A stretch of 64,000 bases of DNA from a virus. This document shows, in pieces, positions 1-64,000 of the stretch. The translations under genes and the position numbers were made by a program. The number at the start of each line of letters is the position of its first letter. The stretch's first letter is position 1. The notes under the pieces were generated by a model that did not search any database, was not told the origin of the DNA, and worked only from the letters and a program-made list of their open reading frames with translations. The stretch is from the IMG/VR virus record IMGVR_UViG_3300038393_001444, positions 1 through 64,000 of that record; one strand, written 5' to 3'.

Positions 1-2
1 AG

Positions 3-986
3 CCCGCCGGCCCGGCCGATCCCGATGCCATTCCCGACGTGCCCGAAGTGCCGAGCTCCGAGCCCGAGCAGGTATGGATCTGCGGCGCGCACCGCGTCAT
101 GTGCGGCGACTCCCGCAATGCCGAGCACTGGACGCGCCTGCTGCAGGGTGAAAAGGGCGATATCGTCTGGACCGATCCGCCTTACAACGTCGATATCGGC
201 CAGAAGAACCGGGATCTGGATCGCCTGGATGGCGGCAACCGCTCGAAGAATGGCGGCATCGCCAACGATGCGATGGCCGACGCGGTGTTTCTCGATTTCC
301 TGTGCGACGTGTTCCGCCAGCTGCATGCCAACATGAAGCCGGGCGCGCCGATCTATATCGCCCACGCCGACCGCGAAGGCCACAATTTCCAGAATGCGTT
401 CCGCACGGTCGGCTTCAAGTTCTCGAGCATGCTGATCTGGCGGAAAAACAGCATCGTGCTGGGCCTGACCGACTACCAATCGATGCATGAGCCGATCATC
501 TATGGCTGGAAGCCGGGCGGCCGGCACAAGTGGTACGGCGGCCGCAAGCTGCGCAGCGTGGTCGAGCTCGAATCCGAGATTCCGGTCACGAAACAGGCTG
601 ACGGCCGCTTCGCGCTCACGATCGGCGGCCGCACGCTGCTGGTGCCGGCCGATGCCGAGCTCGAGGAAGTGCCGGGCTCCCTGGTGTACGTCGACAAGCC
701 CCAGCGCGGCCACGACCATCCGACTTCCAAGCCGGTCGAGCTCGTGCGACGCAACCTGCAGTCCAGCGCGCGCCGCAACGATATCGTGCTCGAAGCCTTC
801 GGCGGCTCCGGCTCCACGCTGATCGCGGCCGAGGAAGCTGGCATGTGCGCCCGGGTGATGGAAGTCGATCCGCGTTTCGTGGACGTGATCCTGCAGCGCT
901 ACTTCGATTTCACCGGCCGCGTTCCAGTCAATGAAGCCACCGGCGAGCCGTTCCCGGTGAAGAAGGGTGGCGACGATGCGCAATAA
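3..986 (+). CDS. DNA adenine/N4-cytosine methyltransferase (beta-class motif order), 5' partial
   Basis: TDPPY motif IV, HPTSKP, EAFGGSGST SAM-binding motif I; frame is open back to the window start. Confidence 0.9.
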   Translation, partial: PAGPADPDAIPDVPEVPSSEPEQVWICGAHRVMCGDSRNAEHWTRLLQGEKGDIVWTDPPYNVDIGQKNRDLDRLDGGNRSKNGGIANDAMADAVFLDFLCDVFRQLHANMKPGAPIYIAHADREGHNFQNAFRTVGFKFSSMLIWRKNSIVLGLTDYQSMHEPIIYGWKPGGRHKWYGGRKLRSVVELESEIPVTKQADGRFALTIGGRTLLVPADAELEEVPGSLVYVDKPQRGHDHPTSKPVELVRRNLQSSARRNDIVLEAFGGSGSTLIAAEEAGMCARVMEVDPRFVDVILQRYFDFTGRVPVNEATGEPFPVKKGGDDAQ

Positions 987-1119
987 GCAAGGCGGTTTCG
1001 CCCGCCCCGACAAGCTGCAGATCGTCGTTGCCGTCGCGGTGATCGCCTTCCTGGGCTGGGGCACGATCGAGGGCATCGTGCTGCTGGTCGAGCATCTGAC
1101 GATCGGGTGGAAGCCGTGA
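976..1119 (+). CDS. small membrane protein, 47 aa (MRNKQGGFARPDKLQIVVAVAVIAFLGWG...)
   Basis: Not in ORF track; fills the gap, hydrophobic stretch, stop overlaps next GTG (GTGA). Confidence 0.55.
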   Translation: MRNKQGGFARPDKLQIVVAVAVIAFLGWGTIEGIVLLVEHLTIGWKP

Positions 1120-1538
1120 AGGGCCTGCTCAAGCTGGTTCACGATCTGACGCTCAAGCGCTTCAAGGGCGGCGCTTACTTCAAGGTCAAGCTGCCGCCCG
1201 GCGTGGAGATCGGCGGCCTGTATCACCTGGGCGATGGCGTCTTTGTCGGGCAGCTGGCCCCGGAAGTCATCAAGAACACGTGCGGCCCGGTCGATGAAAA
1301 GGCCCGGCTCGCGCATCCGCCGCACTTCCTGCAGGTGGCGCTCAACGAAATCGAGCCGCCCGAGATCATCGCCTATGAGTTGATCGATAACCCGATCCCA
1401 TCGCCCAGAGAGGCCAGTCTTGTGCGCGTCAAGCCGGTGCTGACGGTCATGGTGCGCGATCCGGAAACCGGGGAGTCGGTGCTGCGCGTCTGCAAGGATG
1501 GCGAGCCGTTCCCGATCCAACCGCCGAGGCTGCATTGA
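1116..1538 (+). CDS. hypothetical protein, paralog of 2513..2935
   Basis: Shared GGLYHLGxGVFV and ELxDNPxP motifs; coupled start/stop. Confidence 0.7.
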   Translation: MKGLLKLVHDLTLKRFKGGAYFKVKLPPGVEIGGLYHLGDGVFVGQLAPEVIKNTCGPVDEKARLAHPPHFLQVALNEIEPPEIIAYELIDNPIPSPREASLVRVKPVLTVMVRDPETGESVLRVCKDGEPFPIQPPRLH

Positions 1539-1756
1539 ACGCCCGCCAGCGCCGGCGCGCCGCGCGCACGGTCCTCGCCGCTGTCTCGCGGGTGTCGCTC
1601 AAGCCCGGCGACGTGCTGGTGATCCATACCGTCAAGCCGCTTAAGCCCGAGGAATTCCAGCGCACCAATGCCGTCATGCGCCTGCACTTCCCCGACGTGC
1701 GGGTGCTCTATGCGCCCGCCGATTTTCATTTCTCCGTGATCGAAAGGACCGAATGA
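1535..1756 (+). CDS. hypothetical protein
   Basis: 4-nt overlaps on both sides. Confidence 0.55.
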   Translation: MNARQRRRAARTVLAAVSRVSLKPGDVLVIHTVKPLKPEEFQRTNAVMRLHFPDVRVLYAPADFHFSVIERTE

Positions 1757-2136
1757 TGCGCGCAGTTTCCTGGGTGGGTGAATGGCTCATAGCGCTGGCC
1801 GTGGCGATCGGCGCGCTGGTGTTCTGGCGCGCGCTGGTGCATCCGGACGATCCGTTCTGGCAGCCGAGCCTGCTGGCCTGCCTTGCCACGTTCGCCGCAT
1901 CCGCCGCCGTCACGCGCTTCGCGCTGCTGCTGTGCGAGGAAGGCCCGGGGCCGGAATTTGAGGGCTGGCTGTACTGCGATCGCTATGTTGCCGTCGCCTG
2001 GAACCCGCTGGTGTGGGAGATCTGGCCGTGCGGCTCGCTGGATGAAAGCCGCTGGCCGCGCGTGTACATGGTGCAGTGGCTGTTCCTGGCAATCATCTGG
2101 CAATACTCGACGCAACCGATGGGAGACGAAGAATGA
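1753..2136 (+). CDS. hypothetical membrane protein
   Basis: Two N-terminal hydrophobic segments; ATGA overlaps. Confidence 0.6.
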   Translation: MMRAVSWVGEWLIALAVAIGALVFWRALVHPDDPFWQPSLLACLATFAASAAVTRFALLLCEEGPGPEFEGWLYCDRYVAVAWNPLVWEIWPCGSLDESRWPRVYMVQWLFLAIIWQYSTQPMGDEE

Positions 2137-2516
2137 AGCGTTACAAGTGCCACAAGGAAGTCCTGGCGTCGAAGATCGTCGCCGCCGAATACTGCAAGGG
2201 CACCGGCCCGATGGGCGCGTGGCTGTTCACGTATGAGGACGGCGAGCAGGAACTGCTGCGGCAGGAAGATCCGAAGCTGGCGCGCTGGGTGCCGGGCGTG
2301 GGCGATTACAAGGTCGATTACATGAACGGCTTCGACTCGTTCTCGCCGGCGATGGTGTTCGAGGATGGCTATGCGCTGGTGATTCCGCATCATCTGCAGC
2401 GCGGTGTCGCCGATACGCCGGTGATCGCTGACGGCTATTCCACCAGCGAAGAGCCCGCGCCGGCTCCGCATCCCCAGCTGGCCCCGAGCTCGCTGGGCGC
2501 TGGAGACGAATCGTGA
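2133..2516 (+). CDS. conserved phage hypothetical protein (MKRYKCHKEV...Y.VDY.NGFDSFSP..FEDGY)
   Basis: ATG at 2133 overlapping the previous stop, GGAG upstream; recognisable phage motif. Confidence 0.7.
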   Translation: MKRYKCHKEVLASKIVAAEYCKGTGPMGAWLFTYEDGEQELLRQEDPKLARWVPGVGDYKVDYMNGFDSFSPAMVFEDGYALVIPHHLQRGVADTPVIADGYSTSEEPAPAPHPQLAPSSLGAGDES

Positions 2517-2935
2517 CCGCGCACTTCATGGATCACCGCGATGTGGTCGATGCGGCGCGCAAGCATGTCGCCGCCGGTGGCCACGTCAAGTTCCGGCTGC
2601 CGGTCGGCGCGTTCCTGGGCGGCCTGTACCACCTGGGCAATGGCGTGTTCGTGGCCAAGCTGCCGTCGCCGAACGATCTGCCGCACAACCGTGGCCGCTT
2701 CGCCATGCCGCCGGACATGGTGAAGGTGACCGGCTCGGAGGCCATGGTCGAGGCGCAGGCGCGCGTGATCACGCTGGAATTGTGCGACAACCCGCTGCCC
2801 GGAACGCTGGCTGCGCAGGAGCATTGCCGCATGATCCCGACGCAGCTGGGCGTGAAGATGATCGATGCCGAATCCGGCGCGCGCGTGGTGCGCTCCGTGA
2901 CAACCGGCAAGGTCATCAAGGGGCCGCGCAAATGA
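2513..2935 (+). CDS. hypothetical protein, paralog of 1116..1538
   Basis: Shared motifs; GGAG SD; GTGA overlap. Confidence 0.7.
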   Translation: MTAHFMDHRDVVDAARKHVAAGGHVKFRLPVGAFLGGLYHLGNGVFVAKLPSPNDLPHNRGRFAMPPDMVKVTGSEAMVEAQARVITLELCDNPLPGTLAAQEHCRMIPTQLGVKMIDAESGARVVRSVTTGKVIKGPRK

Positions 2936-3002
2936 TGCCCGGCATGCTGTATGTGGGCTGGGTGCTGTGGCCGAGCATGGTCATGTCGCTCTGGCTGCTG
3001 CC

Positions 3003-3311
3003 ATGACGTGCCGAGGCTGCCCGACTCCCGTGCGCTGCATCGTCGCGCAGCGCTGCCCGGATGGCTTGCCGTTCGTGGAGGGCACTGCGCCGCCGCTCGT
3101 GCCGCCGGAAGAGTCGGAGCCGCCGCGCGAATTCCCGCTGCAGCTGGGCCCCGACGTCGGCGAGGCATCGACGTTTCCTGAAATCGTTGTCGGCCCGGGC
3201 ATGTCCGCGCGCGCCGTCAATCCCTGCGGTGAATGTGGCGCGCCGCGCCGCCGGGCGCTGTACGGCCGCCCAACCTGTACCAACAAGAAATGTGCGAGGC
3301 ACGGAAGATGA
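3003..3311 (+). CDS. Cys-rich hypothetical protein
   Basis: CxxC pairs at both ends; ATGA overlaps. Confidence 0.5.
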   Translation: MTCRGCPTPVRCIVAQRCPDGLPFVEGTAPPLVPPEESEPPREFPLQLGPDVGEASTFPEIVVGPGMSARAVNPCGECGAPRRRALYGRPTCTNKKCARHGR

Positions 3312-3514
3312 GCGAACACCACGATAAGGGCGATGCGCCGCTGCACCGCCCGCTGGATGCACAACACGAAACCTTCAAGGCTGGGCTGGCGATTCCTGGC
3401 GGCGTCCCGCCGAAGTCTCCCGCGCCGCAATACGGCTGGATCTGCGCGAAGTGCGGCTGCGGCAATGCGCCGACGATGCCGGTGTGCCAGCGCTGCAGCA
3501 AGGAATACAGCTGA
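3308..3514 (+). CDS. small zinc-ribbon protein
   Basis: GWICAKCG...CQRC. Confidence 0.6.
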   Translation: MSEHHDKGDAPLHRPLDAQHETFKAGLAIPGGVPPKSPAPQYGWICAKCGCGNAPTMPVCQRCSKEYS

Positions 3515-4068
3515 TGAAAAAGCTCAAGGATGGCTGCTATCTGCAGGCCCCGCTGAAGATCCGCGCGTTCCTGGCCTGCCAGCCGGAAGCCCGGTTTTCC
3601 GCCGCCGAGATCTACCGCTCGCTGAATTCGTCCGCGCCGCTGATGAACCGCCTCATGTCGCTCATGACCGAGCGCGGCGAGATCTGCCGCGAGGAAAAGA
3701 GCGAGCGCAAGGCCCTGTTCTATGTCACGAAAGAGCAGGCCGCCGCGATCCATGAGGAATTGGCCGGCATCGGCGGCGAAGCGACGTTCTGGCTGGGCCG
3801 CAAGGTCGAGCCGCGCCGCCCGCCGAAGCTGGACGATGATCCGGAAGTGCCGAAGCGCGGCAGGCCGAGCGAAGCGGATCAGAATGCCGCCGCGCTGGCG
3901 AAGATGCAGCGCCTCGATGTGACCGATCCCATGGAAGCGTCGACGCGCCTGAATTATCTGCGCCGCATCCGCGAGCGCACGATCTTCGGCGAGGATGCCA
4001 TGCTCAAGGCCATCATCGCCGACTACGAAAGAACGCTGGCCCGGCTGACCGGGCGCAGCAGCGCCTGA
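3514..4068 (+). CDS. putative winged-helix DNA-binding protein
   Basis: IRAFL...FSAAEIYRSL...LMNRLMSLMTERGEICR wHTH pattern; AAGGA SD; TGATG coupling. Confidence 0.6.
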   Translation: MKKLKDGCYLQAPLKIRAFLACQPEARFSAAEIYRSLNSSAPLMNRLMSLMTERGEICREEKSERKALFYVTKEQAAAIHEELAGIGGEATFWLGRKVEPRRPPKLDDDPEVPKRGRPSEADQNAAALAKMQRLDVTDPMEASTRLNYLRRIRERTIFGEDAMLKAIIADYERTLARLTGRSSA

Positions 4069-4599
4069 TTACTTCGCCTTGTGCTGGGTGCCCTTCAAGT
4101 GGGCGTCCAGCTTCTTCACCTTTTCGATCGCTTCGGTGATGTTCTCGCCATCCTTCACGGCGCGCTGGGCGATCCAGATCGGGAAGGTCAGATCGTGGAT
4201 GCCGATGTTGACGCCGCGATGGTGGCCGCCGGGGATCTCGACGCCATCGATCGTGTGGCTGCCGCAGAGCACCACGAGATTGCGGATATCGTCGGGCGAC
4301 TCGATCGGCTTGTCGCCCAGCTGGTGGGTGTAGCCGTAGGGATCGAACACGTGCAGGGTGTCGAGCACCTTTTCCGGGTCCAGCTTGCCCCAAAGGGCCC
4401 ATTCGTGGATATGGTGCACTTCGCGCGCCTCGCGGCTGCCGCAGCACCAGCACGGCAGATCCAGCTGCCGGACCATCTGGCGCTTGTTCTTGCGGAATTC
4501 TGCGCTCTCGGTGCGCGCCTCGTGCGCATCGTAGTCCACGACTTCGGTGAGGGTGTGGCGCTGTTCGTGCGCCGCCGTGATCGATTTCTCTTCGGCCAT
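4069..4599 (-). CDS. HNH-like nuclease
   Basis: CWCCG...EVHHI...NLVVLC..H...HH...GIH; start reassigned to ATG 4599 (GGAG SD, downstream of late motif). Confidence 0.65.
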   Translation of the reverse strand: MAEEKSITAAHEQRHTLTEVVDYDAHEARTESAEFRKNKRQMVRQLDLPCWCCGSREAREVHHIHEWALWGKLDPEKVLDTLHVFDPYGYTHQLGDKPIESPDDIRNLVVLCGSHTIDGVEIPGGHHRGVNIGIHDLTFPIWIAQRAVKDGENITEAIEKVKKLDAHLKGTQHKAK

Positions 4600-4628
4600 T
4601 TGCCGCTCCATTTGGTTTCGGTGCGGCA

Positions 4629-4643
4629 AGTCTGCAATCACGA
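4629..4643 (-). promoter_or_regulatory. putative late promoter TCGTGATTGCAGACT
   Basis: Matches the TCGTGAYnnnAnnnT consensus; divergent pair. Confidence 0.75.
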
Positions 4644-4647
4644 ACCG

Positions 4648-4662
4648 TCGTGATCCTATCCT
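4648..4662 (+). promoter_or_regulatory. putative late promoter TCGTGATCCTATCCT
   Basis: Consensus match, intergenic. Confidence 0.75.
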
Positions 4663-4692
4663 TGCGGAAACCATCTATCCCGCGAGGCTCCT

Positions 4693-4962
4693 ATGTTCCC
4701 GTCCCTGAATTCCCAGCTGGCGATCAACACGCCGACCGTGGTCAAGCCGCAGGCTGGCCGCATCATGAAGGTGTCCGTCCTGGTGGCTGGAACTGCCGCC
4801 GGCGGCGTCTATGACTCCCAGACCACCAGCGCCGCCGCCCTGCAGAATCAGGTGGCGGTGATCCCGGCCGCGATCGCGGTGATCGATCTGCAATTCCAGT
4901 GCCGAAATGGCATCACCGTGGTGCCGGGCACGGGCCAGACGCTGGCCGTTTCGTTCGCCTAA
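4693..4962 (+). CDS. small beta-rich protein, probably virion-associated
   Basis: A/V/T/G-rich composition; own late motif; GAGG SD. Confidence 0.6.
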   Translation: MFPSLNSQLAINTPTVVKPQAGRIMKVSVLVAGTAAGGVYDSQTTSAAALQNQVAVIPAAIAVIDLQFQCRNGITVVPGTGQTLAVSFA

Positions 4963-4972
4963 AACCGCATCG

Positions 4973-4987
4973 TCGTGACGTTACCCT
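4973..4987 (+). promoter_or_regulatory. putative late promoter TCGTGACGTTACCCT
   Basis: Consensus match, intergenic. Confidence 0.75.
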
Positions 4988-5011
4988 GCGGGAAATTCCC
5001 AAGGGGTAACG

Positions 5012-8000
5012 ATGCTCGATCTCTCTGCTGGCCTGTCCGGGCCGATCCTGTTTCTGAAGGCCACGCAAAAGAAACAGGTGTTCATTCCCGCCTTTGTCCG
5101 CGCCGATGGCACTCCGGTGGCAGGGCACTACAAGTCGGTCCACGTTACCGACGATCACGATGATCACAAGGTAGCGCACGGGCAGGGCTCGCACAGCCAG
5201 AAGATCGCCCACGCGAAGCTGGCGCAGCACGATTGGTTCCACGCGCTGCCGACCGAGCACAAGGCCGCGATCGTGATGGCGCATGCCACGGATCATCAGG
5301 ACATGGATTCGGCCAATGCGCGCGCCTCCACGCTGAAGAAGAAGATCCTGGCCGGCGAAAAGCCGACGCCGTCCGAGTGGCGCGCCTGGGGCTATGTCGA
5401 GGCCGACAAGCGCCAGAAGCTCTACGATGAGATCACCGAAGCCGGGCAGGGCCCGTTCTTCCAATCCGCCATGGATGCGGACGCCGTGGCCAAGGGCGTC
5501 GAAGCCCGGAAAGAGCGCCTGGAGCATCAGCCCGCCGCGCCGGCCGACGTGAAGGCCGCCGAGCAGCCCAAGGAAGAGCCCAAGGCCGAGGAAAAGCAGC
5601 CCGAGCCGGCCGCAGCGCCCGAAGCGCCGAAGGCCGAGGACAAGCCCGCCGCGCCCGCGCAGGAGCCCGCCAAGGCCGCCGCCGGCGGCGAGCATGCGGA
5701 CTTCCTGGCCAAGCTGCATGCCGCCGCGCTGCCGCCCGAGAACGTCAATGCGTCCTCGTTCAACCTGAAGCTCAAGCTGATCCAGCAAGCCTTCGAAATA
5801 GGCGATGCCAAGACGCTGCTGGGCATGTCCTACGGCACGAACACCTACGGCAAGAAAGCTGCCAAGCTGGTGAATGAGGCCCTGGCCGTGCTCGGCCATG
5901 AGCACAAGGTCGAGCCGGGGCAGAAGGCTGGCGCGCATCCCGCGCTGGCCGGAGATCTGTCGCCGAAAGCCGAAAAGGAGCCGCCCAAGGATGAACCGAA
6001 GCCCGCAGAGCCGGCCCCAGCGCCGCAAGCAGCCGAGAGCGCGCAGCCCGAGAAAGCCGAAGCCGCTGCCGAGCCCGCCCCGGCTGCCGAACCCGTAGCC
6101 GAAGCGCCGGCCGCGAGCGAAACGGGAAATCCCGTTTTGGCCGATTCTCAAGCAAACGGCACGCTGGCCATGCCCGAGTTCGAAGAGGGCAAGGAAAAGG
6201 CCGGCGTCAAGGATTACTACGAGAAGGTCGCGCAAAAGATTATCGACCACGCCAGCGCCGGGAATGTCGCTGTGCTGGAGGATATGAAAGACGCGGGCCT
6301 GAAGCCGAACAAGAACGGCAAGGTCGGCAACACGTGGAAGGGAAAAACCGGCAACAGCAAGAAGCTGCTGGAGCTCTATGACGCCGCGCTGGCGCATGCG
6401 AAGGGGGAAGGCGCTGCCGCCGCCCCTGCCGCGCCCGCTGCCGTGGACGATGGCCCGAAGGAAGGCGATACCAAGACCGCCGCTGATGGCGGAACGCTGG
6501 TGCTGAAAGACGGCCACTGGATCAAGCAGGAAGAGCCGCAGGCGGCTGCCGCGCCGGGACCGCATGACGAACTGCTGGGGCAGGCCAAGGCCGCCGGCTT
6601 CGAAGTGAAGGTGAGCGGCATTCATGGAGTGGTGCTGGCCAATGGCAGCGGCATCATGAAAATGTATGCCAACAAGACGCAGGCCGAAAACGCCGTCCAG
6701 AACCTGAAGCAGAGCGGTTTCGATGCGCACGTGATCGGCCAGCATCCGTTCGCGGTCAAGATCACGGGCAAGGCGGCCGAGCCCGCGCCGGTGCTGGATG
6801 CGCCTGCTGCCGCGACCGACAAGGCCGCCAAGCATTACGTGCTGGATGCCGAGAATGCCGCCGCCAAAAAGGGATTGGTCGGCCAAGCCATGACCGCGCA
6901 CGTGTACGAGGCCGCGAAGCAGTGGCTCGATGCGCACCCGGGCAAGCTGGAAGAGCTCAATGCTGGGCTGGACGCGCTGGGTTATGCCAAGTTCCCCGAG
7001 CCGGCTGCCGCTGCCGCGCCAGCCGCGCCGGTCCCGCTGACCGACGCCGAGATCGGCGACAAGCCCAGCGGCGTGAACACTGATTTTTTCAACTCCGCGA
7101 AGAAGGCCGCGCTGGCCGGCGATCTGGCTGGGCTCAAAAAGCTGGCGCAGACCGCGCTGGACGAAAGCTATCCGAACACGGCGAACCATCTGCAGGGCAT
7201 GGCGGCCGCGCTCGAGGCCAAGCAGGGCGGCGCGCAGCCGGCCGGTGTCGATGAGAAAGCCGAGCAGGCCGCGATCACGATGGGCGAGAAGATGGCCGCT
7301 GACGGCGAGCTCGCGGATCTGGCCGAACTGATCCAGAACACGAAGGGCACGGTTTCCGATATCGCGCACAAGTACCTGCAGAAGCTGCTGGGCGATGCGA
7401 AAGACAAGCTGGCCGCCGAGGCTGCTGCCGCCGCCGGCAAAGAGCCGCCGAAGCCGACCGTCGCGCCGTCGCTGCAGAGCATTGTCGATGATGCGAAGTG
7501 GGCCTATGACAACGGCGAGCATCAAACGCTGTCCGATATCGCCGATTACGTGAAGGATCTCGATACCAGCGCCGACGCGCCGAAGATCCAGCAGTATGTC
7601 GCTGCGCTGCAGGGCCTGCAGAAGCCCGCGCGCCATGAGAAGCCGGCCGCGCAGCTCGCGCCGGAAGCCGCCCCAGCTGCGCCCGCCGCCAAGCCTTCGA
7701 TCACCCTGGCGGATCTGCCGTCGATCCCGGTGCTGAACCTGCAGAAGAACAAGGATCTGGCCGAGCACATGCAGCAGCTGGCGCTGGCCGGCGATCTGGC
7801 CGGGATTCAGGCGCTGCAGCAGACCGACAAGGTGAAGAACATCGGCAAGCTGTCGGGCTATTCGTACCAGCTGACGCAAGCGCTGATGCAGAAGGGCATC
7901 GTGACGCCGGTTCCTGGTGCTGACGCCGCACCCGCTGCCGATCAGGGCCCGAAGGATGGCGACACGAAGCAGGGCGCGAACGGCATGCTGGTGTTCAAGG

Positions 8001-10384
8001 ATGGTCGCTGGCACAAGATGGGCGACGATCCGAAGGTGCTCGCTGCCAAGGCCAATTCCATCGGCATGCCGAAGCTCACCGGCACGGCATCGATCAAGCT
8101 GACCAAGGTAATGAAGGGCCTGAAGGAAATCGCCAAGGAAGGCGGCGAGAAGGGCCTGAAGCTGGCGGTGAAGGAAATTGGCTCTTCGATACAAGTGTCG
8201 GCCGGCGGCTACACATTCAAATTCAACAAGGATCTGTCCGGATCGGGCCCGAATGGCAAGGCCGCAGGCCAGTACATCATGAACCTGATGGCCGCCATGG
8301 AAGGAACGAGCGGCCCGGTCGCGCCGAAGGTGGTGGGCGCATCGTCCTACGATCCGGCCGCCGCCGGCGAAGCGGCTGCCGCGCAGGAAGCCGCCGACAT
8401 GCAGGCCAAGTCTGCCGGCAAGGGCACGGCCGCGCCGATCGCCGGCAACAAGACCGAAAAGCTGGGCAAGGTGTCGGTGATGATCGCCGATGGCTGGGAG
8501 CAGACGGGCCCGCAGGGCGGCTCCAATCCTGGCGGCCGCTTCAAGGATGCGAAAGGGCAGGAATGGTATATCAAGCTGCCCAGCGATCCGGATACCGTCA
8601 AGAATGAAATGCTGGCGGCGAAGTTCTACGAAATGCTCGGCGCGAAGGTGCCGCAGCTGCGGCTGGTCAAGAAGGACGGCAAGCTGGGCATCGCGTCGAA
8701 GTGGGTCGATGGCATCAAGAAGGGCAGCGCCGAGCAGCTGGCGGCCGCCGATGGTGCGCACTCCGGGCATGTGTTCGATGCGTGGCTGGCCAATTGGGAC
8801 GTGGTCGGCCTGTCCAACGACAACCTGATGCTGGACAAGGATGGCAAGGCGCTGCGCGTCGACGTGGGCGGCTCGCTGGTCTACCGCGCCATGGGGAGCA
8901 AGAAGGGCGCGGCCTTCGGCAACGAAGTCACCGAGCTCGAAACGCTGCTGGATCACGGCAAGAACAGCAAGAGCGCCGCCGTGTTCGCCGGCATTTCCAA
9001 GGCATCGATCGACGCTGGCGCGAAGCAGCTGGCGAAGATGCACCCGAGCCAGATCGATACCCTGGTCGATATGTTCGGCCCGGGCAGCGACGCGGAAAAA
9101 GCCGAGCTCGCGCAGAAGCTCAAGGCGCGCCGCGAATTCATCCTGAAGAAGCTGGGCGTCGATGATCCCTGGAACAAGCCGGCCCCGGATCTCTCGAAGC
9201 TGCCGGTCAATCCGGACGATATGCCGCCGCCGATCAACTTCAGCGACTACATGGGCAGCGGCAAGGGCCTGTCATCGAAGGAGCACATCAACAAGCAGAA
9301 CACGATCGATGATGCGAACCTGATCGCCTTCGCCAAGCAGGGCAACCTGAAGGCGCTGCAGGACTACCATTACGATGCCTACGACAAGGAAACGGGCAAG
9401 TTCATCGGCAAGAAGCCGATCGGCGAGCATCCGAACAAGGATATCAAGAACCATTGGGCGTCCCTGTGCGATCTGCTGACGTCGGTGGCGCACCCGCCGG
9501 TTGAGGGCCTGGATCTGCCGCCGATCGGTGGCGGCTCGATCGAGGAAGTCGCCGAGCAGGCCGGCTACTTCAAGCCGGGCGAGAACATCAAGACGATCTC
9601 TGCCGAAAAAGTCGTGGGCTTCTGGATGAAGCTGGGCCACGTCGGCGCGGAAGCGGTGGCGGATCTGATGCCGCAGAAGCCGCGCTTCCTGAAGGGCGAT
9701 TTCGTGACGAAGGCGAAGCAGTGGTACAAGGCCGCCAGCGAAACCACGAAGGCCCTGGTCAACTCGATTCAGGATTCCGGCCATTACAACCGCTTCTGGA
9801 ACAACGGCGACAAGCACATCAGCATCAGCTCCGGCGGCCATAAGTACAGCGGCGGCGCGCAGACGCTGGCCAGCCAGATCTATCAGGAAGCCTTCGAATT
9901 CGATGAAGGTGAGACGATCGGCCGCTGGATGAACCTGTCGGAAGGCATGAAGCAGCAGCTGCTCAAGGAAGGCCCGGGGCTGGTATTCCAGAACGCCGAT
10001 TCCATGTGCGCATCGATCTTCAAGGATTGGGGCGACAACGCCAAGTTCGGTTCCGGCGCATTCCTCAACATCAAGTTCGCCAAGGGCGCGAAGGCGATGG
10101 CCTCGCTGGGCTCCGGCCGCTTCAAGGGCACGGGCCAAGACAAGGATGGCAACTATATCCATTCGGGCGGCGGCGGCGAAATGGAAGTCACGACGCTCAT
10201 GGGGCAGCGGTTCGTGGTGCTGGGCATCAAGCAGGGCAATGCCTCGAGCCCGAACGGCATCACCCTGGATCTGCTGGCGCTGCCGCCGCATGAAGGCTAC
10301 GTGGCCGAGCTCGGACAGCAGGCCGCGATGGGCAAATCGCTGACGGATGGCGTGTTATTATTCTTGAAAAGCAAGGGAAACTGA
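5012..10384 (+). CDS. 1790-aa polyvalent protein: repeats and linkers, HipA/PI3-4K-like kinase domain, C-terminal VIP2/Alt-like ADP-ribosyltransferase domain
   Basis: GGSNPGG..WYIK..NEMLA..DAWLANWD..DN..RVDVG kinase pattern; R...SMCAS...LNIKFAKGAKA...EMEV...GQRFVV ART pattern. Confidence 0.75.
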   Translation: MLDLSAGLSGPILFLKATQKKQVFIPAFVRADGTPVAGHYKSVHVTDDHDDHKVAHGQGSHSQKIAHAKLAQHDWFHALPTEHKAAIVMAHATDHQDMDSANARASTLKKKILAGEKPTPSEWRAWGYVEADKRQKLYDEITEAGQGPFFQSAMDADAVAKGVEARKERLEHQPAAPADVKAAEQPKEEPKAEEKQPEPAAAPEAPKAEDKPAAPAQEPAKAAAGGEHADFLAKLHAAALPPENVNASSFNLKLKLIQQAFEIGDAKTLLGMSYGTNTYGKKAAKLVNEALAVLGHEHKVEPGQKAGAHPALAGDLSPKAEKEPPKDEPKPAEPAPAPQAAESAQPEKAEAAAEPAPAAEPVAEAPAASETGNPVLADSQANGTLAMPEFEEGKEKAGVKDYYEKVAQKIIDHASAGNVAVLEDMKDAGLKPNKNGKVGNTWKGKTGNSKKLLELYDAALAHAKGEGAAAAPAAPAAVDDGPKEGDTKTAADGGTLVLKDGHWIKQEEPQAAAAPGPHDELLGQAKAAGFEVKVSGIHGVVLANGSGIMKMYANKTQAENAVQNLKQSGFDAHVIGQHPFAVKITGKAAEPAPVLDAPAAATDKAAKHYVLDAENAAAKKGLVGQAMTAHVYEAAKQWLDAHPGKLEELNAGLDALGYAKFPEPAAAAAPAAPVPLTDAEIGDKPSGVNTDFFNSAKKAALAGDLAGLKKLAQTALDESYPNTANHLQGMAAALEAKQGGAQPAGVDEKAEQAAITMGEKMAADGELADLAELIQNTKGTVSDIAHKYLQKLLGDAKDKLAAEAAAAAGKEPPKPTVAPSLQSIVDDAKWAYDNGEHQTLSDIADYVKDLDTSADAPKIQQYVAALQGLQKPARHEKPAAQLAPEAAPAAPAAKPSITLADLPSIPVLNLQKNKDLAEHMQQLALAGDLAGIQALQQTDKVKNIGKLSGYSYQLTQALMQKGIVTPVPGADAAPAADQGPKDGDTKQGANGMLVFKDGRWHKMGDDPKVLAAKANSIGMPKLTGTASIKLTKVMKGLKEIAKEGGEKGLKLAVKEIGSSIQVSAGGYTFKFNKDLSGSGPNGKAAGQYIMNLMAAMEGTSGPVAPKVVGASSYDPAAAGEAAAAQEAADMQAKSAGKGTAAPIAGNKTEKLGKVSVMIADGWEQTGPQGGSNPGGRFKDAKGQEWYIKLPSDPDTVKNEMLAAKFYEMLGAKVPQLRLVKKDGKLGIASKWVDGIKKGSAEQLAAADGAHSGHVFDAWLANWDVVGLSNDNLMLDKDGKALRVDVGGSLVYRAMGSKKGAAFGNEVTELETLLDHGKNSKSAAVFAGISKASIDAGAKQLAKMHPSQIDTLVDMFGPGSDAEKAELAQKLKARREFILKKLGVDDPWNKPAPDLSKLPVNPDDMPPPINFSDYMGSGKGLSSKEHINKQNTIDDANLIAFAKQGNLKALQDYHYDAYDKETGKFIGKKPIGEHPNKDIKNHWASLCDLLTSVAHPPVEGLDLPPIGGGSIEEVAEQAGYFKPGENIKTISAEKVVGFWMKLGHVGAEAVADLMPQKPRFLKGDFVTKAKQWYKAASETTKALVNSIQDSGHYNRFWNNGDKHISISSGGHKYSGGAQTLASQIYQEAFEFDEGETIGRWMNLSEGMKQQLLKEGPGLVFQNADSMCASIFKDWGDNAKFGSGAFLNIKFAKGAKAMASLGSGRFKGTGQDKDGNYIHSGGGGEMEVTTLMGQRFVVLGIKQGNASSPNGITLDLLALPPHEGYVAELGQQAAMGKSLTDGVLLFLKSKGN

Positions 10385-10386
10385 TC

Positions 10387-10884
10387 ATGGAACAGCAGCA
10401 CAACATGCCGGAAAAGCTCACCGAAATGCCGCCATCGTTCGGCGCGCAGCTGGGCGGCAACTATCTCGGCAGCCCGACCGTGGTCAGCGGCATCCTCGAG
10501 CGCTTCATCACCGAGATCGTGCAGTGGGTGAAGGAGCGCCATGAGGGCGTTCTTTCCGCCCATGAAATGACGGCGCAAGCCTACGAGCGCAGCAAGGAAT
10601 TCGCGCGGATCTTTTCCGGCGAAGATCCTGGCTACATGCCGATCGTCGGCTGGAATTCGCGCGTGGGCGGCCTGCAGGAGTACCTGAAAACGGATCTCGG
10701 CCATTACTGGCAGTCGCAGCGCGCCTCGCACGGCGACGATCCCTATGCGGTGTTCTATGGCTGGCTGCTGTGGGCGGTGGTGGATGCCTTCAGCAAGTCC
10801 GAGGATGATGACCTTGTGAACGCCACGATGGCCGCGCGCATCCAGCAGGCGATCCGGCTGCTCACGGGCACGAACCGCCGCTGA
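10387..10884 (+). CDS. hypothetical helical protein, candidate partner or inhibitor of the upstream enzyme
   Basis: Starts 2 nt after the upstream stop; typical codon usage. Confidence 0.7.
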   Translation: MEQQHNMPEKLTEMPPSFGAQLGGNYLGSPTVVSGILERFITEIVQWVKERHEGVLSAHEMTAQAYERSKEFARIFSGEDPGYMPIVGWNSRVGGLQEYLKTDLGHYWQSQRASHGDDPYAVFYGWLLWAVVDAFSKSEDDDLVNATMAARIQQAIRLLTGTNRR

Positions 10885-10899
10885 TCGTGACTGTAGGCT
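10885..10899 (+). promoter_or_regulatory. putative late promoter TCGTGACTGTAGGCT
   Basis: Consensus match, intergenic. Confidence 0.75.
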
Positions 10900-10929
10900 C
10901 CTGGGTGATCGATCATTCAGGGGCCGTCC

Positions 10930-11928
10930 GTGCTGCTACTCTTCAAATCCCACGTCAAGGGCTATACGCGCGCCGATGGCACGTATGTGCCGCCGCATGA
11001 AACCAAGGTAGTCAAGAAAGCGCCCGCGCCGCAGAAGGCGCTGTTCGATCACAAGGCCCCGCTGCCGGCGGAAGCCTATGCCGGCAAGGATCTGCCTGCC
11101 GCCGCCGCGCCGAAGAGCGTGGCATCCGCGCACATGGAGCAGATCAAGAGCGCGCTGCAGCAGCCCAAGGCGAAGAAGTGGGTGAACTCCCTGCACTCCG
11201 GCAAGCAATTCGGCAAGGACAGCGCCGGCGAGAGCAAGGGCGCGTATCAGGGCGGCCTGTTCGGTGGCCACAAGGGCTACGAAAAGGAAAAGCCGCACTA
11301 CCCGAACGCGATCACGCATCCGCAGGCCGGCGACAAGGGCGAGCCGATCCAGATCAACGAGCCGAGCAAGCCATCCCTGGCCGAAACCTGGGAAGATCCG
11401 GACGCCACGGCCACGTTCGTGCCGGGCTCGGCGGTGCCGCGCGAGCTCAACGGCGTGGCCATGCAGACGTGGGCCGATGCGCCGACCACGGATATCGAGT
11501 GGAACAATGTGCCCGGGCAGGACATGGATCTGGAAGAGCCGGAGTTCATCCTGCCCAAGGGCAAGAAAGCCGCCGCCGGCGTGATCATCGAAGAGCCGGA
11601 CGGCCGCGTGTGGCTGCTGCGCCCGACCAATGGCTTCGGCGGCTACGACGCCACGTTCCCGAAGGGCCGCATCGATCCCGGCATCGGCATGCAGGCCAGC
11701 GCCATCAAGGAAGCTTTCGAGGAAACCGGGCTGCAGGTGGAGATCACCGGGTTCGTGTGCGATATCGAGCGCAGCGTCACGATGGCCCGCTTCTACCGCG
11801 CGCGCCGCGTCGGCGGAACGCCGAAGGACATGGGCTGGGAAGCGCAGGCGGTGCAGCTGGTGCCCAAGGATGAACTGCATCAGGTGCTCAACACGGAAGT
11901 GGACCGGCATATCGCCAAGCAGGCATGA
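10930..11928 (+). CDS. Nudix hydrolase with long N-terminal extension
   Basis: FPKGRIDPGIGMQASAIKEAFEETGL Nudix box variant; AAAGVII beta-1 strand. Confidence 0.85.
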   Translation: MLLLFKSHVKGYTRADGTYVPPHETKVVKKAPAPQKALFDHKAPLPAEAYAGKDLPAAAAPKSVASAHMEQIKSALQQPKAKKWVNSLHSGKQFGKDSAGESKGAYQGGLFGGHKGYEKEKPHYPNAITHPQAGDKGEPIQINEPSKPSLAETWEDPDATATFVPGSAVPRELNGVAMQTWADAPTTDIEWNNVPGQDMDLEEPEFILPKGKKAAAGVIIEEPDGRVWLLRPTNGFGGYDATFPKGRIDPGIGMQASAIKEAFEETGLQVEITGFVCDIERSVTMARFYRARRVGGTPKDMGWEAQAVQLVPKDELHQVLNTEVDRHIAKQA

Positions 11929-11930
11929 AT

Positions 11931-11945
11931 TCACGCAAAGCGTGA
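11931..11945. promoter_or_regulatory. palindromic operator TCACGCaaaGCGTGA
   Basis: Perfect 6-3-6 palindrome; one of five related sites. Confidence 0.65.
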
Positions 11946-11953
11946 TAAAAGAC

Positions 11954-11983
11954 TTGCATTGATATAACTCCATGCGTTATTCT
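11954..11983 (+). promoter_or_regulatory. sigma70-type promoter TTGCAT-18-TATTCT containing operator TAACTCcatGCGTTA (11965-11979)
   Basis: AT-rich island; -35/-10 match; operator copy in the spacer. Confidence 0.65.
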
Positions 11984-12017
11984 TTGCTCCATACCAACCA
12001 ACCGGAGCAAAAACAGC

Positions 12018-12470
12018 ATGTGGATCTCTTTCAATACCGCCTTCCTTTCCATCGTAGAACCGCGCGCCATCGATCTCGTCCCGGGTGAGGGCGATGTGCT
12101 GCTGGTGCGCGCCAGGGTGCGCGGCCATATCGAATCGGTGTTCCCGAACGCGCAGGTGCTGCGCCGCCCGGGCCGCGATTACCTGTACCGCGCCTTCATC
12201 GATCGCGCCACGGTCGCGCAAGTGGTCATGGGCAAGGTGCTCGGCATCCACTACCCGAACTTCAAGGATTCGGTGAAGGATGATGAACTGCACGATGCCT
12301 ACGCCGGCGTCTGGCGCGTCATGTCGCACCTGCAGAAGGTGCGCCCGTATGGCGATGACTCGGCCGCTGCGCGCCGCGCCGAGGATGAGCGCGCCGGTGT
12401 CAAGGGCTTCGCTGCCAAGAAAAAGCCGGCCCGCGCCAAGCGCACGGGCGATCTGTTCGCGGGAGCCTGA
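12018..12470 (+). CDS. hypothetical phage protein (MWI...FLSIV...DYLYRA...YPNFK)
   Basis: GGAG SD; first gene after the promoter. Confidence 0.75.
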   Translation: MWISFNTAFLSIVEPRAIDLVPGEGDVLLVRARVRGHIESVFPNAQVLRRPGRDYLYRAFIDRATVAQVVMGKVLGIHYPNFKDSVKDDELHDAYAGVWRVMSHLQKVRPYGDDSAAARRAEDERAGVKGFAAKKKPARAKRTGDLFAGA

Positions 12471-12472
12471 TC

Positions 12473-12844
12473 ATGGCGACCGTGCAAACCAAGGATCTGT
12501 CGGGGCCGGCGCTGAATTGGGCGGCGGCGAAGGCGGAAGGCCACGCCGATCTCGTGTTCCATCCGAGCACGGGGTCGGTGACTAGAGCGATGCCGAATGG
12601 AATGGTGCTGGTTTTCAGCTATGCCGATAGCTGGATGCATGCCGGCCCGCTCATCGAGCGCGAGCGCATCGATGTGATCAGCGATCCGAACGGTACGGCC
12701 GGCTGGATGGGGCGCAACTATCTGCAGGGGCATGAGGTCCGCTTTTTCGGCCCGACGCCGCTGGTGGCCGCGATGCGCTGCTACGTGGCCTGCAAGCTGG
12801 GCCAGCAAGTCGAAGTGCCCGATGAACTGATGAAGGGGGAATGA
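12473..12844 (+). CDS. NinX-like/DUF2591 family protein
   Basis: DLSGPALNWAAAKAEG...W..AGPLIERERI...GPTPLVAAMRCYV. Confidence 0.75.
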   Translation: MATVQTKDLSGPALNWAAAKAEGHADLVFHPSTGSVTRAMPNGMVLVFSYADSWMHAGPLIERERIDVISDPNGTAGWMGRNYLQGHEVRFFGPTPLVAAMRCYVACKLGQQVEVPDELMKGE

Positions 12845-13095
12845 TGCTGTGGAATAACCGCAAAGAGCGCGCCGTGACCGTGACGCACAAGCCCACGGGC
12901 GTCGCCGCAACGGTGGACTGCGATCGCTCGCAGCATCGCAATCGCATCAAGGCCATGGCGCTGCTGCGCGCCCGGCTGTATGCGCAGCGCGAGCTCGGCG
13001 CGCGGCCAGTGATGGGCGACCATCCGGTGCGCGTCTACCGGCTGCCGGATGACGTGGGCCCGTATCCGAACGATCTGATGGAGTATGCGCGATGA
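12841..13095 (+). CDS. class I peptide release factor domain fragment lacking GGQ
   Basis: AVTVTHKPTGV...DRSQHRNRIKAMALLRARLY resembles the RF1/RF2 segment AVRITHxPTGI...ERSQHxNxxxAxxxLxARL. Confidence 0.75.
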   Translation: MMLWNNRKERAVTVTHKPTGVAATVDCDRSQHRNRIKAMALLRARLYAQRELGARPVMGDHPVRVYRLPDDVGPYPNDLMEYAR

Positions 13096-13277
13096 ACGAA
13101 TACCGCCTGCTGGTTACCACGACCACGAACCGCATGAACTCTGGCGCTCATGCCGATGTTCAGGTGATCGCCTTCGAGAGCCTGGGCGCTGCTGAAGAGG
13201 TCTATAACCGCCTGCGGCATCGCAGCCACTCCCACTTCGACCGCACGATCGAACGGCTCTATCCCGAGCCAGACTGA
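13092..13277 (+). CDS. hypothetical protein
   Basis: ATGA overlap, GGAG SD, followed by a terminator. Confidence 0.6.
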   Translation: MNEYRLLVTTTTNRMNSGAHADVQVIAFESLGAAEEVYNRLRHRSHSHFDRTIERLYPEPD

Positions 13278-13293
13278 CGCGCGCCGCCCCACG

Positions 13294-13319
13294 AAAGCCC
13301 GGTATTCCCGGGCTTTTTT
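13294..13319 (+). terminator. Rho-independent terminator
   Basis: AAAGCCCGG-tattc-CCGGGC-TTTTTT. Confidence 0.85.
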
Positions 13320-13323
13320 GCTT

Positions 13324-13338
13324 TCGTGACGGCATGCT
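13324..13338 (+). promoter_or_regulatory. putative late promoter TCGTGACGGCATGCT
   Basis: Consensus match immediately after the terminator. Confidence 0.75.
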
Positions 13339-13373
13339 GCGGGCTGTTTCCAGTGGCCCGAGAGGTTCCCGCA

Positions 13374-15998
13374 GTGTCCGAGATCCGCATTTCCCTGCCT
13401 GTCCTATTCCCCGAGCAAGACGCCATCGCCGCGCAGCCGACGCGCTTCACCACGATCGCCGGCGGCCAGTTCTCCGGCAAATCCACGCTGGCGATCGATC
13501 TGGCAATCATGTCGCCGAACGGCGCGCTGCATGGCAATCCGGTGGCGCTGTGCCTGCCCGACGAGGCGGCTGTCCTGAAGGCCAAGCGCCGCGTGGCAAA
13601 CCTGCTGCAGCCGCTGATCGTCGGCCGCATGGACCGGCCGCGCCTGGATCTGTCCACGGGCGGCAGCATCCTGTTCGTGGCCATGGATGCGGAAACGCTG
13701 TCGCTGTGGGATCAGGTGGCGCTGGTGGTGATCGATGATGCGCACAAGATGCCGCGTGTCTATGATGACTGGATGGACGTGCTGAAACCGATGCTCGCGC
13801 GCCGGCGCGGCCGCGCGTTCATCTTCGGCAAGCCGCAGGGCGTCCGGAATGGCTTTTACAAGATCTTCGCCGAGGCCGAGCGCGACGCCGATTACGGCAG
13901 CCTGCATCTGGCCACGGCGAGCAATCCGCACTTCCCAGCCGAGCGCCTGCAGAAGGCGCGCGAAGAGCTCACCGAGGACACGTTCGCGCAGGAATACGAG
14001 GGCCTGTTCATCGATGCGCCGATCGAGCTCTCGGTGTCGCAAACGATCATCGGCCGCGACGAGACCTTCCGCCAGTGGTGCCAGCGGCTGGCCGAAGATG
14101 GCCTGCTGGTCGACGGCCATCCGTTCACCTTCGAGGACCGGCCGGCGATGTGGTTCCTGTACGATCAGATCCCCAGCACGATCGAGGAAGCCTACGAAAA
14201 AGTCGTGGTGCTGATGAAGTGCACTCAGGTCGGCTTCACGGTGGCCGAGATCCTGGCCATGATCTACCTGTCGCTGAAATTCATGCCGATCACGGTGGGC
14301 ATGTACCTGCCGAACCGGGATCTGGCCAGCATCAAGTCAAGCGACCGCTTCATGCCGATTCTGCGCACGATCCCGGCCGCCTATGTGCTGCTGACCGGCG
14401 AGGACGAGAGCGGCAAGAAGGGCAAGGGCGAGGGCAATATCATGCGCCGCAATGTCGGCGGCTCGAAGTTCTATTTCCTGTGGACTTCCGGCAAGGGCGC
14501 AACCGAATCGGTGCCGATGGACGTGATCTCCCTGGACGAAGTGCAGGAAATGGCCAAGGCCGATATCGAAAAGGTGGCCGAGCGTATGAGCGCATCGCGG
14601 CTGCGCTTCACGCTGGCCGGCTCCACGGCGAACGATCTCGATGAAGATATTCATTGGATGTGGAAGCGCGGCACGAAGCATCAATTCCATACCCGGTGCC
14701 CCAGCTGCGGCAAGGGCAGCGTGTTGGACGAGTATTTCCCCGACTGCATCCGCTTAAATCCGATCGCCAAGCTGTTGCGTGGCAAGCCGCAGGCCGATTA
14801 TCAATACGTCTGCCGGCACTGCGATGGCTGGATCACGAACCCGCAGGACGGCGAGTGGATCGCGCAAGATCCCGAGGCCGAGACGATATCGATCCACTAT
14901 CCGCAAATGCTCTCGCCCACGATCACGGCGCGCCAGATCATCACGAAGTATCACAGCGCGGACGATATGAAGAACTTCTTCAATCGCGTCCTGGGCAAGC
15001 CGTACACCGATCCTTCGCAGGTGCCGGTGAACCTGGAAATGCTCGAGGAATGCGCGCGCATCGGCATGGGCCTGGGCGTGAAGTGGAAAACGCGCGCGGC
15101 CAACACCTACATGGGCATCGACCAAATGGGCAGCTTCAACGTGGCCCTGATCGCCGAGCGGCTGCCGTCCGGCCACATGGCGATCATTCACGCCGAAGTC
15201 ATCCTGGCCAAGCCCACGCCGGACAATCCCGACGTGAGCCCGTTCGATCGCTGCGGCGATCTCATGGAGCTCTACGGGGTGCAGGTGTGCGTGGTCGAGA
15301 CGCTGCCGAACTACAACGACGCCAAGCGCTTCGCCGCGAAATTCCCGGGGCGCGTGTTCCTGGCCGGCTATGCCGAGCTCAAGGAATCGATGCTGATGTG
15401 GGGCGACTCGGTGCCGTCCAAGCAGGAGCGCAAGACCGCCGAAGCCGATCAGGACCGCTACACGGTCACGCTGGATCAGTACAAGGTGATGCAGGTGGCG
15501 CTCAAGCGCATTCAGGAGCGCGCGACGGTGTTCCCCGATCCCGACGAGCTCACGCAAGAAGTGCTGTCCGAGGATACGCGCGGCGATCGGGTGGTCAAGC
15601 GGGTGCTGCGCGATATCATTTTCTTCCACTTCACGCGCACCGCCCTGGTGGCGATGAAGGATGAAGAGCAGCACAAGTACAAGCGCAAGGTGATCAAAGT
15701 GGGCATCGATCCCCACTTCTCCTATGCCTACATGCTGCTGTATGTGGCCTGGGCGCGCGCGCATGGCACGACCACCTTCCTGTTCCCCGACGAGGCAGAA
15801 GAGCCGGAGCTTGTCGAGCGCCCCGGCGCGGTGGTCAATTCGAAGGTGATCCAGATCGTGCGCGAGCAGACCGCCGCGATCGGCGTGGATACCTGCGGCG
15901 ATTGCGCGAACCAGCTGGGCGGCTACTGCGGCGAGCGGTTCGTCAACGTGAAAGACGCCGATCCGGCCTGCGATCTGTTCCTACGGGCCGAAGTCTAG
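13374..15998 (+). CDS. terL: terminase large subunit (lambda gpA-like) with an extra N-terminal terminase-type ATPase domain
   Basis: GGQFSGKST/VVIDDA/FGKPQG, then KCTQVGFT/ISLDEV/AGST, CxxC pairs, MGIDQ nuclease; start set at GTG 13374 (GAGG SD). Confidence 0.85.
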   Translation: MSEIRISLPVLFPEQDAIAAQPTRFTTIAGGQFSGKSTLAIDLAIMSPNGALHGNPVALCLPDEAAVLKAKRRVANLLQPLIVGRMDRPRLDLSTGGSILFVAMDAETLSLWDQVALVVIDDAHKMPRVYDDWMDVLKPMLARRRGRAFIFGKPQGVRNGFYKIFAEAERDADYGSLHLATASNPHFPAERLQKAREELTEDTFAQEYEGLFIDAPIELSVSQTIIGRDETFRQWCQRLAEDGLLVDGHPFTFEDRPAMWFLYDQIPSTIEEAYEKVVVLMKCTQVGFTVAEILAMIYLSLKFMPITVGMYLPNRDLASIKSSDRFMPILRTIPAAYVLLTGEDESGKKGKGEGNIMRRNVGGSKFYFLWTSGKGATESVPMDVISLDEVQEMAKADIEKVAERMSASRLRFTLAGSTANDLDEDIHWMWKRGTKHQFHTRCPSCGKGSVLDEYFPDCIRLNPIAKLLRGKPQADYQYVCRHCDGWITNPQDGEWIAQDPEAETISIHYPQMLSPTITARQIITKYHSADDMKNFFNRVLGKPYTDPSQVPVNLEMLEECARIGMGLGVKWKTRAANTYMGIDQMGSFNVALIAERLPSGHMAIIHAEVILAKPTPDNPDVSPFDRCGDLMELYGVQVCVVETLPNYNDAKRFAAKFPGRVFLAGYAELKESMLMWGDSVPSKQERKTAEADQDRYTVTLDQYKVMQVALKRIQERATVFPDPDELTQEVLSEDTRGDRVVKRVLRDIIFFHFTRTALVAMKDEEQHKYKRKVIKVGIDPHFSYAYMLLYVAWARAHGTTTFLFPDEAEEPELVERPGAVVNSKVIQIVREQTAAIGVDTCGDCANQLGGYCGERFVNVKDADPACDLFLRAEV

Positions 15999-16261
15999 CG
16001 CTGGCGGCTGAAGATGCTGGCCAGCAGCACGGTCGGCGTTTCCTGCACCGGCCGCGCATCCGGCACCTGGGGGCCGTAGACGCCGGCGACGATCAGGCGG
16101 CAGGCCGCCTCATCGCCTTCGGGTCGGTAGATCCGTCCGCCGAGCGGGCCGTGCAGGCGGCAGATCAGGATCTCGGCTGCGGCATGCAGCTGCACCTGCA
16201 GGCCCTGCGCGCGGGCGGTCCAGTAGTGCAGCAGGCCGCCGGTGAGCTCTTCCACCTTCAT
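15995..16261 (-). CDS. short NinX-like protein
   Basis: MKVEELTGGLLHYWTARAQG...ACRLIVAGVYGPQVPD. Confidence 0.55.
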   Translation of the reverse strand: MKVEELTGGLLHYWTARAQGLQVQLHAAAEILICRLHGPLGGRIYRPEGDEAACRLIVAGVYGPQVPDARPVQETPTVLLASIFSRQR

Positions 16262-16653
16262 GCGCGTGGATCGGATACGGTGTCGCCGAAGGTCGCGCGC
16301 ACGAACGCGCGCATGCCGGCGATCAGCGCCGTGGGGCCGTAGGTGGGCACGTGCGGATCGGTGTTCTTGAACGGCAGCCACGACGTCCACATGCGTTCCG
16401 GCTTGCCGGCGTGGGGCGAGATCTCGACGCCTTCGCGCTCGAGGATCGGGCCGCCCTGGCTCCAGTCGACCGACGGCGTGAAGCGGCTGTTGCGGTGATT
16501 CGGGCCGAAGCTGGCCGGCTGCAGGTAGCACACGCCATCCGGGCCGATCCATGCCTGCCCGTAGTAGGTTGCCGCATCCTCGTCGCGCATCGCTTCGGCG
16601 CGCGCGACGTACAAATCCAGTTCCGCGCCGCTCAATTCGTCGGTGTTCAGCAT
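16258..16653 (-). CDS. NinX-like/DUF2591 family protein
   Basis: ELSGAELDLYVARAE...PSVDWSQGGPILERE...GPTALIAGMRAFV. Confidence 0.75.
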   Translation of the reverse strand: MLNTDELSGAELDLYVARAEAMRDEDAATYYGQAWIGPDGVCYLQPASFGPNHRNSRFTPSVDWSQGGPILEREGVEISPHAGKPERMWTSWLPFKNTDPHVPTYGPTALIAGMRAFVRATFGDTVSDPRA

Positions 16654-16674
16654 GCTGTCTCTCGGTGGTGGGGA

Positions 16675-16950
16675 TTAGTTGGAACGGCCGAGCCGCAGCG
16701 CGACGATGGCGCGGCAGACTGCCTCAAGGTGGGTCGCGCCGTCGAAGCGCTGGGTGCCGTTGATGACGAAAACCGGGCTGGCCTCGTCCGTGCGGCAGAC
16801 GAGGTAGCCGGAATCGATCAGCAGGCCCATCAGGCGGCCGCCGGCGGCCCATTCGGTGGAGTAGGGCGGCACGGCGCTGCCATCGACCACGTGGCCAATG
16901 GCGCGGTGCGTGGCGGCATCCAGATCCGGGCCGGCGGCGGGCAGCATCAT
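16675..16950 (-). CDS. NinX-like/ABA-sandwich-like protein
   Basis: AGPDLDAA...PPYSTEWAAGG...ATHLEAVCRAIV. Confidence 0.6.
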   Translation of the reverse strand: MMLPAAGPDLDAATHRAIGHVVDGSAVPPYSTEWAAGGRLMGLLIDSGYLVCRTDEASPVFVINGTQRFDGATHLEAVCRAIVALRLGRSN

Positions 16951-17246
16951 TGCAGCGCCGCCTCGCGCTCTTCCGCGACGCGCTCGCGGGCGAGCTCATC
17001 CGGATCGCGCGCGCGCAGCGGCTTGACCACCTTGCGCGGCTTGGTCATCAGGTTCGGATGCTGGCCCGTCAGCAGCAGGTAGAGCTCCCAGCGCGCCACG
17101 TCCATCTTGCGGCGGCCGCACTCGTATTCATACCAGCGCTGCCCCGTGGCCAAGTGCACGGTGTCGGCAGCTTCTGCCTGGGTATGCTTGGCATTGCGGC
17201 GAGCGACGCTTACTTCCTCGCGGGTCGGTTGTCGATTGATGTTCAT
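16947..17246 (-). CDS. XRE-family HTH regulator, probably leaderless
   Basis: ARRNAKHTQAEAADTV...WYEYECGRR; ATG 6 nt after the -10 box. Confidence 0.8.
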   Translation of the reverse strand: MNINRQPTREEVSVARRNAKHTQAEAADTVHLATGQRWYEYECGRRKMDVARWELYLLLTGQHPNLMTKPRKVVKPLRARDPDELARERVAEEREAALQ

Positions 17247-17252
17247 GATCTC

Positions 17253-17281
17253 AGTGTAGCGCATTGCGTGACGGAATGCAC
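17253..17281 (-). promoter_or_regulatory. sigma70-type promoter GTGCAT-17-TACACT with operator TAGCGCattGCGTGA (17257-17271)
   Basis: Spacing; operator copy; AT-rich upstream region. Confidence 0.6.
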
Positions 17282-17300
17282 TGAATATACAACAAAAAGA

Positions 17301-17714
17301 TTATATTTTGATAATGCCGGCATTCAAGCCATGATCCAGCGCGGAATCGATGTGCGCCTTCGACGCCGGGATCTTGCCGCGCATCCAGCGCAGGATCGTG
17401 TTCATCGGCTTTTTGCGCAGCAGCGCCGGCTCGGCGGCGAGCAGCGCGCGGTAGCGGCTGGCATCGTTGACGACTTCCGTATCCAGCGCCGGGATCATGT
17501 GCTTTTGCGCGTAGTGCGTCAGTAGCGCCGCGACCGGGCACTCGATGCCATGCGTGAACACGTCGACCGGGCCGTTGCGGGTGTCGAGAGTGCGCCGGCG
17601 GTATTGCGTCAGCCGCTCGCCGTCATGCTGGATCTGGACGAACTGGCGCGCCGGGTGCACGTCGATCTGCAGGCCATCGGCGACGCCGCCGAGGAAAAGG
17701 TGCTTGGTGGTCAT
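17301..17714 (-). CDS. hypothetical protein (LFLGGVADG motif)
   Basis: GGAG SD; coupled to neighbour. Confidence 0.65.
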   Translation of the reverse strand: MTTKHLFLGGVADGLQIDVHPARQFVQIQHDGERLTQYRRRTLDTRNGPVDVFTHGIECPVAALLTHYAQKHMIPALDTEVVNDASRYRALLAAEPALLRKKPMNTILRWMRGKIPASKAHIDSALDHGLNAGIIKI

Positions 17715-18049
17715 ATTGCGTATCGCTCCACTTCGAATCGTTGGACGGTCACGCGCTCGCCGGTGTCGGTGAAGCGCGAGAGCGGGGCATTGCCGACGTA
17801 CCAGCCCGCGCAGAGCCGGTAAGCCAGATATCCCGGGGAAAAGACCTTGTATTCTTCCGGCGGTGGCGCGATCGGCTCCTGCGCGGCCATGTAGAGCGGA
17901 TCGCCGCCTACGTCGCGCGAGTGCTGGACGATGACCATCCGAGCCCGGTCGCCGTGGCGCGGATCTTCCGGGTCATTGATGGCGTAGATCACGACAGCGC
18001 CGACCGGCAGCGTGTGCGGTGCGCCCGGGGCTTCGGGTTTAGTGGCCAC
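17711..18049 (-). CDS. hypothetical protein
   Basis: GTG start with AAGGAG SD. Confidence 0.6.
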   Translation of the reverse strand: MATKPEAPGAPHTLPVGAVVIYAINDPEDPRHGDRARMVIVQHSRDVGGDPLYMAAQEPIAPPPEEYKVFSPGYLAYRLCAGWYVGNAPLSRFTDTGERVTVQRFEVERYAI

Positions 18050-18263
18050 AGGGCAACACTCCTTCGGGGGTAAAGGTCGCGCCGCAGGAAAGGCAGCGCG
18101 GCAGATCCTGCAGCTGGCCGAACGGCTTGATCGGCGGGTAATCCAGCTTCTGCGCCCGGTATTGCTCGATCGTGTTGCCGGTGATCCAGCTATCCAGCTT
18201 GCCGGCAATCCAGTGCTCGCGCCGCATCGTGCGGCGGTTGTCGTAAGTGCCATTCGGCGTCAT
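18039..18263 (-). CDS. small Cys-containing hypothetical protein
   Basis: CLSCG...LPCGH; overlaps both neighbours. Confidence 0.55.
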   Translation of the reverse strand: MTPNGTYDNRRTMRREHWIAGKLDSWITGNTIEQYRAQKLDYPPIKPFGQLQDLPRCLSCGATFTPEGVLPCGH

Positions 18264-18481
18264 TTCGGGCCCTTCCAGGGGGTGAACTTGCGCAGCACCG
18301 GGCCGAGCGGCTGGCCGAACACCGGGCCGGCGTCCACGAGCGTGACCGGATCGACGCGGCGGTAGTAGATCGCCACTTTCCAGTCGCCTTCATCCTTGAT
18401 CATGCCGTTGTCATCGGTGACGCGGTAAATGCCGCCCTTCTCGATGTGCTGGATCAGATCGCCATTTTTCGGCAGTTTCAT
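18260..18481 (-). CDS. DUF1653-like small protein
   Basis: QH..KGGIYRV...IYYR...F pattern. Confidence 0.5.
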   Translation of the reverse strand: MKLPKNGDLIQHIEKGGIYRVTDDNGMIKDEGDWKVAIYYRRVDPVTLVDAGPVFGQPLGPVLRKFTPWKGPK

Positions 18482-18620
18482 GCGTTTTTTCCTGTTTGTA
18501 TTTTGGAACCACTTCATGCGCGCCACACTGCAGGCAGTTGATGCGCAACCGGCTGATGTAGTGCTCGATTCGCTCGGCTTCACCGCACTCCGGGCAGCTG
18601 GCTTTCTGCTGGTCAGTCAC
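18411..18620 (-). CDS. possible zinc-ribbon protein
   Basis: CPECG...CLQCG; overlaps next gene by about 70 nt. Confidence 0.4.
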   Translation of the reverse strand: MTDQQKASCPECGEAERIEHYISRLRINCLQCGAHEVVPKYKQEKTHETAEKWRSDPAHREGRHLPRHR

Positions 18621-18672
18621 AGTTCGCCGCCTTCGCTCTCCACGCCTTCGGCGGGCGCATAGTCTTCCATCG

Positions 18673-19422
18673 TTACTCTCCTTCGGTTGCGGTCGGCAGC
18701 GCGGTGGACGGCTCATCCGGAAAGCGCGGTGCTTGCAGGCGCAGCACGTCCAATCCGGTGCGCAGCGCCATGTTCTGCACGTAGGCTTCCAGTTCGATCT
18801 TGCCGGCATGGACGGTCTTGGCCATGGTTTCGGCAAACTGCTCTTGCGCGAAGGCCAGATTGCTCGGCACGTTATGGGCCATGAGATCCAGCGTTCTGGC
18901 CAGCGCCTGCAGCTGGGTCTTGGTGGCTTTGCCGGCGGCGGCAAGTTCCTGCACTTGCGCCAGCACTCCCAGGGCATCTTCGGCGTAGCGTTCGCACTTC
19001 TCGCGCACTTCCCGCGCGAAGGTTTCCTGCGGCGTTTCCTCGCGCTCGATCATCGGCGGCTGTATCAGTTCATAGCCATCGGCCGGCCGGGCGCGGAACG
19101 TGACCGGGGTGCCGCTGCCGTCGCCCTGCGAGGAAATGAAGTGCGCCCATTGCGCTTCGCTCATCATGAGCTCACAGACAATGCCGCGACCGTGCTGGCG
19201 GCTGTTGTGCAGATCCCGGTACTCGCGCGCCAGTTCGACCGTGATCGACACGGTTTGCGAGTGCTTCAGGTCCGAGCCGAACAGGTTCACGCCGTCGCCG
19301 CCGCCCCAGCTGCTCTTCGTCAGCGTGACCTTGCCGAAAGCCGGATGCGCATATTCCCGGTCATATATCGGATGGTTGTCATCCCTGAAGATCTCTGTCG
19401 GTTTCTCATATTCGCGTGACAT
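18673..19422 (-). CDS. conserved phage hypothetical protein (HPAFG...LFGSDL.H...MSEAQWA.FISS..G.GTPVT)
   Basis: ATG 19422 with GGGAG SD, downstream of promoter. Confidence 0.8.
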   Translation of the reverse strand: MSREYEKPTEIFRDDNHPIYDREYAHPAFGKVTLTKSSWGGGDGVNLFGSDLKHSQTVSITVELAREYRDLHNSRQHGRGIVCELMMSEAQWAHFISSQGDGSGTPVTFRARPADGYELIQPPMIEREETPQETFAREVREKCERYAEDALGVLAQVQELAAAGKATKTQLQALARTLDLMAHNVPSNLAFAQEQFAETMAKTVHAGKIELEAYVQNMALRTGLDVLRLQAPRFPDEPSTALPTATEGE

Positions 19423-19456
19423 GGTGGTGCTCCCGTTGTGGTTGTTGACGCCCGGA

Positions 19457-19485
19457 ACTATAACGCAATGAGTTACGCCGGGCAA
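19457..19485 (-). promoter_or_regulatory. sigma70-type promoter TTGCCC-17-TATAGT with operator TAACGCaatGAGTTA (19461-19475)
   Basis: -35/-10 match; operator copy in the spacer. Confidence 0.7.
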
Positions 19486-19489
19486 GCGA

Positions 19490-19678
19490 TCAGGCCGATT
19501 TCTTGCGCCGATCCCATTCCTGTCGGATTGCATCCTCGAGCGCGCGCCGCCCGGCCTTGCCGCGCCGGGCCTCCACGAGCTCCAGAAAGGCGCGGCGCTG
19601 CGCCAGCGTCGGCTTTTCGTTGAGCACATGGCGCGCCTCGCACTGCGCGCGCCACGCCTCGCTGCTGGTGTCGATCAT
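19490..19678 (-). CDS. small hypothetical protein (SEAWRAQCEAR)
   Basis: TGATG coupling to the J-domain gene. Confidence 0.65.
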   Translation of the reverse strand: MIDTSSEAWRAQCEARHVLNEKPTLAQRRAFLELVEARRGKAGRRALEDAIRQEWDRRKKSA

Positions 19679-20265
19679 CAGAAGGGGATGCCGCTGGTGG
19701 TGCTGAACATCGACGGCTCGGTTTCATAGGCATAGTCCACCAGCAGTTCCTTGAGCGCGTCGCCGCGCTTCAGGCTGGTTTCCAGATTGGCCGCCAGCTG
19801 TTCCTTGTCGCGGATCGTCGCCTGCAGCATCGACGCGATGATGTTTTCGCCATCGCCGGAGAACTTCAGGCGCTGCGCGGCGCGCTGCATGCGGCGGATC
19901 TCGTTCTGCGCCTGGGCGATGCCCTGGCGGATGCCCAGCTGCGCGGCCTCGATGTGGCTGCGCACGTGCATGACAAGGTTCGTGCGGTCCAGATCCGGGC
20001 ACTGCATGACGAGCGCCAGAAACATCTGCGCGAGCTCGGCCAGCATCTGCTGGCGCGTGTCGTGCTGCCGGGTGTCGCCGCTGCGGTCGTACTGCAGCCG
20101 GCGCGCCGGGTCCATCAGCACGTCATGCGCTTCCTGCAGCCGGGCAAACGTCGCCGCGTCGCCGCCGCGATCCGGGTGGTGCTTCATGGCGCGCTTGCGG
20201 TACGCGCGCTTGATCGCGTCGGGGCTGGCGTCCTTGTCGACGCCGAGAGTGTCATACAGGCTCAT
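19678..20265 (-). CDS. J-domain (DnaJ-like) protein with coiled coil
   Basis: LYDTLGV...IKRAYRKRAMKHHPDRGG...AHDVL.DP.RR..YD. Confidence 0.9.
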   Translation of the reverse strand: MSLYDTLGVDKDASPDAIKRAYRKRAMKHHPDRGGDAATFARLQEAHDVLMDPARRLQYDRSGDTRQHDTRQQMLAELAQMFLALVMQCPDLDRTNLVMHVRSHIEAAQLGIRQGIAQAQNEIRRMQRAAQRLKFSGDGENIIASMLQATIRDKEQLAANLETSLKRGDALKELLVDYAYETEPSMFSTTSGIPF

Positions 20266-20465
20266 TTTTTCGCGCTCACCCGGTTCTTGGATTTTTCCTG
20301 GCACTTGTTGCAGATAAAGCGCTTGACGCGGCCGCGCTGGAATTCGGTGCCGTCGCCGGCGTCCACGTCATGCATGCCCTGCGCGCACCAGCGCTTTCCG
20401 CTGGCGGCGATTTGTGCGGCGCGCTTGGCGCGGGCCTTGGCGTTCTTTTCTTCAGCGGCGTTCAT
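20262..20465 (-). CDS. small zinc-binding hypothetical protein
   Basis: WCAQGMH...ICNKC. Confidence 0.55.
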   Translation of the reverse strand: MNAAEEKNAKARAKRAAQIAASGKRWCAQGMHDVDAGDGTEFQRGRVKRFICNKCQEKSKNRVSAKK

Positions 20466-20793
20466 AGTCTCGGATGGTTTCAATGTGGAAGCGGGCGATC
20501 GGGTAGAAGCGAGTGATTTCCAGTTCGTAGTAGGCGACCATCACCATGTCGTTGCGGCGGGTGTAGCAGCCGACTGCCATCTGCTGGCCGTTGGTGATGA
20601 ATGCGCCGCGCCAGCCCTTGCAAATGCTCGGCTTTTCCTGGGTCAGCACGATCGTGTTGCCGTCATCATCCCGGCCTTCGAGCACGTGGCCGAGCTCGCG
20701 CGCATGCGCCGGCCGGACGCCGAAGTAGATGATCGAGAACAGGGCGACGATGGCCAGTGCCAGCGTCACGCGGTCACGCTTGCGGGCGCTCAT
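20452..20793 (-). CDS. exported or membrane-anchored hypothetical protein
   Basis: Basic N-terminus, hydrophobic helix, AHA motif. Confidence 0.6.
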   Translation of the reverse strand: MSARKRDRVTLALAIVALFSIIYFGVRPAHARELGHVLEGRDDDGNTIVLTQEKPSICKGWRGAFITNGQQMAVGCYTRRNDMVMVAYYELEITRFYPIARFHIETIRDYERR

Positions 20794-21296
20794 GCTGCAC
20801 CCGTGCTACCGAAGCCGCCCGCGCCGCGCGCGGTGTCGCGGTCGAATTCCTTGACCACGCGGATCTCGGCGCGCTCGACCGGCACGATGGCCAGCTGGGC
20901 GACGCGTTCCTTGTGGCGGATGCAGCGCGGCCGGTTGGTGCGATTCCACAGGATCAGGCGGATCTCGCCGGTGTAATCCTCATCGATCAGCGGCACGAGG
21001 TTGCCGAGCACGACGCCCAGCTTGCCGCCGGTGCTCGATCGCGGCAGGATCAGCGAGGCATAGCCGGGCAGATTGAACTGCAGCGCGATGCCGGTGCGCA
21101 CCATCTTCTGCTCGCCTGCCGGCAGGATGATGTAGGGCGCGTCCAGCAGCGCGCGCAGATCCATACCGGCCGCGCCGGCGCTGCCGTATTCCGGCACGAC
21201 GGCTTCCGGGTGCAGCAGCTTCATCTGGACGGGGATGCGCGGCTGGTATTCGTGGAAGGAGCCGGCGGGGATGGTGGATGCTGCTCGGTCGTTCAT
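20790..21296 (-). CDS. dut: trimeric dUTPase
   Basis: AAGMDL, PRSSTG, IDEDYTGE, RVAQL, RGAGGFGSTG motifs. Confidence 0.95.
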   Translation of the reverse strand: MNDRAASTIPAGSFHEYQPRIPVQMKLLHPEAVVPEYGSAGAAGMDLRALLDAPYIILPAGEQKMVRTGIALQFNLPGYASLILPRSSTGGKLGVVLGNLVPLIDEDYTGEIRLILWNRTNRPRCIRHKERVAQLAIVPVERAEIRVVKEFDRDTARGAGGFGSTGAA

Positions 21297-22195
21297 TTGG
21301 AAGTCTCCATGGGATTGATGCGGTAAGTTTTGTCGACGTGGCCGAGCGCGGCATTGCCCACGGCCATGCGCTTGATGAAGCGGGTGAAACGGATATTTCC
21401 CTGCTCGTCGCGGTACCGGCGGATATGCCCGCGCCGGAAGTGAAAGCGCGGCGAATTGTGGCTGCCGCCCTGGTGCGCCCCGCGCGCGCGGCCTTCCTTG
21501 AACACGTCCAGCAGCCAGTAGGAATAGAACGGCGTCTTGCCATTCTTGGCGCGCTTCTTGTTCAGCTTGGCCGGCGCTTCGATGCGCTCGCGCTTCACGT
21601 TCTCGCAGTTCACGACCATCATGAATTCGATCGCGGCCACGACTTCATCGGCCAGATCGGTTGCGGCTTCGCGCTCGGTGTAGCCGCGATGCCAGATCTC
21701 CGTGATGAACGGCCGGGTGTCGAACGCAATGCGGTCGCCTTCGCTGACTTCCAGCGTATCCGGATCGAGGATCGCAACGGCCGGCGCGAACGTCCAGACG
21801 CCATCCTCGACTTCGAACGCCGAAAGCAGGGCGACACCAGTATCCGGCTGGCTGCTGTACAGCTGGACGCTGCCGAGATCGATGCACAGCGCGATGCGGC
21901 GCTTCGGGAAGTAGGGATGCTCGCGCACGTCCTCGAGCGCGCGCAGCCGGCGCGGGCAGAAGAATTCCAGCGCGCAGACCGGGGCCGGCAGGCGCAGCAG
22001 ATCCGGGCCGTAGCCGCGCCGCTCGCCCTGCTTAAAGACGCGCCCGTAGTCGGGCATGATGAACTTGTCGGCGCTGTCCAGCTTGTCCATGGCATCCGCC
22101 ATGCGATCCCAGCTGTCGGCGAAACTGGCTTGATAGGCCGCCATGTTGCGGGGCTCGCGGAAGTATTCCAGCAGGTGGGTGCAGTAATTGTTCAT
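21293..22195 (-). CDS. conserved phage hypothetical protein (KLNKKR...SPRFHFRRGHIR)
   Basis: Long ORF with ATGA overlaps. Confidence 0.75.
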   Translation of the reverse strand: MNNYCTHLLEYFREPRNMAAYQASFADSWDRMADAMDKLDSADKFIMPDYGRVFKQGERRGYGPDLLRLPAPVCALEFFCPRRLRALEDVREHPYFPKRRIALCIDLGSVQLYSSQPDTGVALLSAFEVEDGVWTFAPAVAILDPDTLEVSEGDRIAFDTRPFITEIWHRGYTEREAATDLADEVVAAIEFMMVVNCENVKRERIEAPAKLNKKRAKNGKTPFYSYWLLDVFKEGRARGAHQGGSHNSPRFHFRRGHIRRYRDEQGNIRFTRFIKRMAVGNAALGHVDKTYRINPMETSK

Positions 22196-22464
22196 TCGCC
22201 AATCTCGCGGAAATCGGGGTCGAAGGAAACGTCGATCAGCGCGTGGATGCAGCCGGCGCAGCGCGGGTCGGTCGCGGAAGCGTCAAACATGCAGTCCGTG
22301 CTCATGACGTGGCGGATCTCCTTCATGACCGGCAGGCGCGTCGGATAGGGCTCGTGCCGGGTCGCGTCGGGCTCGTCGCGCCATCCTTCTTGCGCCATGT
22401 AGGGTGAGCCGCCGGCCACGGGGCGCGGGCGGTTGTGGCAGCCGTAGGGGTTCATTGTGCTCAT
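22192..22464 (-). CDS. Cys/His-containing hypothetical protein
   Basis: YGCHNRP...C...DPRCAGC. Confidence 0.65.
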   Translation of the reverse strand: MSTMNPYGCHNRPRPVAGGSPYMAQEGWRDEPDATRHEPYPTRLPVMKEIRHVMSTDCMFDASATDPRCAGCIHALIDVSFDPDFREIGE

Positions 22465-22515
22465 GGCGGGAAAGGGCCGGCAATGCGCCGGCCCGTGTGA
22501 GTGAATGACTAAGGG

Positions 22516-23514
22516 TTAGGCTTCGATGGCGATCTGATAGGCCGCGCTCTTCATGCGGTCGCCGTCGCCGAACCATGCGGAATTCAGGCGGCGGCCCTGA
22601 TCCTTGCCGCGCTCATGGTCGACCAGCTGGGTAACTGCATTGAGCCAGCCCCATTTCGTGAAGCCCGCCATGTCCGCGCCGATCGCTTGGCCGTCGAAGA
22701 GCTCCATCACGCGCTTGTAGCCCTTGTTCGCGGTCACGTCCACGACCTTGCCTTCCTGGGCCTTCATCGTCGGCGCGATCAGCTTGGCGGTCATGTCGGC
22801 GGCCTTGTCCAGATTGATTTCCTGCTGCGCGAGCATCTTGGTCTGGATGATCCACTTGTCGAAGGAGTTGGTGAAAATGCCGAGATCCTTGCGCACCTGA
22901 TCGGCGTTGAACTTGGCGTTATGGTTCACCTTCACGGTGGTGGCGATGCCCCGGCCGTTGTTCTTGGTGCCCGGCTCGTACAGCGCGGCGGTGATCGTGT
23001 TGTTGCAGACCACGCGGATCGTGGTCAGCTTCGCCGTGGTGGCCATCGTGCCATCGTAAGAGGTCGACAGCAGCAGGTAGGGCATCACGTGATCCTGGCC
23101 GATGATCGGCGCGCCTTCGCCGATCTTGGCCAGCGCCCAAATGCGCTTGCCGTCCGACAGCGCGCCGGCGGTTTCCAGCGAAAAGCCGCCCACGCGCACG
23201 AGCTTGTCGAAGAAGCCCATGACCTGCTCGGGCTGGACGATGTGGTAGTTCTTGCCGACCACGCCGAGCGGCTGGTTGGTGTCGCCGCGATAGAGCACGT
23301 CGCGCACGAGCATCGTGTGCAGTTCGAACTGCTCGCCGACCGCGTACTGGACCGGGGCGCGCAGCACTTCCCACGCCAGCCCGGCTTCCCGGGTCCACGT
23401 TCCGATATCGGCGTCAGCGGTCAGGCGCTGGCCGAGCTTGTGCCACGGGGTTGCGCCTACGAAGGCAATCGCGGCGGTTCCGGTGCTCACGTCGATCTGA
23501 TGGCATTCATTCAT
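22516..23514 (-). CDS. DUF932-family phage/plasmid protein
   Basis: TPWHKLG, LGVVG..Y.IVQ, LETAGAL.DGK.IWALA, YDG, RVVCNNT. Confidence 0.85.
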   Translation of the reverse strand: MNECHQIDVSTGTAAIAFVGATPWHKLGQRLTADADIGTWTREAGLAWEVLRAPVQYAVGEQFELHTMLVRDVLYRGDTNQPLGVVGKNYHIVQPEQVMGFFDKLVRVGGFSLETAGALSDGKRIWALAKIGEGAPIIGQDHVMPYLLLSTSYDGTMATTAKLTTIRVVCNNTITAALYEPGTKNNGRGIATTVKVNHNAKFNADQVRKDLGIFTNSFDKWIIQTKMLAQQEINLDKAADMTAKLIAPTMKAQEGKVVDVTANKGYKRVMELFDGQAIGADMAGFTKWGWLNAVTQLVDHERGKDQGRRLNSAWFGDGDRMKSAAYQIAIEA

Positions 23515-23567
23515 GGGAAATTCTCCGTTCTCTGTTGGTTGGGTTTGTCGCTGCATCCGACACCTGA

Positions 23568-23595
23568 ATCATAACGCATAGCGTGATTCTGTCAA
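23568..23595 (-). promoter_or_regulatory. sigma70-type promoter TTGACA-16-TATGAT with operator TAACGCataGCGTGA (23572-23586)
   Basis: Near-consensus boxes; operator copy in the spacer. Confidence 0.8.
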
Positions 23596-23633
23596 TAACT
23601 TTTTGCGATTTCCTGGGTGAAAGTGTGGCGCTG

Positions 23634-23648
23634 TCGTGACGCTAGAGT
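23634..23648 (+). promoter_or_regulatory. putative late promoter TCGTGACGCTAGAGT
   Basis: Consensus match upstream of portal. Confidence 0.75.
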
Positions 23649-23673
23649 GGCAGGTGTCAAATGGGAGCCTTGC

Positions 23674-25452
23674 ATGTCCGACACTACCGAATCCGCCGCT
23701 TTCAATCCCGCCGCGCCTGCCGATGAGCGCGCTGATGCGCTCGGGCAGCTGCAGAAGAGCCACATGCCGACCGCCGTGGATGCGGAAGTCACCGGCAACG
23801 TGCAGCGCATCCTGCAAGAGGCGGTATTCCAGTTCGATGAAGAGCCGCAGCTGCTGGCCAAGTCCTATGTGGCCCCGATCAAGATCCTGTCGGGCAGCCA
23901 GGGCGGCCGGCGCGGCATCCAGTCCGTTACGCTCGATGACTGGACCGTGAACATTCAGGGCGATTACTACGAAAAGCCGTCCGTGCTGTCGTTCGATGCG
24001 CTGCGCACGATGGTCGCGCATACGCCGATCCTCAATGCCGTGGTGATGACGCGCGCGCGCCAAGTGCAGCGCTTTTGCCGCGTCGCCGACAAGGGCGACA
24101 TGCCCGGCTTCGAGATCCGCCATATCGACCGCAATCACAAGCTGTCCAAGTCCGAGCAGGAATCGATCGCGCTCCTGAACCGCTTCATCCTCAACACCGG
24201 CTGGGAATTCAAGCCGCGCCTGCGCAAGACGCTGGGCCGCGATTCCTTCAGCCAGTTCATGGCCAAGTCGGTGCGCGATTCGCTCACCCTGGATTCCGCG
24301 CCGATCGAAGTCGAGTGGAAGCGCGACATGAGCCTGGGCATCGACGGCTTCTATGCGGTCGACGGCTCCACGATCCGGCTGTGCACGGAAGCCGGCTATC
24401 AGGGCAACGACAAGCTGCAGGCGCTGCAGCTGGTGCAGGGGCAGATCCGCACGGTCTATACCCATGAAAACCTGATCTACGAGCCGCGCAATCCGCGCAC
24501 CGATGTGTCGGTCGCCGGCTACGGGCTGTCGGAAGTCGAGTTGATGGTGCGCGTGGTCACGGGTTATCTGAATGCCATGACCTACAACATCGACGGCTTC
24601 GACAAGAACAGCATCCCGAAGGGCATGATGCACTTGTCGGGCAATTACGACGCCAAGGATATCAACAGCTTCCGGCGCTTCTGGAATTCGATGGTGCGCG
24701 GCGTCAGCAATGCCTGGACGCTGCCGGTGCTGGTGTCGAAGGATCAGGAATCGAAGGCGCAGTTCGAAAAGTTCGGCGTCGAATTCGATGAAATGCACTT
24801 TTCCAAGTGGATGACCTTCTTGACGAGCATCATCTGCGCGCTGTTCGGTATGAGCCCGGCCGAGATCAATTTCGACTCGTTTTCCGGCGGCAACACGTCA
24901 CCGCTGGCGGGCTCGGACACCGAAGAAAAGCTGGCCGCGTCCAAGGATTCTGGCCTGCGCCCGCTGCTGTCCTACTACGAAAACACGCTGTCGGATTTCA
25001 TCCTGGCCGAGTTCTCGGAAAACTATGTGTTTCGCTGGACCGGCCTCGATCCCGAAGATGCGCAAATGAAGCAGGATCTGCGCAAGACGGTGCTCACGAT
25101 CGATGAGATCCGCGCGGAGCAGGGCTACGAAAAGCATCCGATGAAGTCGCTGGGCGATGCGCCAGCGAACCCGCAGCTCATGCAGGTGTACATGCAGGAA
25201 ATCGCCCCGGAAGAGCCCGCGCCGATGGCCCCGGATGGCAAGACGCCGCTCGATGGCAGCGGCCATCCGATCAACGAGCAGGGCCACAAGATCGGGCCGG
25301 ACGGCCAGCCGCTGCCGCCGGATGGGGTGCAGAAGGTCGGCCCGGATGGGCTGCCGGTCGATCCGAACGCGGACGATTTCGGCGGCAGCGCGCCCGATTT
25401 CGGCAAGTCGTTCGGCCTGCCGCCCGTGTTCAATGTCGGAGAAATGGAATGA
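23674..25452 (+). CDS. portal protein
   Basis: YAVDGSTI, GYGLSEVE, IPKG, ICALFGMSPAEI, GLRPLL, TIDEIRAEQG; gene position; ATG 23674 with GGGAG. Confidence 0.9.
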   Translation: MSDTTESAAFNPAAPADERADALGQLQKSHMPTAVDAEVTGNVQRILQEAVFQFDEEPQLLAKSYVAPIKILSGSQGGRRGIQSVTLDDWTVNIQGDYYEKPSVLSFDALRTMVAHTPILNAVVMTRARQVQRFCRVADKGDMPGFEIRHIDRNHKLSKSEQESIALLNRFILNTGWEFKPRLRKTLGRDSFSQFMAKSVRDSLTLDSAPIEVEWKRDMSLGIDGFYAVDGSTIRLCTEAGYQGNDKLQALQLVQGQIRTVYTHENLIYEPRNPRTDVSVAGYGLSEVELMVRVVTGYLNAMTYNIDGFDKNSIPKGMMHLSGNYDAKDINSFRRFWNSMVRGVSNAWTLPVLVSKDQESKAQFEKFGVEFDEMHFSKWMTFLTSIICALFGMSPAEINFDSFSGGNTSPLAGSDTEEKLAASKDSGLRPLLSYYENTLSDFILAEFSENYVFRWTGLDPEDAQMKQDLRKTVLTIDEIRAEQGYEKHPMKSLGDAPANPQLMQVYMQEIAPEEPAPMAPDGKTPLDGSGHPINEQGHKIGPDGQPLPPDGVQKVGPDGLPVDPNADDFGGSAPDFGKSFGLPPVFNVGEME

Positions 25453-25784
25453 TCCCGCTGTTCATCAAGTCGATTCAGCCGCCCAAGGCCAAGCCCAAGG
25501 ATGCGCCGAAGCCGAAGGAAACCAGCCCGGCCGAGCTCGGGCACTTCGCCGATCTGCTGGGCCTGCTGTCGAACCATCGCTCCGGCGGCGAGTTCGGCCC
25601 GCATAACGTCGAAGCCGGGCACCACGTCGCCTTCCGCGCCGGCGCGTTCTCCGGCTCCGGCGAAGTCACCGCCACCGGCCGCGATGGGCTGGTCGTGCGC
25701 GACGGCACCGGCCGCGAGCATCGCGTCCACTGGCGCGAGTGCACCGGCCACTTCGCGCCGGAAAAGAAGGCGAAGAAGAAGTGA
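25449..25784 (+). CDS. small head-associated protein, SH3/KOW-like C-terminal part
   Basis: MIPLFIKS N-terminus; G.V..TG.DG..V.D..G.EH.V.W. Confidence 0.65.
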   Translation: MIPLFIKSIQPPKAKPKDAPKPKETSPAELGHFADLLGLLSNHRSGGEFGPHNVEAGHHVAFRAGAFSGSGEVTATGRDGLVVRDGTGREHRVHWRECTGHFAPEKKAKKK

Positions 25785-26962
25785 GTTCCCTGCTGCTGGA
25801 CGTCGGCGCGCTGCCGTGCGGTTGCGTCGACCATGCGCTCGAGCACTTTTCGAAAGCGCTATCGGGCGAGGATGGCGAAAGCCCGGATATTTGGGCCAAG
25901 CATGAATCGCCGTTCATCCAGTCGCTGATCGAACTGTTCACCAGCCGGGGCCTGCTGCGCCTGGAAAAGGTGAAGCAGGAGCTCGAAGCCTGGGCGGCCG
26001 GCAAGCGCCACAAGGCCGGCGGCGCGCCGGCGGCGCGGCCGAAGATCCCGGGCCTGCAGTGGACCGACGAAGAAGCGATGCTGGTGAAGGTCTATCTGGA
26101 AAACCTGCCGCCGGAGCAGTTCACCGCCTCGGATTGGGCCCTGGTCGTGGATTATCTGGCGCAGCGCTACTTCCCCAGCAACGTGATCCAGTCCGAAGCC
26201 GAGTGGCTGGCCATGCGCTCGTCCATGATGGGCAAGGTCGCCGCGCACTATGCGGCGGTGGCCGTCACGGTGGCGCAGGCCGATGCGATCCTGGCGGCGC
26301 TGCCGCTGACGGTGGCCGATACGGTCCAGACGTTCGGCTACAAGGGCGCGGCGGTGCAGATCCTCGAGTACGCGCGCGAGCGCTGCTGTGATCAGGTCGT
26401 GCAGCTGTCCGATCAAATGCGGCATCGCATGAAGAAGGTGATCCTCGACTACGAGCAGCAGAAGATCGAAGGCGCGAATCCGCCGGCGGCAGCGCTGGCC
26501 ACGCGCCTGTTCGATGAATTCTCGGCGCTCAACCGCGATTGGCGGCGCATCGCCGTGACCGAAGCCGGCGAGAACGCGAATCAGGGCCTGATCGCCTCGC
26601 TGCCGCTGGGCACCCGGGTGAAGCGCCTCGAGCAGTATCGCGGGGCCTGCCCGTTCTGCAAGAAGATCAACGGCCGGGTGCTGACCGTGGTCGATCCGGC
26701 CAAGCGCAACAAGGACGGCGAGCTCGAAGTCTGGCTGGGCAAGAACAACCTGGGCCGCTCCGGCAGTCCACGGAAGCGCGTCGGCGATGCCTTAGTCGAG
26801 CGCGAGCCGCATGAAAAATGGTGGATTCCGGCCGGTACCGTGCATCCGCACTGTCGCGGCCAGTGGCACGTGCTCACGCCGCCGCCGCCCGGCTCCGATC
26901 CCGGGTTCGCCGCGTGGCTGGACAAGCACGTGCACAAATACAAGGTGGGGCCGCAAGCGTGA
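25781..26962 (+). CDS. MuF/SPP1 gp7-like head morphogenesis protein
   Basis: RRIAVTE...CPFC...HPHCRG; follows portal. Confidence 0.8.
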   Translation: MSSLLLDVGALPCGCVDHALEHFSKALSGEDGESPDIWAKHESPFIQSLIELFTSRGLLRLEKVKQELEAWAAGKRHKAGGAPAARPKIPGLQWTDEEAMLVKVYLENLPPEQFTASDWALVVDYLAQRYFPSNVIQSEAEWLAMRSSMMGKVAAHYAAVAVTVAQADAILAALPLTVADTVQTFGYKGAAVQILEYARERCCDQVVQLSDQMRHRMKKVILDYEQQKIEGANPPAAALATRLFDEFSALNRDWRRIAVTEAGENANQGLIASLPLGTRVKRLEQYRGACPFCKKINGRVLTVVDPAKRNKDGELEVWLGKNNLGRSGSPRKRVGDALVEREPHEKWWIPAGTVHPHCRGQWHVLTPPPPGSDPGFAAWLDKHVHKYKVGPQA

Positions 26963-27456
26963 GCGAAAAACTAACACCGAACGCCGAGCAGCTGGCGCGC
27001 AAGCATCCGATCGCCTACGTGCAGAAGTGGCATGGCCTGGAGCTCGCCATCGAAAACCCGGTCGGCTCGGTGCGCTCGGGTAAGAAGCCGGACGGCACCG
27101 CATGGCATACGACGATGAAGCATGCCTATGGCGAGATCTCCGGCAGCACCGGCGTCGACGGCGATCCGGTCGACGTGTTCCTGGGCCCGGATCTCGAGAG
27201 CGCGGAATTCGTGTACGTGGTGCACCAGCGCCGCGTCGATGACTGGAAAAACTACGACGAGGACAAGGCCATGCTGGGCTTTCCCAGCGAAGCCGCCGCG
27301 CGCATCGCGTTCCTGCGCAATTACGACGATCCGCGCTTCCTGGGCCCGATCACGAAGCTGCCGGTCGCGGAATTCATCCGCAAGGTGCGCGCCACGAAAA
27401 CGCACCCGGCGATGATCAAGTCGCTGCTGCTGTTCTTGCGAGAGAAAGTCAACTAA
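26959..27456 (+). CDS. inorganic pyrophosphatase-like domain protein
   Basis: IENPVGSVR..YG...GVDGDPVDVFLG...DEDKAMLGF. Confidence 0.8.
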   Translation: MSEKLTPNAEQLARKHPIAYVQKWHGLELAIENPVGSVRSGKKPDGTAWHTTMKHAYGEISGSTGVDGDPVDVFLGPDLESAEFVYVVHQRRVDDWKNYDEDKAMLGFPSEAAARIAFLRNYDDPRFLGPITKLPVAEFIRKVRATKTHPAMIKSLLLFLREKVN

Positions 27457-27469
27457 GGAGGAAGGGAAG

Positions 27470-27760
27470 ATGAGCTATTCATTCAGCGCCATCGGCGCAG
27501 ACAAGGAAGCCGCCAAGGCGGCAGTGGTCGAGGAATTCGACAAGCAGGTGCTGGCCTGCCAGCCGATCCATGTGCGCGACCGCGCTGCCGTGATCGCGCA
27601 TGCGCATGCCATGATCGATCTGCTTCCGGACGATCCGAGCAAGGCGGTGCATATCGCCTGCAACGGTTACGTGAGCTCGCCGATCCATGGCGATCCTGCC
27701 GAAGTGCCGCTGTCCGTGGCATCGGCCACCGCCTCGGCATCGCTGATCGAAAGGTCGTGA
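27470..27760 (+). CDS. hypothetical protein
   Basis: Strong AAGGAGG SD. Confidence 0.7.
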   Translation: MSYSFSAIGADKEAAKAAVVEEFDKQVLACQPIHVRDRAAVIAHAHAMIDLLPDDPSKAVHIACNGYVSSPIHGDPAEVPLSVASATASASLIERS

Positions 27761-27769
27761 CGCCATAGT
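27755..27769 (+). promoter_or_regulatory. putative late promoter TCGTGACGCCATAGT
   Basis: Consensus match; no complete ORF before the next terminator. Confidence 0.7.
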
Positions 27770-27775
27770 GCAGCT

Positions 27776-27831
27776 GTCTCCTGGAAGAGATGGAAGATGG
27801 ATTCGGCCCGCGCTCGTCGCGGGCTTTTTTT
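27776..27831 (+). ncRNA. putative ~56-nt late small RNA
   Basis: Bounded by late motif and terminator; 5' UCUCCU, three UGGA motifs. Confidence 0.5.
27806..27831 (+). terminator. Rho-independent terminator
   Basis: GCCCGCG-ctcgt-CGCGGGC-T7. Confidence 0.9.
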
Positions 27832-27833
27832 GT

Positions 27834-27848
27834 TCGTGACGCCATGCT
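27834..27848 (+). promoter_or_regulatory. putative late promoter TCGTGACGCCATGCT (ATG 6 nt downstream)
   Basis: Consensus match; leaderless geometry. Confidence 0.8.
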
Positions 27849-27854
27849 CGCGGC

Positions 27855-30800
27855 ATGAAAAAGAAGCCGCTGATCCTGTTCATGAAGGCCGCCGATATCC
27901 CTGCTGGAAGCAAATGGATAACGGTGCATCCGAATGGCCCCGACACGAAGGGCCAGCCGGTGCTGGTGCAGCCGGTCGAGCCCGGTTCGCACGTGTTGCA
28001 CGTGATCGGCGGTGCGGGCGGCAAGCTGAATTACATGCGCATCACTTCCACGAAGAGCCCGGAAGATTACGCAAAGGAGTCCGGCGAGCGCGCGAAAGCC
28101 AAGCGCGAGGCCGCCAAGGCGCAGAAGGCTGCCGACAAGGCCGCCGGCGTCCACGAAGCCAAGCAGCAGGCCAAGGCCGAAGTCTCCACGCAACAGCGCG
28201 CCGCCGAGCGCGATTTCATCGATACGGTCGCCAAGGCGATGGGCTGGGACGATTCCGCCCTGGCCTTCGATGAGGCCGCGCATGCGGGCGTGTCCGATGC
28301 CGCGCGCGCCACGGCGCTGCGCCAGCACCACGCCGAGCTCCTGAAGCGCGCCAAGGAAGCGGTGGGCCTGCAGCGCCAGCGCCTGCTGATCGATGCCGAT
28401 GCCCGCAAACAGGCATTCACGGGCGAGACGCCGCTGCATACCGATGATGCGACCAAGCTGGGCGTGTCCGATATCGATCCGGTGCGCCCGAACACCGGCA
28501 AAGGCTTCGATCCGGATTACGCCGGCCGCGCCAAGGACAAGGGCCTCACACCCGAAGCGGCCGAAGCCGAAGCCGCCGAAGTGCAGGGCAAGCAGGCCGC
28601 CGGGGCGAAGGACAAGAGCGTGGCGCAGAAGGTCGCCGAAGAGCTCGCCAAGGTCAACGCCGACAAGCCGGATCTGCCGGCGAAGATCGTGGAAGTCCAG
28701 CAGGCGGTGGATCTGCTGGCTGCGCAGAAGAAGCTGGCGGCGATCCAGCAGGCCGCGCGCGCGGCGAACCAGCAGATCGATGCCAGCCCGGAGCCGCATG
28801 GCTACGTGCTGAAGGTGTCCGACGTCGATCCGGCGGCAGTCGAAAAGGAAGTGCTGGACAAGCTGAACACGGCGAAAACGTCGGCCTTCCTGAAGGCGGC
28901 CGCCGAGACCGGCAAGGAAACGCCGCTCGAGCACCACATTGCCGCCGGGTCGTTCAATTCACTCAACGCGCTGGCGCTGGCCGCCGGCGGCGCGCCGCTC
29001 ATGGACCGCTCGGTGGTCGACGTGCTCGGCGCGGAAGCCTCGGCGCAGATCCTGGCGCGCCGGCTGCGAAAGGATCTCGGGGATGATAAGGCGGATGAAA
29101 TTGCTGACGGCATGGGCGGCTTCCATCTGCAGCACTATCAGGGCCTGCAGGAATCTGTGCTTGCGGACGTGGCAAAGCTGCACGAAACAGCCGCGCAGCT
29201 GGAAATCGATGCTGCCCACGGTCCCGCTGATCTGCTGGTTAAGGCGGAAGCCAATCGCCGCCGCATGGCCGCGCTGGATGAGGCGAACCATCTGCTCGGC
29301 CACGCGCTGGGCGAAATGGAAGCGAACGCGGCGATGGTGTATGCCCTGGGCGAGCCGTCGCGCGATGCGGTGCAGGTATCGCTGGGCAAAACGCCGCTGG
29401 TGTCGGCGATCCAGCAGCTGCGCGCGATCGGCCTGGAAAAGGGCGATTATTCACTGCAACAGGAAGCCGGCAATGCGTTTTTGACCATCCATGCGTCGGG
29501 CATGGATCGGCTCGCGGGCCCGGTGGATGCCGCCGGCCTGGAGCAGGTGCAGCGCAATCTCGGCATCATGAAGGGCAGCGAGGACGAGGATGGCTGGCTG
29601 CCGGAAGGCTTCGACGGCCGCGCCGATCTGGCGCTCAATCTCGAGCCGGGCGTCGCGCCGTCGCTGGCGCAGCCGTTCGATGGCCAAGCCGAAGATCTGC
29701 ACGGCGCGCTGCGCGACTACATCGGCTCGCGCATGGCCGATGGCGATGCGCCGGCCGATATCGTGTCGGATCTGCAGTCGGCCGCGTTCTTCGCCAAAGT
29801 CGGCGCGGATCGGGCGGACGATTACCGCGCCGCCCTGGATGCGGTCGCGCCGAACAAGGGGTCGGATGGCAAGCAAATGGTGCGCGCCGAGCAGCTGGCC
29901 CCGCTGTTCGACAAGTATGCGGACGAGTTCGTGGCGTCGAAGTGGGGCGGCAAGCGCTCCACGCTGAACAAGCAGGGCTTCGAGGCCGATGATCACGCGC
30001 AGGAAGCGCTGCACCGCGCGCTGGCCGCCGAGCCCGCCGGTGTTGCCGCCTACAAGCCGATCGGCGAACTGCACGATGGCGACACGAAGGCGCTGCGCGA
30101 CTACTTCTACAAGCACATCGCCAAGGAATCGCCGGAGCTCGCGGCCATGCGCGCCGAGTATGACGATCACCTGAAGGCCGAGCCGGAAAAAACGGTCGAG
30201 GATCTGTTCGGCGAGATCGCCCCGAATCCGGACTGGCAAGCCTGGGATTCCGCGCGCACGGCGCTGGCCGGCAAGATCAAGCAGAGCGGCCTGAATTGGC
30301 AGGATTACACGAAAACGATGCGCGGGCATCAGAAGGCGTATGAAACGCTGCAGGATCTGATCCGCTCGAAAGTCTCGTCCGAATTCGCCCGGCATTACAA
30401 CACCCTGAAGCCCGATGCGCCGCTGAAGCTGGGCAAGACGGTCGTGCGCGGCAACCTGAATCACCTGGATGCGGTCGATCCCGCCGCCCGGGAAGCGCGC
30501 GTAAAGGCCGAGCGCCAGCTGATCGACACGCTGCGCGAACGGCATGCCGGCAAGTACACGTCCGGCTCGGTGGCCGGCAAGCTGGAAGCTGCGAAGGAAG
30601 CCAAGGCAGCCTTCGAGCAGTCGCAAATGGGCTTCTTCTCGAGCGAGGAAGCGCCGGCGGCGCTGTCCGGCGACGATGGCGATATAGGAAATCCTATATC
30701 GCTCGGCGCGGATGAGCGCCACACGATCGGCCAAGCCGCCGAACACAAGCTGGCCGCGATGATGGGCGTGGTCGGCAAGAATTTCGTGCCGGGGCAGCCG

Positions 30801-32387
30801 ACGAAGCTGTTTGCGGCCTCGATGAGCGGCAAGGATGGCATCAAGCGGCAGCGCGCCATCAAGATGCTGCTGGCGAACAAGCGCATGATCGGCGGCCTGG
30901 GCGTGGGCTCGGGCAAGACCGGCATCGGCCTGGGCGCGTTCGCGCACCTGAAATCCACCGGCAAGGCGAAAAAGGGCCTGTTCGTGGTCCCGTCGATCGT
31001 CCAAGGCCAGTTCGGCGGCGAAGCGCTGCGCTTTCTGAAGGCCGGGCAATTCAACTGGCACTGCCAGCCGGGCGCGTCGCACGAAGAGCGGCTGGCCAGC
31101 TACAAGGATGCCGGCACCGACTTCCACGTGGTCACGCATCAGGCGTTCCGCGATGACGTGCTGAAGCTGGCCGCCAAGCACGAGGGCAGCGATCCGGAAA
31201 AGATCGCCGCCGCGCTCGATGCGATGGATGCCGAAGGCCGGAAACACTACATCAAGGACATCCTCGACAAGGAAGGCATCGGCTTCGATTACGTGATGGC
31301 CGACGAGGGCCATGGCCTGCTGAACCGCGAAGGCAAGGAAAACAGCCGGCTGTCGAACGTGGTGCAGGGCGTCACCGATAGCGCCGAATACTACCTGCAT
31401 GCGTCGGGCGATCCGGTCAAGAACGATGCTTCCGAAGCCTTCGATCTGCTGGCGAAAATGGATGGCAAGCGCTACCACGACCGCGCCGCGTTCATGCGCC
31501 GCTATGGCGGCGATTCCCAGCTGGCCAAGGACGGGCTGCGCCGCGAGCTCGCGCGCTATGCCTATCTGGCGAAGATCACGCCGGACGTCAATGTCACGAA
31601 AACCGAGCGGCATATCGAACTGCACCCGGAGCAGCATGCCGCCCTGGATGCGATCGACCGCGCCGCCGCCAAGGTGCGCATCGCGCGCATGAACGGCGGC
31701 GTGGATCTGCCGGCGCTGCAGGAGCTCTCGCCGGAATCCTTCCACGGTGCGCCCGAAGAGCAGCATGCCGAGATCGCGCAGGCGCTGACGAAGGCGATCG
31801 GCGTGATCAAGAACGCGGCGATCAACCGGGTGATCAACGCGCACCCGAAGAGCGCGAAGCTGGACGATCTGGCGCAGACGGCCGGAGAACGCAAGGGCAA
31901 GCCCGGCGTGGTGTTCGCCCGCTCGCTCGCTGCCGTCGAACAGGCCAAGGCGCGCCTGGAAGCCGCCGGCCATCGCGTGGCGGTGATTACCGGCGCGGAT
32001 AGCGCGAAAGACAAGGGCGCGAAGATCCAGCAATTCAATCCGGACGATGGCGATCGGAAGGCCGATATCGTGATCTGCTCGGACGCCGGCGCGGTCGGCG
32101 CGAACCTGCAATCCGGCTCCTGGCTGTATCAAATGGACACGCCGGACACGGCGATGGTGCATGAGCAGCGCAACGGCCGCATCGCGCGCGTGGGCCAGAA
32201 AAACGACGTGGAATTGATCGATGCGATCGCCAACCATCCGCAGGAGCGGCGCGCGCGCGAGCGGCTGGCGAAGAAGGGAGAACTGCGCCGCGTGGTCACC
32301 GATCCGCTCGATGGCATCGATGACACGGGGCTGGCCGCCTTCCTGAGCGCACAAAACCACGCGCAACAGCAATCGATGCTGTTCTGA
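27855..32387 (+). CDS. large SNF2/SF2 helicase-like ATPase (DarB-like position, no methyltransferase motif seen)
   Basis: GVGSGKT, VVPS, MADEGH, ASGDP, GANLQ, QRNGRIARVGQ. Confidence 0.85.
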   Translation: MKKKPLILFMKAADIPAGSKWITVHPNGPDTKGQPVLVQPVEPGSHVLHVIGGAGGKLNYMRITSTKSPEDYAKESGERAKAKREAAKAQKAADKAAGVHEAKQQAKAEVSTQQRAAERDFIDTVAKAMGWDDSALAFDEAAHAGVSDAARATALRQHHAELLKRAKEAVGLQRQRLLIDADARKQAFTGETPLHTDDATKLGVSDIDPVRPNTGKGFDPDYAGRAKDKGLTPEAAEAEAAEVQGKQAAGAKDKSVAQKVAEELAKVNADKPDLPAKIVEVQQAVDLLAAQKKLAAIQQAARAANQQIDASPEPHGYVLKVSDVDPAAVEKEVLDKLNTAKTSAFLKAAAETGKETPLEHHIAAGSFNSLNALALAAGGAPLMDRSVVDVLGAEASAQILARRLRKDLGDDKADEIADGMGGFHLQHYQGLQESVLADVAKLHETAAQLEIDAAHGPADLLVKAEANRRRMAALDEANHLLGHALGEMEANAAMVYALGEPSRDAVQVSLGKTPLVSAIQQLRAIGLEKGDYSLQQEAGNAFLTIHASGMDRLAGPVDAAGLEQVQRNLGIMKGSEDEDGWLPEGFDGRADLALNLEPGVAPSLAQPFDGQAEDLHGALRDYIGSRMADGDAPADIVSDLQSAAFFAKVGADRADDYRAALDAVAPNKGSDGKQMVRAEQLAPLFDKYADEFVASKWGGKRSTLNKQGFEADDHAQEALHRALAAEPAGVAAYKPIGELHDGDTKALRDYFYKHIAKESPELAAMRAEYDDHLKAEPEKTVEDLFGEIAPNPDWQAWDSARTALAGKIKQSGLNWQDYTKTMRGHQKAYETLQDLIRSKVSSEFARHYNTLKPDAPLKLGKTVVRGNLNHLDAVDPAAREARVKAERQLIDTLRERHAGKYTSGSVAGKLEAAKEAKAAFEQSQMGFFSSEEAPAALSGDDGDIGNPISLGADERHTIGQAAEHKLAAMMGVVGKNFVPGQPTKLFAASMSGKDGIKRQRAIKMLLANKRMIGGLGVGSGKTGIGLGAFAHLKSTGKAKKGLFVVPSIVQGQFGGEALRFLKAGQFNWHCQPGASHEERLASYKDAGTDFHVVTHQAFRDDVLKLAAKHEGSDPEKIAAALDAMDAEGRKHYIKDILDKEGIGFDYVMADEGHGLLNREGKENSRLSNVVQGVTDSAEYYLHASGDPVKNDASEAFDLLAKMDGKRYHDRAAFMRRYGGDSQLAKDGLRRELARYAYLAKITPDVNVTKTERHIELHPEQHAALDAIDRAAAKVRIARMNGGVDLPALQELSPESFHGAPEEQHAEIAQALTKAIGVIKNAAINRVINAHPKSAKLDDLAQTAGERKGKPGVVFARSLAAVEQAKARLEAAGHRVAVITGADSAKDKGAKIQQFNPDDGDRKADIVICSDAGAVGANLQSGSWLYQMDTPDTAMVHEQRNGRIARVGQKNDVELIDAIANHPQERRARERLAKKGELRRVVTDPLDGIDDTGLAAFLSAQNHAQQQSMLF

Positions 32388-32392
32388 AAAAG

Positions 32393-32407
32393 TCGTGATT
32401 GCAGGAT
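32393..32407 (+). promoter_or_regulatory. putative late promoter TCGTGATTGCAGGAT (ATG 7 nt downstream)
   Basis: Consensus match. Confidence 0.75.
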
Positions 32408-32414
32408 TCATGCA

Positions 32415-32660
32415 ATGAAATCCTCGATCGATCACGTGCGCGCGCTGGCGGCGAAAAACGCCGCGCTCATGGCGCAAGCGAAATCCACGCATGCCGGGCT
32501 GCTCGATGCCGCCGATGCCGAAGATGCGCGCCTGGGCCAAGCCATTGCCGCGACCGATCGTGCCGCCGTGCTGGCCGATCCCGGGCTGGCTGCCGTCTAC
32601 CGCAAGCAGGTGCGCGACCGCGCCTCCATCCAGCGCCTCGCTGCCGAACGCCATGCATGA
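32415..32660 (+). CDS. small helical hypothetical protein
   Basis: Follows late motif. Confidence 0.65.
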   Translation: MKSSIDHVRALAAKNAALMAQAKSTHAGLLDAADAEDARLGQAIAATDRAAVLADPGLAAVYRKQVRDRASIQRLAAERHA

Positions 32661-32853
32661 GATCCAAACCCGCCAGCTGCATTTCGCGGCCTACCTGAAA
32701 GCGCACGGCGCGGAATTCGTCGGTTGCGTCGATCGCGTCTTTACCTTCCGCTCGCCCAAGCCGCTCGATGCGTGGCGCGTCGAACACGCCAATTCCGATG
32801 CGCGGCTGGTGGATCTGAACCTGATCGAACTGCGCCGTTTCCTCAAGGCATAG
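32653..32853 (+). CDS. small hypothetical protein (T.QLHFAAYLK..G...F.F, DUF5659-like pattern)
   Basis: ATG 32653 overlapping the upstream gene end. Confidence 0.6.
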   Translation: MHEIQTRQLHFAAYLKAHGAEFVGCVDRVFTFRSPKPLDAWRVEHANSDARLVDLNLIELRRFLKA

Positions 32854-32864
32854 GCGAAAAAGAG

Positions 32865-32879
32865 TCGTGACGGAAAGAT
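32865..32879 (+). promoter_or_regulatory. putative late promoter TCGTGACGGAAAGAT (ATG 8 nt downstream)
   Basis: Consensus match. Confidence 0.75.
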
Positions 32880-32887
32880 CCGGTCCC

Positions 32888-33811
32888 ATGGAACACGCTT
32901 TCGAAAACCTGCCGTCGCACATTTGCTTCAGCGATCTGCTGAAGGCAACGCCCCGCATTGAGGGCGGCGAGCGCGTCATTTATATCGAGGCGTCCAGCCA
33001 AGCGAAGGATCTGCAGGGCGAAGTGATCCTGGCGAAGGCCCTGGCCGAATCGAAGGATTACTACCTGCAGTTCGGCAACCTGGATATCGATCACTACACG
33101 CAAATCGGCAAGCCGAATCCCGCCAAAGGTGCGGCCGGCATTCCCGATTACCTGTTCTACGAGATCGGCCGTCCGACCGAAGTGCGCATTGAGCGCAACC
33201 GCACGTTCGTGAAGGGCCTGATCAAGTCCGGCTTCGGCCCGGCTGCCGAAAAGGCCAACCTGTTCTGGAGCTCGCTGACCGAAGTCAATCCGCCGGAACG
33301 CTGGTATCCGAGCGTCGGCGGCGCGGTCATGGCCAAGGCCGAAGCCACGGATGAATCCACGGGCGCGACCTACCCGGTCATCACGAAGGTGCGCTGGACG
33401 AACATCGGCTTCTCGAAAACGCCGGTCAATCCGGATCTCGCCGAAGTCTCCACGGTGCCGATCGGCGCGCTGGCCAAGTGCTGGACCGCGCACGGCCTGG
33501 ATCTGCGCAAGAGCCTGTCCGCTGGCTACAACACCGATTCCGCAACGATGACCGGCGGCGATGCGCTGCGCGCCGGCAACGGCTCCGGCAGGAAGCAGGG
33601 CGATGGCCTGCGCCTGTACGTGAGCGACTACTTCAGGGATTTCCGCGATCCGTTCGCCAAGCTGGTGCACGACGGCCAAGCCGGTCGTTCGGTCGCCGAC
33701 ATGGTGAAAACCGCCACCACGCATTTCGAGCTCTCGCATTCCGATGCGGCGCGCTACGTCGAAATGTTCCTTGACGATTTGAAACGCAGCACAAAAAGGG
33801 GAAGCCAATGA
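32888..33811 (+). CDS. prohead protease
   Basis: EAS...DLQGEVI...NLDIDH...IGRP...PSVGG...PVN; precedes scaffold and capsid genes. Confidence 0.8.
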   Translation: MEHAFENLPSHICFSDLLKATPRIEGGERVIYIEASSQAKDLQGEVILAKALAESKDYYLQFGNLDIDHYTQIGKPNPAKGAAGIPDYLFYEIGRPTEVRIERNRTFVKGLIKSGFGPAAEKANLFWSSLTEVNPPERWYPSVGGAVMAKAEATDESTGATYPVITKVRWTNIGFSKTPVNPDLAEVSTVPIGALAKCWTAHGLDLRKSLSAGYNTDSATMTGGDALRAGNGSGRKQGDGLRLYVSDYFRDFRDPFAKLVHDGQAGRSVADMVKTATTHFELSHSDAARYVEMFLDDLKRSTKRGSQ

Positions 33812-34656
33812 GCTTTGAAGCACTCACCAATCGTCTGAATGAGATCGGCGATCTCAACAAAGCGCTCGCGGCCGATGCCGATGGTGCTGCAGACGACAAG
33901 AAAATCGCGGCCGCTGCCGCCGATGGCGCAGCCGCTGGCGGCGCGGACGGCGAAGGCGCTGGCGAAGGCAAGGAAGGCGCGACCGCTGGCGATGGCTCGG
34001 CCGGCAATCAGGGCGCGGATGGCGTGGATAACGCCGCCGGCGCAAACGATGAAGGCGGCGGCAATCCGGAAGATGAAGACGAGGACGAGGAAGGTGCAGG
34101 CAACAAGGGTGAAAAGCCCCTGGCCAAGTCCTTCTCGCTGCAGCTGGAAGACGGCACCGAAGTGGAAGCCTTCGATGGCACCGCGCTGATCAAGTCCTTC
34201 ACCGAGCAGCTGGCTGCCGCCGGCGAGCGCCTGCAGACCGTGGAGCTCCACGCGCAGAGCCATAGCGAGCAAGTCATGAAGGCGCTCGGCACTGCCGCCG
34301 ATCTGCTGGCCGGTCAAGCGCATGCGATCAAGACCGCCAACGCCACCATCGCCGCGCAGGGCAAGGCCCTGGAAGAAACCGGCGCGCTGGTCAAGTCGCT
34401 GCAGGAGCGCGTGGAAACCCTGGCCAATGCCGGCCGTGGCCGCGCATCGACCGTGTCGATGAACGAAAAGCCGGCCGCCGATGGCGCGCTGGTCAAGTCC
34501 ATGGGCGAGCCCATGAGCAAGCAAGAAATTCTGGCCAAGTCGCTCGCTGCGATGCAGACCGGAAAGATCTCGGGATTAGAAGCATCCGGTATCGAAACCC
34601 GCGTGAATCTCGGATTGCCTGTCGATCCGGTGCTTCTCGCAAAAATCTCTCAATAA
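33808..34656 (+). CDS. scaffold-like head assembly protein
   Basis: Acidic/G-A-rich region plus coiled coil, many L-x-K(S/A) sites; between protease and capsid. Confidence 0.75.
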   Translation: MSFEALTNRLNEIGDLNKALAADADGAADDKKIAAAAADGAAAGGADGEGAGEGKEGATAGDGSAGNQGADGVDNAAGANDEGGGNPEDEDEDEEGAGNKGEKPLAKSFSLQLEDGTEVEAFDGTALIKSFTEQLAAAGERLQTVELHAQSHSEQVMKALGTAADLLAGQAHAIKTANATIAAQGKALEETGALVKSLQERVETLANAGRGRASTVSMNEKPAADGALVKSMGEPMSKQEILAKSLAAMQTGKISGLEASGIETRVNLGLPVDPVLLAKISQ

Positions 34657-34674
34657 CTACGGGGGTAGTGAAAT

Positions 34675-36144
34675 ATGTTGGATCAACTGATAAATGGTGG
34701 CCAGTCCGGCGCTGCTGCCTCCGGCCTGAGCCAAGCCGGCGACCTGGGCATGGCCGAAGTCGAAGCGCTGAACAAGTCGCTGTCGGCGGGCTACGAGTCC
34801 GATATGAACGGCATGGCTGGCGGCTCCGCGCTGCGCATCCAGTCGCTCGACACCAACCTGCAAGCCACTGTGCAGGACAACAAGCACTTCGCGCTATTCA
34901 ACGCGCTGCCGAAGCCTCGCGCGACGGCCGTGCTCGATGAATGGACCGAGCAGCATTCGATCGGCGGCTTCTTCGGCGGCACGTTCAACGATCAGGATGG
35001 CATCGCCATGGAAACCCAGGGCGACTACACCCGCATGGTCGGTCGCGTGAAGTACATGAGCACCTATCGCAAAGTGCCGATCGTGCTGCAGCAGCAGAAC
35101 AATCTGGCCGACGTGATCACGCTCGAGACCACCAACGGCACCAAGCAGCTGCTCACCGATATCGAAGTCGGCCTGTTCGAAGGCCGCGATGACGTCACGC
35201 CGAAAGCATTCGCCGGCATCCGCCAGCAGCTGGAGTCGCTGAACTCGACCGACAACATCATCGATATGGCTGGCCAAGCGCTGTCCAACATCGATCCGAT
35301 CGCCAAAGCCGCGCAGAACATCTTCGGCTTCGGCAACTTCGGCCGCGCCACCGATATCTATGTGCCGCCGTCGGTCCAGACCGACCTGAACATGGATCTC
35401 GACCCGGCGTTCCGCGTCATGCTCAACGCCAATGCGTCCAGCACGGTGCGCGGCACCCACGTCGCCGGCGTCCAGACCTCCTACGGTCAGATCGCCACGC
35501 AAACCGACGTGTTCATCCGCGATGAAAAGCTGAAGATGCCGTTCGAATCGCGCAACGCGCTGCATGCCGCCGTCGCCGCCGCGAACTCCGCATTCAAGCC
35601 GCAGTCCGTCGCTGCTGTCGCTGGCGCGGGCGGTGCGGATTCCATGTGGACTTCGGCCAATGCCGGCAATTACTACTGGTCGGTCACCGGCATCAACCAG
35701 AACGGCGAATCGCAATCGGTGCAAACCGCGCAAACCGCAGTCGCGTCTGGCCAGCAAGTCACGCTGACCATCACCGGCTCGGCAGGCGGCACCGAAACCG
35801 GCTACGTCATCTATCGCTCGCGCCTGAACGGCACGAACGCGCTGACCGATCTGCGCGAAATGATCCGCGTTCCGAAGTCGGGTGCGACCACCACCTACAT
35901 CGACAAGAACCGCGAAATCCCGGGCTCGACCTGTGCTTTCGTGCTGAACATGACCGCATCCGATCACGCGATCGCATGGCGTCAGTTCATGCCGATGATG
36001 AAGATCGCCATGGCAGCGACGAACAGCCCGATCATCCCGTGGCTGCAAATGATCTGCGGCTATCTGCGCATCACCAAGCGCAACCAGCACTGCATGATCA
36101 AGAACATCGTCACCAACAGCCAAGCGTGGCGTCCGTTCAACTAA
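34675..36144 (+). CDS. major capsid protein
   Basis: N-terminal KSL.AGY...ALR.QSLD as in SPO1/Twort/A511-type capsid proteins; strong codon bias; terminator follows. Confidence 0.9.
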   Translation: MLDQLINGGQSGAAASGLSQAGDLGMAEVEALNKSLSAGYESDMNGMAGGSALRIQSLDTNLQATVQDNKHFALFNALPKPRATAVLDEWTEQHSIGGFFGGTFNDQDGIAMETQGDYTRMVGRVKYMSTYRKVPIVLQQQNNLADVITLETTNGTKQLLTDIEVGLFEGRDDVTPKAFAGIRQQLESLNSTDNIIDMAGQALSNIDPIAKAAQNIFGFGNFGRATDIYVPPSVQTDLNMDLDPAFRVMLNANASSTVRGTHVAGVQTSYGQIATQTDVFIRDEKLKMPFESRNALHAAVAAANSAFKPQSVAAVAGAGGADSMWTSANAGNYYWSVTGINQNGESQSVQTAQTAVASGQQVTLTITGSAGGTETGYVIYRSRLNGTNALTDLREMIRVPKSGATTTYIDKNREIPGSTCAFVLNMTASDHAIAWRQFMPMMKIAMAATNSPIIPWLQMICGYLRITKRNQHCMIKNIVTNSQAWRPFN

Positions 36145-36164
36145 TCCTTCGGGATTGGTGAAAA

Positions 36165-36187
36165 GCCGGGGAAACCCGGCTTTTTTT
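36165..36187 (+). terminator. Rho-independent terminator
   Basis: GCCGGG-gaaa-CCCGGC-T7. Confidence 0.9.
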
Positions 36188-36189
36188 AT

Positions 36190-36204
36190 TCGTGACACTA
36201 GCCT
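36190..36204 (+). promoter_or_regulatory. putative late promoter TCGTGACACTAGCCT
   Basis: Consensus match right after the terminator. Confidence 0.75.
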
Positions 36205-36267
36205 GTAGGCTCGCTGCGGCTTCGGGCCGCCATTCATCCATTTCTGTCTCGAGACAAGGGAATCATC

Positions 36268-36648
36268 ATGCGCATCCTCTGCACTCTGCCGAACGCCTCC
36301 GAACTGATCAACGGCGTGAAGTTCGCCATTCATGAAGCCGGCCGCCTGTCCGAAGAAGTCGCCGAAGAGATCGGCCATGCCTTCCTGGCGATCCCTGGCT
36401 ATCTGCTGCACGAAACGCCGGTGTCGGCGGTCGCGCAAGTGGTCAAGGCCGCCGATCCGGCGCTGGCCGCCGTGGTCGATGGCGCAGTCGCCGTCGCCGG
36501 CGACGTCAAGGAAGTGGCCAAGGATGCCGAAGCCGAAGTGGCTGCCGTCGATGCGGCCGCTGGCCAAGCGCCTTCGGCAGCGGATGCCGAGACTGCCGGC
36601 GACGAGCAAGCGCCGGCTGCGGCTGCCAAGCGCGGCAAGAAAGCCTAA
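36268..36648 (+). CDS. hypothetical protein following the capsid gene
   Basis: AAGGGA SD; Ala-rich tail. Confidence 0.7.
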   Translation: MRILCTLPNASELINGVKFAIHEAGRLSEEVAEEIGHAFLAIPGYLLHETPVSAVAQVVKAADPALAAVVDGAVAVAGDVKEVAKDAEAEVAAVDAAAGQAPSAADAETAGDEQAPAAAAKRGKKA

Positions 36649-36716
36649 TGCGGTTGCCGCTCTGGCGGCGGCACAAGGGAATGCCTTCGACCAATCCTCA
36701 TTTTTAGGGGTGCTTC

Positions 36717-36962
36717 ATGAGCAACAACACTGTGGCGAACAAGCCGCGTCAATCCGCAATCAACAAGATCAGCACCGCCACGGCGCGCGCCAAGCTGGGC
36801 GACGTGGTCGCTGACCTCACCACGCAAGTCAACACGCTGACCACGCAACTCAACGCGCTGCTCACGAAACTCGATACCGCCAATCTGGCCGGCATGGGTA
36901 CGACGAACAAGGCCACCTTCGGCGTGTCGCCCACGTCGGTCGTGAGCATGGAAAACCGCTGA
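36717..36962 (+). CDS. small coiled-coil protein, probably virion-associated
   Basis: VADLTTQVNTLTTQLNALLTKL heptads. Confidence 0.7.
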   Translation: MSNNTVANKPRQSAINKISTATARAKLGDVVADLTTQVNTLTTQLNALLTKLDTANLAGMGTTNKATFGVSPTSVVSMENR

Positions 36963-36986
36963 TCCGGGCGGTCTTTTCGCGGTAGC

Positions 36987-37012
36987 AGGGCGGGGTGATC
37001 CCCCGCCCTTTT
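36987..37012 (+). terminator. Rho-independent terminator
   Basis: AGGGCGGGG-tgatc-CCCCGCCCT-TTT. Confidence 0.75.
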
Positions 37013-37019
37013 CATTGCG

Positions 37020-37034
37020 TCGTGATGCCAGACT
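37020..37034 (+). promoter_or_regulatory. putative late promoter TCGTGATGCCAGACT
   Basis: Consensus match after the terminator. Confidence 0.75.
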
Positions 37035-37052
37035 GCGGCCAAGGGGGAAGGC

Positions 37053-37469
37053 ATGACAGATCAGGTTTCCGTGGTGATCGATAGCGCGCCGCTGCTGGTG
37101 CAGGCGCTCGATCTGTCCATGGACGTGTCGGTCAGCTACCCCGAAGCCGGCCAGGGCGGGGTGCTGGTGATCGAAGCCGCCCCGGTCGTGGTGATGGCGC
37201 AGCAAAACTTTTTCGCGGACGTGGAAATGGTGGCCATTCCCGCCGCCATCGGGGGCGATGTGCAACCAACAGCCAAACGCACCGACGTGGCCTCGGATAC
37301 GGTGATGTATCGCGGCGAGGCGGCGGTCGGCTCGAGCGAGACCGCCAGCGTCTGGCGCATCGCGCGCATCACCACGGATGCCAATGGCGACCTGAAAGAA
37401 GAGTGGGCGAACGGCTCGGCGAGTTTCGCATTCGCCTGGGCCGATCGCGCCAGCCTGGGATACCAATGA
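37053..37469 (+). CDS. putative virion protein (Y.GEA..GS....WRI.RI...W..R.SL.Y)
   Basis: First gene of the fibre-like cassette. Confidence 0.65.
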   Translation: MTDQVSVVIDSAPLLVQALDLSMDVSVSYPEAGQGGVLVIEAAPVVVMAQQNFFADVEMVAIPAAIGGDVQPTAKRTDVASDTVMYRGEAAVGSSETASVWRIARITTDANGDLKEEWANGSASFAFAWADRASLGYQ

Positions 37470-37921
37470 ATACTTACGACGTGATCCGTATTGCCGATGG
37501 CGTGAAGGTGTACGAATACCGCGCCGATGCCCCGATCGAATGGGGCGGCATGGAATTCGCCAACTACAACCATGTGCTGGTGGCGACCGACACAGCATCT
37601 TCGCCTGCGCCGGCTGGCCCCGCGCCGGTATTCGGCGGCAATCGCCACCTGACCAAGCTGGAGTTCCGCAAGCTGCTGCATGCGGGCGAGGAATCGAACA
37701 TCGACCTGATCCGGGCCAAGTTCGAAGATCCCAGCTTCACGTTCAACAGCATTTCGTTCACCGATGCGCAGCGCAACCAGATCCGCGTGATCGCCAACAA
37801 GTACAACGAGGCGACCTATATCGATCTGGATGATCCGGACAACAAGGCGGGCCTGACCTTCTTTGCGCAGATCGGCGCGCTGGAGTCGATCGATCGCGTC
37901 GCGGAGATCCTGAATGGCTAA
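37466..37921 (+). CDS. hypothetical protein, possible fibre chaperone
   Basis: LTKLEFR..L...A.YIDL.D...R..EIL; ATGA overlap. Confidence 0.65.
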   Translation: MNTYDVIRIADGVKVYEYRADAPIEWGGMEFANYNHVLVATDTASSPAPAGPAPVFGGNRHLTKLEFRKLLHAGEESNIDLIRAKFEDPSFTFNSISFTDAQRNQIRVIANKYNEATYIDLDDPDNKAGLTFFAQIGALESIDRVAEILNG

Positions 37922-40160
37922 CAAATACTGCGCGCACAATGCCTACGCCCTGAGCGCCACGGTCACGGCGACGATCAACAGTGGCCAGCTTGTCGTTTCC
38001 GCGATCCAGTCCGGCTACCTCGGCCTAAATGGCGTCATTACTGGCGGCCTGTTGAGTACCGCAAGCCCGGCCCTGTATTACGTCACCAGCCAAGCCGGCG
38101 TGTCCGGCAACGTGACCGGCAACTATGGCATCGGCAACACGACCGGCGTATCCAACGATGGTACGGCGCGCACCTACACCATTTCCGCCGGCCTGCCGTT
38201 TTTGACCACGATCCCTTCGGCGCTGTGGGGCATGCCGCAGGAGGGCGATGGTCTGGCATCCACGCCATCGACGGCAGCGGCCACGGTCACGATCGACCTG
38301 ACCGGCGCGACGGCCGCTGCAGCGGCCACCTTCACGGTGGCGGGCGCGGTGCTGACGTGCGTGGCATCCGGCGCGGGCGCGAATCAGTTCAACGCCGGCA
38401 GCGGTGCGACGCTGGTGGCGAACCTTGTCTCGGCGATCAATGCCGCGACGAACACGGTCAACGCGGCAGCCACTGGCTGGTTTGCGCACCAGCTGCGCGA
38501 TGCCGTGTTTGCCCGCGTCAATCCCGGCAATACATCGAAGCTCGACATCATGACGCGCGCCGGCAGCGCGGTCTATAACGCCAATTCGCTGTTCCAAGTC
38601 GCGCAGGCGAGCTTTACCGGGCTGTCCTCTGCCGGCCCGTGGCAGTTCGCGGGCGGCGTATCCGGCTGCTGGGGCACGGTGTTTTCCGGCGTGAACGTAT
38701 CCGTGCTGCCTTCGGCGATGAACGGCAGCCGCATGTATGGCGTGTGGGGCGCATCGCCGCCGCTGGCTGGCGCATTGAACGCGGGCGACAACGTGTATAT
38801 GCGCGCCAACGTCAACGTGCTGACCGGACCGGGCAACTATTACGACTCGCTCACGATGAAGCCGTGCGGCTCGGTGTCGAACCCGGTCAGCTTCCTGATC
38901 GATGACGGCACGGTTTGGTCGGCAGACGGCACGACGCCGATTTTCACGGTCCTGTCAACGCCACTAGGTGGGCGCGGCAACAACTTCTTCGCCATGACGG
39001 ATTACACGCTCGGCAGCGGCCTGATCCGCGTCTGCGGCAAGCGATACAGCAATGGCAATGCGAATCTCGCGTTCAAGGGTTTGGTGGATGCATACACCCA
39101 AATCGTCGCGCCGTCACAGCTGTATCTGGAGCATGCCGATGTATTTCAGGCGCTTTCCACGTTCACCAACGGCGTCGGCATCAACGTCGCTGGCGGTTTT
39201 TATGTGCCGACTGAGGCGCACTGGCATGATGTGCAACTCACGCAAAATTCGACCGGCTCGATCTACAATCTCAACGCCGGCAACTACAATACGCACAACT
39301 TCCGGCTGACCGGCAGCCAGATCATCAACACCGCGACGTCTGCCACCCCGAACGTGATCGGCATTTCGGGCGGCAACAGCAATTCGCAGCTGGTGCTGGA
39401 TGGCGTGACCTTCAGCGGCTTCGTGCCCGGCTCCAAGCTGCTGCCGGGCACGACTTCCACCTCCGTCGGTGAAATGCGCCTCGCGCTGAAGAACTGCAGC
39501 CTCGGTAACGTGGCTCCGATTCCGTGCTTCGCGGCAAACTCCTGCTTCAGCGGACTGTCCCTTTACGCCGCGTCGGCCACGCAGTTCGGCAACCGCGATT
39601 TCTTCAGCGACACGATGTTCGGCTTCGTGGAATGGAATTCGACCAAGTCGTTTCCGACGCTGCGCGCGCTGCTGCCGGATGGCGTCACGCCCTGGTCGCT
39701 GCATGCGATCCCGACCACGACTGCGGCCAATATCGGCCTGACCAAGCCGTTTGAATTGCCGCGCATTTCCAAGCTGAACAATCTGGCAACCGGGGATCGC
39801 ACGGTCACGGTCGAATTCGCGGTGGAGCAAAGCCAGAACTGGAACTCGTCCAATATCTCGGCCATCTTCGAGTATCAGGCAGCCGATGGCTCGATCGTGG
39901 CCGTGGACTCGCAATCGGGCGCGCTTGGCGTGACCACGGCGCTCACGCCTTCCACGTCGACGTGGTCGAACGAGAAAAATGGGCAGGTGTATTACCCGAT
40001 CGATGCGACCTACCACAACAAGTACAAGTTCTCGTTTTCCACGGTGCCGGGCAAGCAAATGGCAACGGGCACGGAGTTTTCGGTAACGCTGCGCATCTAC
40101 ACCAGCGTATCGAACACCTCGACCGGCGTGTTCATCTGCCCGGAATTGGTGGTCGTGTAA
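37914..40160 (+). CDS. large G/A/S/T/N-rich fibre- or spike-like virion protein
   Basis: Composition and beta-rich character; lies in late operon. Confidence 0.7.
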   Translation: MANKYCAHNAYALSATVTATINSGQLVVSAIQSGYLGLNGVITGGLLSTASPALYYVTSQAGVSGNVTGNYGIGNTTGVSNDGTARTYTISAGLPFLTTIPSALWGMPQEGDGLASTPSTAAATVTIDLTGATAAAAATFTVAGAVLTCVASGAGANQFNAGSGATLVANLVSAINAATNTVNAAATGWFAHQLRDAVFARVNPGNTSKLDIMTRAGSAVYNANSLFQVAQASFTGLSSAGPWQFAGGVSGCWGTVFSGVNVSVLPSAMNGSRMYGVWGASPPLAGALNAGDNVYMRANVNVLTGPGNYYDSLTMKPCGSVSNPVSFLIDDGTVWSADGTTPIFTVLSTPLGGRGNNFFAMTDYTLGSGLIRVCGKRYSNGNANLAFKGLVDAYTQIVAPSQLYLEHADVFQALSTFTNGVGINVAGGFYVPTEAHWHDVQLTQNSTGSIYNLNAGNYNTHNFRLTGSQIINTATSATPNVIGISGGNSNSQLVLDGVTFSGFVPGSKLLPGTTSTSVGEMRLALKNCSLGNVAPIPCFAANSCFSGLSLYAASATQFGNRDFFSDTMFGFVEWNSTKSFPTLRALLPDGVTPWSLHAIPTTTAANIGLTKPFELPRISKLNNLATGDRTVTVEFAVEQSQNWNSSNISAIFEYQAADGSIVAVDSQSGALGVTTALTPSTSTWSNEKNGQVYYPIDATYHNKYKFSFSTVPGKQMATGTEFSVTLRIYTSVSNTSTGVFICPELVVV

Positions 40161-40573
40161 TGGCGAACTTCCTGCACATGGGGAATCCGGCGTTGCCGAA
40201 TCAGTTCGGCACGACAGCCTATCCAGCCTCGCGCGGGCGGTTCACCACGGCCAACGGCTGCGCGGTCGGCAGCCAGTCGCTGCCGACCGATCAGATCGGC
40301 AATTACGCGCTGACGATGACGAACATGGTGCCGGGCTCGTCCTACGAGATCGAGCCGTATGCCGGCGGCGCATCGATCGCGCTGGGCACGGCGGATGCGA
40401 CCGGCCAAGTCACATTGAATATCCCGGTCTACCCGGGCGGCAATAGCGCCAACACGCTGCGCGTGAAGGTGCGCCAGGGAACAGTAGCGCCCTACTACCA
40501 ACCGTATGAGACGCAGGTGATCGCCAGCATCGGATCGTCCTCGCTCTATATCAACCAATTGCCGGATCAGTAA
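40160..40573 (+). CDS. putative virion protein
   Basis: TAATG coupling; beta-rich. Confidence 0.65.
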   Translation: MANFLHMGNPALPNQFGTTAYPASRGRFTTANGCAVGSQSLPTDQIGNYALTMTNMVPGSSYEIEPYAGGASIALGTADATGQVTLNIPVYPGGNSANTLRVKVRQGTVAPYYQPYETQVIASIGSSSLYINQLPDQ

Positions 40574-40575
40574 AT

Positions 40576-42081
40576 ATGACGATCAATAACGCTGATTTCA
40601 CGATCTCCTACAACAGCGGCACGTCCGCCTACGATATCCGGCATACCGGCGCAGGCACGACGATCTACTCGGTGCTGGATCTGCATGCATGGCTGCAGGA
40701 TCTGGCCGATAACGCGACCACCACCGGCTCGGAAAACTTGTCGATCCTGTCGGCGAACCCGTCGAAGCTGGATGGTCCGCGCGATGCCACGGTGGCGTCC
40801 CGCCTGAACCTGATCAACAGCTTCAACATCGATGATACGACCGCGCAGTATTTTCAGAGCGGATCGATCAAGCAGGCCAGCGGCAATACGCTGTATTCCG
40901 GCGTCAAGGCGATCGGTAACTTCGTGGCCGGCTCGCCGTTCTACGTGGTGCAGAACGGTGCCAAGCTGACCTCGTGGTGGGCGGCCGGCTCGCTGCAGAC
41001 GCTGATCAAGGTCAAGGTCGGCGGCGCGTGGATCAACAGCACGATCGCCGGCGGCGCAACGGGCACCGGCTATATCACGGTGTTCTCGCGCAAGTGGGGC
41101 CAGACGTTCTCGCACTTCGACGTGGACATGAAGCCGGGCGGCGAGAACGCGGCCGCTATGTCGACGGCGGTCGATCCGGCCGCCAACGGCGTCACGCAAG
41201 CCACGGCGCTCGGCTACGGCAGCGGCGACGGCACGACCACGCCGAAGATCACGGTGGCCCCGACCACGGCGCAGACCGGCATCAACATCGGCGATGGCGT
41301 GACCGGCAACTACACCGGCACGATCACGATCAGCCCGGCCGGCTCGCTCACGGTGCAGCAGATCTACCTGTATCTGCAAGCGATTTGCGCGGATGGCTCG
41401 GCGGTCAACGTCGGCACCACGCCCGGCTATATGTTCCGGGGCCTGTCCACGTTCCCGGAAAACACCGGCGCGCCGTTCGGCTCCTTCGCCGGCGGCAAAA
41501 TGTTCTTCGCGCAGGGCTGGTATGTCACCGGCTTGGCCCCTGCCGATGCGCTCAACTATGTGCTGACCGATAACGCCGGCACCACGCATCAGAAGCCGGC
41601 GGTGGGCTCGATCCAAGTGGCGAACCTGTCGCAGTACGATTACGTGCTGGTCGGCCGCGATAGCGGCACCGACATGATCACGAATGAATACACGGTCAAC
41701 GGCGCGACCACGTCCAGCACCACGGTCACGATGAACACGACCATCAAGGCGGATACGCCGGCTTCCGGCATCATCCGCATCGCCGGCGTGCCGTATGCCT
41801 ATACCTCGTGGTCCGGCTCGACCTTCACCTTCGCGGCCGCGCAGTCGATCGCCAATGGCGCATCCGCCTGGGTGCCGTTCATCGACACGTCGATCTCGAA
41901 TGCCGGCACCGGCCAGAGCGTCAGCGCATCCTTCACGTTCAGCGCCGGTTTCAACTTCCGCATCCGGGTGCGCTCGGGCACGGGCACCGGCGGCTCCACG
42001 CCGATCATCCCGTTCGAAACCACGGTGGCGGCCTCGTCCGGCGCGGCCTCGGTCAACGTGGTGCGCACCGCCGACGTATAA
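40576..42081 (+). CDS. putative virion structural protein (T/G/A/S-rich)
   Basis: Composition; operon context. Confidence 0.7.
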   Translation: MTINNADFTISYNSGTSAYDIRHTGAGTTIYSVLDLHAWLQDLADNATTTGSENLSILSANPSKLDGPRDATVASRLNLINSFNIDDTTAQYFQSGSIKQASGNTLYSGVKAIGNFVAGSPFYVVQNGAKLTSWWAAGSLQTLIKVKVGGAWINSTIAGGATGTGYITVFSRKWGQTFSHFDVDMKPGGENAAAMSTAVDPAANGVTQATALGYGSGDGTTTPKITVAPTTAQTGINIGDGVTGNYTGTITISPAGSLTVQQIYLYLQAICADGSAVNVGTTPGYMFRGLSTFPENTGAPFGSFAGGKMFFAQGWYVTGLAPADALNYVLTDNAGTTHQKPAVGSIQVANLSQYDYVLVGRDSGTDMITNEYTVNGATTSSTTVTMNTTIKADTPASGIIRIAGVPYAYTSWSGSTFTFAAAQSIANGASAWVPFIDTSISNAGTGQSVSASFTFSAGFNFRIRVRSGTGTGGSTPIIPFETTVAASSGAASVNVVRTADV

Positions 42082-42090
42082 GGGTAAGGC

Positions 42091-42549
42091 ATGATCTTCA
42101 CGCCGAATTGGTCGAGCAAGATCATCGACTGCGACAGCAGCATTACGGATATTCCAGCTGCCCACCTTGCATTGCGGGCGCTGGAAGTCTCGCCCACGGG
42201 CATGCTGTATCCGCCGATCTGCACGTACAAGGAATTGCCGCTCGGCGGCGGCGCGGTCTTTCCGGCGCTGCAGTTCATCAACGGCTACACGCTGCGCTTC
42301 CCGAATGCCGGCAATTACACGATCTCGGGCGGCAATCTCACGGCCACGATCAACCCGGTGGCCGGGGTGTATGTCGAGCGCGCGAGCTCGGCGGCCTATG
42401 CGGTCACCGCCGTGGGCGGCGGCAGCGGCACGAGCAGCGGCACGACGGTCGCGCCGGATGACGTGGCCAATGCGGTATGGGCGCACCCGTTTGCGGCAAC
42501 GCTGCTCACGATCAAGAAATTCCTGAGTTTCAACTTTCTGGATAAATAA
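42091..42549 (+). CDS. putative virion protein
   Basis: Operon context; DVANAVW motif. Confidence 0.65.
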   Translation: MIFTPNWSSKIIDCDSSITDIPAAHLALRALEVSPTGMLYPPICTYKELPLGGGAVFPALQFINGYTLRFPNAGNYTISGGNLTATINPVAGVYVERASSAAYAVTAVGGGSGTSSGTTVAPDDVANAVWAHPFAATLLTIKKFLSFNFLDK

Positions 42550-42557
42550 GGGCTCCC

Positions 42558-43661
42558 ATGGGCTTGAATGCAAACAAGGCGGTTACGCTCTCGATGACGG
42601 TCAAGGCCGGCGGCGCGCCGGTGGCGCTGCCGCTGTCGGACACGATCACGGCGGCCCTGTACTCGCCGGATGGGGCCACGCTGCTGTCCTCGATGGTCAC
42701 GTGCTCGCCTGCCGCGCTGGGCGCGAACTGGCCCGCCGGGCTGGTGGTGGCCACGTTCTCCGCTGCCGACACGGCCGCCCTGGTGCCGCCGTCCTGCCTG
42801 TTGGTGATCACGGACACGACGGGCGCGGTGCCGCGCTCCTGGCAGGCGCTGCTGCCGGTGTCGATCAACGATGCCACGGCGCTGTTCGACCGCGCCACGG
42901 GCATCGCCACGCTGCGCACCGCGCTCATGTCCGGCGCGGCTGGGCGGCTGCCGCCGGAGACGATCGCCAATGATGATCTGCTGTGGAGCAAGATCAAGGC
43001 GGCCGAAGCCGAAGCCGAGCGCCTGCTGAAGACGTTCTTCTCCCCGGTCAAGGTGCTGCCCGATGACGCCGATCCGAGCGAACTGGCCGCGCTCGATGCG
43101 GTCGGGCAGCGCTATGTGCAGGAAGCCGGCTATGACTTCGAGTCCGGCATGTTCTATCCGGATCAGTTCGGCATGCTGCAGCTGGGCCATCGCCCGGTGA
43201 TCTCGGTCGATTCGGTGATGATCGCCACGCCGACGCCGTTTTTGCAAGCCTTCCAAGTGCCGGGCAGCTGGCTGCGCCTGGATGCGCGCGCCGGCGCGCT
43301 GCGCTTCTATCCGACCATGACGCCGTTCGGCCTGCCGGCCGCCGTGGTCGGCATGGGAGCCTGGGCCGCCGGCGATTACCCGAATGCGATCAAGGTCCGG
43401 TACACCGCCGGCCTGAAGGATGCGACCAAGGGCATCGGCCCGGATATCGCCGACGTGGTGATCAAGATGGCGGTGCTCAAGCTGATGCTGGGCGCGTTCC
43501 TGCCTTCGTCCGGCTCGATCTCGGCTGACGGCCTGTCGCAGTCCGAAAGCGTCAATGTGGCCGATTGGCAGGATCAGATCGATCGCATCCTGTTCGGCCC
43601 CAAGGGCTCCAATGGCGGCCTGTACGCGGCCATCCACGGCATCCAGTTCGGAGTGATCTGA
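42558..43661 (+). CDS. head-tail adaptor/neck protein with N-terminal beta domain
   Basis: IKAAEAEAERLL...RPVISVDS...VRYTAG...SISADGLSQS. Confidence 0.7.
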   Translation: MGLNANKAVTLSMTVKAGGAPVALPLSDTITAALYSPDGATLLSSMVTCSPAALGANWPAGLVVATFSAADTAALVPPSCLLVITDTTGAVPRSWQALLPVSINDATALFDRATGIATLRTALMSGAAGRLPPETIANDDLLWSKIKAAEAEAERLLKTFFSPVKVLPDDADPSELAALDAVGQRYVQEAGYDFESGMFYPDQFGMLQLGHRPVISVDSVMIATPTPFLQAFQVPGSWLRLDARAGALRFYPTMTPFGLPAAVVGMGAWAAGDYPNAIKVRYTAGLKDATKGIGPDIADVVIKMAVLKLMLGAFLPSSGSISADGLSQSESVNVADWQDQIDRILFGPKGSNGGLYAAIHGIQFGVI

Positions 43662-44290
43662 TGCGCTTCAATTCCGGCAAGTTCAACACCTTCCTGGGCG
43701 GCATTGGCCAGAACGTGCGCTGGCGGCGCGCCTACGCCTGCCCGTGCTTCGATGAGAATTCCGGCGCGGCGACCTATGGCTGCCCGGCCTGCGCCGGCAA
43801 GGGCCATATCTGGAATGATCCGGTCGATTGCGTGGTCGGGGTGCCGAGCCAGAAGGTGCAAGCGCAATGGGCGCAGTTCGGCCAGTGGGAAGATGGCGAT
43901 GCGCTGGTCACGGTCGGCAGCGATTCGCCGATGTACGCGGCCGGGCGCTTCGACCGCGTCCTGTTCATGAATGCCAGCGATGCGTTTTCCCAGCCGCTGC
44001 TGCATGATGGCACCGAGCGGCTGAATCTGCCGGTGAGCGCGATTTCGCGGGTATTCTGGCTCGACGCGCAGAGCCGCATCGTGGAAGGCGGCATTCCGGT
44101 GGTGAATGCGGACGGCTCGCTGACCTGGGGCGCGGGCGCGCCGCCTTTGGGTGTGAAATTCACGATCTCCGGGACCAAGTTCTCGGAATATTTCGTGTTC
44201 AATTCGCTGCCGAACGACCGCAACGAGCATCAGGGCATGCCGCTGCCCACGCGCATGCAGCTGCGCCGCTTTGATTTGCTCGGGCGCTAA
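43661..44290 (+). CDS. head closure/neck protein (CPC...CPAC.G.G)
   Basis: Cys motif typical of SPO1-like neck genes; position. Confidence 0.65.
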   Translation: MRFNSGKFNTFLGGIGQNVRWRRAYACPCFDENSGAATYGCPACAGKGHIWNDPVDCVVGVPSQKVQAQWAQFGQWEDGDALVTVGSDSPMYAAGRFDRVLFMNASDAFSQPLLHDGTERLNLPVSAISRVFWLDAQSRIVEGGIPVVNADGSLTWGAGAPPLGVKFTISGTKFSEYFVFNSLPNDRNEHQGMPLPTRMQLRRFDLLGR

Positions 44291-45144
44291 TCCGCCTGGA
44301 AGGTGCGCTTGACCGCCTCGGCAAGCGCGGCTTCGGCTACCGGCTGCATCGTGTTGGCCACGCCTTCCACGATTTTGAGGCCAGGGCGCTCGGGCACGAT
44401 CCACTTCGGGCTGCCTTCCATCATCACGCGGAACGTCATGTAGGCACTGCTCTTCTGGCCGCCTGAACTCGTTTCCATGCGCACCATGCCCGCATACGGA
44501 TCATGCGAATGCTTCGGGCTGAGTTTCGGCGCGAGCCCGGCCGGCAGCCGATCGCCCCACGCATAATGATGGCGCGGCACCATCAGCGGGGGCTTGCCGC
44601 CGGCGGTCCACGCATTGCCGCTCTGATTCTTCGCCGGGATCATGCCGAAGGTCGGGCTGATCTCGGTCACTTCGCCGGCCGGGCGCTGGCTTTGGCCCAC
44701 GACGCTGCTCTTCTCCATCGCGCTCGCCAGTTCATAGATCGCCGGTGGCATTGCCTTCGCATGGGCATCGTTGCCTGGGGTGTTGTGGCGGAACGGGATC
44801 ACCATGAAGCGGCGGCCGTCTTTGGTCGTGCGCACCTTGCTGCTGGTCTGCAGCATCGCCTTCAGATCCTTCGCCGGCCGCCCGTTCTCGATCTCGAAGG
44901 CCAGCGCATAGTCGCTGGAGATCTCGGCCGAAAACGGCCCGGTCATCTGCATCGTGATCGACTCGATGTAGGGCTTTTTCTCGCCGCTCCATAGGCTCGC
45001 CTGCTTCACGCCTTCGATCCACTGCTGTTGCGCGGCCTCGGCGACCGCATGCACGGCCTGGGACACCAGCGGCATCAGCTGCTGGGTGAGTGCGCCGGCC
45101 GCATTCAAAAGCGGCGCGAGATCAACGGAAATTTGATAGTCCAT
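44287..45144 (-). CDS. putative neck/tail-completion protein on the opposite strand
   Basis: A..IENG...DLK..L...IPFRH...YAGMVR...YMTFRVM...W..P; own late motif. Confidence 0.7.
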   Translation of the reverse strand: MDYQISVDLAPLLNAAGALTQQLMPLVSQAVHAVAEAAQQQWIEGVKQASLWSGEKKPYIESITMQMTGPFSAEISSDYALAFEIENGRPAKDLKAMLQTSSKVRTTKDGRRFMVIPFRHNTPGNDAHAKAMPPAIYELASAMEKSSVVGQSQRPAGEVTEISPTFGMIPAKNQSGNAWTAGGKPPLMVPRHHYAWGDRLPAGLAPKLSPKHSHDPYAGMVRMETSSGGQKSSAYMTFRVMMEGSPKWIVPERPGLKIVEGVANTMQPVAEAALAEAVKRTFQAD

Positions 45145-45150
45145 GCGCCG

Positions 45151-45165
45151 ATTCTGCCGTCACGC
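45151..45165 (-). promoter_or_regulatory. putative late promoter GCGTGACGGCAGAAT (ATG 6 nt downstream)
   Basis: One mismatch to consensus; divergent pair. Confidence 0.7.
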
Positions 45166-45174
45166 CGGGCCCGG

Positions 45175-45189
45175 TCGTGACGCGAAGAT
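45175..45189 (+). promoter_or_regulatory. putative late promoter TCGTGACGCGAAGAT (ATG 6 nt downstream)
   Basis: Consensus match. Confidence 0.8.
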
Positions 45190-45195
45190 TCCTGC

Positions 45196-46038
45196 ATGTC
45201 AATCTCGATGATCGTTCCGCTCGCCATCGGCAATGCCTTGCGCATTGTGTTCGTGCCGCCTGACGGCACGGTGCGCACCCGCGTCTTGCGCCGGGCCGAT
45301 GCCGCGTTCACGGATCAGAACGATCCGGGGGCGATCAACGTCGGCGAAACCGATGGCCATGCCGTCACCGATACCAGTGGCCTGATCAACGGCCAGACCT
45401 ATTTCTACGCGGCGGCCTTCTTCGATGGCCTGCACTGGAGCCTGTCGGCGGCTGTCAGCGCGGTCCCGGCCGCGTCGTATTTCGATGCGACGGTCGATGT
45501 GCAAACGGTGCTGCGCGACCGCATCGATGCCGGGATGAAGGTGGAAGTCGCGCGCGGCGCGCTGCTGCCGCAGTCGGGCCGCATCGATGTGCTGACCGCG
45601 CCGCCGGTGTTCAACGACAAGCGCCTGCCGATGGTCACGGTGCACCTGGAAAACGAGGCCCCGATCCAGCGCGCGCTGGGCGATCAGCCGATTCCGGACG
45701 TGTTCGATACGGAAGGCAACGACTGGCAGGAATCCGGCGGCTGGCTCGGTCGCTGCCAGCTGACGATCGTGTGCTGGAGCCTGAACCCGGATGAGCGGCT
45801 GGCGCTACGCCGCGCGCTGCGCCGGGTGCTGGTGGCCAATCTGCCGGTGTTCTCGGATCTCGGCCTGGATACCGTCGAATTCAGCTTCAACGATCAGGCC
45901 GATTTCCAGTCGTTCGGCATCCCGGTTTATCAGTGCGTGTGCAGCTTCTCCGCGATGTTCGCGGTCACGGTCGCCGATGGCGTGGATGCGGTCACCGACG
46001 TGCTCGCGCCGGGCCCGGCGCTGGGCGGCTTCATCTGA
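45196..46038 (+). CDS. putative tail terminator/completion protein
   Basis: Position before sheath; LP.VTV.L..E...WSLN.DER. Confidence 0.65.
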   Translation: MSISMIVPLAIGNALRIVFVPPDGTVRTRVLRRADAAFTDQNDPGAINVGETDGHAVTDTSGLINGQTYFYAAAFFDGLHWSLSAAVSAVPAASYFDATVDVQTVLRDRIDAGMKVEVARGALLPQSGRIDVLTAPPVFNDKRLPMVTVHLENEAPIQRALGDQPIPDVFDTEGNDWQESGGWLGRCQLTIVCWSLNPDERLALRRALRRVLVANLPVFSDLGLDTVEFSFNDQADFQSFGIPVYQCVCSFSAMFAVTVADGVDAVTDVLAPGPALGGFI

Positions 46039-46057
46039 CTTTTTTAAGGGGTTAAAC

Positions 46058-46273
46058 GTGGCAAACGATGCAAATCAGGTTCCAAGCACGGCCGATGCGG
46101 CTGCCTCCGAACCGCTCACGCTGGACGAATTCTGCATGCGGTTTTCGCAGGTCGACCGGCGCGTGGAGTTAATCGGCGCATTCCATTACGTCGAAAAGAG
46201 TGCCGGGCGTCAGAAGGACACGGAAGAAGCCTACCGTGCCCGCTTTGATGCATTTGTCAACGCTCCTGTTTAA
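46058..46273 (+). CDS. small hypothetical protein before the sheath gene
   Basis: GTG with AAGGGG SD. Confidence 0.6.
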   Translation: MANDANQVPSTADAAASEPLTLDEFCMRFSQVDRRVELIGAFHYVEKSAGRQKDTEEAYRARFDAFVNAPV

Positions 46274-46283
46274 GGAATAAACG

Positions 46284-47999
46284 ATGAGTGTCTTTTTCAA
46301 CGGCCGCCTGATCGTATCGCCGACGTCTGCTTCGAACGTCGATGATTCGCAGATGGCCAACAAAAACTTGAGCGTTGGCAACGTGCTGGCGCTCATTGGC
46401 CCGTCCACGGGCGGCGCGCCGAACACGCCGCTTCGCTTCGGCAATGCGCAGGACGCGAAAGCCGCGCTGATCTCCGGCGATCTGCTGGATGCAGTCGTGC
46501 GCGCGTTCGATCCGAGCTCGCAAGTCACCGGCCCGCAAACCATCGTCGCCATCCGCGTCAATCCGGCGGTGCAGGCGGCGCTCACGCTGCAAGACAGCAG
46601 CTCGGCGAACGTGATCAACTTGGTGTCGACCGATTACGGCCAGTACACCAACCAGATCAAGGTGAAGATCGAAACCGGCTCGACCGCCGGCAAGAAGGCC
46701 ACGGTCCAGCTGGGCAACAATTACTTCTCGGCCGATAACCTCACCCGCAATGCGCTGTCGGTGCAGTACACCGGCGCGAACGCCTCGGCCAACATCACGA
46801 TCAACAACAGCACGGTCACGCTGGCTTCGCCAACTGGCACCACGGTGGCCACGATCGATCTGAACACCTACAAGACGGTGCAGCAGCTGGTCGATCGCAT
46901 CAACGCCGTGTCGGGCTTTACCGCTTCGGTCATGGATGGCAACGGCAATACGCCGGCGCTCAACGGCCTGGATTCGGTCACCGCCATCGATGTGAAAACC
47001 TCGGCCTACACGGTCCTGGCAGTGCTGCAGGCGGTGGTGGACTGGTTCAATTCCGCCGGCGAAGGCTATGTGACCGCCACGCGCGTCGCGGGCGCGGGCA
47101 CCCTGCCGACCAACATCGGCTTTACCTACCTGACCGGCGGCTCGGATGGCGTGACCACGAACACGAACTGGAGCAACGCCTATACCACGCTGCAGCAGGT
47201 GGACGCGCAGTGGGTGGTGCCGGTCACCGGCGACGCGTCGATCCATGCGATGAACGACACGCACTGCTCCTACATGAGCAACATCGGCAAGATGGAGCGC
47301 CGTGGCATCGTCGGCATGGCGCTGGCCTCGACCGATGCGGCCGCGATCGCGGAAGCCAAGTCGTTGAACAGCGACCGTACTTCCCTGGTGCATATCGGCA
47401 TGTACGACTACGACGCGAACGGCAACTGGACGCTGTATGCGCCCTATATCGTCGCGGCGATGATCGCCGGCGCGTTCGCCGGCGTGAATCCGGGTACGCC
47501 GATGACCAACAAGTCCCTGAAGGTACGGGGCCTGGAGCGCCAGCTGCGCAATCCGACCGATACCGATCCGCTCATTCAGGCGGGCGTGATGTGCGTCGAG
47601 AACACGAAGACCGGCTACAAGGTCGTGAAATCGATCACCACGTGGCTGCTGAACACGAACTACAACCGCGTCGAAGTCTCGACCGGCGTGGCCGTAGACT
47701 TCGCAGTGCGCAACGTGCGCGAAGCGCTGGACGTGCTGCGCGGCGAGAAAGGTACGCCGATCCTGCTGGCGCGCGCCGTGTCGATCACCGAATCGGTGCT
47801 GCGCACCCTGTCGCAGCCGGAGCCGCAGGGCGTCGGTGTGCTGGTCGGCGACAAGACCAATCCCCCTTACAAGAACATTCAGGCCACGCTGGTCGGTGAT
47901 GTGGTGCAGGTGTCCTACCTGTGCCAGCCGGTCGTCGGCGTGAACTATGTCTTGTCCACTTGCTTCGCCAAGCCGTACAGCGGCAGCGCGTCGGCATAA
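46284..47999 (+). CDS. tail sheath protein
   Basis: ALIGPSTGG.P, LTGGSDG, P.TNK.L, LIQAGV, VVKSITT; size and position. Confidence 0.9.
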   Translation: MSVFFNGRLIVSPTSASNVDDSQMANKNLSVGNVLALIGPSTGGAPNTPLRFGNAQDAKAALISGDLLDAVVRAFDPSSQVTGPQTIVAIRVNPAVQAALTLQDSSSANVINLVSTDYGQYTNQIKVKIETGSTAGKKATVQLGNNYFSADNLTRNALSVQYTGANASANITINNSTVTLASPTGTTVATIDLNTYKTVQQLVDRINAVSGFTASVMDGNGNTPALNGLDSVTAIDVKTSAYTVLAVLQAVVDWFNSAGEGYVTATRVAGAGTLPTNIGFTYLTGGSDGVTTNTNWSNAYTTLQQVDAQWVVPVTGDASIHAMNDTHCSYMSNIGKMERRGIVGMALASTDAAAIAEAKSLNSDRTSLVHIGMYDYDANGNWTLYAPYIVAAMIAGAFAGVNPGTPMTNKSLKVRGLERQLRNPTDTDPLIQAGVMCVENTKTGYKVVKSITTWLLNTNYNRVEVSTGVAVDFAVRNVREALDVLRGEKGTPILLARAVSITESVLRTLSQPEPQGVGVLVGDKTNPPYKNIQATLVGDVVQVSYLCQPVVGVNYVLSTCFAKPYSGSASA

Positions 48000-48012
48000 G
48001 GAGATCTGAACG

Positions 48013-48444
48013 ATGGCAACCTTGAAATCCAATCAGAACGTCCGCACGGGTAACCGTGTGGCGATCCTGTTCGGCGGCGTCCAGATCGGCCTGCTGCAGA
48101 ATCTGTCGCCGAACGATGACTATGGCCTCGAGCCGGCGGCGGGCATCGGCGATATCCACGTGCAGGAATACGTGCCGACCGTGGCGCGGCATTCCCTGAG
48201 CGCGTCGAGCATGCTGCTGCCGAACAAGAACCTGAAGGCAGCCGGCATTGCGTCGGAAAACGGCGACGATGCGCTGCAGGGCCTGGTGTTCGATATCGAA
48301 ATTTACGACAAGTACACCGGCGAACTGCTGCGCAAGTATGTCGACGTGTCGTATGGCGGCGGCAGCTGCGAGATCCGTGCGAACGCGATCATCGTGAGCA
48401 ATGCGCAGTTCATGGCGCGCGACGTGACCTCGAAGGGTCTGTAA
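48013..48444 (+). CDS. tail tube protein
   Basis: Follows sheath; IG..Q....DYGLEP..GIG....QEYVP. Confidence 0.85.
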   Translation: MATLKSNQNVRTGNRVAILFGGVQIGLLQNLSPNDDYGLEPAAGIGDIHVQEYVPTVARHSLSASSMLLPNKNLKAAGIASENGDDALQGLVFDIEIYDKYTGELLRKYVDVSYGGGSCEIRANAIIVSNAQFMARDVTSKGL

Positions 48445-48450
48445 GACAAC

Positions 48451-48473
48451 GGGGCCGCGCAAGCGGCCCCTTT
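48451..48473 (+). terminator. Rho-independent terminator
   Basis: GGGGCCGC-gcaa-GCGGCCCC-TTT. Confidence 0.8.
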
Positions 48474-48491
48474 CCGTGTTAGGGGATAGGG

Positions 48492-48839
48492 ATGAGAACT
48501 GCAGGAAACGGGGATTTCCCGGTCGAAGTCGAAGGCATGGGCCGCTTCATCTTCGCGCGCAAGACCATGCGCGATGTGTACGCGATTCGCGGCGAATATG
48601 CGGCCGTCACGTCGAACAATTTCACCGAAGAGGGCGGCTTTGCCGATATCGGCGCGCTGGCCTTCATCACGCTCAACCGGCTGATGGTGTCGGCCCCGTC
48701 CGACTTCGATCTGGCCGGGCTCGATCCGGTAACGGATGATGATGCCGAGCCGAAAATCGTGAAGGTATTCTTGGCCCTGCGCGAAAAGGAGCTCTCCTTT
48801 CGACCGCAGCCGAAAGCAGACGGCGCGGCAGAAGGGTAA
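48492..48839 (+). CDS. tail assembly chaperone (G-like)
   Basis: Between tube and tape measure genes. Confidence 0.75.
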   Translation: MRTAGNGDFPVEVEGMGRFIFARKTMRDVYAIRGEYAAVTSNNFTEEGGFADIGALAFITLNRLMVSAPSDFDLAGLDPVTDDDAEPKIVKVFLALREKELSFRPQPKADGAAEG

Positions 48840-49086
48840 GCAGTTAGCGGGAAGCTATGAAGGCTGGTTTCGCATGAAATACAGCCTTCCGCCGACCGAT
48901 CCACGGTTCCTGAATGCCACGATAGACGAGATCATGGCCGATTTCTTCATGCATCAGCACATGGAGAATGGTGGCAAGGAAGTCGTGGAAGATGATGAAT
49001 ACGATCAGGAAGCCATGCTTGCCCGCCTCGACGCCGGTCTGTCGCTTGATGAATTGAAATTGCCGGATGACTTCGAGGAAATCTGA
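48802..49086 (+). CDS. tail assembly chaperone extension (T-like), probably reached by +1 frameshift
   Basis: +1 frame open from 48763; reads ...GWFRMKYSLPPTDPRFL. Confidence 0.65.
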   Translation, partial: DRSRKQTARQKGKQLAGSYEGWFRMKYSLPPTDPRFLNATIDEIMADFFMHQHMENGGKEVVEDDEYDQEAMLARLDAGLSLDELKLPDDFEEI

Positions 49087-51800
49087 TGCCTGACGTAAAG
49101 CTCAAAGTTTCAGCCGATACCACGGGCGTCGGCGCAGCCGTCGATAGCGTCACGCAAAAGGCCGAAGCCGCCGGCAAGAAGCTCGGGCGCGGCCCGAAGC
49201 TCAACCCGATCGACCTGAAATCTTTCGAGGATGGCCTGCGCAAGCAGGAAGAGCTCTTTTCCAAGCACCTGAAGAAGCTGCAGGATCTGGCCAAGCGCAA
49301 CCCGGTGGCGATGCCGGGCGCGGGCGGCGCGCCGGCCCCTGCCGCCGGCGGCGCGGGTGGCTTGCCGCCGCTGCCGCCACCGCCGGCTCCGCTGGCCCCG
49401 CGCGGTCCTTCCCGGCCGCGCGGCCGCCACGCTTACACGCATTCCCCGGATATCTCGGACGTCGGCCGCAACCTGATCTCGGGCTTCGGCGGCGGCGCGG
49501 GCATGATCAGCCAGTACGCCACGCGCGGCGCGGTCGCCGGCGCGAACGGCGGCGGCGGCTTCCTCGGCGGCGGCCTGGGTCTGCTCAAGGGCCTGGGCAT
49601 CGGCGCGCTCGCGTTCGGCGCGCTGAAGGCTGGCCAGATGGGCAGCGAGGGCATGGATCTGGCCAAGGAGCGCCTGGGCGCGCTCGATAGGCTCAAGCGC
49701 CAGCTGGGCGATCTCGGTGTCTCGTTCAATGCGTTGAAAGTCGTGAGCGAAGCCGCTGCCGAAGGCATGGGCATCAATTCGAAGGAAGCCGCCGAGCTCG
49801 CGGTGAACTTCAACCGGCTGTCGCGCGGCTCCGAGCGCACCGCCGAAGGCTTGTCGGACGCGGTGCGCACCGGCGTCGGCCTGTCGAAAGCCTACGGGCT
49901 CGATCCGTCTGCCGGCGTCGGCTTCCTGGGCAACATGCGCAACATCGATCCGCGCCAGAACAACCGGGAACTGGCCCTGGTGCTGGCCGACACGATCGCG
50001 CGCTCGGGCATGAATGCGAAGGCCGATGAAGTCATGCAGGCGATCACGTCGTTCGCCAGCACCACGGCGCGCATGAGCCTGTCCACGCCGAACGTCGGCG
50101 CATTCGGCAGCGCCTACGGCAGCCTGATGAGCGCGGGCTATGCCGGCATGACCGGCGACGTGGCCGCGTCGATCCTGGGCACGGCGAACTCTTCGATGAT
50201 GCGCATGGGCGCGATGGGCGAAGCCGGCCAGAACTTCACCTATGCGGCATTCAAGAATGCCGGCGGCGCGGGCCTCAATCCATTCACCGCGCAGGCGCTG
50301 GCTTCCGGCGGCATCTTCGGCACCCGCGCCTCGGTGTTCGGCGACAACACGCCGATGGCGCGCCTGTTCGGTCGCAAGGGCGTCGATATCGGCCAGCTGG
50401 CCGGCGGCGCGGGCGCGAACACGACCAACCTCGAGGCGGTGGTCGCGCAGCTCGAGCGCAGCGGCGCGTCGATCGGCATCAAGAACGACAGCCTCAAGAA
50501 TTACTTCGGCCTGTCCTCGCCGCAGCAGGCGGCCGCGCTCTACAACATGGTGCTCGACAGCCAGGGCAAGGCCGGCGGCGGCACGATCGGGCTGCTGCAG
50601 CGCGCCGGCGTCGATCCATCGAAGGTCAACGAGCGCGGGATTGCCGCGCTGGGCCGGATCGGCGCGGCCGGCAGCGTCGCCGATCTCGAAGGCATCTATG
50701 CCACGATGGCCAAGCGCACCGGCAAGGGCGCGCTGACCGATGAGGACAAGAAGCTGCACGATGCGGCCGGCACCGATTTCAACAAGCTGCAGGATGCGCT
50801 GCTGAAAATCGCCTCGGGCAAGGACATGGAGGAAACGGATTTCTCCAAGATGACCGATGCGATCAAGACCGTGGAGAGCGCGCAGATCAAGGTCGGCGAT
50901 CTGCTGCTCAAGCCCCTGAACGCGATCCGCGACGGCATGCTGGCCATGGCCGGCGCGAGCAGCCCGGCGGCGCTGCGCGAAAAGGTGCTCGAGATCGGTC
51001 GCAGCGAGATCCGTGCCGCGCACGAAAAGGATTACGAAAAGGCGGCAGCCGATATCCATTACGGGGCGTGGCAGGGCAAGCATGGCGATCTGAAGGGGCT
51101 GCGCAAGGCGACCGATGACAAGATCGCGGCCGATATCGCCAAGTATGAAGGCGAGTATGCCGCCGGCGATGTTGGCCTGGGCGTTGCGCCGGCGCAGGCC
51201 GATACCGGCGGCGCAGCCGGTGTCGCGCCGGGGTCTGGCGGCTCGAGCGCGCCGGCCGGCGATCGCCGCGCGCGCATCGCCGCGATCGAAAAGAAATACG
51301 GCCTGCCGGCGGGCCTGCTGCTCGGGCAGTGGGGCACCGAATCCTCGTTCGGCAAGAACATCGGCATGAGCAGCGCCGGCGCGATGGGGCATTTCCAGTT
51401 CATGCCGGGCACGGCCAGCCAATACGGGGTGCGCATCGGCGACTTCGATTCCGAGCTCGACGGCGCAGCGCGCTACATGAGCGATCTGCACCGCCAGAAG
51501 GGCAGCTGGAAGGGTGCGGCCTTCGCCTACAACGGCGTGGTGCACAACTTCGCCGCCGGCGAGGATTACTGGCGCAAGGTGCAGGCCAACGGCGGCTTCC
51601 ACCTGGACGATGGTGTCACGCCGATGCCGGGCGGCGCAGCGCGCGGTGGTGCGGGCGGCAGCCACGGCAAGCTGGACGTGAGCGTGACCGTGAAACAGCA
51701 GACGCCGGATGGTCGCGGCGGCATGCAGGAGCGCGTAGTGGGAACGACAAAAGTGGCGATGCCGCGCGGTGCGGGCGCTGTTGCCGTGGAGGCGCATTGA
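49086..51800 (+). CDS. tape measure protein with C-terminal lytic transglycosylase (SLT) domain
   Basis: A/G-rich helical body; TESSFG...SSAGAMGHFQFMPGTA...AYN. Confidence 0.85.
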   Translation: MPDVKLKVSADTTGVGAAVDSVTQKAEAAGKKLGRGPKLNPIDLKSFEDGLRKQEELFSKHLKKLQDLAKRNPVAMPGAGGAPAPAAGGAGGLPPLPPPPAPLAPRGPSRPRGRHAYTHSPDISDVGRNLISGFGGGAGMISQYATRGAVAGANGGGGFLGGGLGLLKGLGIGALAFGALKAGQMGSEGMDLAKERLGALDRLKRQLGDLGVSFNALKVVSEAAAEGMGINSKEAAELAVNFNRLSRGSERTAEGLSDAVRTGVGLSKAYGLDPSAGVGFLGNMRNIDPRQNNRELALVLADTIARSGMNAKADEVMQAITSFASTTARMSLSTPNVGAFGSAYGSLMSAGYAGMTGDVAASILGTANSSMMRMGAMGEAGQNFTYAAFKNAGGAGLNPFTAQALASGGIFGTRASVFGDNTPMARLFGRKGVDIGQLAGGAGANTTNLEAVVAQLERSGASIGIKNDSLKNYFGLSSPQQAAALYNMVLDSQGKAGGGTIGLLQRAGVDPSKVNERGIAALGRIGAAGSVADLEGIYATMAKRTGKGALTDEDKKLHDAAGTDFNKLQDALLKIASGKDMEETDFSKMTDAIKTVESAQIKVGDLLLKPLNAIRDGMLAMAGASSPAALREKVLEIGRSEIRAAHEKDYEKAAADIHYGAWQGKHGDLKGLRKATDDKIAADIAKYEGEYAAGDVGLGVAPAQADTGGAAGVAPGSGGSSAPAGDRRARIAAIEKKYGLPAGLLLGQWGTESSFGKNIGMSSAGAMGHFQFMPGTASQYGVRIGDFDSELDGAARYMSDLHRQKGSWKGAAFAYNGVVHNFAAGEDYWRKVQANGGFHLDDGVTPMPGGAARGGAGGSHGKLDVSVTVKQQTPDGRGGMQERVVGTTKVAMPRGAGAVAVEAH

Positions 51801-53266
51801 TGGCCAAGGTACGCCAGCCGAAGATCCAGATCTGGCTGCAGAAGAATGTCAGCCGCACGATGCTCGCCGGCGGGGTGCCGGCGTCGCAGCGCTATTCCGG
51901 CCGCGCGCCGGTGGTCGATCTGTCGCCCTACCTCGGCGACCATGGCGCGGTGCGGGTGATGAAGTCCGTTCGCAGCGCCGCCGGCAGCTTCTCGATCACG
52001 CTGGCCGATCGCGTCAATCCGGACGGCCTGGATTCGATGTACGGCCTGATCGAGCCGATGGACATGATCGAAATCCGGCTGGTGTCGGATGCCTACCTGA
52101 TCGGCGCGCAGACGAATTTCCCGGTGCTGATGCGCGGCTTCGTGTCGGACGTGTCGCGCAGCGAAGGCATGGATGGGCAGGGCAAGCCGCAGCGCTCGGT
52201 CACGATCACCGGGCAGGATTACGGCAAGATCTGGCAGATCCAGCAGCTGTTTTTGATGCCATTCCTGCCGGCCGACGCCACGGCAATGCTGTCGAGTTTC
52301 CCGTTTTTCGCGCGCTTCGGCATCGGCGGCGATATCCAGCCGGCCGCGACCTTCGCGCAGAGCGTGGTCGACAAGCTGCTGAATCCCTATCTGGCCAGCA
52401 TGAGCAAGGAAGATATCTCGCCGGTGCAGCTGCTGGGCACCGATATCTCGGTAACAGACGGCGCGGTGTCGCCGTTCGGCCTGGGCGGCTGGTCCGGCGG
52501 CTCGGTGTATGCGCTTCTGATGCAGTTCGGCGATGTGGGCCCCTGGAATGAGCTCTTCATCGAGGATCGGGATGACCGCCCGTATCTCGTCTATCGGCCG
52601 AACCCGTTCATGAGCGCGGACGGCAGCGAATTCATCCTGCCGCAGGCAACCGAGAACGGCCCGGGGTTTATCCCGATCACCGCCTCGGACGTGATGGGGC
52701 TGCAGGCCACGCGCAGCGATTGCGATCTCGCCAACTATTTTTGGGTGGATGCGCCGACCTACGCGATGACGCGCCCGGAGATCCAGCGCCTGGACACGTA
52801 TCAGGGCGATCCGGAATCGCTGTTCGTCACCAATTACGGCAACGTCGATCCCACGCTCTACGGCACCCGGCGCATGACCGAGCAAACCCAGCAGGCCAAT
52901 CCCGCCGATGTGCTGCAGGGTGTCGGCCAGCCGGCCGGCGCGGCGCGCGATGCGGCCAACCTCACGGCGGCGCAGTGGATCACGCGCCGGCGCAAGCAGC
53001 TGATCGATCAGAACCGCGACAACGTGATGTTCGAGCGCGGCGCGATGCGCCTGAAGGGCAACCATTTGATCCGCGCCGGCAAGTATGTGCGGCTGGCGCG
53101 CGGGCGCATGGTGTCGGATTACTATGCTGTTGCCGTCACGCACGACTACCTGCCGTTCGGCCATTACGTGACCTCGGTGCAATTCGAGCGCGGCACCGGT
53201 TTCATCGATCGGGCGCAAATGGCCGCCCCTGGTTACTCGGAAAGGGCTGTGACCGATGTTGAATAA
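51800..53266 (+). CDS. baseplate hub protein
   Basis: AGSFSITL, RGFVSDV.R, ITGQDYGK, YY..AV.H; position. Confidence 0.75.
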   Translation: MAKVRQPKIQIWLQKNVSRTMLAGGVPASQRYSGRAPVVDLSPYLGDHGAVRVMKSVRSAAGSFSITLADRVNPDGLDSMYGLIEPMDMIEIRLVSDAYLIGAQTNFPVLMRGFVSDVSRSEGMDGQGKPQRSVTITGQDYGKIWQIQQLFLMPFLPADATAMLSSFPFFARFGIGGDIQPAATFAQSVVDKLLNPYLASMSKEDISPVQLLGTDISVTDGAVSPFGLGGWSGGSVYALLMQFGDVGPWNELFIEDRDDRPYLVYRPNPFMSADGSEFILPQATENGPGFIPITASDVMGLQATRSDCDLANYFWVDAPTYAMTRPEIQRLDTYQGDPESLFVTNYGNVDPTLYGTRRMTEQTQQANPADVLQGVGQPAGAARDAANLTAAQWITRRRKQLIDQNRDNVMFERGAMRLKGNHLIRAGKYVRLARGRMVSDYYAVAVTHDYLPFGHYVTSVQFERGTGFIDRAQMAAPGYSERAVTDVE

Positions 53267-54101
53267 TGCCGTGACGATCGGCGTGGTGGTCGCCGCCTAT
53301 CCGCAGGGAAATGCGGTCGATATCCTGCTGCCGCACGATGGCAGCCGGCTGTTCTCGGTGCCGGTAGAAGTGCCCAGCGGCTCGTCTGGTACCGGCGTGG
53401 TGGATCTGCCGGATATCGGCCTGCCGCTGGATGAGTCGCGCTGGCAGCTGACGGCCAAGCCGGAATACTATGTGCGCGCGGTGGTGCACTTCCCGAATGG
53501 ACTGCCGGTCGTGTCGGGTTTCCTGCTGCCGCCGGATTCCCAGCTGCTGTTCACCGACAAGAACCGGCGCATCGTGCGCCATGCGTCCGACGTCTATACG
53601 AGCCTGGATCAGAACGGCAATTTCGAGCTCTTCCATCCGAGCGGCTTCTATGTGCGCATCGGCACGTCCACGGCCCACGAGGATCTGACGGCCAAGGATA
53701 TCGGCAAGAAGTGGGCGATCAAGAAAAACACCGGCAATGCGGTGCATTTCTTCGTGTCGCAGCCGAATGGCACGTCGATCGATCTCGCGCCGGATGGCTC
53801 GCTGAAGATCAACACCACGTCCACGGTGAACGTCACGGCCGGCGGCGCGGCCACGGTCAAGGCCCCATCGGCGACGATCGATTCCCCGTCCACGCACTGC
53901 ACGGGTACGCTGCAGGTGGATGGCAAGATCACCGGCACCGGCGGCTTGGCCATTTCCGGCGGCGGGAGCGGCGCGGCGGCCACGATCACTGGCACGATGG
54001 CGGTGACTGGCGGTGATGTGACGGCCGATAGCATCAGCCTGAAGGGTCACAAGCATGGCGGCGTCCAGACCGGCAGCGGCACCACGGGAACGCCGCAGTA
54101 G
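53256..54101 (+). CDS. baseplate central spike (gpV/gp45-like)
   Basis: C-terminal SLKGHKHGGVQTGSGTTG. Confidence 0.85.
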   Translation: MLNNAVTIGVVVAAYPQGNAVDILLPHDGSRLFSVPVEVPSGSSGTGVVDLPDIGLPLDESRWQLTAKPEYYVRAVVHFPNGLPVVSGFLLPPDSQLLFTDKNRRIVRHASDVYTSLDQNGNFELFHPSGFYVRIGTSTAHEDLTAKDIGKKWAIKKNTGNAVHFFVSQPNGTSIDLAPDGSLKINTTSTVNVTAGGAATVKAPSATIDSPSTHCTGTLQVDGKITGTGGLAISGGGSGAAATITGTMAVTGGDVTADSISLKGHKHGGVQTGSGTTGTPQ

Positions 54102-54109
54102 TGCCCCTG

Positions 54110-54124
54110 TCGTGATGCAACACT
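54110..54124 (+). promoter_or_regulatory. putative late promoter TCGTGATGCAACACT (ATG 6 nt downstream)
   Basis: Consensus match. Confidence 0.8.
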
Positions 54125-54130
54125 TGGGGC

Positions 54131-55276
54131 ATGACCGCCCCATCCAGCCAGAAAGCCGATGCCCGGCCGATCTCCTTCGTATTTTGGGATCGGGCCGGCG
54201 GCGCGCAGCCGCAGACGATGACGCTGGCCATCCGGCCGGAAGAGCTCACGCGCGCCATGCCATCGCGCGCGGTGGTGCAGCAAACGCTGGGCGATCCGTA
54301 TGTCGATTCCTTCGGCGAGGGCCTGCCCACGATCACGCTGGCCGGGCATACCGGCTGGCGGCCGGGCCTGTCCTCGAGCGATCCTGGCGATGGTCTGGCG
54401 CGCTTCCAAGCCCTGAAGGAAATGGTGTTCACGAACTGGCACCGCCGGCGCGCCGCCGCGATCGAGGCGGGCCTTGATCCGGATGGCGTCGAACTGACCT
54501 TCTCCGATGCGCTGGACAATTTCTCGGTGCGCGTCATGCCGATGCAGTTCGTCCTGCGCCGCTCGCGCAGCCGCCCGCTGCTTTGCCAGTATCAGATCCA
54601 GCTGGTGGAGCTCACTACCGAACTCGATGCGCAGCCGCTGGAAAAAAAGCTGTCGGCCCTGGAAAAGCAGAAGCTCGGGCTGGCGTCGCTGACCGACTCG
54701 ATCAACAAGATCGCCGGCCAGATCAACAACGTGAAAGCCTGGATCGATGCCACGCTGGTCGCGCCGGTCAAAGCCTTCATGCAGCAGACGCAGGCGCTGT
54801 TCTCGGCGGTCAAAAACGTGGTGGCCGCCGTCGATGGCGTGGCCGGCTCGCTGATCTCGGTGGCGCAAATGGCCGCGCAAGCCGGCGCGAACTTGTTCCG
54901 CTCGCTGGCCACGGTCGCCGCGCTGCCGTCGCTGGCCAAGCAGCGCTTAATGGAGATCGGCAGCGCCTACGTCAACGTGTTTTGCGTGATGAAGAATGCG
55001 CTGCTGCAGAAAGTAACTTTCCAGTCCTTCGACGGTATCCTGGGCGCGTCCGGCTGCTCGTCCACGGCCGGCGGCGCGCCGCTGTCGGCCTTCGGCAGCG
55101 GCAACACCTTCGCCTCGGTGCTGCCGCTGGCGTCGAAGCTGCCGGTGTCGCTGACCTCGGGCGCGCAGAGCGGGCTGGCCAAGCTGGCGCAGGCCGATAT
55201 CGTCAATGCGCCGCTGTCCTCGGGTGATCTGAAAAGCGCGGTGACCGCCGCCTCGACCATGGTGGTGACGGCATGA
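54131..55276 (+). CDS. baseplate/tube initiator-like protein
   Basis: IRPEEL...QQTLG...D.FG.G...ITL.G.TG...RS.SRPLL..Y. Confidence 0.65.
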   Translation: MTAPSSQKADARPISFVFWDRAGGAQPQTMTLAIRPEELTRAMPSRAVVQQTLGDPYVDSFGEGLPTITLAGHTGWRPGLSSSDPGDGLARFQALKEMVFTNWHRRRAAAIEAGLDPDGVELTFSDALDNFSVRVMPMQFVLRRSRSRPLLCQYQIQLVELTTELDAQPLEKKLSALEKQKLGLASLTDSINKIAGQINNVKAWIDATLVAPVKAFMQQTQALFSAVKNVVAAVDGVAGSLISVAQMAAQAGANLFRSLATVAALPSLAKQRLMEIGSAYVNVFCVMKNALLQKVTFQSFDGILGASGCSSTAGGAPLSAFGSGNTFASVLPLASKLPVSLTSGAQSGLAKLAQADIVNAPLSSGDLKSAVTAASTMVVTA

Positions 55277-55893
55277 GCAGCGTGTTCGATCGTGAGCGCA
55301 TCGGCTTCCGGTTCGTGGAAGTGCAGCAGGATGATTCGCTGCAGCTGATCGCCTTCCGCGCGCTGGGCGACGCGGCGCGCTGGACCGAACTGATCGCCTA
55401 CAACAACCTGATCCCGCCCTTCGTTACCAACGACGCCACGATCACGGCGGCCGGCGTGCTGCATCCCGGCGACTTGATCATGGTCCCGGCGGTCACGGCG
55501 GCAGCGGCCGCCGCGCAGAACGTCGGCGACGATGTGCTTCTGACCGATGCGGCGCTGGTCAACCGCCGCCTGGGCGCGGCCAATGGCGATTTCGCGCTGG
55601 TGTCGGGGCTGGCCAACCTGAAGCAGGCGCTGATCAATGCGCTGGATACCGATCGCGGCGACCTGATTTTCCATCCGCAGTACGGCTCGCTGATCCGCCG
55701 CATCATCGGCGCGGTCAACGGCCCCACGGCCACGCTGCTCGCGGCCGAGTATGCGAAGGGGCCGGTGGCGGCCGATCCGCGCATCCTGCGCGTGACCTCG
55801 GCGGTGGCGGTGGCCGATGGCGACGCCATCCGCGTCACGATCGAAGCCGAAAGCGCGCTCGGGCGGCAAGTCGCCGTGGATGCAACTCTGTAA
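55273..55893 (+). CDS. LysM-like plus gp25/W-like baseplate wedge protein
   Basis: VQQDDSLQLIA...LGD..RW..L...N; NLKQAL...HPQYGS...DPRI. Confidence 0.75.
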   Translation: MSSVFDRERIGFRFVEVQQDDSLQLIAFRALGDAARWTELIAYNNLIPPFVTNDATITAAGVLHPGDLIMVPAVTAAAAAAQNVGDDVLLTDAALVNRRLGAANGDFALVSGLANLKQALINALDTDRGDLIFHPQYGSLIRRIIGAVNGPTATLLAAEYAKGPVAADPRILRVTSAVAVADGDAIRVTIEAESALGRQVAVDATL

Positions 55894-55905
55894 GGAACGG
55901 GCAAC

Positions 55906-57021
55906 ATGGCATTTCAGACCAAGGACTTCGTATCGATCGCCGCATCCATGATCAACTGGATGAAGGCCGCACAGCAGAAGGTCACCGATTTTTCCATCGG
56001 CTCGGTGGTGCGCACGATGCTGGAATCCATCGCCGCCGAGATCGAGCAGCTGTACCAGCAAATGTTCATCGGCCTGAAAGAAGCGATTCCGGTGGCGGTG
56101 TACAACACCTTCTCGTTCACCAAGATCGGCGCGATCCCTGCGACCGGCACGATCCGCGTCACGGTCACGTCCTCGGCGTCGAGCCTGCTGATCCCGTCCG
56201 GCACTGCCTTCGCGCTGGTCACGGGCGCGCAGTACCTGTCCACGTCGGACGTGACGATCGCCGCCGGCAACACCTATGCCGATGTGCCCGTGGCTGCCGC
56301 CGTGCCCGGCGCAGCAGGCAATCTCACGGCCGGGCAGACGTTCACCGCCACGCCATCGCCGTCCGGCTTCGTGTCGGCGTCCAATCTCGCGCCGATCCGC
56401 AATGGCAGCGATGCCGAATCCGATGATGCGCAGAAGGTGCGCTTCAATGCCTACCTGCAGAGCCTGTCGCGCGGCACGATCGCCTCTTACCTGTACGCGC
56501 TGAACTATCTTGTGTCGCTCACGGATGCCGCCGGCAACGTCACGGAAAAGGTGGCGAGTGCCGTGGTCATCGAGCCATGGCTGACCGACAACACCCAGCC
56601 GGTGGCGAACGTGAACGTGTATATCCATAACGGCGTCGGGTCCACCAGCGCGGCCCTGGTCGCGCAGGCGATCAAGATCCTGACCGGGTACACGGATGCG
56701 AGCGGCAACAAGATCCCGGGCTACAAGGCCGCCGGCGTGAACCTCACCCTGGTGGCGGCTACCGAGCAGGCGGTCAACGTCACGGCCACGCTCACGGCGG
56801 TGTCGGGCTACGACAAGCCGACGCTGGTTACGGCCGCGCAGCAGGCGATCTACGGTTACCTGATCGGGCTGCCGATCGGTGCGCCGGCGCTGTTCGCCGA
56901 GATCGTGCAGCTGGCCATGGATATCCCGGGCGTCTATAACTTCGCGCTCACCGCGCCGGCGGCCGATACCACGCCGGCTTCCTCGGGCAAGATCATGCCC
57001 GGCACGATCACGATCAGCTGA
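55906..57021 (+). CDS. baseplate J-like protein
   Basis: GSV.RT..E, ATG.I, PG..GN, GSDAESD...R, AAGV. Confidence 0.85.
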   Translation: MAFQTKDFVSIAASMINWMKAAQQKVTDFSIGSVVRTMLESIAAEIEQLYQQMFIGLKEAIPVAVYNTFSFTKIGAIPATGTIRVTVTSSASSLLIPSGTAFALVTGAQYLSTSDVTIAAGNTYADVPVAAAVPGAAGNLTAGQTFTATPSPSGFVSASNLAPIRNGSDAESDDAQKVRFNAYLQSLSRGTIASYLYALNYLVSLTDAAGNVTEKVASAVVIEPWLTDNTQPVANVNVYIHNGVGSTSAALVAQAIKILTGYTDASGNKIPGYKAAGVNLTLVAATEQAVNVTATLTAVSGYDKPTLVTAAQQAIYGYLIGLPIGAPALFAEIVQLAMDIPGVYNFALTAPAADTTPASSGKIMPGTITIS

Positions 57022-57023
57022 CG

Positions 57024-58142
57024 ATGAAGCTCACGCAAAAACTGCTCGGGTTCTTCGGCCGGGTCTTTTCGAAGAACCCGGATGCCTTCCTGGCGCTGCG
57101 CTTGCGCTACAACGGCGGCATGTCCTGGGCGATTGCGGACGGCATGCTGACCACGGTCGTGTCCGGCGGCATCGGGAGCAATCTGTCGATCGATCTGACG
57201 CAGTACACGGTGCGCCAGCTGGTGGCGTTCCTGGCGGCGCAGCCCGGCTACTCGGTCGCCTACGCCGAGACGGGCCAGCTTGCGGATCTGTCGGCGCGGG
57301 TGCTGATCGATGGCGGCGCGAACATCGCCGATTCGAATGGCGACCACATTTCCGGCTACACCAACCTGTTGTGGGCCTTTGTCGACGCCGGCGGCGGGGA
57401 GCTCGAGCATGCGGCCGCGCAGATCGATCAAATGCTGCTGCAGCTGGACACGCATACGGCCAGCGCCGAGTGGCTGGACGAGCTCGGCGGCTATTACGGG
57501 GTGCCCCGGCTGCAGGGCGAATTCGACGCGCAGTATGCGCCGCGCATCATCGCCGAAGTGCTGCGCCCGCGCGACAACAACATCGCCATGGAGCTCGCGC
57601 TGCAGCAGTACACCGGGCAGCCGGCGCAGGTGGTCGACGTGGTCGAATACGGCAGCGGCACCGGGGTGTTCATCTACAACAGCGCCTATTCCTACAACGG
57701 CGCGAAGCAATACAACAGCGCGAGCCAGCCGATCTACGGCAAGTTCGACGTGGTGTATTCCTACGATCTGCTGGGCGGCACCGATCCGAACGCCTTCGCG
57801 CAAACGATCCGCGATCTGATCAACCGGCTGCGCGCGGCGGGTACGCACTTGCGCGCGATGAGCCTGCAGACGTCGGCCATCATGGATACGGTCACGCCGC
57901 CGACCGATGGCGGCGATCTGCAGTTCGCCGGCGCGCTGGCGCTGGGCGATACGGTCGCAACTCCTGGCGACTCCATGAGTTTGTTGCAAGCGGCCATGGC
58001 GGCGCTCGCCGATACGGTGGCCGCAAGCACGGACACGATCAGCTTGTCGATCACTTCCGGCGCGGTGTATGGCGGCAACCGCAGCTTCAACAGCGCCATC
58101 ACCTACAGCAACACCGGGACGCCGGCGGCGGAATCCTTCTAG
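57024..58142 (+). CDS. baseplate wedge protein (I-like)
   Basis: TAS.EWLD..G.YYGV.R..GE.D..Y..RI; AAGT. Confidence 0.75.
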   Translation: MKLTQKLLGFFGRVFSKNPDAFLALRLRYNGGMSWAIADGMLTTVVSGGIGSNLSIDLTQYTVRQLVAFLAAQPGYSVAYAETGQLADLSARVLIDGGANIADSNGDHISGYTNLLWAFVDAGGGELEHAAAQIDQMLLQLDTHTASAEWLDELGGYYGVPRLQGEFDAQYAPRIIAEVLRPRDNNIAMELALQQYTGQPAQVVDVVEYGSGTGVFIYNSAYSYNGAKQYNSASQPIYGKFDVVYSYDLLGGTDPNAFAQTIRDLINRLRAAGTHLRAMSLQTSAIMDTVTPPTDGGDLQFAGALALGDTVATPGDSMSLLQAAMAALADTVAASTDTISLSITSGAVYGGNRSFNSAITYSNTGTPAAESF

Positions 58143-58147
58143 CGCGG

Positions 58148-58162
58148 TCGTGATTCGATCAT
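58148..58162 (+). promoter_or_regulatory. putative late promoter TCGTGATTCGATCAT
   Basis: Consensus match; AGGAGG SD follows. Confidence 0.75.
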
Positions 58163-58185
58163 CGCGGCTATAGGAGGAAAGCCGC

Positions 58186-58629
58186 GTGAAATTAACCGAC
58201 GATGTGAAAGGCCCGACCGGGCGATTTGTGCTGAACGTGTTCAAGCACGGCCAGCTGATCGAACGCTTCGAAGAAGACAACTTGGTGGTGGATGCGTCCA
58301 AGCAGCCGCTGGCCAAGCTGCTCGGCGGCTCTGTTACCAATCAGTCCGTCACGCAAATCGCCTTCGGCACGAACGGCACGGCTCCCGCCAACAGCAACAC
58401 GGCGATCACGAGCCCCTACACCAAGGGCTTCGATTCGGTCACGTACCCGGCAAGCAATCAGGTGTCCTTCAACTTCTCGCTCGGCTCCACGGAAGACAAC
58501 GGCGTGGCCATCATCGAGTTCGGCCTGCTCACGGCTGCCGGTGCGCTGTTTGCGCGCAAGGTCCGGTCCTCGGCCTTGAACAAGGACACCGATATCTCTT
58601 TCACCGGCAGCTGGATCATCAGCTTCTAA
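58186..58629 (+). CDS. baseplate/tail-fibre attachment protein
   Basis: NLVV...IAFGT...EDNG..I.EFGL...LFARK...W.I.F. Confidence 0.7.
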   Translation: MKLTDDVKGPTGRFVLNVFKHGQLIERFEEDNLVVDASKQPLAKLLGGSVTNQSVTQIAFGTNGTAPANSNTAITSPYTKGFDSVTYPASNQVSFNFSLGSTEDNGVAIIEFGLLTAAGALFARKVRSSALNKDTDISFTGSWIISF

Positions 58630-58638
58630 GGATAGGCC

Positions 58639-59940
58639 ATGGCCAACATTGTTGAATCAGTCAATTACGATACCGGCGTCTATCAGATCGCCACGACCGA
58701 TCCGGTGCAGGGCGGCGCGGGTGGCATCGCCAACTTGGCCGCGCAGAATCTTGCGAATCGCACCGCGTACCTGAAGCAGCACCTCGACAACCTGGAGTCG
58801 GGCGCAACCATCCCCAGCACGGTCGCGCCGAAGAACTCGCCGGTGTTCACGGGTGATCCGCAGGCCCCAACGCCGGCGCTGGGCGACAACGACACGTCGA
58901 TCGCCACGTCGGCCTTCGTGCAGGGCACGGTCAACGGGGTGCTGAACAAGTCAGTCGCCGGCAGCGCCAACGTGACGCTGACGGCAATCGAAGCCGGCAA
59001 TGGCATCTGGATTCTGACCGGCGCACTGAACGCCAACATCGATGTGATCGTGCCGGGCACGTCCAAGCAGATGCTGGTCGTGAACCGCACGACCGGGGCC
59101 TATACGCTGCGCGTGAAAACCTCGGCCGGCGCGGGTGTGTATGTCATGCAGGGCATGCAGCAGGAACTGTTCTGCGATGGCACCGACGTGAAGGTGGCCA
59201 CGAACGATTTCTCGAATCAGGTGCTCGATCTGTCGGTCACGCAAAGCGCCTCGGCCGCGCAGTTCGACAACTCGCTGAAGCTGGCCAGCACGGCATTCGT
59301 GCAGCGCGCGCTGGGCAATATCGCCGGCCAAACGGTAATCAGCGGCAACGCGACGCTGACGGCGGCGAATGCCGGCCAGCTGGTCCTGTTCAATGGATCT
59401 TCGGCGTCCACGATTACGCTGCCGGCGGTAAGCGCCATGCCGGGCGGATCGCAGATTCACTTCATGAGCATTGGCACCGGCACACTGACGATTGCCCGCG
59501 CCGGCACCGATGCCATCAACGTGAACAGCGGCCAGAACGTCCAAATGACGCTGAGCAATGGCGACACCCTGACGCTGGAAAGCACGGGGTCCGTCTGGAA
59601 CGCCGTGGATGGTTCGGGCCAGCTGAAATATGCAAGCGTTTTCGGAGCATCGTTCGCGGCTGCCGGTTACCAGAAATTGCCTTCGGGTCTGATCATCCAA
59701 TGGTGCTATAGCACTTACCTGAATGTTCCGGCTGGCACGCAAGTTAATGCAATTACCAGTTGGCCGACTCCATTTCCGAACGCCTGCCTATGGGGTGGCC
59801 CGGTGTGCGAAGTTCCGAGCGGAACAAACATCAACGTGTTTCTGAGCACGTATGTTTCCAGCACCACCCAAGTGGGCGCGGCGATCAATAGCGCGTCGAC
59901 ACAAAACGTCACAGTCTATTTCATCGGCATCGGATATTAA
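58639..59940 (+). CDS. tail fibre protein
   Basis: LANRT.YLK, SPVFTG.P.APT, IAT.AFV repeats, GYQKLPSGLIIQW. Confidence 0.9.
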   Translation: MANIVESVNYDTGVYQIATTDPVQGGAGGIANLAAQNLANRTAYLKQHLDNLESGATIPSTVAPKNSPVFTGDPQAPTPALGDNDTSIATSAFVQGTVNGVLNKSVAGSANVTLTAIEAGNGIWILTGALNANIDVIVPGTSKQMLVVNRTTGAYTLRVKTSAGAGVYVMQGMQQELFCDGTDVKVATNDFSNQVLDLSVTQSASAAQFDNSLKLASTAFVQRALGNIAGQTVISGNATLTAANAGQLVLFNGSSASTITLPAVSAMPGGSQIHFMSIGTGTLTIARAGTDAINVNSGQNVQMTLSNGDTLTLESTGSVWNAVDGSGQLKYASVFGASFAAAGYQKLPSGLIIQWCYSTYLNVPAGTQVNAITSWPTPFPNACLWGGPVCEVPSGTNINVFLSTYVSSTTQVGAAINSASTQNVTVYFIGIGY

Positions 59941-59949
59941 GGGGCGCTC

Positions 59950-60510
59950 ATGTTTTATTTTTCCGCAAAGACCGGCGGCATTTACGATATGTCGTTTCAC
60001 GACTACGAATTGCCGGCCGATGCCGTCGAAATCACCGCCGAAGAGCGTGCCGCGCTATTCGCCGCGCAGCAATCCGGAAAGATCATTCAAGCCGATGCGG
60101 ACGGCAAGCCTGTCGCCGTGGATCGCCCGGCCGAAACACTGGCGGCGATGAAGGCGCGGCTGTCTGCGGCGATCGATTCCCTGGTCGAAGGCATTTACGA
60201 AAAATACACGAAATTCCAAGTCGCCTACACGCCGCGCGAAGCGGCCGCGCGCGCCTTCAAGGCGGCCGGCTATGTCGGCGATCCCGGCCTGTGGGTGACT
60301 GGCTTCGCGGGCCCGGCCGGGCTCACGAACCAGCAGGCGGCCGACAAGATCATCGCGCAGGCAGATGCTGCTTATGCCGCACTGCCACTGATCGATGCGC
60401 AGCGCATGCGCAAGTATTCGCTGGCCGCTGCCGATGGCATGGCGAACGCGCAAGCGCTGTATGACGATATCGTGGCGCAGATCGCCACGGCGGCCGCGAG
60501 CCTGCAATGA
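59950..60510 (+). CDS. tail fibre assembly protein
   Basis: YFS..TGG.Y...PADAVEIT.EE...Q.GK.I..D..G.P. Confidence 0.8.
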   Translation: MFYFSAKTGGIYDMSFHDYELPADAVEITAEERAALFAAQQSGKIIQADADGKPVAVDRPAETLAAMKARLSAAIDSLVEGIYEKYTKFQVAYTPREAAARAFKAAGYVGDPGLWVTGFAGPAGLTNQQAADKIIAQADAAYAALPLIDAQRMRKYSLAAADGMANAQALYDDIVAQIATAAASLQ

Positions 60511-61019
60511 ACTACGCCGCCGCGCGCGACCTGATCCAGGACGGCGACGTGGTCGTGGTCAAGCGCCGATCCAGCGCGCTGGCCGTGCTCACGCGGCTGG
60601 TCACGCGCTCGCCCTATACGCACACCGGCATCGCCGTGTGGAGCGGCGGGCGGCTGCTGCTGGTGCAGGCCAATGGCGGCGGCGTGAACGCGGCCCCGCT
60701 GTCGCAGGAAGCCGAATTCGCCTTCGACGTGTACGATCCGCCGGCCGGGCTGGCTCGCTCGGAGATCGTGCAAGCGGCATGGGATGCGATCGGCGCGCGC
60801 CTGTCGTATGCCATCGCGGATCTCTTCGAGATCTGGCTGTACCTGTGGTTCGGCATCCCGCTGCCGGAAAAGCCCGGCGAAGATCCGATCTGCTCGCTAC
60901 TCACGGCGCGCATCCTGATGGCCGCCGGCTGGGCCCCGGTCAATCTGCCGTCGATTCCCTGGCCCAGCGCCGTCGCGGATGCGCTCGGCAAGCCGCCGCG
61001 CCTGTCGGTGGTGCCGTGA
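60507..61019 (+). CDS. permuted papain-like (YiiX/YebB/YaeF-type NlpC/P60) enzyme
   Basis: IQDGDVV...TRSPYTHTGI...Y...ICS (His before Cys). Confidence 0.75.
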   Translation: MNYAAARDLIQDGDVVVVKRRSSALAVLTRLVTRSPYTHTGIAVWSGGRLLLVQANGGGVNAAPLSQEAEFAFDVYDPPAGLARSEIVQAAWDAIGARLSYAIADLFEIWLYLWFGIPLPEKPGEDPICSLLTARILMAAGWAPVNLPSIPWPSAVADALGKPPRLSVVP

Positions 61020-61600
61020 TGCTCGCGCGCTTTTTGATCCTGCTGCTGGCCGATCTGCTGGCCAACCTGCTCGGCTATCTGCTCAATCCTATCGTGGTGC
61101 TGTTCGGCGACGCCGCCGGCGCGCTGCCGCGCGCGCTCGCGTGGTTCGCCACGCCGGACGCCACGCTGGACGGCATGGGTGCGGACGGCAAAATCGAGCC
61201 GCGCTTTCTGGCCGCCACCGAATCCTGGCGCGGCGCGGATCTGCTGCCGAAGAGCCGTTGGCATCGCTACCTGTGCCGGGTGTGCTGGCTGTATCGGAAC
61301 AATGTGAACGGCTTTTCGACGGCCGTCACGGGCGCGCCGGGGCCGTTCTGGCTGCTGTCGCGGGATCTGCAGGGCAGTGAGCCGGCCGATCGCTATCCAG
61401 CGGCGAGCGGGCGCGATTATGCGGTCTGGCGCGGCAGCGATGGCCGCTCGTACTTCAGCTATCGCTATGTGCAGGACCGGGGCAACGGCAAATGCTTCGA
61501 AGCCTACGTGGGCTGGAAGATCAGCGAAACCGCGCCGCGCGCGATGCTGGTCTGCCGCTGGACGCCGATCCGCGAGTTTGAATCCACGCCGCCGGCGTAG
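61019..61600 (+). CDS. hypothetical protein with N-terminal membrane segment (LP..L.WF.TPD..LDG...WL.RN...GWK)
   Basis: TGATG coupling. Confidence 0.7.
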   Translation: MLARFLILLLADLLANLLGYLLNPIVVLFGDAAGALPRALAWFATPDATLDGMGADGKIEPRFLAATESWRGADLLPKSRWHRYLCRVCWLYRNNVNGFSTAVTGAPGPFWLLSRDLQGSEPADRYPAASGRDYAVWRGSDGRSYFSYRYVQDRGNGKCFEAYVGWKISETAPRAMLVCRWTPIREFESTPPA

Positions 61601-61618
61601 GCTTGATTCCGAGCAATG

Positions 61619-61633
61619 TCGTGATGGGATGAT
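61619..61633 (+). promoter_or_regulatory. putative late promoter TCGTGATGGGATGAT (ATG 6 nt downstream), lysis cassette
   Basis: Consensus match. Confidence 0.75.
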
Positions 61634-61639
61634 TGGTGC

Positions 61640-62170
61640 ATGCGGCCGAGACATGGAGCCGCCAGACCATTCTTCCCGCCGCCGCTCATGAAAAATCTCT
61701 TCTCTGCCAAGCGCCTGCAAGAACACTGCGGCGCGCTGCTGCGCCTGTTCTTCTGCGCCCATATCTTTTTCGTGAACCTGATCGGCATGCTGGACGAAAA
61801 GAGCCTCACGCATGCGCTGACAGAGCACGGCGGCAGTTCAGCCTGGGCCACGCTCTACACGATGACGGCGATGGCGGCGGTCGGCTTCTTCGATACTTTC
61901 ATCAATGATGTGCTGCCGGATGACTACACGCTCAAGCATGGCCTGGAGTTCCGCCACCTGATCTTCATGGGCCTCGCGCTGTGCTTTGCCGCGCAAATGT
62001 GGTGGGGCGTGGCGATCCAGTCCTACATGCTGATCCCCTATTACCTGCTGCATATCACGTTCATTTCCGTGGCGGCCTTCCTCGATATTCACGACCGCTA
62101 CAGCCCCGATTCCTTATGCAGGGTGCGACGCGGCATTCAACCTGAAGGTGCCGCCCATGCCAATGCGTGA
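61640..62170 (+). CDS. multi-pass membrane protein (holin/antiholin candidate)
   Basis: About four hydrophobic segments; first gene of lysis cassette. Confidence 0.6.
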   Translation: MRPRHGAARPFFPPPLMKNLFSAKRLQEHCGALLRLFFCAHIFFVNLIGMLDEKSLTHALTEHGGSSAWATLYTMTAMAAVGFFDTFINDVLPDDYTLKHGLEFRHLIFMGLALCFAAQMWWGVAIQSYMLIPYYLLHITFISVAAFLDIHDRYSPDSLCRVRRGIQPEGAAHANA

Positions 62171-62585
62171 ATGCACGATCGTCCAGCAGTTCTTCGCGCT
62201 GTTCAAGCTGATGCTGTGGGTGCTCTGGCCGGTCACGGCTTTCGCCGCCCAGCTGTCGTTTTCGCATTCGTTTGCCGATACCGATGTGCTGCTCGATGTG
62301 CTGATGACGATCGGCATTTCGGTGCTGGTCGGACTCACGTCGCTGCTGGTGGCGATGAAGGCGGCCTATGAAAAGGACGGCAAGATCGATCGCCTGTGGC
62401 TTTTCGTGAGCTCGAAGATGCTGTGCTCCACGGTGGCCGGCATCACCACCTATTTTTGCGCCGGGCTGCTCGGCATGCCGCGCGACGGCGCGGTGATCGC
62501 CATCATCGGCATGGCGTACTGCGGCACGGTAGCCATGGAACGGCTTTCGAATGCCGTCATGGAGCATTTCGTCGCCAAGGTTTGA
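62163..62585 (+). CDS. holin candidate
   Basis: Three to four hydrophobic segments, directly before endolysin; start uncertain. Confidence 0.65.
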   Translation: MRECTIVQQFFALFKLMLWVLWPVTAFAAQLSFSHSFADTDVLLDVLMTIGISVLVGLTSLLVAMKAAYEKDGKIDRLWLFVSSKMLCSTVAGITTYFCAGLLGMPRDGAVIAIIGMAYCGTVAMERLSNAVMEHFVAKV

Positions 62586-62607
62586 AAACGTAGAAGGGGA
62601 AGGGAGT

Positions 62608-63333
62608 ATGTCTGTGACCGATGTGACCATTCATGAAGATGCGCCGGCCGAAGTCGCCGCGCCGGTAAAGCCGCCGCTGCTGACCGAAGCGCAGCTGCAG
62701 AAGATCATGCCGAAGGTCGGCGAGCGCGCCGGCCTGTACCTGCCGCACCTTGTCGCCGGCATGGAGCAGTTCGATATCCGCCAGCCGAAGGAGATCGCCG
62801 CGTTCCTGGCGCAGCTGGCGGTCGAGTCGAAGGATCTGACGGTGTTTTCGGAAGATCTGAACTACACGGCCGCGCGTCTGGCTGCCGTCTGGCCGAGCCG
62901 CTATTCGCTGGGCGGCAAGAAGCCGCTGCCGAACGATCTGGCCAAGCGCCTCGCCGGCAAGCCGGAAGCGATTGCGAACAATGTCTATGCGAACCGCAAC
63001 GGCAACGGCGACGAGGCGTCCGGCGACGGCTTCGCGTTCCGTGGCGCGGGCGCGATCCAGATCACGTTCAGGATGAACCATGCGCGCGTGGCCAAGTTCT
63101 TCCGCCTGGATCTGGCCAAGGTCGGCGAATGGCTGCGCAGCCCCGAAGGCGCGATGCTGTCGGCCTGCTGGTATTGGTGGGCGGCCGGCTGCTCGAAGCC
63201 CGCGCTCACGGGCGACTTCGATCAGGTCTGCGACCTGATCAACATCGGCCGGCACACGGCCGAGCAGGGCGACGCGCTTGGCTATGCCGACCGCAAGGCC
63301 GCCTTCCTCGAGGCGTCGAAGGTGCTGGCATGA
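62608..63333 (+). CDS. endolysin, glycoside hydrolase family 19
   Basis: AAFLAQ..VES...EDLNY...ANNVYANR.GNG....GDG..FRG.G.IQIT. Confidence 0.9.
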   Translation: MSVTDVTIHEDAPAEVAAPVKPPLLTEAQLQKIMPKVGERAGLYLPHLVAGMEQFDIRQPKEIAAFLAQLAVESKDLTVFSEDLNYTAARLAAVWPSRYSLGGKKPLPNDLAKRLAGKPEAIANNVYANRNGNGDEASGDGFAFRGAGAIQITFRMNHARVAKFFRLDLAKVGEWLRSPEGAMLSACWYWWAAGCSKPALTGDFDQVCDLINIGRHTAEQGDALGYADRKAAFLEASKVLA

Positions 63334-63716
63334 TGGCCATCGAATCTTGGGGAAGCGTGGCGCGCATCGTCATCGTGATCGCCGCCCTGGTGGCGGCTTT
63401 TGCGTTCGGCTGGACCGTGCAGGGCTGGCGCAAGACCGCCGAGATCGCCGCGCTCAAGAGCGCGCAGGACAGCGCGCGCGCCACGGCCGCAGAAGCCGCT
63501 GAAGCGCAGCTGGTGGATGCCGCCGCCAAGGTGCACGACGCGGCCGCCGCCGCCAATGTGAATATCGCTGATCTCGGCAAGAAGCTGGATCAGATCCAAA
63601 AGGAGTTCCGGAATGCGAAGCCGCTGCCTGCTGATTGCCGCCCTGATGATTTCCGGCTGCAGCACCTTGCCCGCGCCGTCGACGCCGCCCGCGCCGCAAT
63701 ATCCGGCGCTCGATAG
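63330..63716 (+). CDS. i-spanin (Rz-like)
   Basis: N-terminal TM helix, coiled coil, C-terminal Cys. Confidence 0.8.
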   Translation: MMAIESWGSVARIVIVIAALVAAFAFGWTVQGWRKTAEIAALKSAQDSARATAAEAAEAQLVDAAAKVHDAAAAANVNIADLGKKLDQIQKEFRNAKPLPADCRPDDFRLQHLARAVDAARAAISGAR

Positions 63717-63867
63717 CGCGCTGGCTGCGCCCTGCCTGCTGCCGGATGCGCCGGCGGTGGCCGACTATGATGTGTGGCAGGAATGGATCGAACAGAAGCT
63801 GGTGCCGGCCTTCGCGGACTGCGCGATCCGGCACCGGCAAACCGTGGCCGCGTGGCCGAAGAACTAG
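63613..63867 (+). CDS. o-spanin (Rz1-like lipoprotein)
   Basis: Lipobox ISG-C, Pro-rich, overlaps Rz in another frame. Confidence 0.8.
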   Translation: MRSRCLLIAALMISGCSTLPAPSTPPAPQYPALDSALAAPCLLPDAPAVADYDVWQEWIEQKLVPAFADCAIRHRQTVAAWPKN

Positions 63868-64000
63868 CGCCCCAGCTTCTTTAAGCGCTCGAGCGTTTCC
63901 GTGCACTCGACGCAATGGTGTTTTCCCATCGCGCGGCGCGCCTCCGAGATCGGCTCGCCGCAATCGAACTGCCGGCAAAGCGCCGGGCCGTAGCGCGGAT
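63864..64000 (-). CDS. TraR/DksA C4 zinc-finger protein, 5' partial
   Basis: Not in ORF track: PRYGPALCRQFDCGEPISEARRAMGKHHCVECTETLERLKKLGR*. Confidence 0.75.
   Translation of the reverse strand, partial: PRYGPALCRQFDCGEPISEARRAMGKHHCVECTETLERLKKLGR

Follow-up and report, generated by a model that had tools for sequence, protein, structure and literature searches.

The late promoters of phage T4 consist of TATAAATA and use gp55, gp33 and gp45. In P2, 186 and P4, the zinc-finger activators Ogr, B and Delta bind TGT-N12-ACA near -55 of the late promoters, and phage lambda has one late promoter, PR', whose transcribed region contains a -10-like element that induces pausing. The middle and late promoters of Thermus phage P23-45 are of the extended -10 kind and are used after the phage disables -35 recognition. 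The closest known system to the one described here is that of the phage P1 late promoters (LPpac, LP23, LP26/LPpmgL, LPhot and others), which use Lpa together with host SspA. P1 is an ~94-kb temperate myophage with multiple dispersed late promoters that have no -35 element, a TANNNT-like -10 element and a short, partly palindromic upstream box, which is thought to be bound by a phage activator expressed from a repressor-controlled early promoter (PMC10695390; PMC1891329; P1 record).

A compact motif in the 94,344-bp genome of a temperate phage (IMGVR_UViG_3300038393_001444) resembles the P1 arrangement, in that its copies would form dispersed late promoters with no -35, a minimal -10 and a short box just upstream, and GTGAC occurs in the boxes of both phages. 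The window, which is the whole stretch of DNA analysed, comprises positions 1-64,000 of this genome. It contains 17 exact matches to the search pattern TCGTGAYNNNANNNT against 0.49 expected and a maximum of 3 (dinucleotide-preserving shuffles). An earlier note on this DNA had listed 17 sites. All of these are present, 16 as exact matches with position and strand correct, and the one at 45151-45165(-) is, as the note said, a GCGTGA variant. Two copies were absent from that list, one exact at 577-591(-) and one GCGTGA variant at 11940-11954(+). The full genome holds 19 exact copies, two of them beyond the window (Table 1). Intragenic TCGTGA copies that had been spot-checked do lack the A/T pair, and motif copies with one mismatch are mostly antisense and intragenic.

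Table 1. Copies of the late motif in the phage genome, with the transcription units that the predicted promoters face.
Feature	Position	Strand	Context
Exact motif copy	577..591	-	antisense inside DNA-methylase gene 39-986; no gene downstream; probably chance or unused
Predicted late promoter	4629..4643	-	exact; back-to-back with 4648; would drive HNH endonuclease gene 4069-4599(-), phrog_8048; leader ~23 nt, GGAG ribosome-binding site
Predicted late promoter	4648..4662	+	exact; precedes 89-aa ORF 4693-4962
Predicted late promoter	4973..4987	+	exact; precedes 1790-aa giant cargo-like protein 5012-10384, homologous to particle-associated fHeYen801_129
Predicted late promoter	10885..10899	+	exact; precedes NUDIX-domain gene 10930-11928
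Predicted variant promoter (GCGTGA)	11940..11954	+	intergenic; 63 nt upstream of gene 12018-12470, which is kept in 4/5 relatives
Predicted late promoter	13324..13338	+	exact; directly after terminator; precedes large terminase gene (probable GTG start at 13374, end 15998)
Predicted late promoter	23634..23648	+	exact; precedes portal gene (ATG 23674, end 25452), which carries the motif in 6/6 genomes compared
Predicted late promoter	27755..27769	+	no downstream ORF; runs into terminator 27805-27825
Predicted late promoter	27834..27848	+	exact; directly after terminator; precedes 1510-aa SNF2-like protein 27855-32387
Predicted late promoter	32393..32407	+	exact; 81-aa ORF 32415-32660, ATG 7 nt past final T
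Predicted late promoter	32865..32879	+	exact; head-maturation protease gene, ATG 32888, 8 nt past final T; unit extends to major capsid gene 34675-36144
Predicted late promoter	36190..36204	+	exact; directly after terminator 36160-36185; precedes gene 36268-36648
Predicted late promoter	37020..37034	+	exact; directly after terminator 36987-37009; precedes ORF 37053-37469 and following virion genes
Predicted variant promoter (GCGTGA)	45151..45165	-	clade-universal gene 44287-45144(-), ATG 6 nt past final T; deviant box retained in relatives (GCGTGA or TAGTGA)
Predicted late promoter	45175..45189	+	exact; 45196-46038, then sheath, tube and tape-measure genes; ATG at 6 nt; conserved in 6/6 genomes
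Predicted late promoter	54110..54124	+	exact; virion/baseplate unit 54131-58142; ATG 6 nt past final T
Predicted late promoter	58148..58162	+	exact; precedes 58186-58629 and tail-fibre gene 58639-59940; GGAGG ribosome-binding site in leader
Predicted late promoter	61619..61633	+	exact; lysis unit 61640-62170, 62148-62585, endolysin 62551-63333; ATG at 6 nt
Late motif	77628	+	upstream of HU-like gene, outside window
Late motif	92447	+	upstream of small-terminase-like gene, outside window

Thirteen of the 17 exact copies are followed within 75 nt by a gene of the same orientation, as judged from a crude gene list (binomial p = 5e-12), and those at 32393 and 37020 also precede ORFs that this list missed. 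The sites had been described as gene boundaries facing late units, some of them directly behind terminators, and both descriptions stand. The listed sites occupy non-coding DNA and are co-oriented with packaging, virion, cargo and lysis genes, the one at 27755 having no downstream ORF; four directly follow a terminator (13324, 27834, 36190 and 37020). The units faced are those of HNH, giant cargo protein, NUDIX, TerL, portal, SNF2-like protein, protease/capsid, neck, sheath/tube, baseplate, fibre and lysis. No canonical sigma-70 promoter was found on the + strand of the late region at 27.4-37.1 kb. The RNA predicted from 27755 would be ~55-60 nt long.

The motif recurs in related phages. Fourteen of 15 IMG/VR metagenomic relatives carry 5-24 strand-biased copies, with 0-2 for the reversed control. 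Among six cultured relatives, five, which are phages of gamma- and betaproteobacteria, have 8-16 copies and Mecenats66 only 2; the exception, G010, goes from 2 strict copies to 14 once Y at -15 is relaxed. The clade includes PHB04, Dolphis, ST4, fHe-Yen8-01 and ECML-606-1, and its cultured members infect E. coli, Yersinia, Enterobacter, Pseudomonas, Aeromonas, Morganella and Bordetella; motif-bearing relatives are phages of E. coli, Yersinia, Pseudomonas, Aeromonas and Bordetella. The clade is abundant, as its neck-like marker protein alone forms >1000 clusters at 90% identity, and it carries several DNA methylases. At orthologous genes the element is invariant despite proteins that are only 30-55% identical, and at an orthologous divergent promoter pair the motif is invariant while the flanks cannot be aligned. 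Searches found no publication describing the motif and no paper on transcription in this clade, and none of the RNA runs checked for this phage contained it.

Judged from its sequence, the motif is very probably a promoter with its final T at -7, and positions are numbered on that basis. A tally of 73 sites from six genomes gives the consensus G(-22), TCGTGA(-21..-16), Y(-15), G(-14), any base, the hexamer c-A(-11)-n-A-(A/C)-T(-7) and, after 6 nt ending in C(-1), A(+1). Although A-11 and T-7 are fixed by the search pattern, conservation extends to positions outside it, namely G-22 (59/73), G-14 (46/73), A/C-8 (69/73), C-1 (42/73) and A+1 (38/73); A-9 is enriched too, and the enrichment at A-9 and A/C-8 is independent of the pattern. 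In the same 73 sites the -35 region holds no information, no position between -45 and -23 is conserved, and no conserved element follows +3. The earlier proposal of a -10 element (A-11, T-7) with TCGTGA at -21..-16 and no -35 is therefore backed by pattern-independent sequence evidence. Position -12 is C in 39/73 sites; T-12 is not conserved, which makes the -10 box weak for sigma-70. A check for the extended -10 element (TGn) gave G-14 in 46/73 sites and T-15 in 28/73, and the invariant TG stands at -18/-17.

The upstream hexamer is the same across genomes of 43-65% GC, whereas the -10 hexamer drifts with GC content, a pattern expected of a phage-borne reader. It speaks against the idea that host RNA polymerase alone, or with a host alternative sigma or other factor, reads an unusual extended -10, lateness coming from repressor loss, replication or antitermination. 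The frequencies of G-14 and T-15 do resemble TGn, the phage has a CI-like repressor, and the many sites that follow terminators would allow antitermination to contribute. The constant hexamer is nevertheless shared by phages of Escherichia, Yersinia, Aeromonas, Pseudomonas and Bordetella, and we regard a purely host-based reading as quite improbable. To our knowledge, TCGTGA at -21..-16 matches no known host sigma consensus.

The distance from the motif to start codons is also constrained. In the six genomes, the ATG of a long ORF lies exactly 6 nt past the final T at 17/74 sites, at 7 nt at 6 sites and at 8 nt at 1 site, with a background of 0.0085 per position; none lies at 4, 5 or 9 nt. The present genome has such ATGs at 6 nt (27855, 45196, 54131, 61640 and 45144(-)) and at 7-8 nt (32415 and 32888). 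At other genes the distance varies between 18 and 63 nt, and a Shine-Dalgarno sequence belonging to the gene is present. An ATG at a fixed 6 nt past T-7 would imply leaderless mRNA, which is predicted, for example, at the 27834 and 45151(-) sites. We strongly infer both promoter function and the start site. A non-promoter signal at gene boundaries, serving for instance RNA processing, translation, antiterminator loading, methylation or packaging, would also fit the intergenic, gene-co-oriented placement, and the clade's methylases would suit one version of it. It is very improbable, as start codons either keep to 6-8 nt or vary with their own Shine-Dalgarno sequence, which marks a start site rather than a translation signal. 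Moreover, in the back-to-back divergent pairs at 4629/4648 and 45151/45165 every copy points at a gene of its own, the A-N3-T spacing and C-1/A+1 follow promoter geometry, and copies stand directly after terminators, where a new start is needed.

The earlier note had left the choice between a phage sigma factor and an activator acting with host sigma70. Sigma-70 domains PF04542 (Sigma70_r2) and PF08281 (r4_2) have no six-frame match in the genome at E <= 10, a threshold at which control genomes match, although the Pfam models used would miss a highly divergent, T4 gp55-type sigma. No RNA polymerase was found in the phage genome, and tblastn with P1 Lpa revealed no homologue in this genome and five relatives (best E-value 1.9). 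The lack of a region 2 or 4 match favours the second option, an activator working with host sigma-70, and counts against the first. The wHTH protein at 3514, which the note had suggested as a candidate activator, is not supported; it matches no Pfam family, and five cultured relatives carrying the motif lack a homologue.

A cryptic phage sigma, or a subunit resembling one, comparable to T4 gp55 or SPO1 gp34, might still read the 16-bp element as a long extended -10 with no activator. The element is compact and adjoins the -10 box, the upstream box does not vary between hosts of at least two proteobacterial classes, which points to a phage-encoded reader, and T4-type late sigmas need no -35 and escape standard sigma models. 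Apart from the unmatched sigma domains, this is opposed by the two clade-universal proteins of unknown function: P0001 (described below), a zinc protein of mixed beta/alpha structure, and the product of 44287-45144, which is alpha/beta and gives a weak match to neck or tail-completion proteins, both lack a helical sigma-2 fold. The hexamer also keeps the A-11 and T-7 of the sigma-70 family, and G-14 is conserved as in extended -10 promoters. We consider a cryptic sigma unlikely and lean towards host sigma-70 with a phage activator as the reader.

The best candidate for this activator is P0001, a 188-aa basic protein encoded outside the window (genome 76106-76672(+)). All nine cultured clade phages have it and no other among 50,697 phage records does; it is also present in 15/16 further clade records (9/9 of those with a completeness of at least 90%). 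Its family forms 780 clusters at 50% identity. Nine residues are invariant (C22/C33/C53/C56/H62 and C83/C86/C110/C113) and make up two putative zinc sites. P0001 matches nothing in Pfam or PHROG, sequence and fold searches against the PDB were negative, and its AlphaFold model matched no known DNA-binding fold. The gene lies downstream of a CI-like repressor, after an O/DnaD-like initiator and a RusA-like resolvase, and it has no late motif of its own.

The link between P0001 and the motif draws on the phyletic distribution of the protein, the location of its gene and its zinc/basic chemistry. All clade-specific genes are distributed alike, so co-occurrence does not discriminate. One record was found with a long-form P0001 (32.6 kb, 5 motif copies), which is not an independent test because it is itself a mosaic relative, and Mecenats66 has a P0001 homologue yet only its 2 exact motif copies. 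That P0001 is the activator is a lead only, possible rather than probable. The family may, more doubtfully, represent a new class of phage transcription factor that binds GTCGTGAY at -22..-15, replaces sigma region 4/-35 recognition and drives a leaderless late regulon in alpha-, beta- and gammaproteobacterial phages. On this reading P0001 would be a sequence-unrelated parallel to P1 Lpa/SspA and T4 MotA/AsiA.

In the mechanism we propose, host RNA polymerase with its primary sigma factor would melt the minimal -10 box through A-11 and T-7, and a factor from the early rightward operon would recognise the invariant GTGA-centred box, standing in for the missing -35 contact. Because one phage factor would be shared, the packaging, head, cargo, neck, tail and lysis units would switch on jointly after the early genes. 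Transcription would start 7 nt past the final T, on a base that at about a third of sites is the A of the ATG, so those messages would have neither leader nor Shine-Dalgarno sequence. Taken as a whole, mechanism included, we hold with moderate confidence that the motif is the late promoter of a widespread ~90-kb phage clade (temperate in this record). A 16-bp host-independent late promoter would provide a rule for annotating transcription units and correct start codons, also at ATGs that lack a ribosome-binding site and are misplaced by gene callers, and it would define a regulon that includes injected cargo enzymes. The system can be tested in E. coli, both for a new RNA polymerase-redirecting factor and for leaderless translation in gammaproteobacteria, and the motif could serve as a compact, orthogonal, phage-inducible promoter part.

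Each of the known systems shares some of these features. T4 also has -10-only late promoters read with a phage-supplied specificity factor, but their sequence is another one, and this genome yielded no gp55-like or clamp-loader system. The P0001 gene is by analogy placed like lambda Q, at the end of the early rightward operon and ~950 nt before the first late promoter (77628), and both Q and P0001 carry a CxxC...CxxC zinc motif; in contrast to lambda, there are ~18-20 promoters per genome and no element conserved in the transcribed region, and no sequence or fold match between P0001 and Q was detected. As in P2, 186 and P4, several late operons would be activated by a small zinc-binding protein of the phage that acts with the host's sigma-70 RNA polymerase. 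Here the sites show no counterpart of TGT-N12-ACA, no position between -45 and -23 being conserved, and P0001 differs in its length, its two putative zinc sites and its lack of a Pfam match. E. coli-type extended -10 promoters likewise have no -35, specificity directly upstream of the -10 and a conserved G-14, but the invariant block lies 3 bp upstream of the TGn position and T-15 is present in only 28/73 sites.

In comparison with P1, a TANNNT-type -10 without a -35 is present here, though T-12 is not conserved. The P1 box, called the '-22 region', is a AAGTGACTT-like inverted repeat of 9 bp. It stands 4 nt upstream of the hexamer, so that the arrangement reads GTGAC-N6-hexamer; the P1 record has ATGTGACTT-N4-TACCCT, AAGTGACTT-N4-TAAAAT and AAATGACTA-N4-TAGAAT. 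Here the box lacks the 9-bp repeat and reads GTCGTGAY-N2-hexamer (GTGAY-N2), 4 bp closer than in P1. In P1, a single box serves both members of a pair such as LP26/LPpmgL, whereas here no two promoters use the same box; the P1 promoters inspected carry no annotated leaderless starts; and Lpa has no cysteines, whereas the candidate P0001 has two putative zinc sites. The motif is almost certainly an undescribed phage-specific late promoter whose box sequence, spacing and candidate factor differ from those of P1.

The search pattern TCGTGAYNNNANNNT, which describes a TCGTGAY box followed after 3 nt by the A/T pair of a -10 hexamer, has 17 exact matches in the window against 0.49 expected. The earlier note had listed 17 copies of this motif; 16 of them are exact matches, and the site at 45151(-) is the GCGTGA variant that it was said to be. 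Copies absent from that list are given in the table. Exact copies sit just 5' of co-oriented genes (a crude gene list gives p = 5e-12), and terminators end immediately before the sites at 13324, 27834, 36190 and 37020; the earlier note had counted four sites of this kind. One-mismatch copies are mostly intragenic and antisense. A pattern scan found no copy in the leftward block at 16.2-23.6 kb, nor in almost all of 64-92 kb. The genes downstream of the motif encode an HNH endonuclease, a 1790-aa giant protein, a NUDIX protein, TerL, portal, a 1510-aa SNF2-like protein, protease, major capsid protein, a neck-like protein, sheath, tube, tape-measure and baseplate proteins, a tail fibre and an endolysin unit. 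Bare TCGTGA is over-represented in the window even without the promoter copies (68 in total, of which some 51 are not part of the motif; expectation 31 +/- 5). This excess is probably a codon-usage effect, because most of the copies lie on the minus strand within plus-strand genes.

The anatomy of the motif was examined by aligning 73 exact sites drawn from six genomes (this phage and five cultured relatives), with the final T numbered -7. Several positions left free by the search pattern are nevertheless informative, e.g. G-22 (59/73), G-14 (46/73), A or C at -8 (69/73), A-9, C-1 (42/73) and A+1 (38/73). Positions -45 to -23 carry no information, and there is therefore neither a -35 box nor an UP-like element. 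Sigma-70-type promoters usually start 7 nt past the last T of the -10 box. In the six genomes, long-ORF ATGs lie 6 nt (n = 17), 7 nt (n = 6) or 8 nt (n = 1) past the final T, against about 0.6 expected per offset, and none lies at 4, 5 or 9 nt. Given the usual start spacing, the A of the ATGs at 6 nt is the predicted +1, and these messages are predicted to be leaderless. The motif might instead be a translation signal; the remaining sites argue against this, as they have leaders of 18-63 nt, each with its own Shine-Dalgarno sequence. On sequence evidence, the case is strong for the motif being a promoter with its final T at -7. The conservation of the free positions and the ATG spacing both support the original reading of a -10 element (A-11/T-7) with TCGTGA upstream and no -35. 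At the 54110 site, a read-through transcript could pair GUGCCCC, which lies 5' of the promoter, with GGGGCAU and cover the start codon; a message begun at the promoter would be unable to form this stem. Read-through hairpins that hide the ATG are not convincing here: the 7-bp stem occurs at 54110 only and is weak (z = -1.2), and none of the other three leaderless sites folded has an ATG-covering stem.

Positions of motif copies, genes and associated features (window coordinates unless marked genome or assigned to a relative)
Feature	Position	Strand	Remark
Exact copy absent from the earlier list	577	-	intragenic, antisense
GCGTGA variant absent from the earlier list	11940	+	in intergenic gap
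Exact copy outside the window	genome 77628	+	precedes HU-like gene
Exact copy outside the window	genome 92447	+	precedes small-terminase-like gene, then methylase
Motif-like copy within gene	48757-48771	+	TCGTGAA..A...T, sense strand, 103 nt before 48874 gene
Motif-like copy within gene	62165-62179	+	GCGTGAA..A...T, sense strand
Full late promoter without ORF behind	27755-27833		strong terminator 27805-27825 and T-run; next promoter at once, 27834
Long-ORF ATG exactly 6 nt past final T	27855, 45196, 54131, 61640, 45144(-)		
ATG 7-8 nt past final T	32415, 32888		
Possible ATG-covering stem	54101-54133		
DNA-methylase gene across record ends	genome 93673-94344 into 1-986		two end ORFs
1790-aa giant protein	5012-10384		
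1510-aa SNF2-like protein	27855-32387		
Neck-like gene	44287-45144	-	clade-universal
1048-aa early protein	genome 80013-83159	-	
P0001, candidate reader	genome 76106-76672	+	
Immunity-like region	genome 72745-76672		
Hairpin/U-run leaders, fHe-Yen8-01 stretches	L055:30138-30200; L056:10225-10290		
Hairpin/U-run leader, ECML-606-1	7544	-	
Hairpin/U-run leader, Dolphis	28082	+	
Hairpin/U-run leader, ST4	3882	-	
Hairpin/U-run leader, Mecenats66	64879	+	

The window spans the opening 64 kb of a viral record of 94,344 bp (63.7% GC; complete by CheckV). The record is circularly permuted, with a DNA-methylase gene spanning its ends; the two end ORFs match a single 494-aa methylase gene of fHe-Yen8-01. 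Among public sequencing runs the phage was found in only one, a soil-metagenome DNA run, and in none with RNA. Protein searches place it in a little-studied clade of roughly 90-kb myophages with cultured members from Bordetella (PHB04), Pseudomonas (Dolphis, Jeremy, Touem01), Aeromonas (ST4), Yersinia (fHe-Yen8-01), Escherichia (ECML-606-1), Enterobacter (phiT5282EW) and Morganella (Mecenats66), to which its large terminase is 38-50% identical. The phage looks temperate, because the genome beyond the window encodes a CI-like repressor (HTH_3 and Peptidase_S24), RecT, a PD-(D/E)XK nuclease and RdgC.

The motif is conserved across this clade. In 14 of 15 IMG/VR relatives (terminase 44-54% identical) the strict pattern has 5-24 copies, almost all on one strand, against 0-2 for the reversed control; fHe-Yen8-01 has 8, ST4 10, Dolphis 12, ECML-606-1 9 and PHB04 16. 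The apparent exception, a low-GC relative (43% GC), reaches 14 copies if the pattern no longer requires Y at -15; its -10 boxes are TATAAnAT-like. The two motif-like copies within genes of the present phage may be weak internal promoters like those this relative uses, or chance. Mecenats66 has largely diverged, with one TCGTGA and one TAGTGA site recognisable. In six genomes an orthologous divergent promoter pair separates the neck-like gene from the gene that precedes sheath; here the invariant columns are confined to both boxes, both A/T pairs and both start codons. The leftward promoter of this pair, before the neck-like gene, has a deviant box in all six, which suggests a deliberately weaker late promoter. 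Because this leftward member always carries GCGTGA or TAGTGA, the irreducible core is GTGA with constant spacing to the hexamer. At some late promoters of relatives, a GC hairpin and U-run extend from about +1 exactly to the start ATG of a small gene; one example precedes the gene before endolysin. These leaders are terminator-like and have no Shine-Dalgarno sequence, and attenuation, stability or U-rich translation enhancement are possible roles.

Two of the genes under the motif encode very large proteins. The 1790-aa protein has no Pfam match; giant proteins of Dolphis, ST4, ECML-606-1 and fHe-Yen8-01 share 31-40% identity with it over 600-860 aa. The annotation of the fHe-Yen8-01 protein names an ADP-ribosyltransferase toxin associated with the particle. 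The 1790-aa protein is probably a cargo enzyme that is injected and that the late promoter controls. The 1510-aa protein has an SNF2/DEAD-like helicase region at its C-terminal end and, among cultured relatives, a homologue in PHB04 only (52% identity); its mRNA is predicted to be leaderless. The promoter at 27755 lies ahead of this gene with a predicted RNA of about 55-60 nt, and a tandem promoter-terminator-promoter also precedes the PHB04 homologue. Terminator apart, the RNA fold at 27776-27836 is not above shuffled sequences in stability (z = -0.85).

Phages of two or more proteobacterial classes, with 43-65% GC, have an identical box, whereas the hexamer drifts with GC content. Because the box stays constant across hosts and GC contents in this way, the simplest model is one in which a phage-borne protein would read the box and the host primary sigma would act on a minimal -10 box. 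A cryptic phage sigma would be an alternative reader; neither sigma-70 region 2 nor region 4 is encoded in any frame of the genome. The neck-like gene product was considered as a hidden sigma and rejected: its AlphaFold model (pLDDT 84; mixed alpha/beta) resembles a neck or tail-completion protein only weakly, and its sequence matches no PDB entry. The 1048-aa early protein, which has no Pfam or PHROG match, was considered as a hidden RNA polymerase. It is absent from five cultured relatives and therefore cannot read a clade-wide motif. The winged-helix protein at 3514, proposed in the earlier note as activator, has no Pfam match and is not conserved in relatives. No homologue of the phage P1 factor Lpa was found, and no description of the motif came up in literature searches with motif, promoter and phage terms and with the names of cultured relatives.

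Among non-structural genes, the methylase, SSB, the neck-like protein and P0001, a 188-aa protein, are common to all five cultured relatives compared. Among 50,697 phage records, P0001 is present in every one of the nine cultured clade phages and nowhere else. It also occurs in 15 of 16 further clade records, and its family comprises 780 clusters at 50% identity. Its nine invariant residues are eight Cys and one His, which can be grouped into two putative zinc sites, and it has a basic stretch (CVSCxNRxxE...NxKGxxP). Neither Pfam nor PHROG matches it, and no PDB entry resembles it in sequence or fold. Foldseek against PDB reached E = 1.5 at best and a wide VIA-align search Z = 2.8; these, a profile search of PDB and ESM Atlas gave nothing informative. 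Long forms of 440-680 aa have no Pfam domain in the extra part, and their alignment is too divergent for use in a scan; for one, no viral contig was found, and the sole long-form locus found is in a mosaic relative. In the immunity-like region, the CI-like repressor gene diverges from a rightward operon of an HNH gene, an O/DnaD-like initiator, a RusA-like resolvase, two small ORFs and P0001; RecT, the PD-(D/E)XK nuclease, RdgC and SSB lie further left on the opposite strand. P0001 is the last gene of this early operon, its start overlapping the preceding ORF, and the first late promoter lies about 950 nt 3' of it. It thus holds the position of Q in lambda. As reader of the box, P0001 is no more than a lead, since its phyletic pattern is common to every clade-specific gene.

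The closest comparison is with the late promoters of phage P1, annotated in its record as a 9-bp "-22 region" set 4 nt ahead of TANNNT. Eleven such promoters are described for P1, bound by Lpa acting with host SspA (PMC10695390; PMC1891329). The architecture and logic are the same in the present phage, and GTGAC is in common. However, the box here lies 4 bp nearer the hexamer and its sequence is unlike that of P1, divergent promoters do not share one box, and the candidate factor P0001 is unrelated to Lpa. Because of these differences, the element is best regarded as a separate version of the activator-dependent, -35-less late promoter, outside the P1 family.

Follow-up and report, generated by a model that had tools for sequence, protein, structure and literature searches.

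The capsid-targeting sequence (CTS) of phage T4 is thought to dock on the prohead protease or the scaffold core, while encapsulin cargo-loading peptides, which are short, disordered and placed at either terminus, dock cargo inside an HK97-fold shell. As cited in PMC9024508 and as generally known, the CTS is a short N-terminal peptide carried by the internal proteins IPI-III and Alt and removed by the prohead protease gp21. In phage P1, a 30-residue N-terminal signal of DarB suffices to load this giant methylase-helicase, as well as a reporter, into the head of a myophage (PMC9024508); no consensus emerged among the Dar N-termini in the work on P1, whose capsid protein is cleaved after Glu120. 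For polyvalent proteins, Iyer et al. 2017 invoke zincin-like autoprocessing (PMC5512222), and a text search of that paper returned no hydrophobic-Lys↓Ser/Ala cassette (the arrow marks the putative cut), YTRKDG hairpin or prohead-protease processing. A full-text search for the YTRKDG/YTRSDG hairpin and for WITVHPNG gave no relevant paper, nor was a paper describing the tag analysed below found.

The window analysed comprises the first 64,000 nucleotides of IMG/VR record IMGVR_UViG_3300038393_001444, from a phage with a 94-kb genome and a proteome of 124 proteins (28,558 aa). The features of concern are the following.

4973..4987, plus strand: late-promoter-like motif TCGTGAYNNNANNNT, upstream of the 1790-aa gene.
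10885, 23634, 27834 and 32865: other copies of TCGTGAYNNNANNNT, ahead of the Nudix gene, the portal unit, the SNF2 gene and the protease gene.
5012..10384, plus strand: 1790-aa candidate cargo protein; N-terminal tag PILFLK↓A (nt 5042-5062), then hairpin-like FVRADGTPVAGH.
10328-10381, plus strand: C-terminal cassette of the 1790-aa protein, MGK↓SLTDGVLLFLK↓SKGN and stop.
10930..11928, plus strand: Nudix hydrolase; N-terminal tag MLLLFK↓S and hairpin HVKGYTRADGTYVPPH (nt 10930-10998).
23674..25452, plus strand: portal protein; conserved C-terminal FGK↓SFGLPPVF (nt 25399-25410), about 14 residues before the end.
25449..25784, plus strand: 111-aa protein (p111), its start overlapping the portal stop (ATGA); tag MIPLFIK↓S (nt 25449-25472), then a Lys/Pro-rich linker.
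25781..26962, plus strand: MuF-like minor head protein; N-terminal hydrophobic run SSLLLD and conserved FSK↓A (residues 23-26).
About 26959 (true start) to 27456, plus strand: InPase, a polyvalent-type inorganic pyrophosphatase (PF18823); C-terminal cassette PAMIK↓SLLLFLREKVN and stop (nt 27406-27453).
27855..32387, plus strand: SNF2/helicase candidate cargo protein, 1510 aa; N-terminal tag PLILFMK↓A (nt 27867-27890), upstream of the WITVHPNG beta domain.
32370-32384, plus strand: SNF2 C-terminus, QSMLF-COOH.
32888..33811, plus strand: prohead protease (phrog_1028); conserved N-terminal DLLK↓ATP (nt 32936-32947) and four more h-x-K-[SA] sites.
33808..34656, plus strand: scaffold protein; seven h-x-K-[SA] sites, the highest density in the genome.
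34675..36144, plus strand: major capsid protein, SPO1/phi812-type; predicted maturation site EALNK34↓S35LSAGY (nt 34768-34779).

A preliminary description of this DNA had claimed that five unrelated proteins share a terminal motif, usable at either terminus, and every string it quoted was located at its gene: GPILFLKA at the N-terminus and MGKSLTDGVLLFLKSKGN, directly before the stop codon, at the C-terminus of the 1790-aa protein, MKKKPLILFMKA in the SNF2 protein, PAMIKSLLLFLREKVN at the very end of the InPase, MLLLFKS in the Nudix protein, where it begins at a GTG that is the earliest start codon of the reading frame, and the tag of the 111-aa protein. The strict expression [ILVM]{2}F[ILVM]?K[SA] has four matches in the 124 proteins, each at most 20 aa from a terminus. 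Tags are indeed found at both N- and C-termini, and at either end the hydrophobic run lies outside the Lys-Ser/Ala bond; in the InPase tail, Lys-Ser precedes the run, which itself ends in REK and not in K[SA]. Both the SNF2 N-terminal tag and the InPase C-terminal tail are modelled by AlphaFold2 at pLDDT < 50 and without secondary structure, and such predicted disorder at both termini is as expected for linear motifs. The enzyme identities proposed earlier hold for the Nudix, InPase (PF18823, E 4e-39) and helicase domains, which are recognized by Pfam, while the kinase and ART of the 1790-aa protein, for which Pfam and PHROGs gave no match, stand as leads from the ESM Atlas, pointing to an ART-like C-terminal part and a HipA/PI3K-like middle. 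Copies of the late motif TCGTGAYNNNANNNT number 17, versus 0.49 expected, and each of the five genes lies in a unit preceded by one, as had been described. Early and tail proteins, at whose termini the motif might have been equally common, are devoid of terminal tags both here and in the related phage PHB04. A signal peptide was also considered and rejected, the run being too short and the proteins giant cytoplasmic enzymes.

The tags contain the same h-x-K↓[S/A] site as the capsid, scaffold, protease and portal proteins. The occurrence of this site in head proteins, another claim of the preliminary description, is borne out in the capsid (LNK34↓S35), scaffold (seven), protease (five), portal (five) and MuF-like protein (one); no other protein of the genome is as enriched in it as scaffold, protease and portal (p 6e-6, 8e-4 and 0.013, respectively). 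By density, the scaffold holds 32 sites per 1000 aa and the protease 17, against 2.5 in other proteins and 0.5 in the adaptor, with a 12-fold enrichment in the scaffold, a 7-fold one in the protease and a depletion in neck proteins. The major capsid protein is homologous to that of phi812/SPO1 (9vel_C, E 1.5e-32; 5lii_P, E 6.5e-13), and its LNK↓S (K34↓S35) aligns with VVK↓S (K24↓S25) of phi812. A shorter deposited phi812 capsid chain, 9row_B, starts exactly at the aligned Ser, which may represent the mature capsid N-terminus. As a literature search gave no usable passage on A511/phi812 capsid processing, the predicted Lys↓Ser maturation rests on these PDB chain sequences. Among the examined loci, the capsid proteins retain [ED]-L-x-K↓[AS]-[LM]. 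These comparisons give good support to hydrophobic-x-Lys↓Ser/Ala as the inferred cut rule of the head protease; the prohead protease has phrog_1028 as its sole match, with none in Pfam or among PDB sequences.

The enzyme end-pieces thus share the capsid protein's apparent trimming bond, which makes it probable that the enzymes are capsid-loaded, trimmed and delivered with the DNA. That the five proteins are head cargo of this kind, late products which join the procapsid during its assembly, are trimmed by the protease and are delivered along with the DNA, has in our view a probability of roughly 0.55. The cassette consists of 3-5 hydrophobic residues in a row, Phe often among them, at the extremity of the chain, adjoined on the enzyme side by the putative cut site hydrophobic-x-Lys↓Ser/Ala. 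The order is run-Lys↓Ser/Ala at N-termini and Lys↓Ser/Ala-run at C-termini, so that cutting would strip the greasy peptide at either end. As the late enzymes join the assembling procapsid, the run may act as a docking element, on the protease or on the scaffold core of the prohead; the prohead protease would then clip the cassette, and the enzymes would enter the host along with the DNA. A point against this reading is the small size of the propeptide, which would count as few as 6 residues.

Among cultured relatives, Bordetella phage PHB04 and Morganella phage Mecenats66 carry the tag on orthologues and on different enzymes, namely a RelA/SpoT-like enzyme, an InPase, a 2097-aa methylase-helicase and an SNF2 protein in PHB04, and ORF50, a Nudix protein and a helicase in Mecenats66. 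(A match of the expression in a PHB04 lysis-cassette protein is a membrane segment and was discounted.) Hundreds of uncultured relatives have the tag on unrelated enzymes encoded among head-assembly genes. In 81 loci, with neighbourhoods drawn from IMG/VR and home-made gene calls, the density of hhhK[SAG] over the first 25 residues is 13 times that of protein interiors (p 6e-53, a value that overstates independence because the loci are mutually related), the reversed control has no N-terminal bias, and the mirrored C-terminal pattern is 2.7-fold enriched. One gene arrangement recurs from locus to locus, namely portal, (tagged small protein), MuF, tagged InPase, tagged giant enzymes, tagged SNF2, protease, scaffold and capsid. 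Many enzymes besides SNF2 bear the tag in 80 viral contigs, and tagged cargo in the loci includes InPase, Zeta-toxin-like, ART-PolyVal, DarB-like methylase-helicase, DUF3560, DUF5710 and DUF6900 proteins, with ART-PolyVal, Zeta_toxin and N6_Mtase+SNF2 domains seen in tagged relatives, and on one contig three different proteins begin with an identical 30 residues. Orthologues of the 111-aa protein in loci L006, L007 and L009 retain the tag, and Lys11 is at least 90% conserved among 39 SNF2 homologues. Cluster look-ups yielded no names for cassette-bearing proteins, and tblastn of the three-cassette protein P0123 against cultured phages gave no match.

The shortness of the motif, and the rare A/T-rich codons that encode the C-terminal tag of the 1790-aa gene right before the next start codon, might suggest chance or a nucleotide-level signal (a translation start, or the RBS of the next gene) in place of a protein motif. 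However, the tags use differing codons, the motif is kept at the protein level among phages 40-60% identical, C-termini and internal joints included, and the enrichment statistics oppose chance; such an origin is contradicted by the comparative data and is very unlikely. A different alternative is that the greasy peptide stays uncleaved, either as a strand binding MuF, portal or another partner, or as a degron by which host proteases clear unpackaged toxic enzymes, a role to which disordered, hydrophobic tags and potentially toxic cargo (Zeta-toxin-like, ART or RelA/SpoT-like, for example) would be suited. This would leave unexplained why Lys is so strictly followed by Ser or Ala (76% after N-terminal runs vs 39% inside proteins), why the site is identical to those of capsid, scaffold and protease, and why the arrangement is mirrored with the run always outside the bond, and we consider it improbable.

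The proposal of a capsid-targeting signal itself stands as regards a conserved, portable and terminus-linked feature of unrelated enzymes in the head-assembly module, but the K[S/A] site is also internal. In SNF2 proteins, at least three hydrophobic residues precede Lys in 83 of 90 N-terminal modules (92%) versus 4 of 29 fused or extended ones (14%), while all 29 of the latter retain K[SAG]; in split forms, where run and site lie apart, the run stays at the extreme N-terminus. As a refinement, the tag has two separable parts, a hydrophobic run and a Lys-Ser/Ala site, the long run alone being terminus-specific. The K[S/A] site, persisting at internal joints of fused polyvalent relatives, would then be a processing site in its own right. 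However, the cassette, full hydrophobic runs included, is also found at internal joints of many polyvalent proteins (2-5 per protein), so that the run is not strictly a terminal address and may do no more than fill P2-P5 of a strong cut site. An InPase-SNF2 fusion keeps both cassettes back to back, and InPase tails equal junction cassettes shortened by a stop codon; the C-terminal tails resemble junction cassettes that survived a gene fission, yet they are conserved, the run being kept among InPases only 55-60% identical. A widespread hairpin, HVxGYTRKDGTxVxxH, often directly follows the tag, and this conserved element, which would be retained on the mature protein, could equally serve in loading or delivery.

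The internal sites, the repeated cassettes, the back-to-back fusion and the stop-shortened tails all favour a cassette that serves processing only, that is, a head-protease joint of polyvalent cargo inherited via fission, with loading brought about by the hairpin, by MuF/portal association or by small conserved proteins beside the cargo genes. Such a role fits poorly with the preponderance of long runs in terminal modules, the terminal position of the run in split forms and the conserved C-terminal run of InPases, as well as with cargo that has run-K[SA] but lacks the hairpin (p111, InPase N-tags and a 643-aa protein); it is a possible explanation, held with low confidence. The preferred reading, of head cargo loaded and trimmed, can be extended, though tentatively, to a bidirectional address: a 4-6-residue hydrophobic peptide outside Lys↓Ser/Ala, at either end, might dock any protein inside the SPO1-type procapsids that Gram-negative phages build, perhaps by being a high-affinity substrate of the prohead protease itself, and then be clipped, the same cassette serving as the fusion and fission joint of polyvalent proteins. 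Should the reading hold, the proteins injected by myophages of about 90 kb, a large and mostly uncultured group, could be listed by a simple rule on sequence; they would include Nudix, pyrophosphatase, SNF2, ART, kinase, alarmone synthetase-like, DarB-like and Zeta-toxin-like enzymes. The loading of polyvalent proteins and their separation into parts would also be explained, and a very short portable tag would be at hand for putting foreign proteins into phage heads.

Compared to the T4 CTS, the tag is likewise a short N-terminal peptide on unrelated late proteins that ends in a putative head-protease cut motif, and in both phages copies of this motif are spread over the scaffold. It differs in its Lys↓Ser/Ala bond (SPO1/HK97-like), where gp21 recognizes Leu/Ile-x-Glu, in being shorter, strongly hydrophobic, also C-terminal and also present at internal joints of multi-enzyme proteins, and in belonging to an unrelated phage lineage in which it is known from sequence. 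The likeness to encapsulin peptides is one of general features, these being uncleaved and of another consensus. PHB04 and many of the loci resemble P1 in tagging a DarB-like methylase-helicase, whereas Pfam found neither a DarB-like gene nor a methylase-helicase in the window. The polyvalent proteins, described from phages as well as conjugative elements (Iyer et al. 2017, PMC5512222), share the repertoire of InPase PF18823, ART-PolyVal, Nudix, SNF2 and RelA/SpoT-like enzymes as well as the MuF/portal neighbourhood found here, and their packaging is likewise predicted. The effectors of this phage are however mostly separate genes, the Nudix protein, InPase and p111 being single-domain, although the 1790-aa protein may join kinase-like and ART-like parts (leads only) and fused relatives exist.

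The window spans the initial 64 kb of a phage genome of 94,344 bp (64% G+C). Similar head and tail genes are found in Bordetella phage PHB04, Pseudomonas phages Dolphis and Jeremy and Morganella phage Mecenats66. Five proteins carry a terminal tag, a hydrophobic run adjoining Lys-Ser/Ala: a 1790-aa protein, Nudix, a 111-aa protein (p111), a pyrophosphatase (InPase) and SNF2. In our own gene set of 124 proteins they are arranged as follows:

First tagged group: 1790-aa protein, 165-aa protein, Nudix hydrolase
After the leftward early block: portal, p111 (25449-25784), minor head protein MuF, InPase (polyvalent type, PF18823), 96-aa protein, 1510-aa SNF2/helicase
Downstream of SNF2: two small proteins, prohead protease (phrog_1028), scaffold, major capsid protein

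The Nudix start codon is the earliest in its ORF and the p111 start sits inside the portal stop (ATGA), while comparison with homologues places the true InPase and MuF starts downstream of the longest-ORF starts, leaving the tags unaffected. The payload identities of Nudix, InPase and SNF2 are solid; of the kinase/ART identity proposed for the 1790-aa protein, ART-like and HipA/PI3K-like parts stand as leads only. Elsewhere, upstream of the terminase and next to a NinX-like gene, an 84-aa protein (12841-13095) is encoded that matches peptide-chain release factor in its GGQ region only (RF-1 domain, E 1e-10).

The reading we favour, at a probability of about 0.55, is that the tagged enzymes are head cargo: they would be expressed late, enter the procapsid, be trimmed by the prohead protease at K↓[S/A] (the arrow marks the predicted cut bond) and exit together with the DNA. 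In this reading docking would fall to the hydrophobic run, which might form the P-side or P'-side of a high-affinity substrate bound by the protease or scaffold. Each terminal string quoted in the preliminary description is present, and all five genes do lie in late-motif units, the late-promoter-like motif occurring 17 times against 0.49 expected, also upstream of portal, protease and tail genes. Across the whole proteome the strict pattern [ILVM]{2}F[ILVM]?K[SA] has four matches, none of them more than 20 residues from a terminus; with a relaxed pattern, terminal sites number five and internal ones two. Equal tag frequency at the termini of early and tail proteins, which would have spoken against a targeting signal, was not found, since these proteins carry no terminal tag in this genome or in PHB04. 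The sole additional PHB04 match is a membrane segment in the lysis cassette. Tag codons differ between the tagged genes, so the conservation is at the protein level; chance and a nucleotide-level signal can, for practical purposes, be ruled out. The C-terminal tag of the 1790-aa gene (10328-10386) has rare A/T-rich codons (TTA TTA TTC TTG AAA AGC AAG GGA AAC; genome GC3 83%) and, because it directly precedes the ATG of the next gene, may double as its ribosome-binding region.

The tag recurs in relatives. PHB04 orthologues of SNF2 (MKPILFLKAS) and InPase (C-terminal PAMIKALVLFLAARPAN) are tagged, as are PHB04 enzymes absent here, namely a RelA/SpoT-like protein (VIVFLKAQVAGYTRQDGTVV), a 2097-aa methylase-helicase and a 251-aa protein; Mecenats66 tags ORF50, Nudix and a helicase, and Dolphis has no cargo block in the MuF-protease interval. 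The SNF2 family comprises 612 homologues (E <= 1e-5); almost every N-terminus listed has h-h-h-[FL]-h-K-[AS] (h, hydrophobic) directly ahead of IPxGARWITVHPNG, and the tag Lys is at least 90% conserved among 39 homologues. Across 80 IMG/VR loci, retrieved by SNF2 family membership, the density of hhhK[SAG] over residues 1-25 is 13 times that of protein interiors (p 6e-53), and a reversed-pattern control showed no N-terminal bias. Tagged proteins there include InPase, Zeta-toxin-like kinase, ART-PolyVal, DUF3560, DUF5710, DUF6900, and DarB-like giants that combine N6-methylase with SNF2, and in locus L083 three different proteins share the same 30 N-terminal residues. The recurring order is portal, (tagged small protein), MuF, tagged InPase, tagged giant, tagged SNF2, small protein, protease, scaffold and capsid. 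A non-head context for the same SNF2 enzyme is seen in L010, L017 and L029. The homologues there, about 1660-1685 aa long, are extended N-terminally by 170-200 aa and lack a terminal tag; their neighbours are numerous small leftward genes, and no head protease gene is found up to 10 kb away.

The putative cut rule is seen in the capsid protein, homologous to those of SPO1 (9vel) and phi812 (5lii, 9row). LNK34↓S35LSAGY aligns with VVK24↓S25FQTGY of phi812, and the shorter deposited phi812 chain, 9row_B, starts exactly at the aligned Ser, which we take to be the mature N-terminus; the site [ED]-L-x-K↓[AS]-[LM]-x-[AS]-G-Y is kept across the loci examined. The reported recurrence of h-x-K-[SA] in head proteins also held, scaffold (7 sites), protease (5) and portal (5) being the three most enriched proteins of the genome. 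In the loci, sites per 1000 residues number 32 in scaffold, 17.4 in protease, 5.7 in portal, 4.4 in capsid, 4.3 in cargo, 2.5 in all other proteins, 0.5 in the head-tail adaptor and 0 in the tail tube. Such densities would be expected if the head protease cuts h-x-K-[SA], digesting scaffold and itself, and if head-interior structural proteins avoid the site. Single sites are conserved close to the N-terminus of the protease (hhK↓A-TP..EGG), around residue 25 of MuF, and some 12 residues ahead of the portal C-terminus (K↓[AS]-FGLPVF).

The tag consists of two parts, the run and the Lys-Ser/Ala site. In split SNF2 N-termini the run remains at the very start, and h-x-K-[AS] stands apart from it, 4-10 residues downstream (e.g. 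VLFLKPSDLLKAS, IVFLPAQALAKAA, ILFLNLSARLAKA). Where the SNF2 module stands behind other domains, K[SAG] precedes it in 29/29 and three or more hydrophobic residues in 4/29, against 83/90 when the module starts the protein. Lys follows an N-terminal run in 22% of cases versus 4% in interiors, and is then followed by Ala/Ser in 76% versus 39%. An uncleaved tag with a docking or degron role would leave this Lys-Ser/Ala rule unexplained, and we consider it improbable. Use at either terminus was borne out in mirrored form: the last 25 residues show a 2.7-fold enrichment of K[SAG] with a run behind it, and 15 of 25 such proteins are N-terminally tagged too. InPase tails read PAMIK↓[AS]-hhhF-(K[AS]) with 3-7 further residues, though the proteins are only 55-60% identical; because this order mirrors the N-terminal one, the greasy peptide always falls outside the bond. 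AlphaFold2, run with family alignments, places SNF2 residues 1-11 and InPase 156-165 at pLDDT <50 with no secondary structure, next to domains predicted with high confidence; such predicted disorder is more in keeping with conserved linear motifs than with structural strands.

At the other end of SNF2, 90 of 120 homologues (P0001-P0120) have Phe as the last residue, for the most part in the form Q-x-[S/G/A]-[L/M]-F-COOH (here terminal QSMLF, 32370-32384). As this resembles the bacterial beta sliding-clamp motif QL[S/D]LF, the cargo helicase may bind the host clamp. In relatives, DarB-like giants have K[AS]-(E)Q-x-x-L-F-D directly after the tag (e.g. KAQLALFD in PHB04).

Many tags, as in Nudix here, run on into a hairpin, H-[IV]-x-x-Y-T-R-K-D-G-T-x-V-x-x-H. 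A 45-position profile of this tag-hairpin cassette found 1387 cluster representatives (E <= 1e-3) among 1.84 billion; in the best 150 it stands at N-termini and, in 2-5 internal copies, in larger proteins presumed to be polyvalent, where it frequently takes the form K[AS]-hhhh-K[AST]-hairpin. Because cassettes recur inside these larger proteins, the Lys site is a polyprotein joint as well as a terminal site, and the two back-to-back cassettes retained in InPase-SNF2 fusions would follow from gene fusion and fission at the joint. The hairpin also enters the main alternative, in which cargo and cleavage are kept, the run is merely part of the cut site, and loading proceeds via the hairpin, MuF/portal or accessory proteins. 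Some tags lack the hairpin, p111, InPase N-terminal tags and others having run-K[AS] alone, and we regard this alternative as less likely than docking by the run. A small protein of about 80-90 aa (32415-32660; 'u85' type, e.g. L027:14610-14858) is conserved in the SNF2-protease interval of most loci and a 108-aa protein downstream of DarB-like giants; either could be a candidate loading chaperone. A 493-aa PHB04 protein adjacent to portal (L002:16906-18387) has its parts in swapped order relative to p111: a domain like the C-terminal half of p111 comes first, then an internal cassette, K↓SLGADGRVLLFFK↓A, at about residue 110, and a 380-aa part, while the p111 tag is by contrast N-terminal. 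A separate class of Ser-rich proteins (P0133, P0136, P0152, P0162, P0166, P0173 and others) consists of tandem GYTRSDGTYV repeats that share the hairpin of the phage cassette and have no Lys site (unit V-x-V-x-G-Y-T-R-S-D-G-T-Y-V-x-x-Y-T-R-S-x-P).

A full-text literature search found no paper with the hairpin strings and no proteomics of PHB04 or Mecenats66. The polyvalent-protein survey (PMC5512222) predicted packaging of InPase-type effectors; text searches of it yielded no description of the cassette or of prohead-protease processing. Functional precedents are the T4 capsid targeting sequence and the N-terminal signal of P1 DarB (PMC9024508). New here are the split, single-enzyme form of the cargo, the terminus-specific hydrophobic run with its mirror use at C-termini, the disorder predicted for the tags, and the availability of cultured relatives in which the tag reading can be tested.

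Follow-up and report, generated by a model that had tools for sequence, protein, structure and literature searches.

A kinase-like domain and an ADP-ribosyltransferase domain joined in one giant polyvalent protein of a myovirus, with an exchangeable putative partner gene

Does the giant gene beside the terminase of this myovirus (a complete record of 94 kb) encode two enzymes in one polypeptide, and would these be carried to the host within the virion? The gene (P0001; 5012-10384, + strand) lies in the 64-kb stretch of the record analysed here, referred to below as the window, and its frame is open over 1790 residues. An earlier note had read a kinase and an ADP-ribosyltransferase (ART) in the interval 8495-10290, which corresponds to residues 1162-1760, and the motifs it quoted are found at the residue numbers it cited: GGSNPGG at 1169-1175, WYIK with K1188, NE with E1199, DAWLANWD at 1256-1263, DN at 1270-1271 and RVDVG with D1284 for the kinase, and R1638, SMCAS at 1664-1668, KGAKA at 1691-1695, E1723-M-E1725 and GQRFVV for the ART. 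The occurrence of these motifs together in the 1790-residue protein is more than chance, since the module is conserved, its key residues are kept, its model is confident and the profile of its ART portion finds solved ARTs (E 1e-7). At the level of the whole gene, a megablast search of 50,697 phage records gave no nucleotide match, PHROGs and NCBIfam held no family matching the whole protein, and Pfam returned a sub-threshold match to HipA_C alone. The AlphaFold2 model of the C-terminal module reaches a mean pLDDT of 91.3 and a pTM of 0.86, and according to this model the last 630 residues would fold as one compact unit of three domains: kinase, linker domain and ART. Foldseek and structure alignment recovered both enzyme folds from the model, kinase-like for residues 1155-1384 and ART-like for residues 1547-1759, and the proposed joining of a kinase and an ART in one giant protein stands on the very comparison of folds by which the earlier note had asked to be judged.

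The atypical protein-kinase-like domain (residues 1155-1384; 8474-9163, + strand) is recognized by its fold and its invariant residues. The best structural match is CtkA from H. pylori (3akk_A; Z 16.1, rmsd 3.2 Å, 212 aligned residues, 19% identity by VIA-align), followed by CotH (5jd9; Z 14.3), PI4KIIalpha (4hne; Z 12.3) and a bacterial Ser/Thr kinase (7vkc; Z 12.0), and these matches together give the domain a two-lobed kinase fold. None of the residues K1188, E1199, D1256, N1261, D1263, D1270, N1271 and D1284 varies among 48 relatives, nor do G1170, N1172 and G1174 of the Gly-rich loop, and the series of Gly-rich loop, putative strand-3 Lys, helix-C Glu, catalytic Asp...Asn and metal-binding Asp is presented in the expected order on the strands and helix of the model. 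We infer the catalytic roles of the individual residues from fold and conservation in place of a residue-level alignment, because the kinase-domain profile gave no significant kinase match among solved structures (HMMER, PDB) and Pfam HipA_C (PF07804) scored only 12.5-16 bits against a gathering cut-off of 30.5, aligning with N-lobe profile positions 16-63 only. The description of the domain as atypical and HipA/PI3-4-kinase-like therefore holds with respect to the CtkA, CotH and PI4KIIalpha folds and fails with respect to HipA, strict membership of that family being rejected at 16 bits; judged on the model, CtkA is the closest solved relative. The domain is covered by no Pfam or PHROG model, and relatives in GenBank are named as ARTs or hypothetical proteins, never as kinases. 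The kinase profile also displayed a faint match to Legionella LepB (E 0.7), spanning the Gly-rich loop, Lys and Glu.

It is rather unlikely that this domain is other than a protein kinase, acting instead in the phosphorylation of small molecules or lipids (as PI4K and LepB do), in other nucleotide chemistry, or in regulation of the ART in cis. The kinase-fold protein SidJ regulates the SidE ARTs, and the high pTM suggests a kinase packed rigidly on the ART, an arrangement that would suit regulation in cis. Likewise, PI4KIIalpha is among the fold matches, LepB is the faint match of the profile, relatives in BFVD carry the name PI3K/PI4K catalytic domain, and the ties of the kinase to a Nudix protein by fusion and co-divergence, described below, would suit substrates derived from nucleotides. 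Against this, CtkA and CotH, which top the list of fold matches, both act as protein Ser/Thr kinases, and all of the Lys/Glu/Asp/Asn/Asp residues expected in a phosphotransferase stay unchanged among the relatives. Gordonia phages and the Nudix fusions moreover carry the domain with no ART attached, and regulation of an ART is thus not its sole role. It is treated below as a candidate protein kinase.

The second enzyme, an ART domain of the R-S-E clade (C3/VIP2/Alt type; residues 1547-1759; 9650-10288, + strand), is identified by both fold and profile matches. Its best fold match is C3lim (3bw8_A; Z 13.7, rmsd 3.1 Å, 175 of 205 residues aligned, residues 418-630 of the model), and dozens of C3, iota Ia, Vip2 and CDTa chains match it with Z values of 12-13.6; Foldseek recovered the ART fold at E 2e-6. 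The ART-domain profile found Vip2 (E 8.6e-8), Lmo0066 (9.4e-8) and SpvB (4e-6) in the PDB, along with Vis and CDTa, the whole set of matches lying between E 9e-8 and 1e-3. Domain-restricted profiles were needed in these searches, the ART profile then finding significant matches and the kinase profile none; a single sequence or a profile of the full-length alignment returned low-complexity noise alone. The alignment to Vip2 agrees with the proposal of an R-S-E enzyme with a deviant STS motif: R1638 pairs with the Arg of Vip2 Y-R-W, C1666-A-S1668 with STS, and E1723-x-E1725 with E-K-E. In the family, the first of these positions is Arg in 38 and Lys in 10 of the 48 relatives, both Glu residues are invariant (48/48), and the STS motif has an invariant last Ser, with a first position taken by Cys in 33 relatives and by Ser in the other 15. 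The deviant motif would thus appear to be a trait of the subfamily, its canonical form being seen in cousins such as locus L049. The ART fold, the β1 Arg and the catalytic Glu of an E/Q-x-E motif, three features of the R-S-E clade, are present, and the Ser-Thr-Ser motif takes a variant form. Between the two enzymes lies a linker domain (residues 1385-1546; 9164-9649, + strand) composed of two long helices and a β-hairpin, modeled separately with a pLDDT of 80.8. No fold was assigned to it, since the best match among 48,161 PDB representatives searched with the linker domain alone had a Z of just 5.3.

An NAD+ glycohydrolase or a nucleic-acid modifier, in place of an enzyme acting on protein arginine, is an improbable reading of the ART domain. 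Replacement of the first STS Ser by Cys, and of the Arg by Lys in some relatives, would be compatible with such an activity, as would the ADP-ribose-related Nudix gene that adjoins the module in nearly all loci, but the nearest relatives by sequence and by fold (Vip2, C3, iota, CDTa, SpvB and Vis) are protein ARTs, and arginine-specific transferases typically have such an invariant ExE. Still harder to credit is the notion that both domains are decayed remnants in a protein that has just a structural or spacing role in the virion. The N-terminal stretch of more than 1100 residues is indeed mostly an Ala/Pro/Lys/Glu-rich linker that matches no family, yet in both domains the key residues stay fixed, or almost so, in the 48 relatives of the conservation alignment, which extend from 75% down to 28% identity, and in a further alignment of 42 relatives. 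Because the two active sites are intact and purifying selection acts on them, the protein most likely has both catalytic activities, and is predicted to phosphorylate host macromolecules with ATP and to ADP-ribosylate them with NAD+ in the arginine-directed manner of an ExE enzyme.

The C-terminal module is represented in 4655 clusters (50% identity), almost always at the C-terminus and behind the variable domains typical of polyvalent proteins. The domains found upstream in homologues are WGR, ART-PolyVal, InPase, LPD3 and DUF5710, relatives also add ADPrib_exo_Tox, and the protein thereby shows the polyvalent hallmark of two or more effector domains in a large phage polypeptide, shuffled among relatives. 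Cultivable phages bearing the module infect Aeromonas, Pseudomonas, E. coli, Enterobacter, Morganella and Yersinia, and BFVD contains similar folds joined to portal, MuF or Nudix proteins. Searches of the literature found no experiment on any family member, and likewise no virion proteome for phages related to this one.

Beginning 2 nt past the stop codon of the giant gene is a gene for an acidic protein of 165 residues (10387-10884, + strand), with neither a tag nor a motif of its own, and a small gene of 132-186 codons, mostly 152-169, with a median product pI of 4.8, occupies the same place in nearly every related locus. An apparent fusion of the small gene to the giant gene in loci L016, L049 and L052 was rejected, a stop codon lying between the two. 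The ESM Atlas offered no usable match to the 165-residue protein and only a poor model of it, and prediction of its complex with the module scored 0.00 in both runs, a result that speaks neither for nor against binding. Next is a Nudix hydrolase of 332 residues (10930-11928, + strand), recognized over residues 213-322 by the Pfam NUDIX model (E 2.8e-12). Nearly all loci keep it downstream of the module, and in loci L067 and L076 it is fused to a second copy of the kinase. The order of giant gene, small gene, Nudix, gp150 and terminase is shared by about 60 viral loci and by the isolated phages ST4 and Dolphis.

The divergence of these parts falls into two groups. Distance matrices correlate strongly between linker and ART (0.91), ART and small gene (0.82) and kinase and Nudix (0.76), and weakly between kinase and ART (0.40); with the kinase kept constant, the small gene still follows the ART (partial Mantel r 0.79, p 0.0005), and it co-varies with linker and ART rather than with the kinase. 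Lineages whose kinases are 24-30% and Nudix proteins 17-38% apart have ART and partner types 72-83% apart, and in 21 pairs of loci the kinases differ by less than 30%, yet linker and ART by 72-76% and the partner by 74-83%. The adjacent small gene thus changes together with the enzyme domain, as in systems of the toxin-immunity type. In these comparisons the linker, ART and 165-residue gene are exchanged as one cassette, with the kinase and Nudix following the phage backbone, although part of the co-variation of ART and partner could stem from physical linkage alone. This joint exchange makes the small acidic protein most likely the cognate partner of the ART, serving as its inhibitor in the producing cell or as its chaperone. 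Tentatively, one may picture a diversifying cassette of linker, ART and acidic partner set in a conserved kinase-Nudix chassis, an ADP-ribosylating warhead and its cognate inhibitor or chaperone being swapped as host targets or defences change, and the kinase perhaps acting on or gating the ART or its product. Were this possibility to hold, the logic of polymorphic toxins would operate inside virion cargo, around a kinase and Nudix pair that stays constant and is sometimes fused.

When and where the giant protein would act is suggested by signals at its gene and termini. A promoter-like motif, TCGTGANNNNA (4973-4983, + strand), stands 29 nt 5′ of the ATG of the giant gene, and a second copy (10885-10895, + strand) stands 5′ of the Nudix gene. 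The window contains 22 matches to it, where 6.4 would be expected by count; 18 lie on the + strand, mostly directly 5′ of structural genes, including those for the terminase (13324), the portal (23634) and a helicase-like giant protein (27834), in agreement with the earlier designation of the gene as late. An N-terminal tag (5042-5110, + strand) consists of four hydrophobic residues, K-A, and then R-A-D-G-T-x-V. The Nudix protein opens with a close copy (10933), the hydrophobic-K-A part also heads the helicase-like protein of 1510 residues (27873), and the tag is kept at the N-termini of homologues; the pattern occurs four times against 0.45 expected, never more than 25 residues from the end of a protein. 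At the other end (10289-10381, + strand) lie a helix (632-660 in the model) and a C-terminal tag (G-K-S ... L-L-F-L-K), a tail that many homologues retain and that resembles the one ending a MuF-like minor head protein (26818-27456). The tags adjoin LxK sites in the protease and the capsid protein.

The position next to the terminase, the tags common to head proteins and the late promoter-like motif are circumstantial signs of packaging in the virion, and the tags could serve a purpose other than capsid targeting. An unlikely alternative has the giant protein made late but left unpackaged, acting in the producing cell, for instance against host defences or in superinfection exclusion. Late expression is equally compatible with that course, and packaging is something we infer for a protein with no MuF or portal fusion. 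It accords less well with tags shared with a MuF-like head protein and adjoining sites in protease and capsid, with a gene adjoining the terminase, with a partner gene whose want of a tag suits protection of the producer, and with the prediction that polyvalent proteins as a class are virion cargo (PMC5512222, PMC9503650).

The reading that we favor, at a probability of roughly 60%, is that of a polyvalent phage effector of kinase, linker and ART, co-transcribed with the head and tail genes and probably carried in the capsid to act on the host with both activities. The giant gene would be transcribed along with the head and tail genes, and its product probably loaded into the procapsid by the short terminal tags common to the Nudix protein, the MuF-like head protein and a second giant protein. 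The effector would then exit the capsid with the DNA and act ahead of any phage gene expression, uniting in one protein the roles that are split between T4 Alt and T7 gp0.7. To our knowledge, only a few capsid-carried enzymes have been studied, T4 Alt among them; because such enzymes act before phage genes are read, they decide the first minutes of infection. The present module is very common in phages and would pair two predicted protein-modifying chemistries with a Nudix hydrolase, and its kinase half has neither a family model nor a kinase annotation in public records. Its targets would reveal the host functions or defences that a large lineage of myoviruses must strike first, and the exchange of the cassette suggests where the arms race is fought.

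Several known systems share parts of this arrangement. CtkA (JHP940), a Ser/Thr kinase of the mobile tfs3 ICE (PMC5536186), has the closest fold to residues 1155-1384 (3akk/3akl/3akj) and is likewise borne on mobile DNA, but it is a stand-alone protein of 325 residues studied as an effector on human cells, and HMMER sees no sequence relationship. C3, Vip2, iota Ia and CDTa share the ART fold (Z 12-13.7) and, among C3 and the binary toxins, the order of motifs: the β1 Arg, STS, a PN-loop-like K-G-x-K-A, and ExE followed by a hydrophobic strand. Unlike these toxins and T4 Alt, the ART described here bears Cys for the first STS Ser, is fused behind a kinase and linker, is without a binding or translocation component, and is paired with a small acidic gene. 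T7 gp0.7, of another kinase family, is made early, from the genome as it enters, and is not packaged. Likeness to this phage kinase, which serves host take-over at the start of infection (PMC5512222), is functional only. T4 Alt is the precedent for an ART carried in the capsid (PMC9503650). In polymorphic toxin-immunity cassettes, too, a C-terminal enzyme domain is exchanged between close lineages together with the small gene that follows it, but they belong to secreted bacterial toxins rather than putative phage cargo, and neutralization or binding by the present partner is putative.

The nearest comparison is with the polyvalent proteins of phages and conjugative elements (Iyer, Burroughs, Anand, de Souza, Aravind 2017; PMC5512222), and Alt/VIP2-family ARTs and Nudix proteins have already been described as likely packaged (PMC9503650). 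Like those predicted head cargoes, the present protein is giant, bears several effector domains, shuffles ART-PolyVal, InPase, LPD3 and WGR among its relatives, and is encoded beside packaging and head genes. The kinase described in the polyvalent class is of the Ser/Thr/Tyr type without a C-lobe, has a His...Asp motif and is found mainly in phages of Verrucomicrobia and Bacteroidetes (PMC5512222), whereas the domain described here is CtkA/CotH/PI4K-like and belongs to phages of about 90 kb whose isolated relatives infect Proteobacteria. In the literature searched, no description was found of the fixed kinase-linker-ART unit, of its small cognate partner or of the Nudix protein. The module varies a known type, that of the polyvalent phage effectors, to which it adds the exchange of the cassette, the Nudix-kinase fusions of some phages, the N-terminal tag common to giant and Nudix proteins, the C-terminal tag common to giant and MuF-like proteins, and the promoter-like motif that the giant and Nudix genes have in common with head genes.

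The IMG/VR record is 94,344 bp long and rated complete by CheckV, and its first 64 kb, which form the window, have a G+C content of about 64%. Because this stretch holds genes for a terminase, portal, head protease, major head protein, tail sheath and fibre, its gene content identifies the phage as a myovirus. The giant polyvalent protein (5012-10384, + strand) comprises 1790 residues. An earlier note had read an atypical HipA/PI3-4-kinase-like domain fused to an R-S-E ADP-ribosyltransferase (ART) into 8495-10290, equivalent to giant residues 1162-1760, and all of the motifs it quoted are found at the residue numbers it assigned. PHROGs and NCBIfam returned no family match to the whole giant, and the sole Pfam match was a sub-threshold HipA_C at residues 1178-1223. 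The mini-motif G-P-K-x-G-D-T-K ... G-(H/R)-W-x-K occurs twice on the + strand (6440-6526 and 7931-8017; giant residues ~477-505 and ~974-1002); homologues keep it just N-terminal of the C-terminal module, and many bear related G-R-W-H-K motifs at their N-termini.

The AlphaFold2 model of this module (661 residues, 42-sequence alignment) has a mean pLDDT of 91.3 and a pTM of 0.86, values that imply a single compact unit. Model residues 26-255 (giant residues 1155-1384) align with CtkA of Helicobacter pylori (Z 16.1, rmsd 3.2 Å over 212 residues, 19% identity), Bacillus CotH (Z 14.3), PI4KIIalpha (Z 12.3) and a bacterial Ser/Thr kinase (Z 12.0). The atypical kinase-like fold proposed earlier is thus recovered, PI4KIIalpha included, but HipA_C scores only 16 bits where its cut-off is 30.5. 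Since the kinase-domain profile likewise matched no PDB sequence significantly, and G1170, N1172, G1174, K1188, E1199, D1256, N1261, D1263, D1270, N1271 and D1284 do not vary in any of the 48 distinct viral relatives compared (28-75% identity), the domain is a kinase by its modelled fold and conserved catalytic pattern, not a HipA family member. By analogy with kinases in general, D1263 would serve as the catalytic base and D1284 as a metal ligand. The substrate could alternatively be a non-protein molecule, or the kinase could regulate the ART in cis; the best-supported reading takes it as a Ser/Thr-type enzyme.

The ART fold is likewise borne out: for model residues 418-630 (giant residues 1547-1759), alignments spanning 170-180 residues score Z 12-13.7 against C3 exoenzymes, iota Ia, Vip2, CDTa and Plx2A. 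A profile of this domain alone matches the solved ARTs Vip2 (E 8.6e-8), Listeria Lmo0066 (9.4e-8) and SpvB (4e-6), followed by VsdC, Vis, CDTa and C3larvin, and places R1638 opposite the Arg of the Vip2 Y-R-W, C1666-A-S1668 opposite S-T-S, and E1723-x-E1725 opposite E-K-E. Residues E1723, E1725, S1668 and R1733 are invariant in the 48 relatives; position 1638 holds Arg in 38 of them and Lys in the other 10. The STS motif was described earlier as deviant; its first position is Cys in 33/48 and Ser in 15/48, with the canonical STS kept in cousins such as the related viral locus L049, and the deviant form is therefore a subfamily trait. The predicted activity is arginine-type ADP-ribosylation, the rival being that the domain acts as an NADase or on nucleic acids. 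The intervening linker (giant residues 1385-1546), modelled alone, reached a pLDDT of 80.8 and a best Z of only 5.3 among 48,161 PDB representatives. Similar folds in a viral structure library belong to proteins named ADP-ribosyltransferase, PI3K/PI4K catalytic domain, Nudix hydrolase, HK97 portal and MuF fusion.

A HMMER search of 1.84 billion cluster representatives with giant residues 1130-1790 matched 4655 proteins at E ≤0.001 and 1072 at E ≤1e-30. In most of the best matches, query positions ~30-640 align in one piece and the module is C-terminal, in proteins of roughly 500-3400 residues whose N-terminal parts vary (WGR, ART-PolyVal, ADPrib_exo_Tox, InPase, LPD3 and DUF5710 domains). Among the isolated phages that carry the module are Aeromonas ST4, Pseudomonas Dolphis, Jeremy and Touem01, Escherichia ECML-606-1, Enterobacter phiT5282EW, Morganella Mecenats66 and Yersinia fHe-Yen8-01; the database entries of these phages name the protein 'ADP-ribosyltransferase' or 'hypothetical', and none names a kinase. 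Gordonia phages carry the kinase part without the rest.

In about 60 related viral loci, the giant is followed by a small gene, a Nudix hydrolase, a 150-aa gene and, whenever the retrieved flank is long enough, the large terminase. The small gene (here 10387-10884, + strand) encodes 132-186 aa, mostly 152-169, and often overlaps the giant's stop codon; a family HMM confirms its homology even in the most distant loci. Its product is acidic (pI 5.3 here, family median 4.8) and found no family or fold match. The basic 150-aa protein (12018-12470, + strand; pI 9.9), 3' of the Nudix gene, is kept in the majority of related loci (32-61% identity) and had no family match, nor had the 89-aa ORF that directly precedes the giant (4693-4962, + strand). 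An HNH endonuclease gene (4069-4674, - strand) lies immediately upstream of the operon.

Pairwise distances of five parts over 34 loci show correlations of 0.91 for linker and ART, 0.87 for linker and small gene, 0.82 for ART and small gene, 0.76 for kinase and Nudix, 0.40 for kinase and ART, and 0.30 for ART and Nudix. Given the kinase, the small gene still follows the ART (partial Mantel correlation 0.79, p 0.0005), a co-variation to which physical linkage contributes. One lineage, in which kinases differ by 24-30% and Nudix proteins by 17-38%, nevertheless holds two unrelated-looking linker-ART types that are 72-76% apart, and either type comes with a small-gene type of its own (74-83% apart); ST4 and Dolphis form one such pair. 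Because the conserved kinase lies on one side of the variable block and the conserved Nudix on the other, linker, ART and small gene have been replaced as a unit. Such exchange fits an enzyme with its cognate partner, the partner's candidate roles being inhibitor or chaperone. Kinase and Nudix are also joined physically: two related loci encode a second kinase copy at the Nudix C-terminus (L067, ORF 6194-7675, 493 aa; L076, ORF 1043-2485, 480 aa), 46-49% identical to the giant's kinase, and in L064, L065, L069 and L071 a second copy directly follows Nudix. The giant retains the full kinase-ART module in L067 and L071 and at least the kinase part in L064 and L065; the L069 and L076 sequences are cut off upstream.

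The motif TCGTGANNNNA occurs 22 times in the window (6.4 expected), 18 of them on the + strand and often just 3' of a terminator-like T-run. Copies directly precede the giant (4973), Nudix (10885), terminase (13324), portal (23634), the second giant (27834) and other structural genes, with further + strand copies at 27755, 32393, 32865, 36190, 37020, 45175, 54110, 58148 and 61619; the small gene has none of its own. The motif has the look of a late or structural-gene promoter of the phage group. The 89-aa ORF has its own extended motif, CGTCGTGA...CYTGCGG (4646-4667), one of only two in the window. Because a minus-strand TCGTGANNNNA copy (4633-4643) falls inside the predicted start of the HNH gene, the true start may lie further downstream.

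A run of four hydrophobic residues and then K-[AS] occurs four times in the window's proteins (0.45 expected), always within 25 residues of a terminus: at the N-termini of the giant, Nudix (10930-11928, + strand) and the 1510-aa second giant, and at the giant's C-terminus. In the giant and Nudix the tag is followed by R-A-D-G-T-x-V, and the tags are conserved in homologues. The C-terminus of a MuF-like minor head protein (26818-27456, + strand; phrog_4660, E 1e-24), K-S-L-L-L-F-L-R, resembles the giant's tail, and LxK-[AS] sites lie close to the N-termini of the head protease and the capsid protein. By analogy with T4 capsid-targeting sequences, the tags may be capsid-targeting or protease-processing signals. 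The second giant (27855-32387, + strand), between the MuF-like gene and the head protease, begins with a hydrophobic-K-A tag, is preceded by a TCGTGA motif of its own at 27834, and joins an N-terminal DarB-like/phrog_62 region to a C-terminal SNF2-type helicase; it is probably a capsid-carried, DarB-like anti-restriction protein. The giant might instead act only in the producing cell. The best-supported reading is that it is made late and loaded into the capsid as cargo, and would deliver a predicted Ser/Thr-type kinase and arginine-type ART into the next host, with the tagged Nudix hydrolase travelling together with it and the untagged acidic partner staying behind.

Polyvalent cargo proteins, packaged Alt/VIP2 ARTs and packaged Nudix hydrolases constitute a published class (PMC5512222, PMC9503650), and the variable N-terminal domains and common C-terminal module of the giant's homologues are the signature of polyvalent proteins (Iyer et al. 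2017, PMC5512222). The literature search found no paper on a CtkA-like kinase-linker-ART unit or its operon. The kinase of the published polyvalent proteins is a C-lobe-less Ser/Thr/Tyr type, different from the CtkA-like kinase of the giant.
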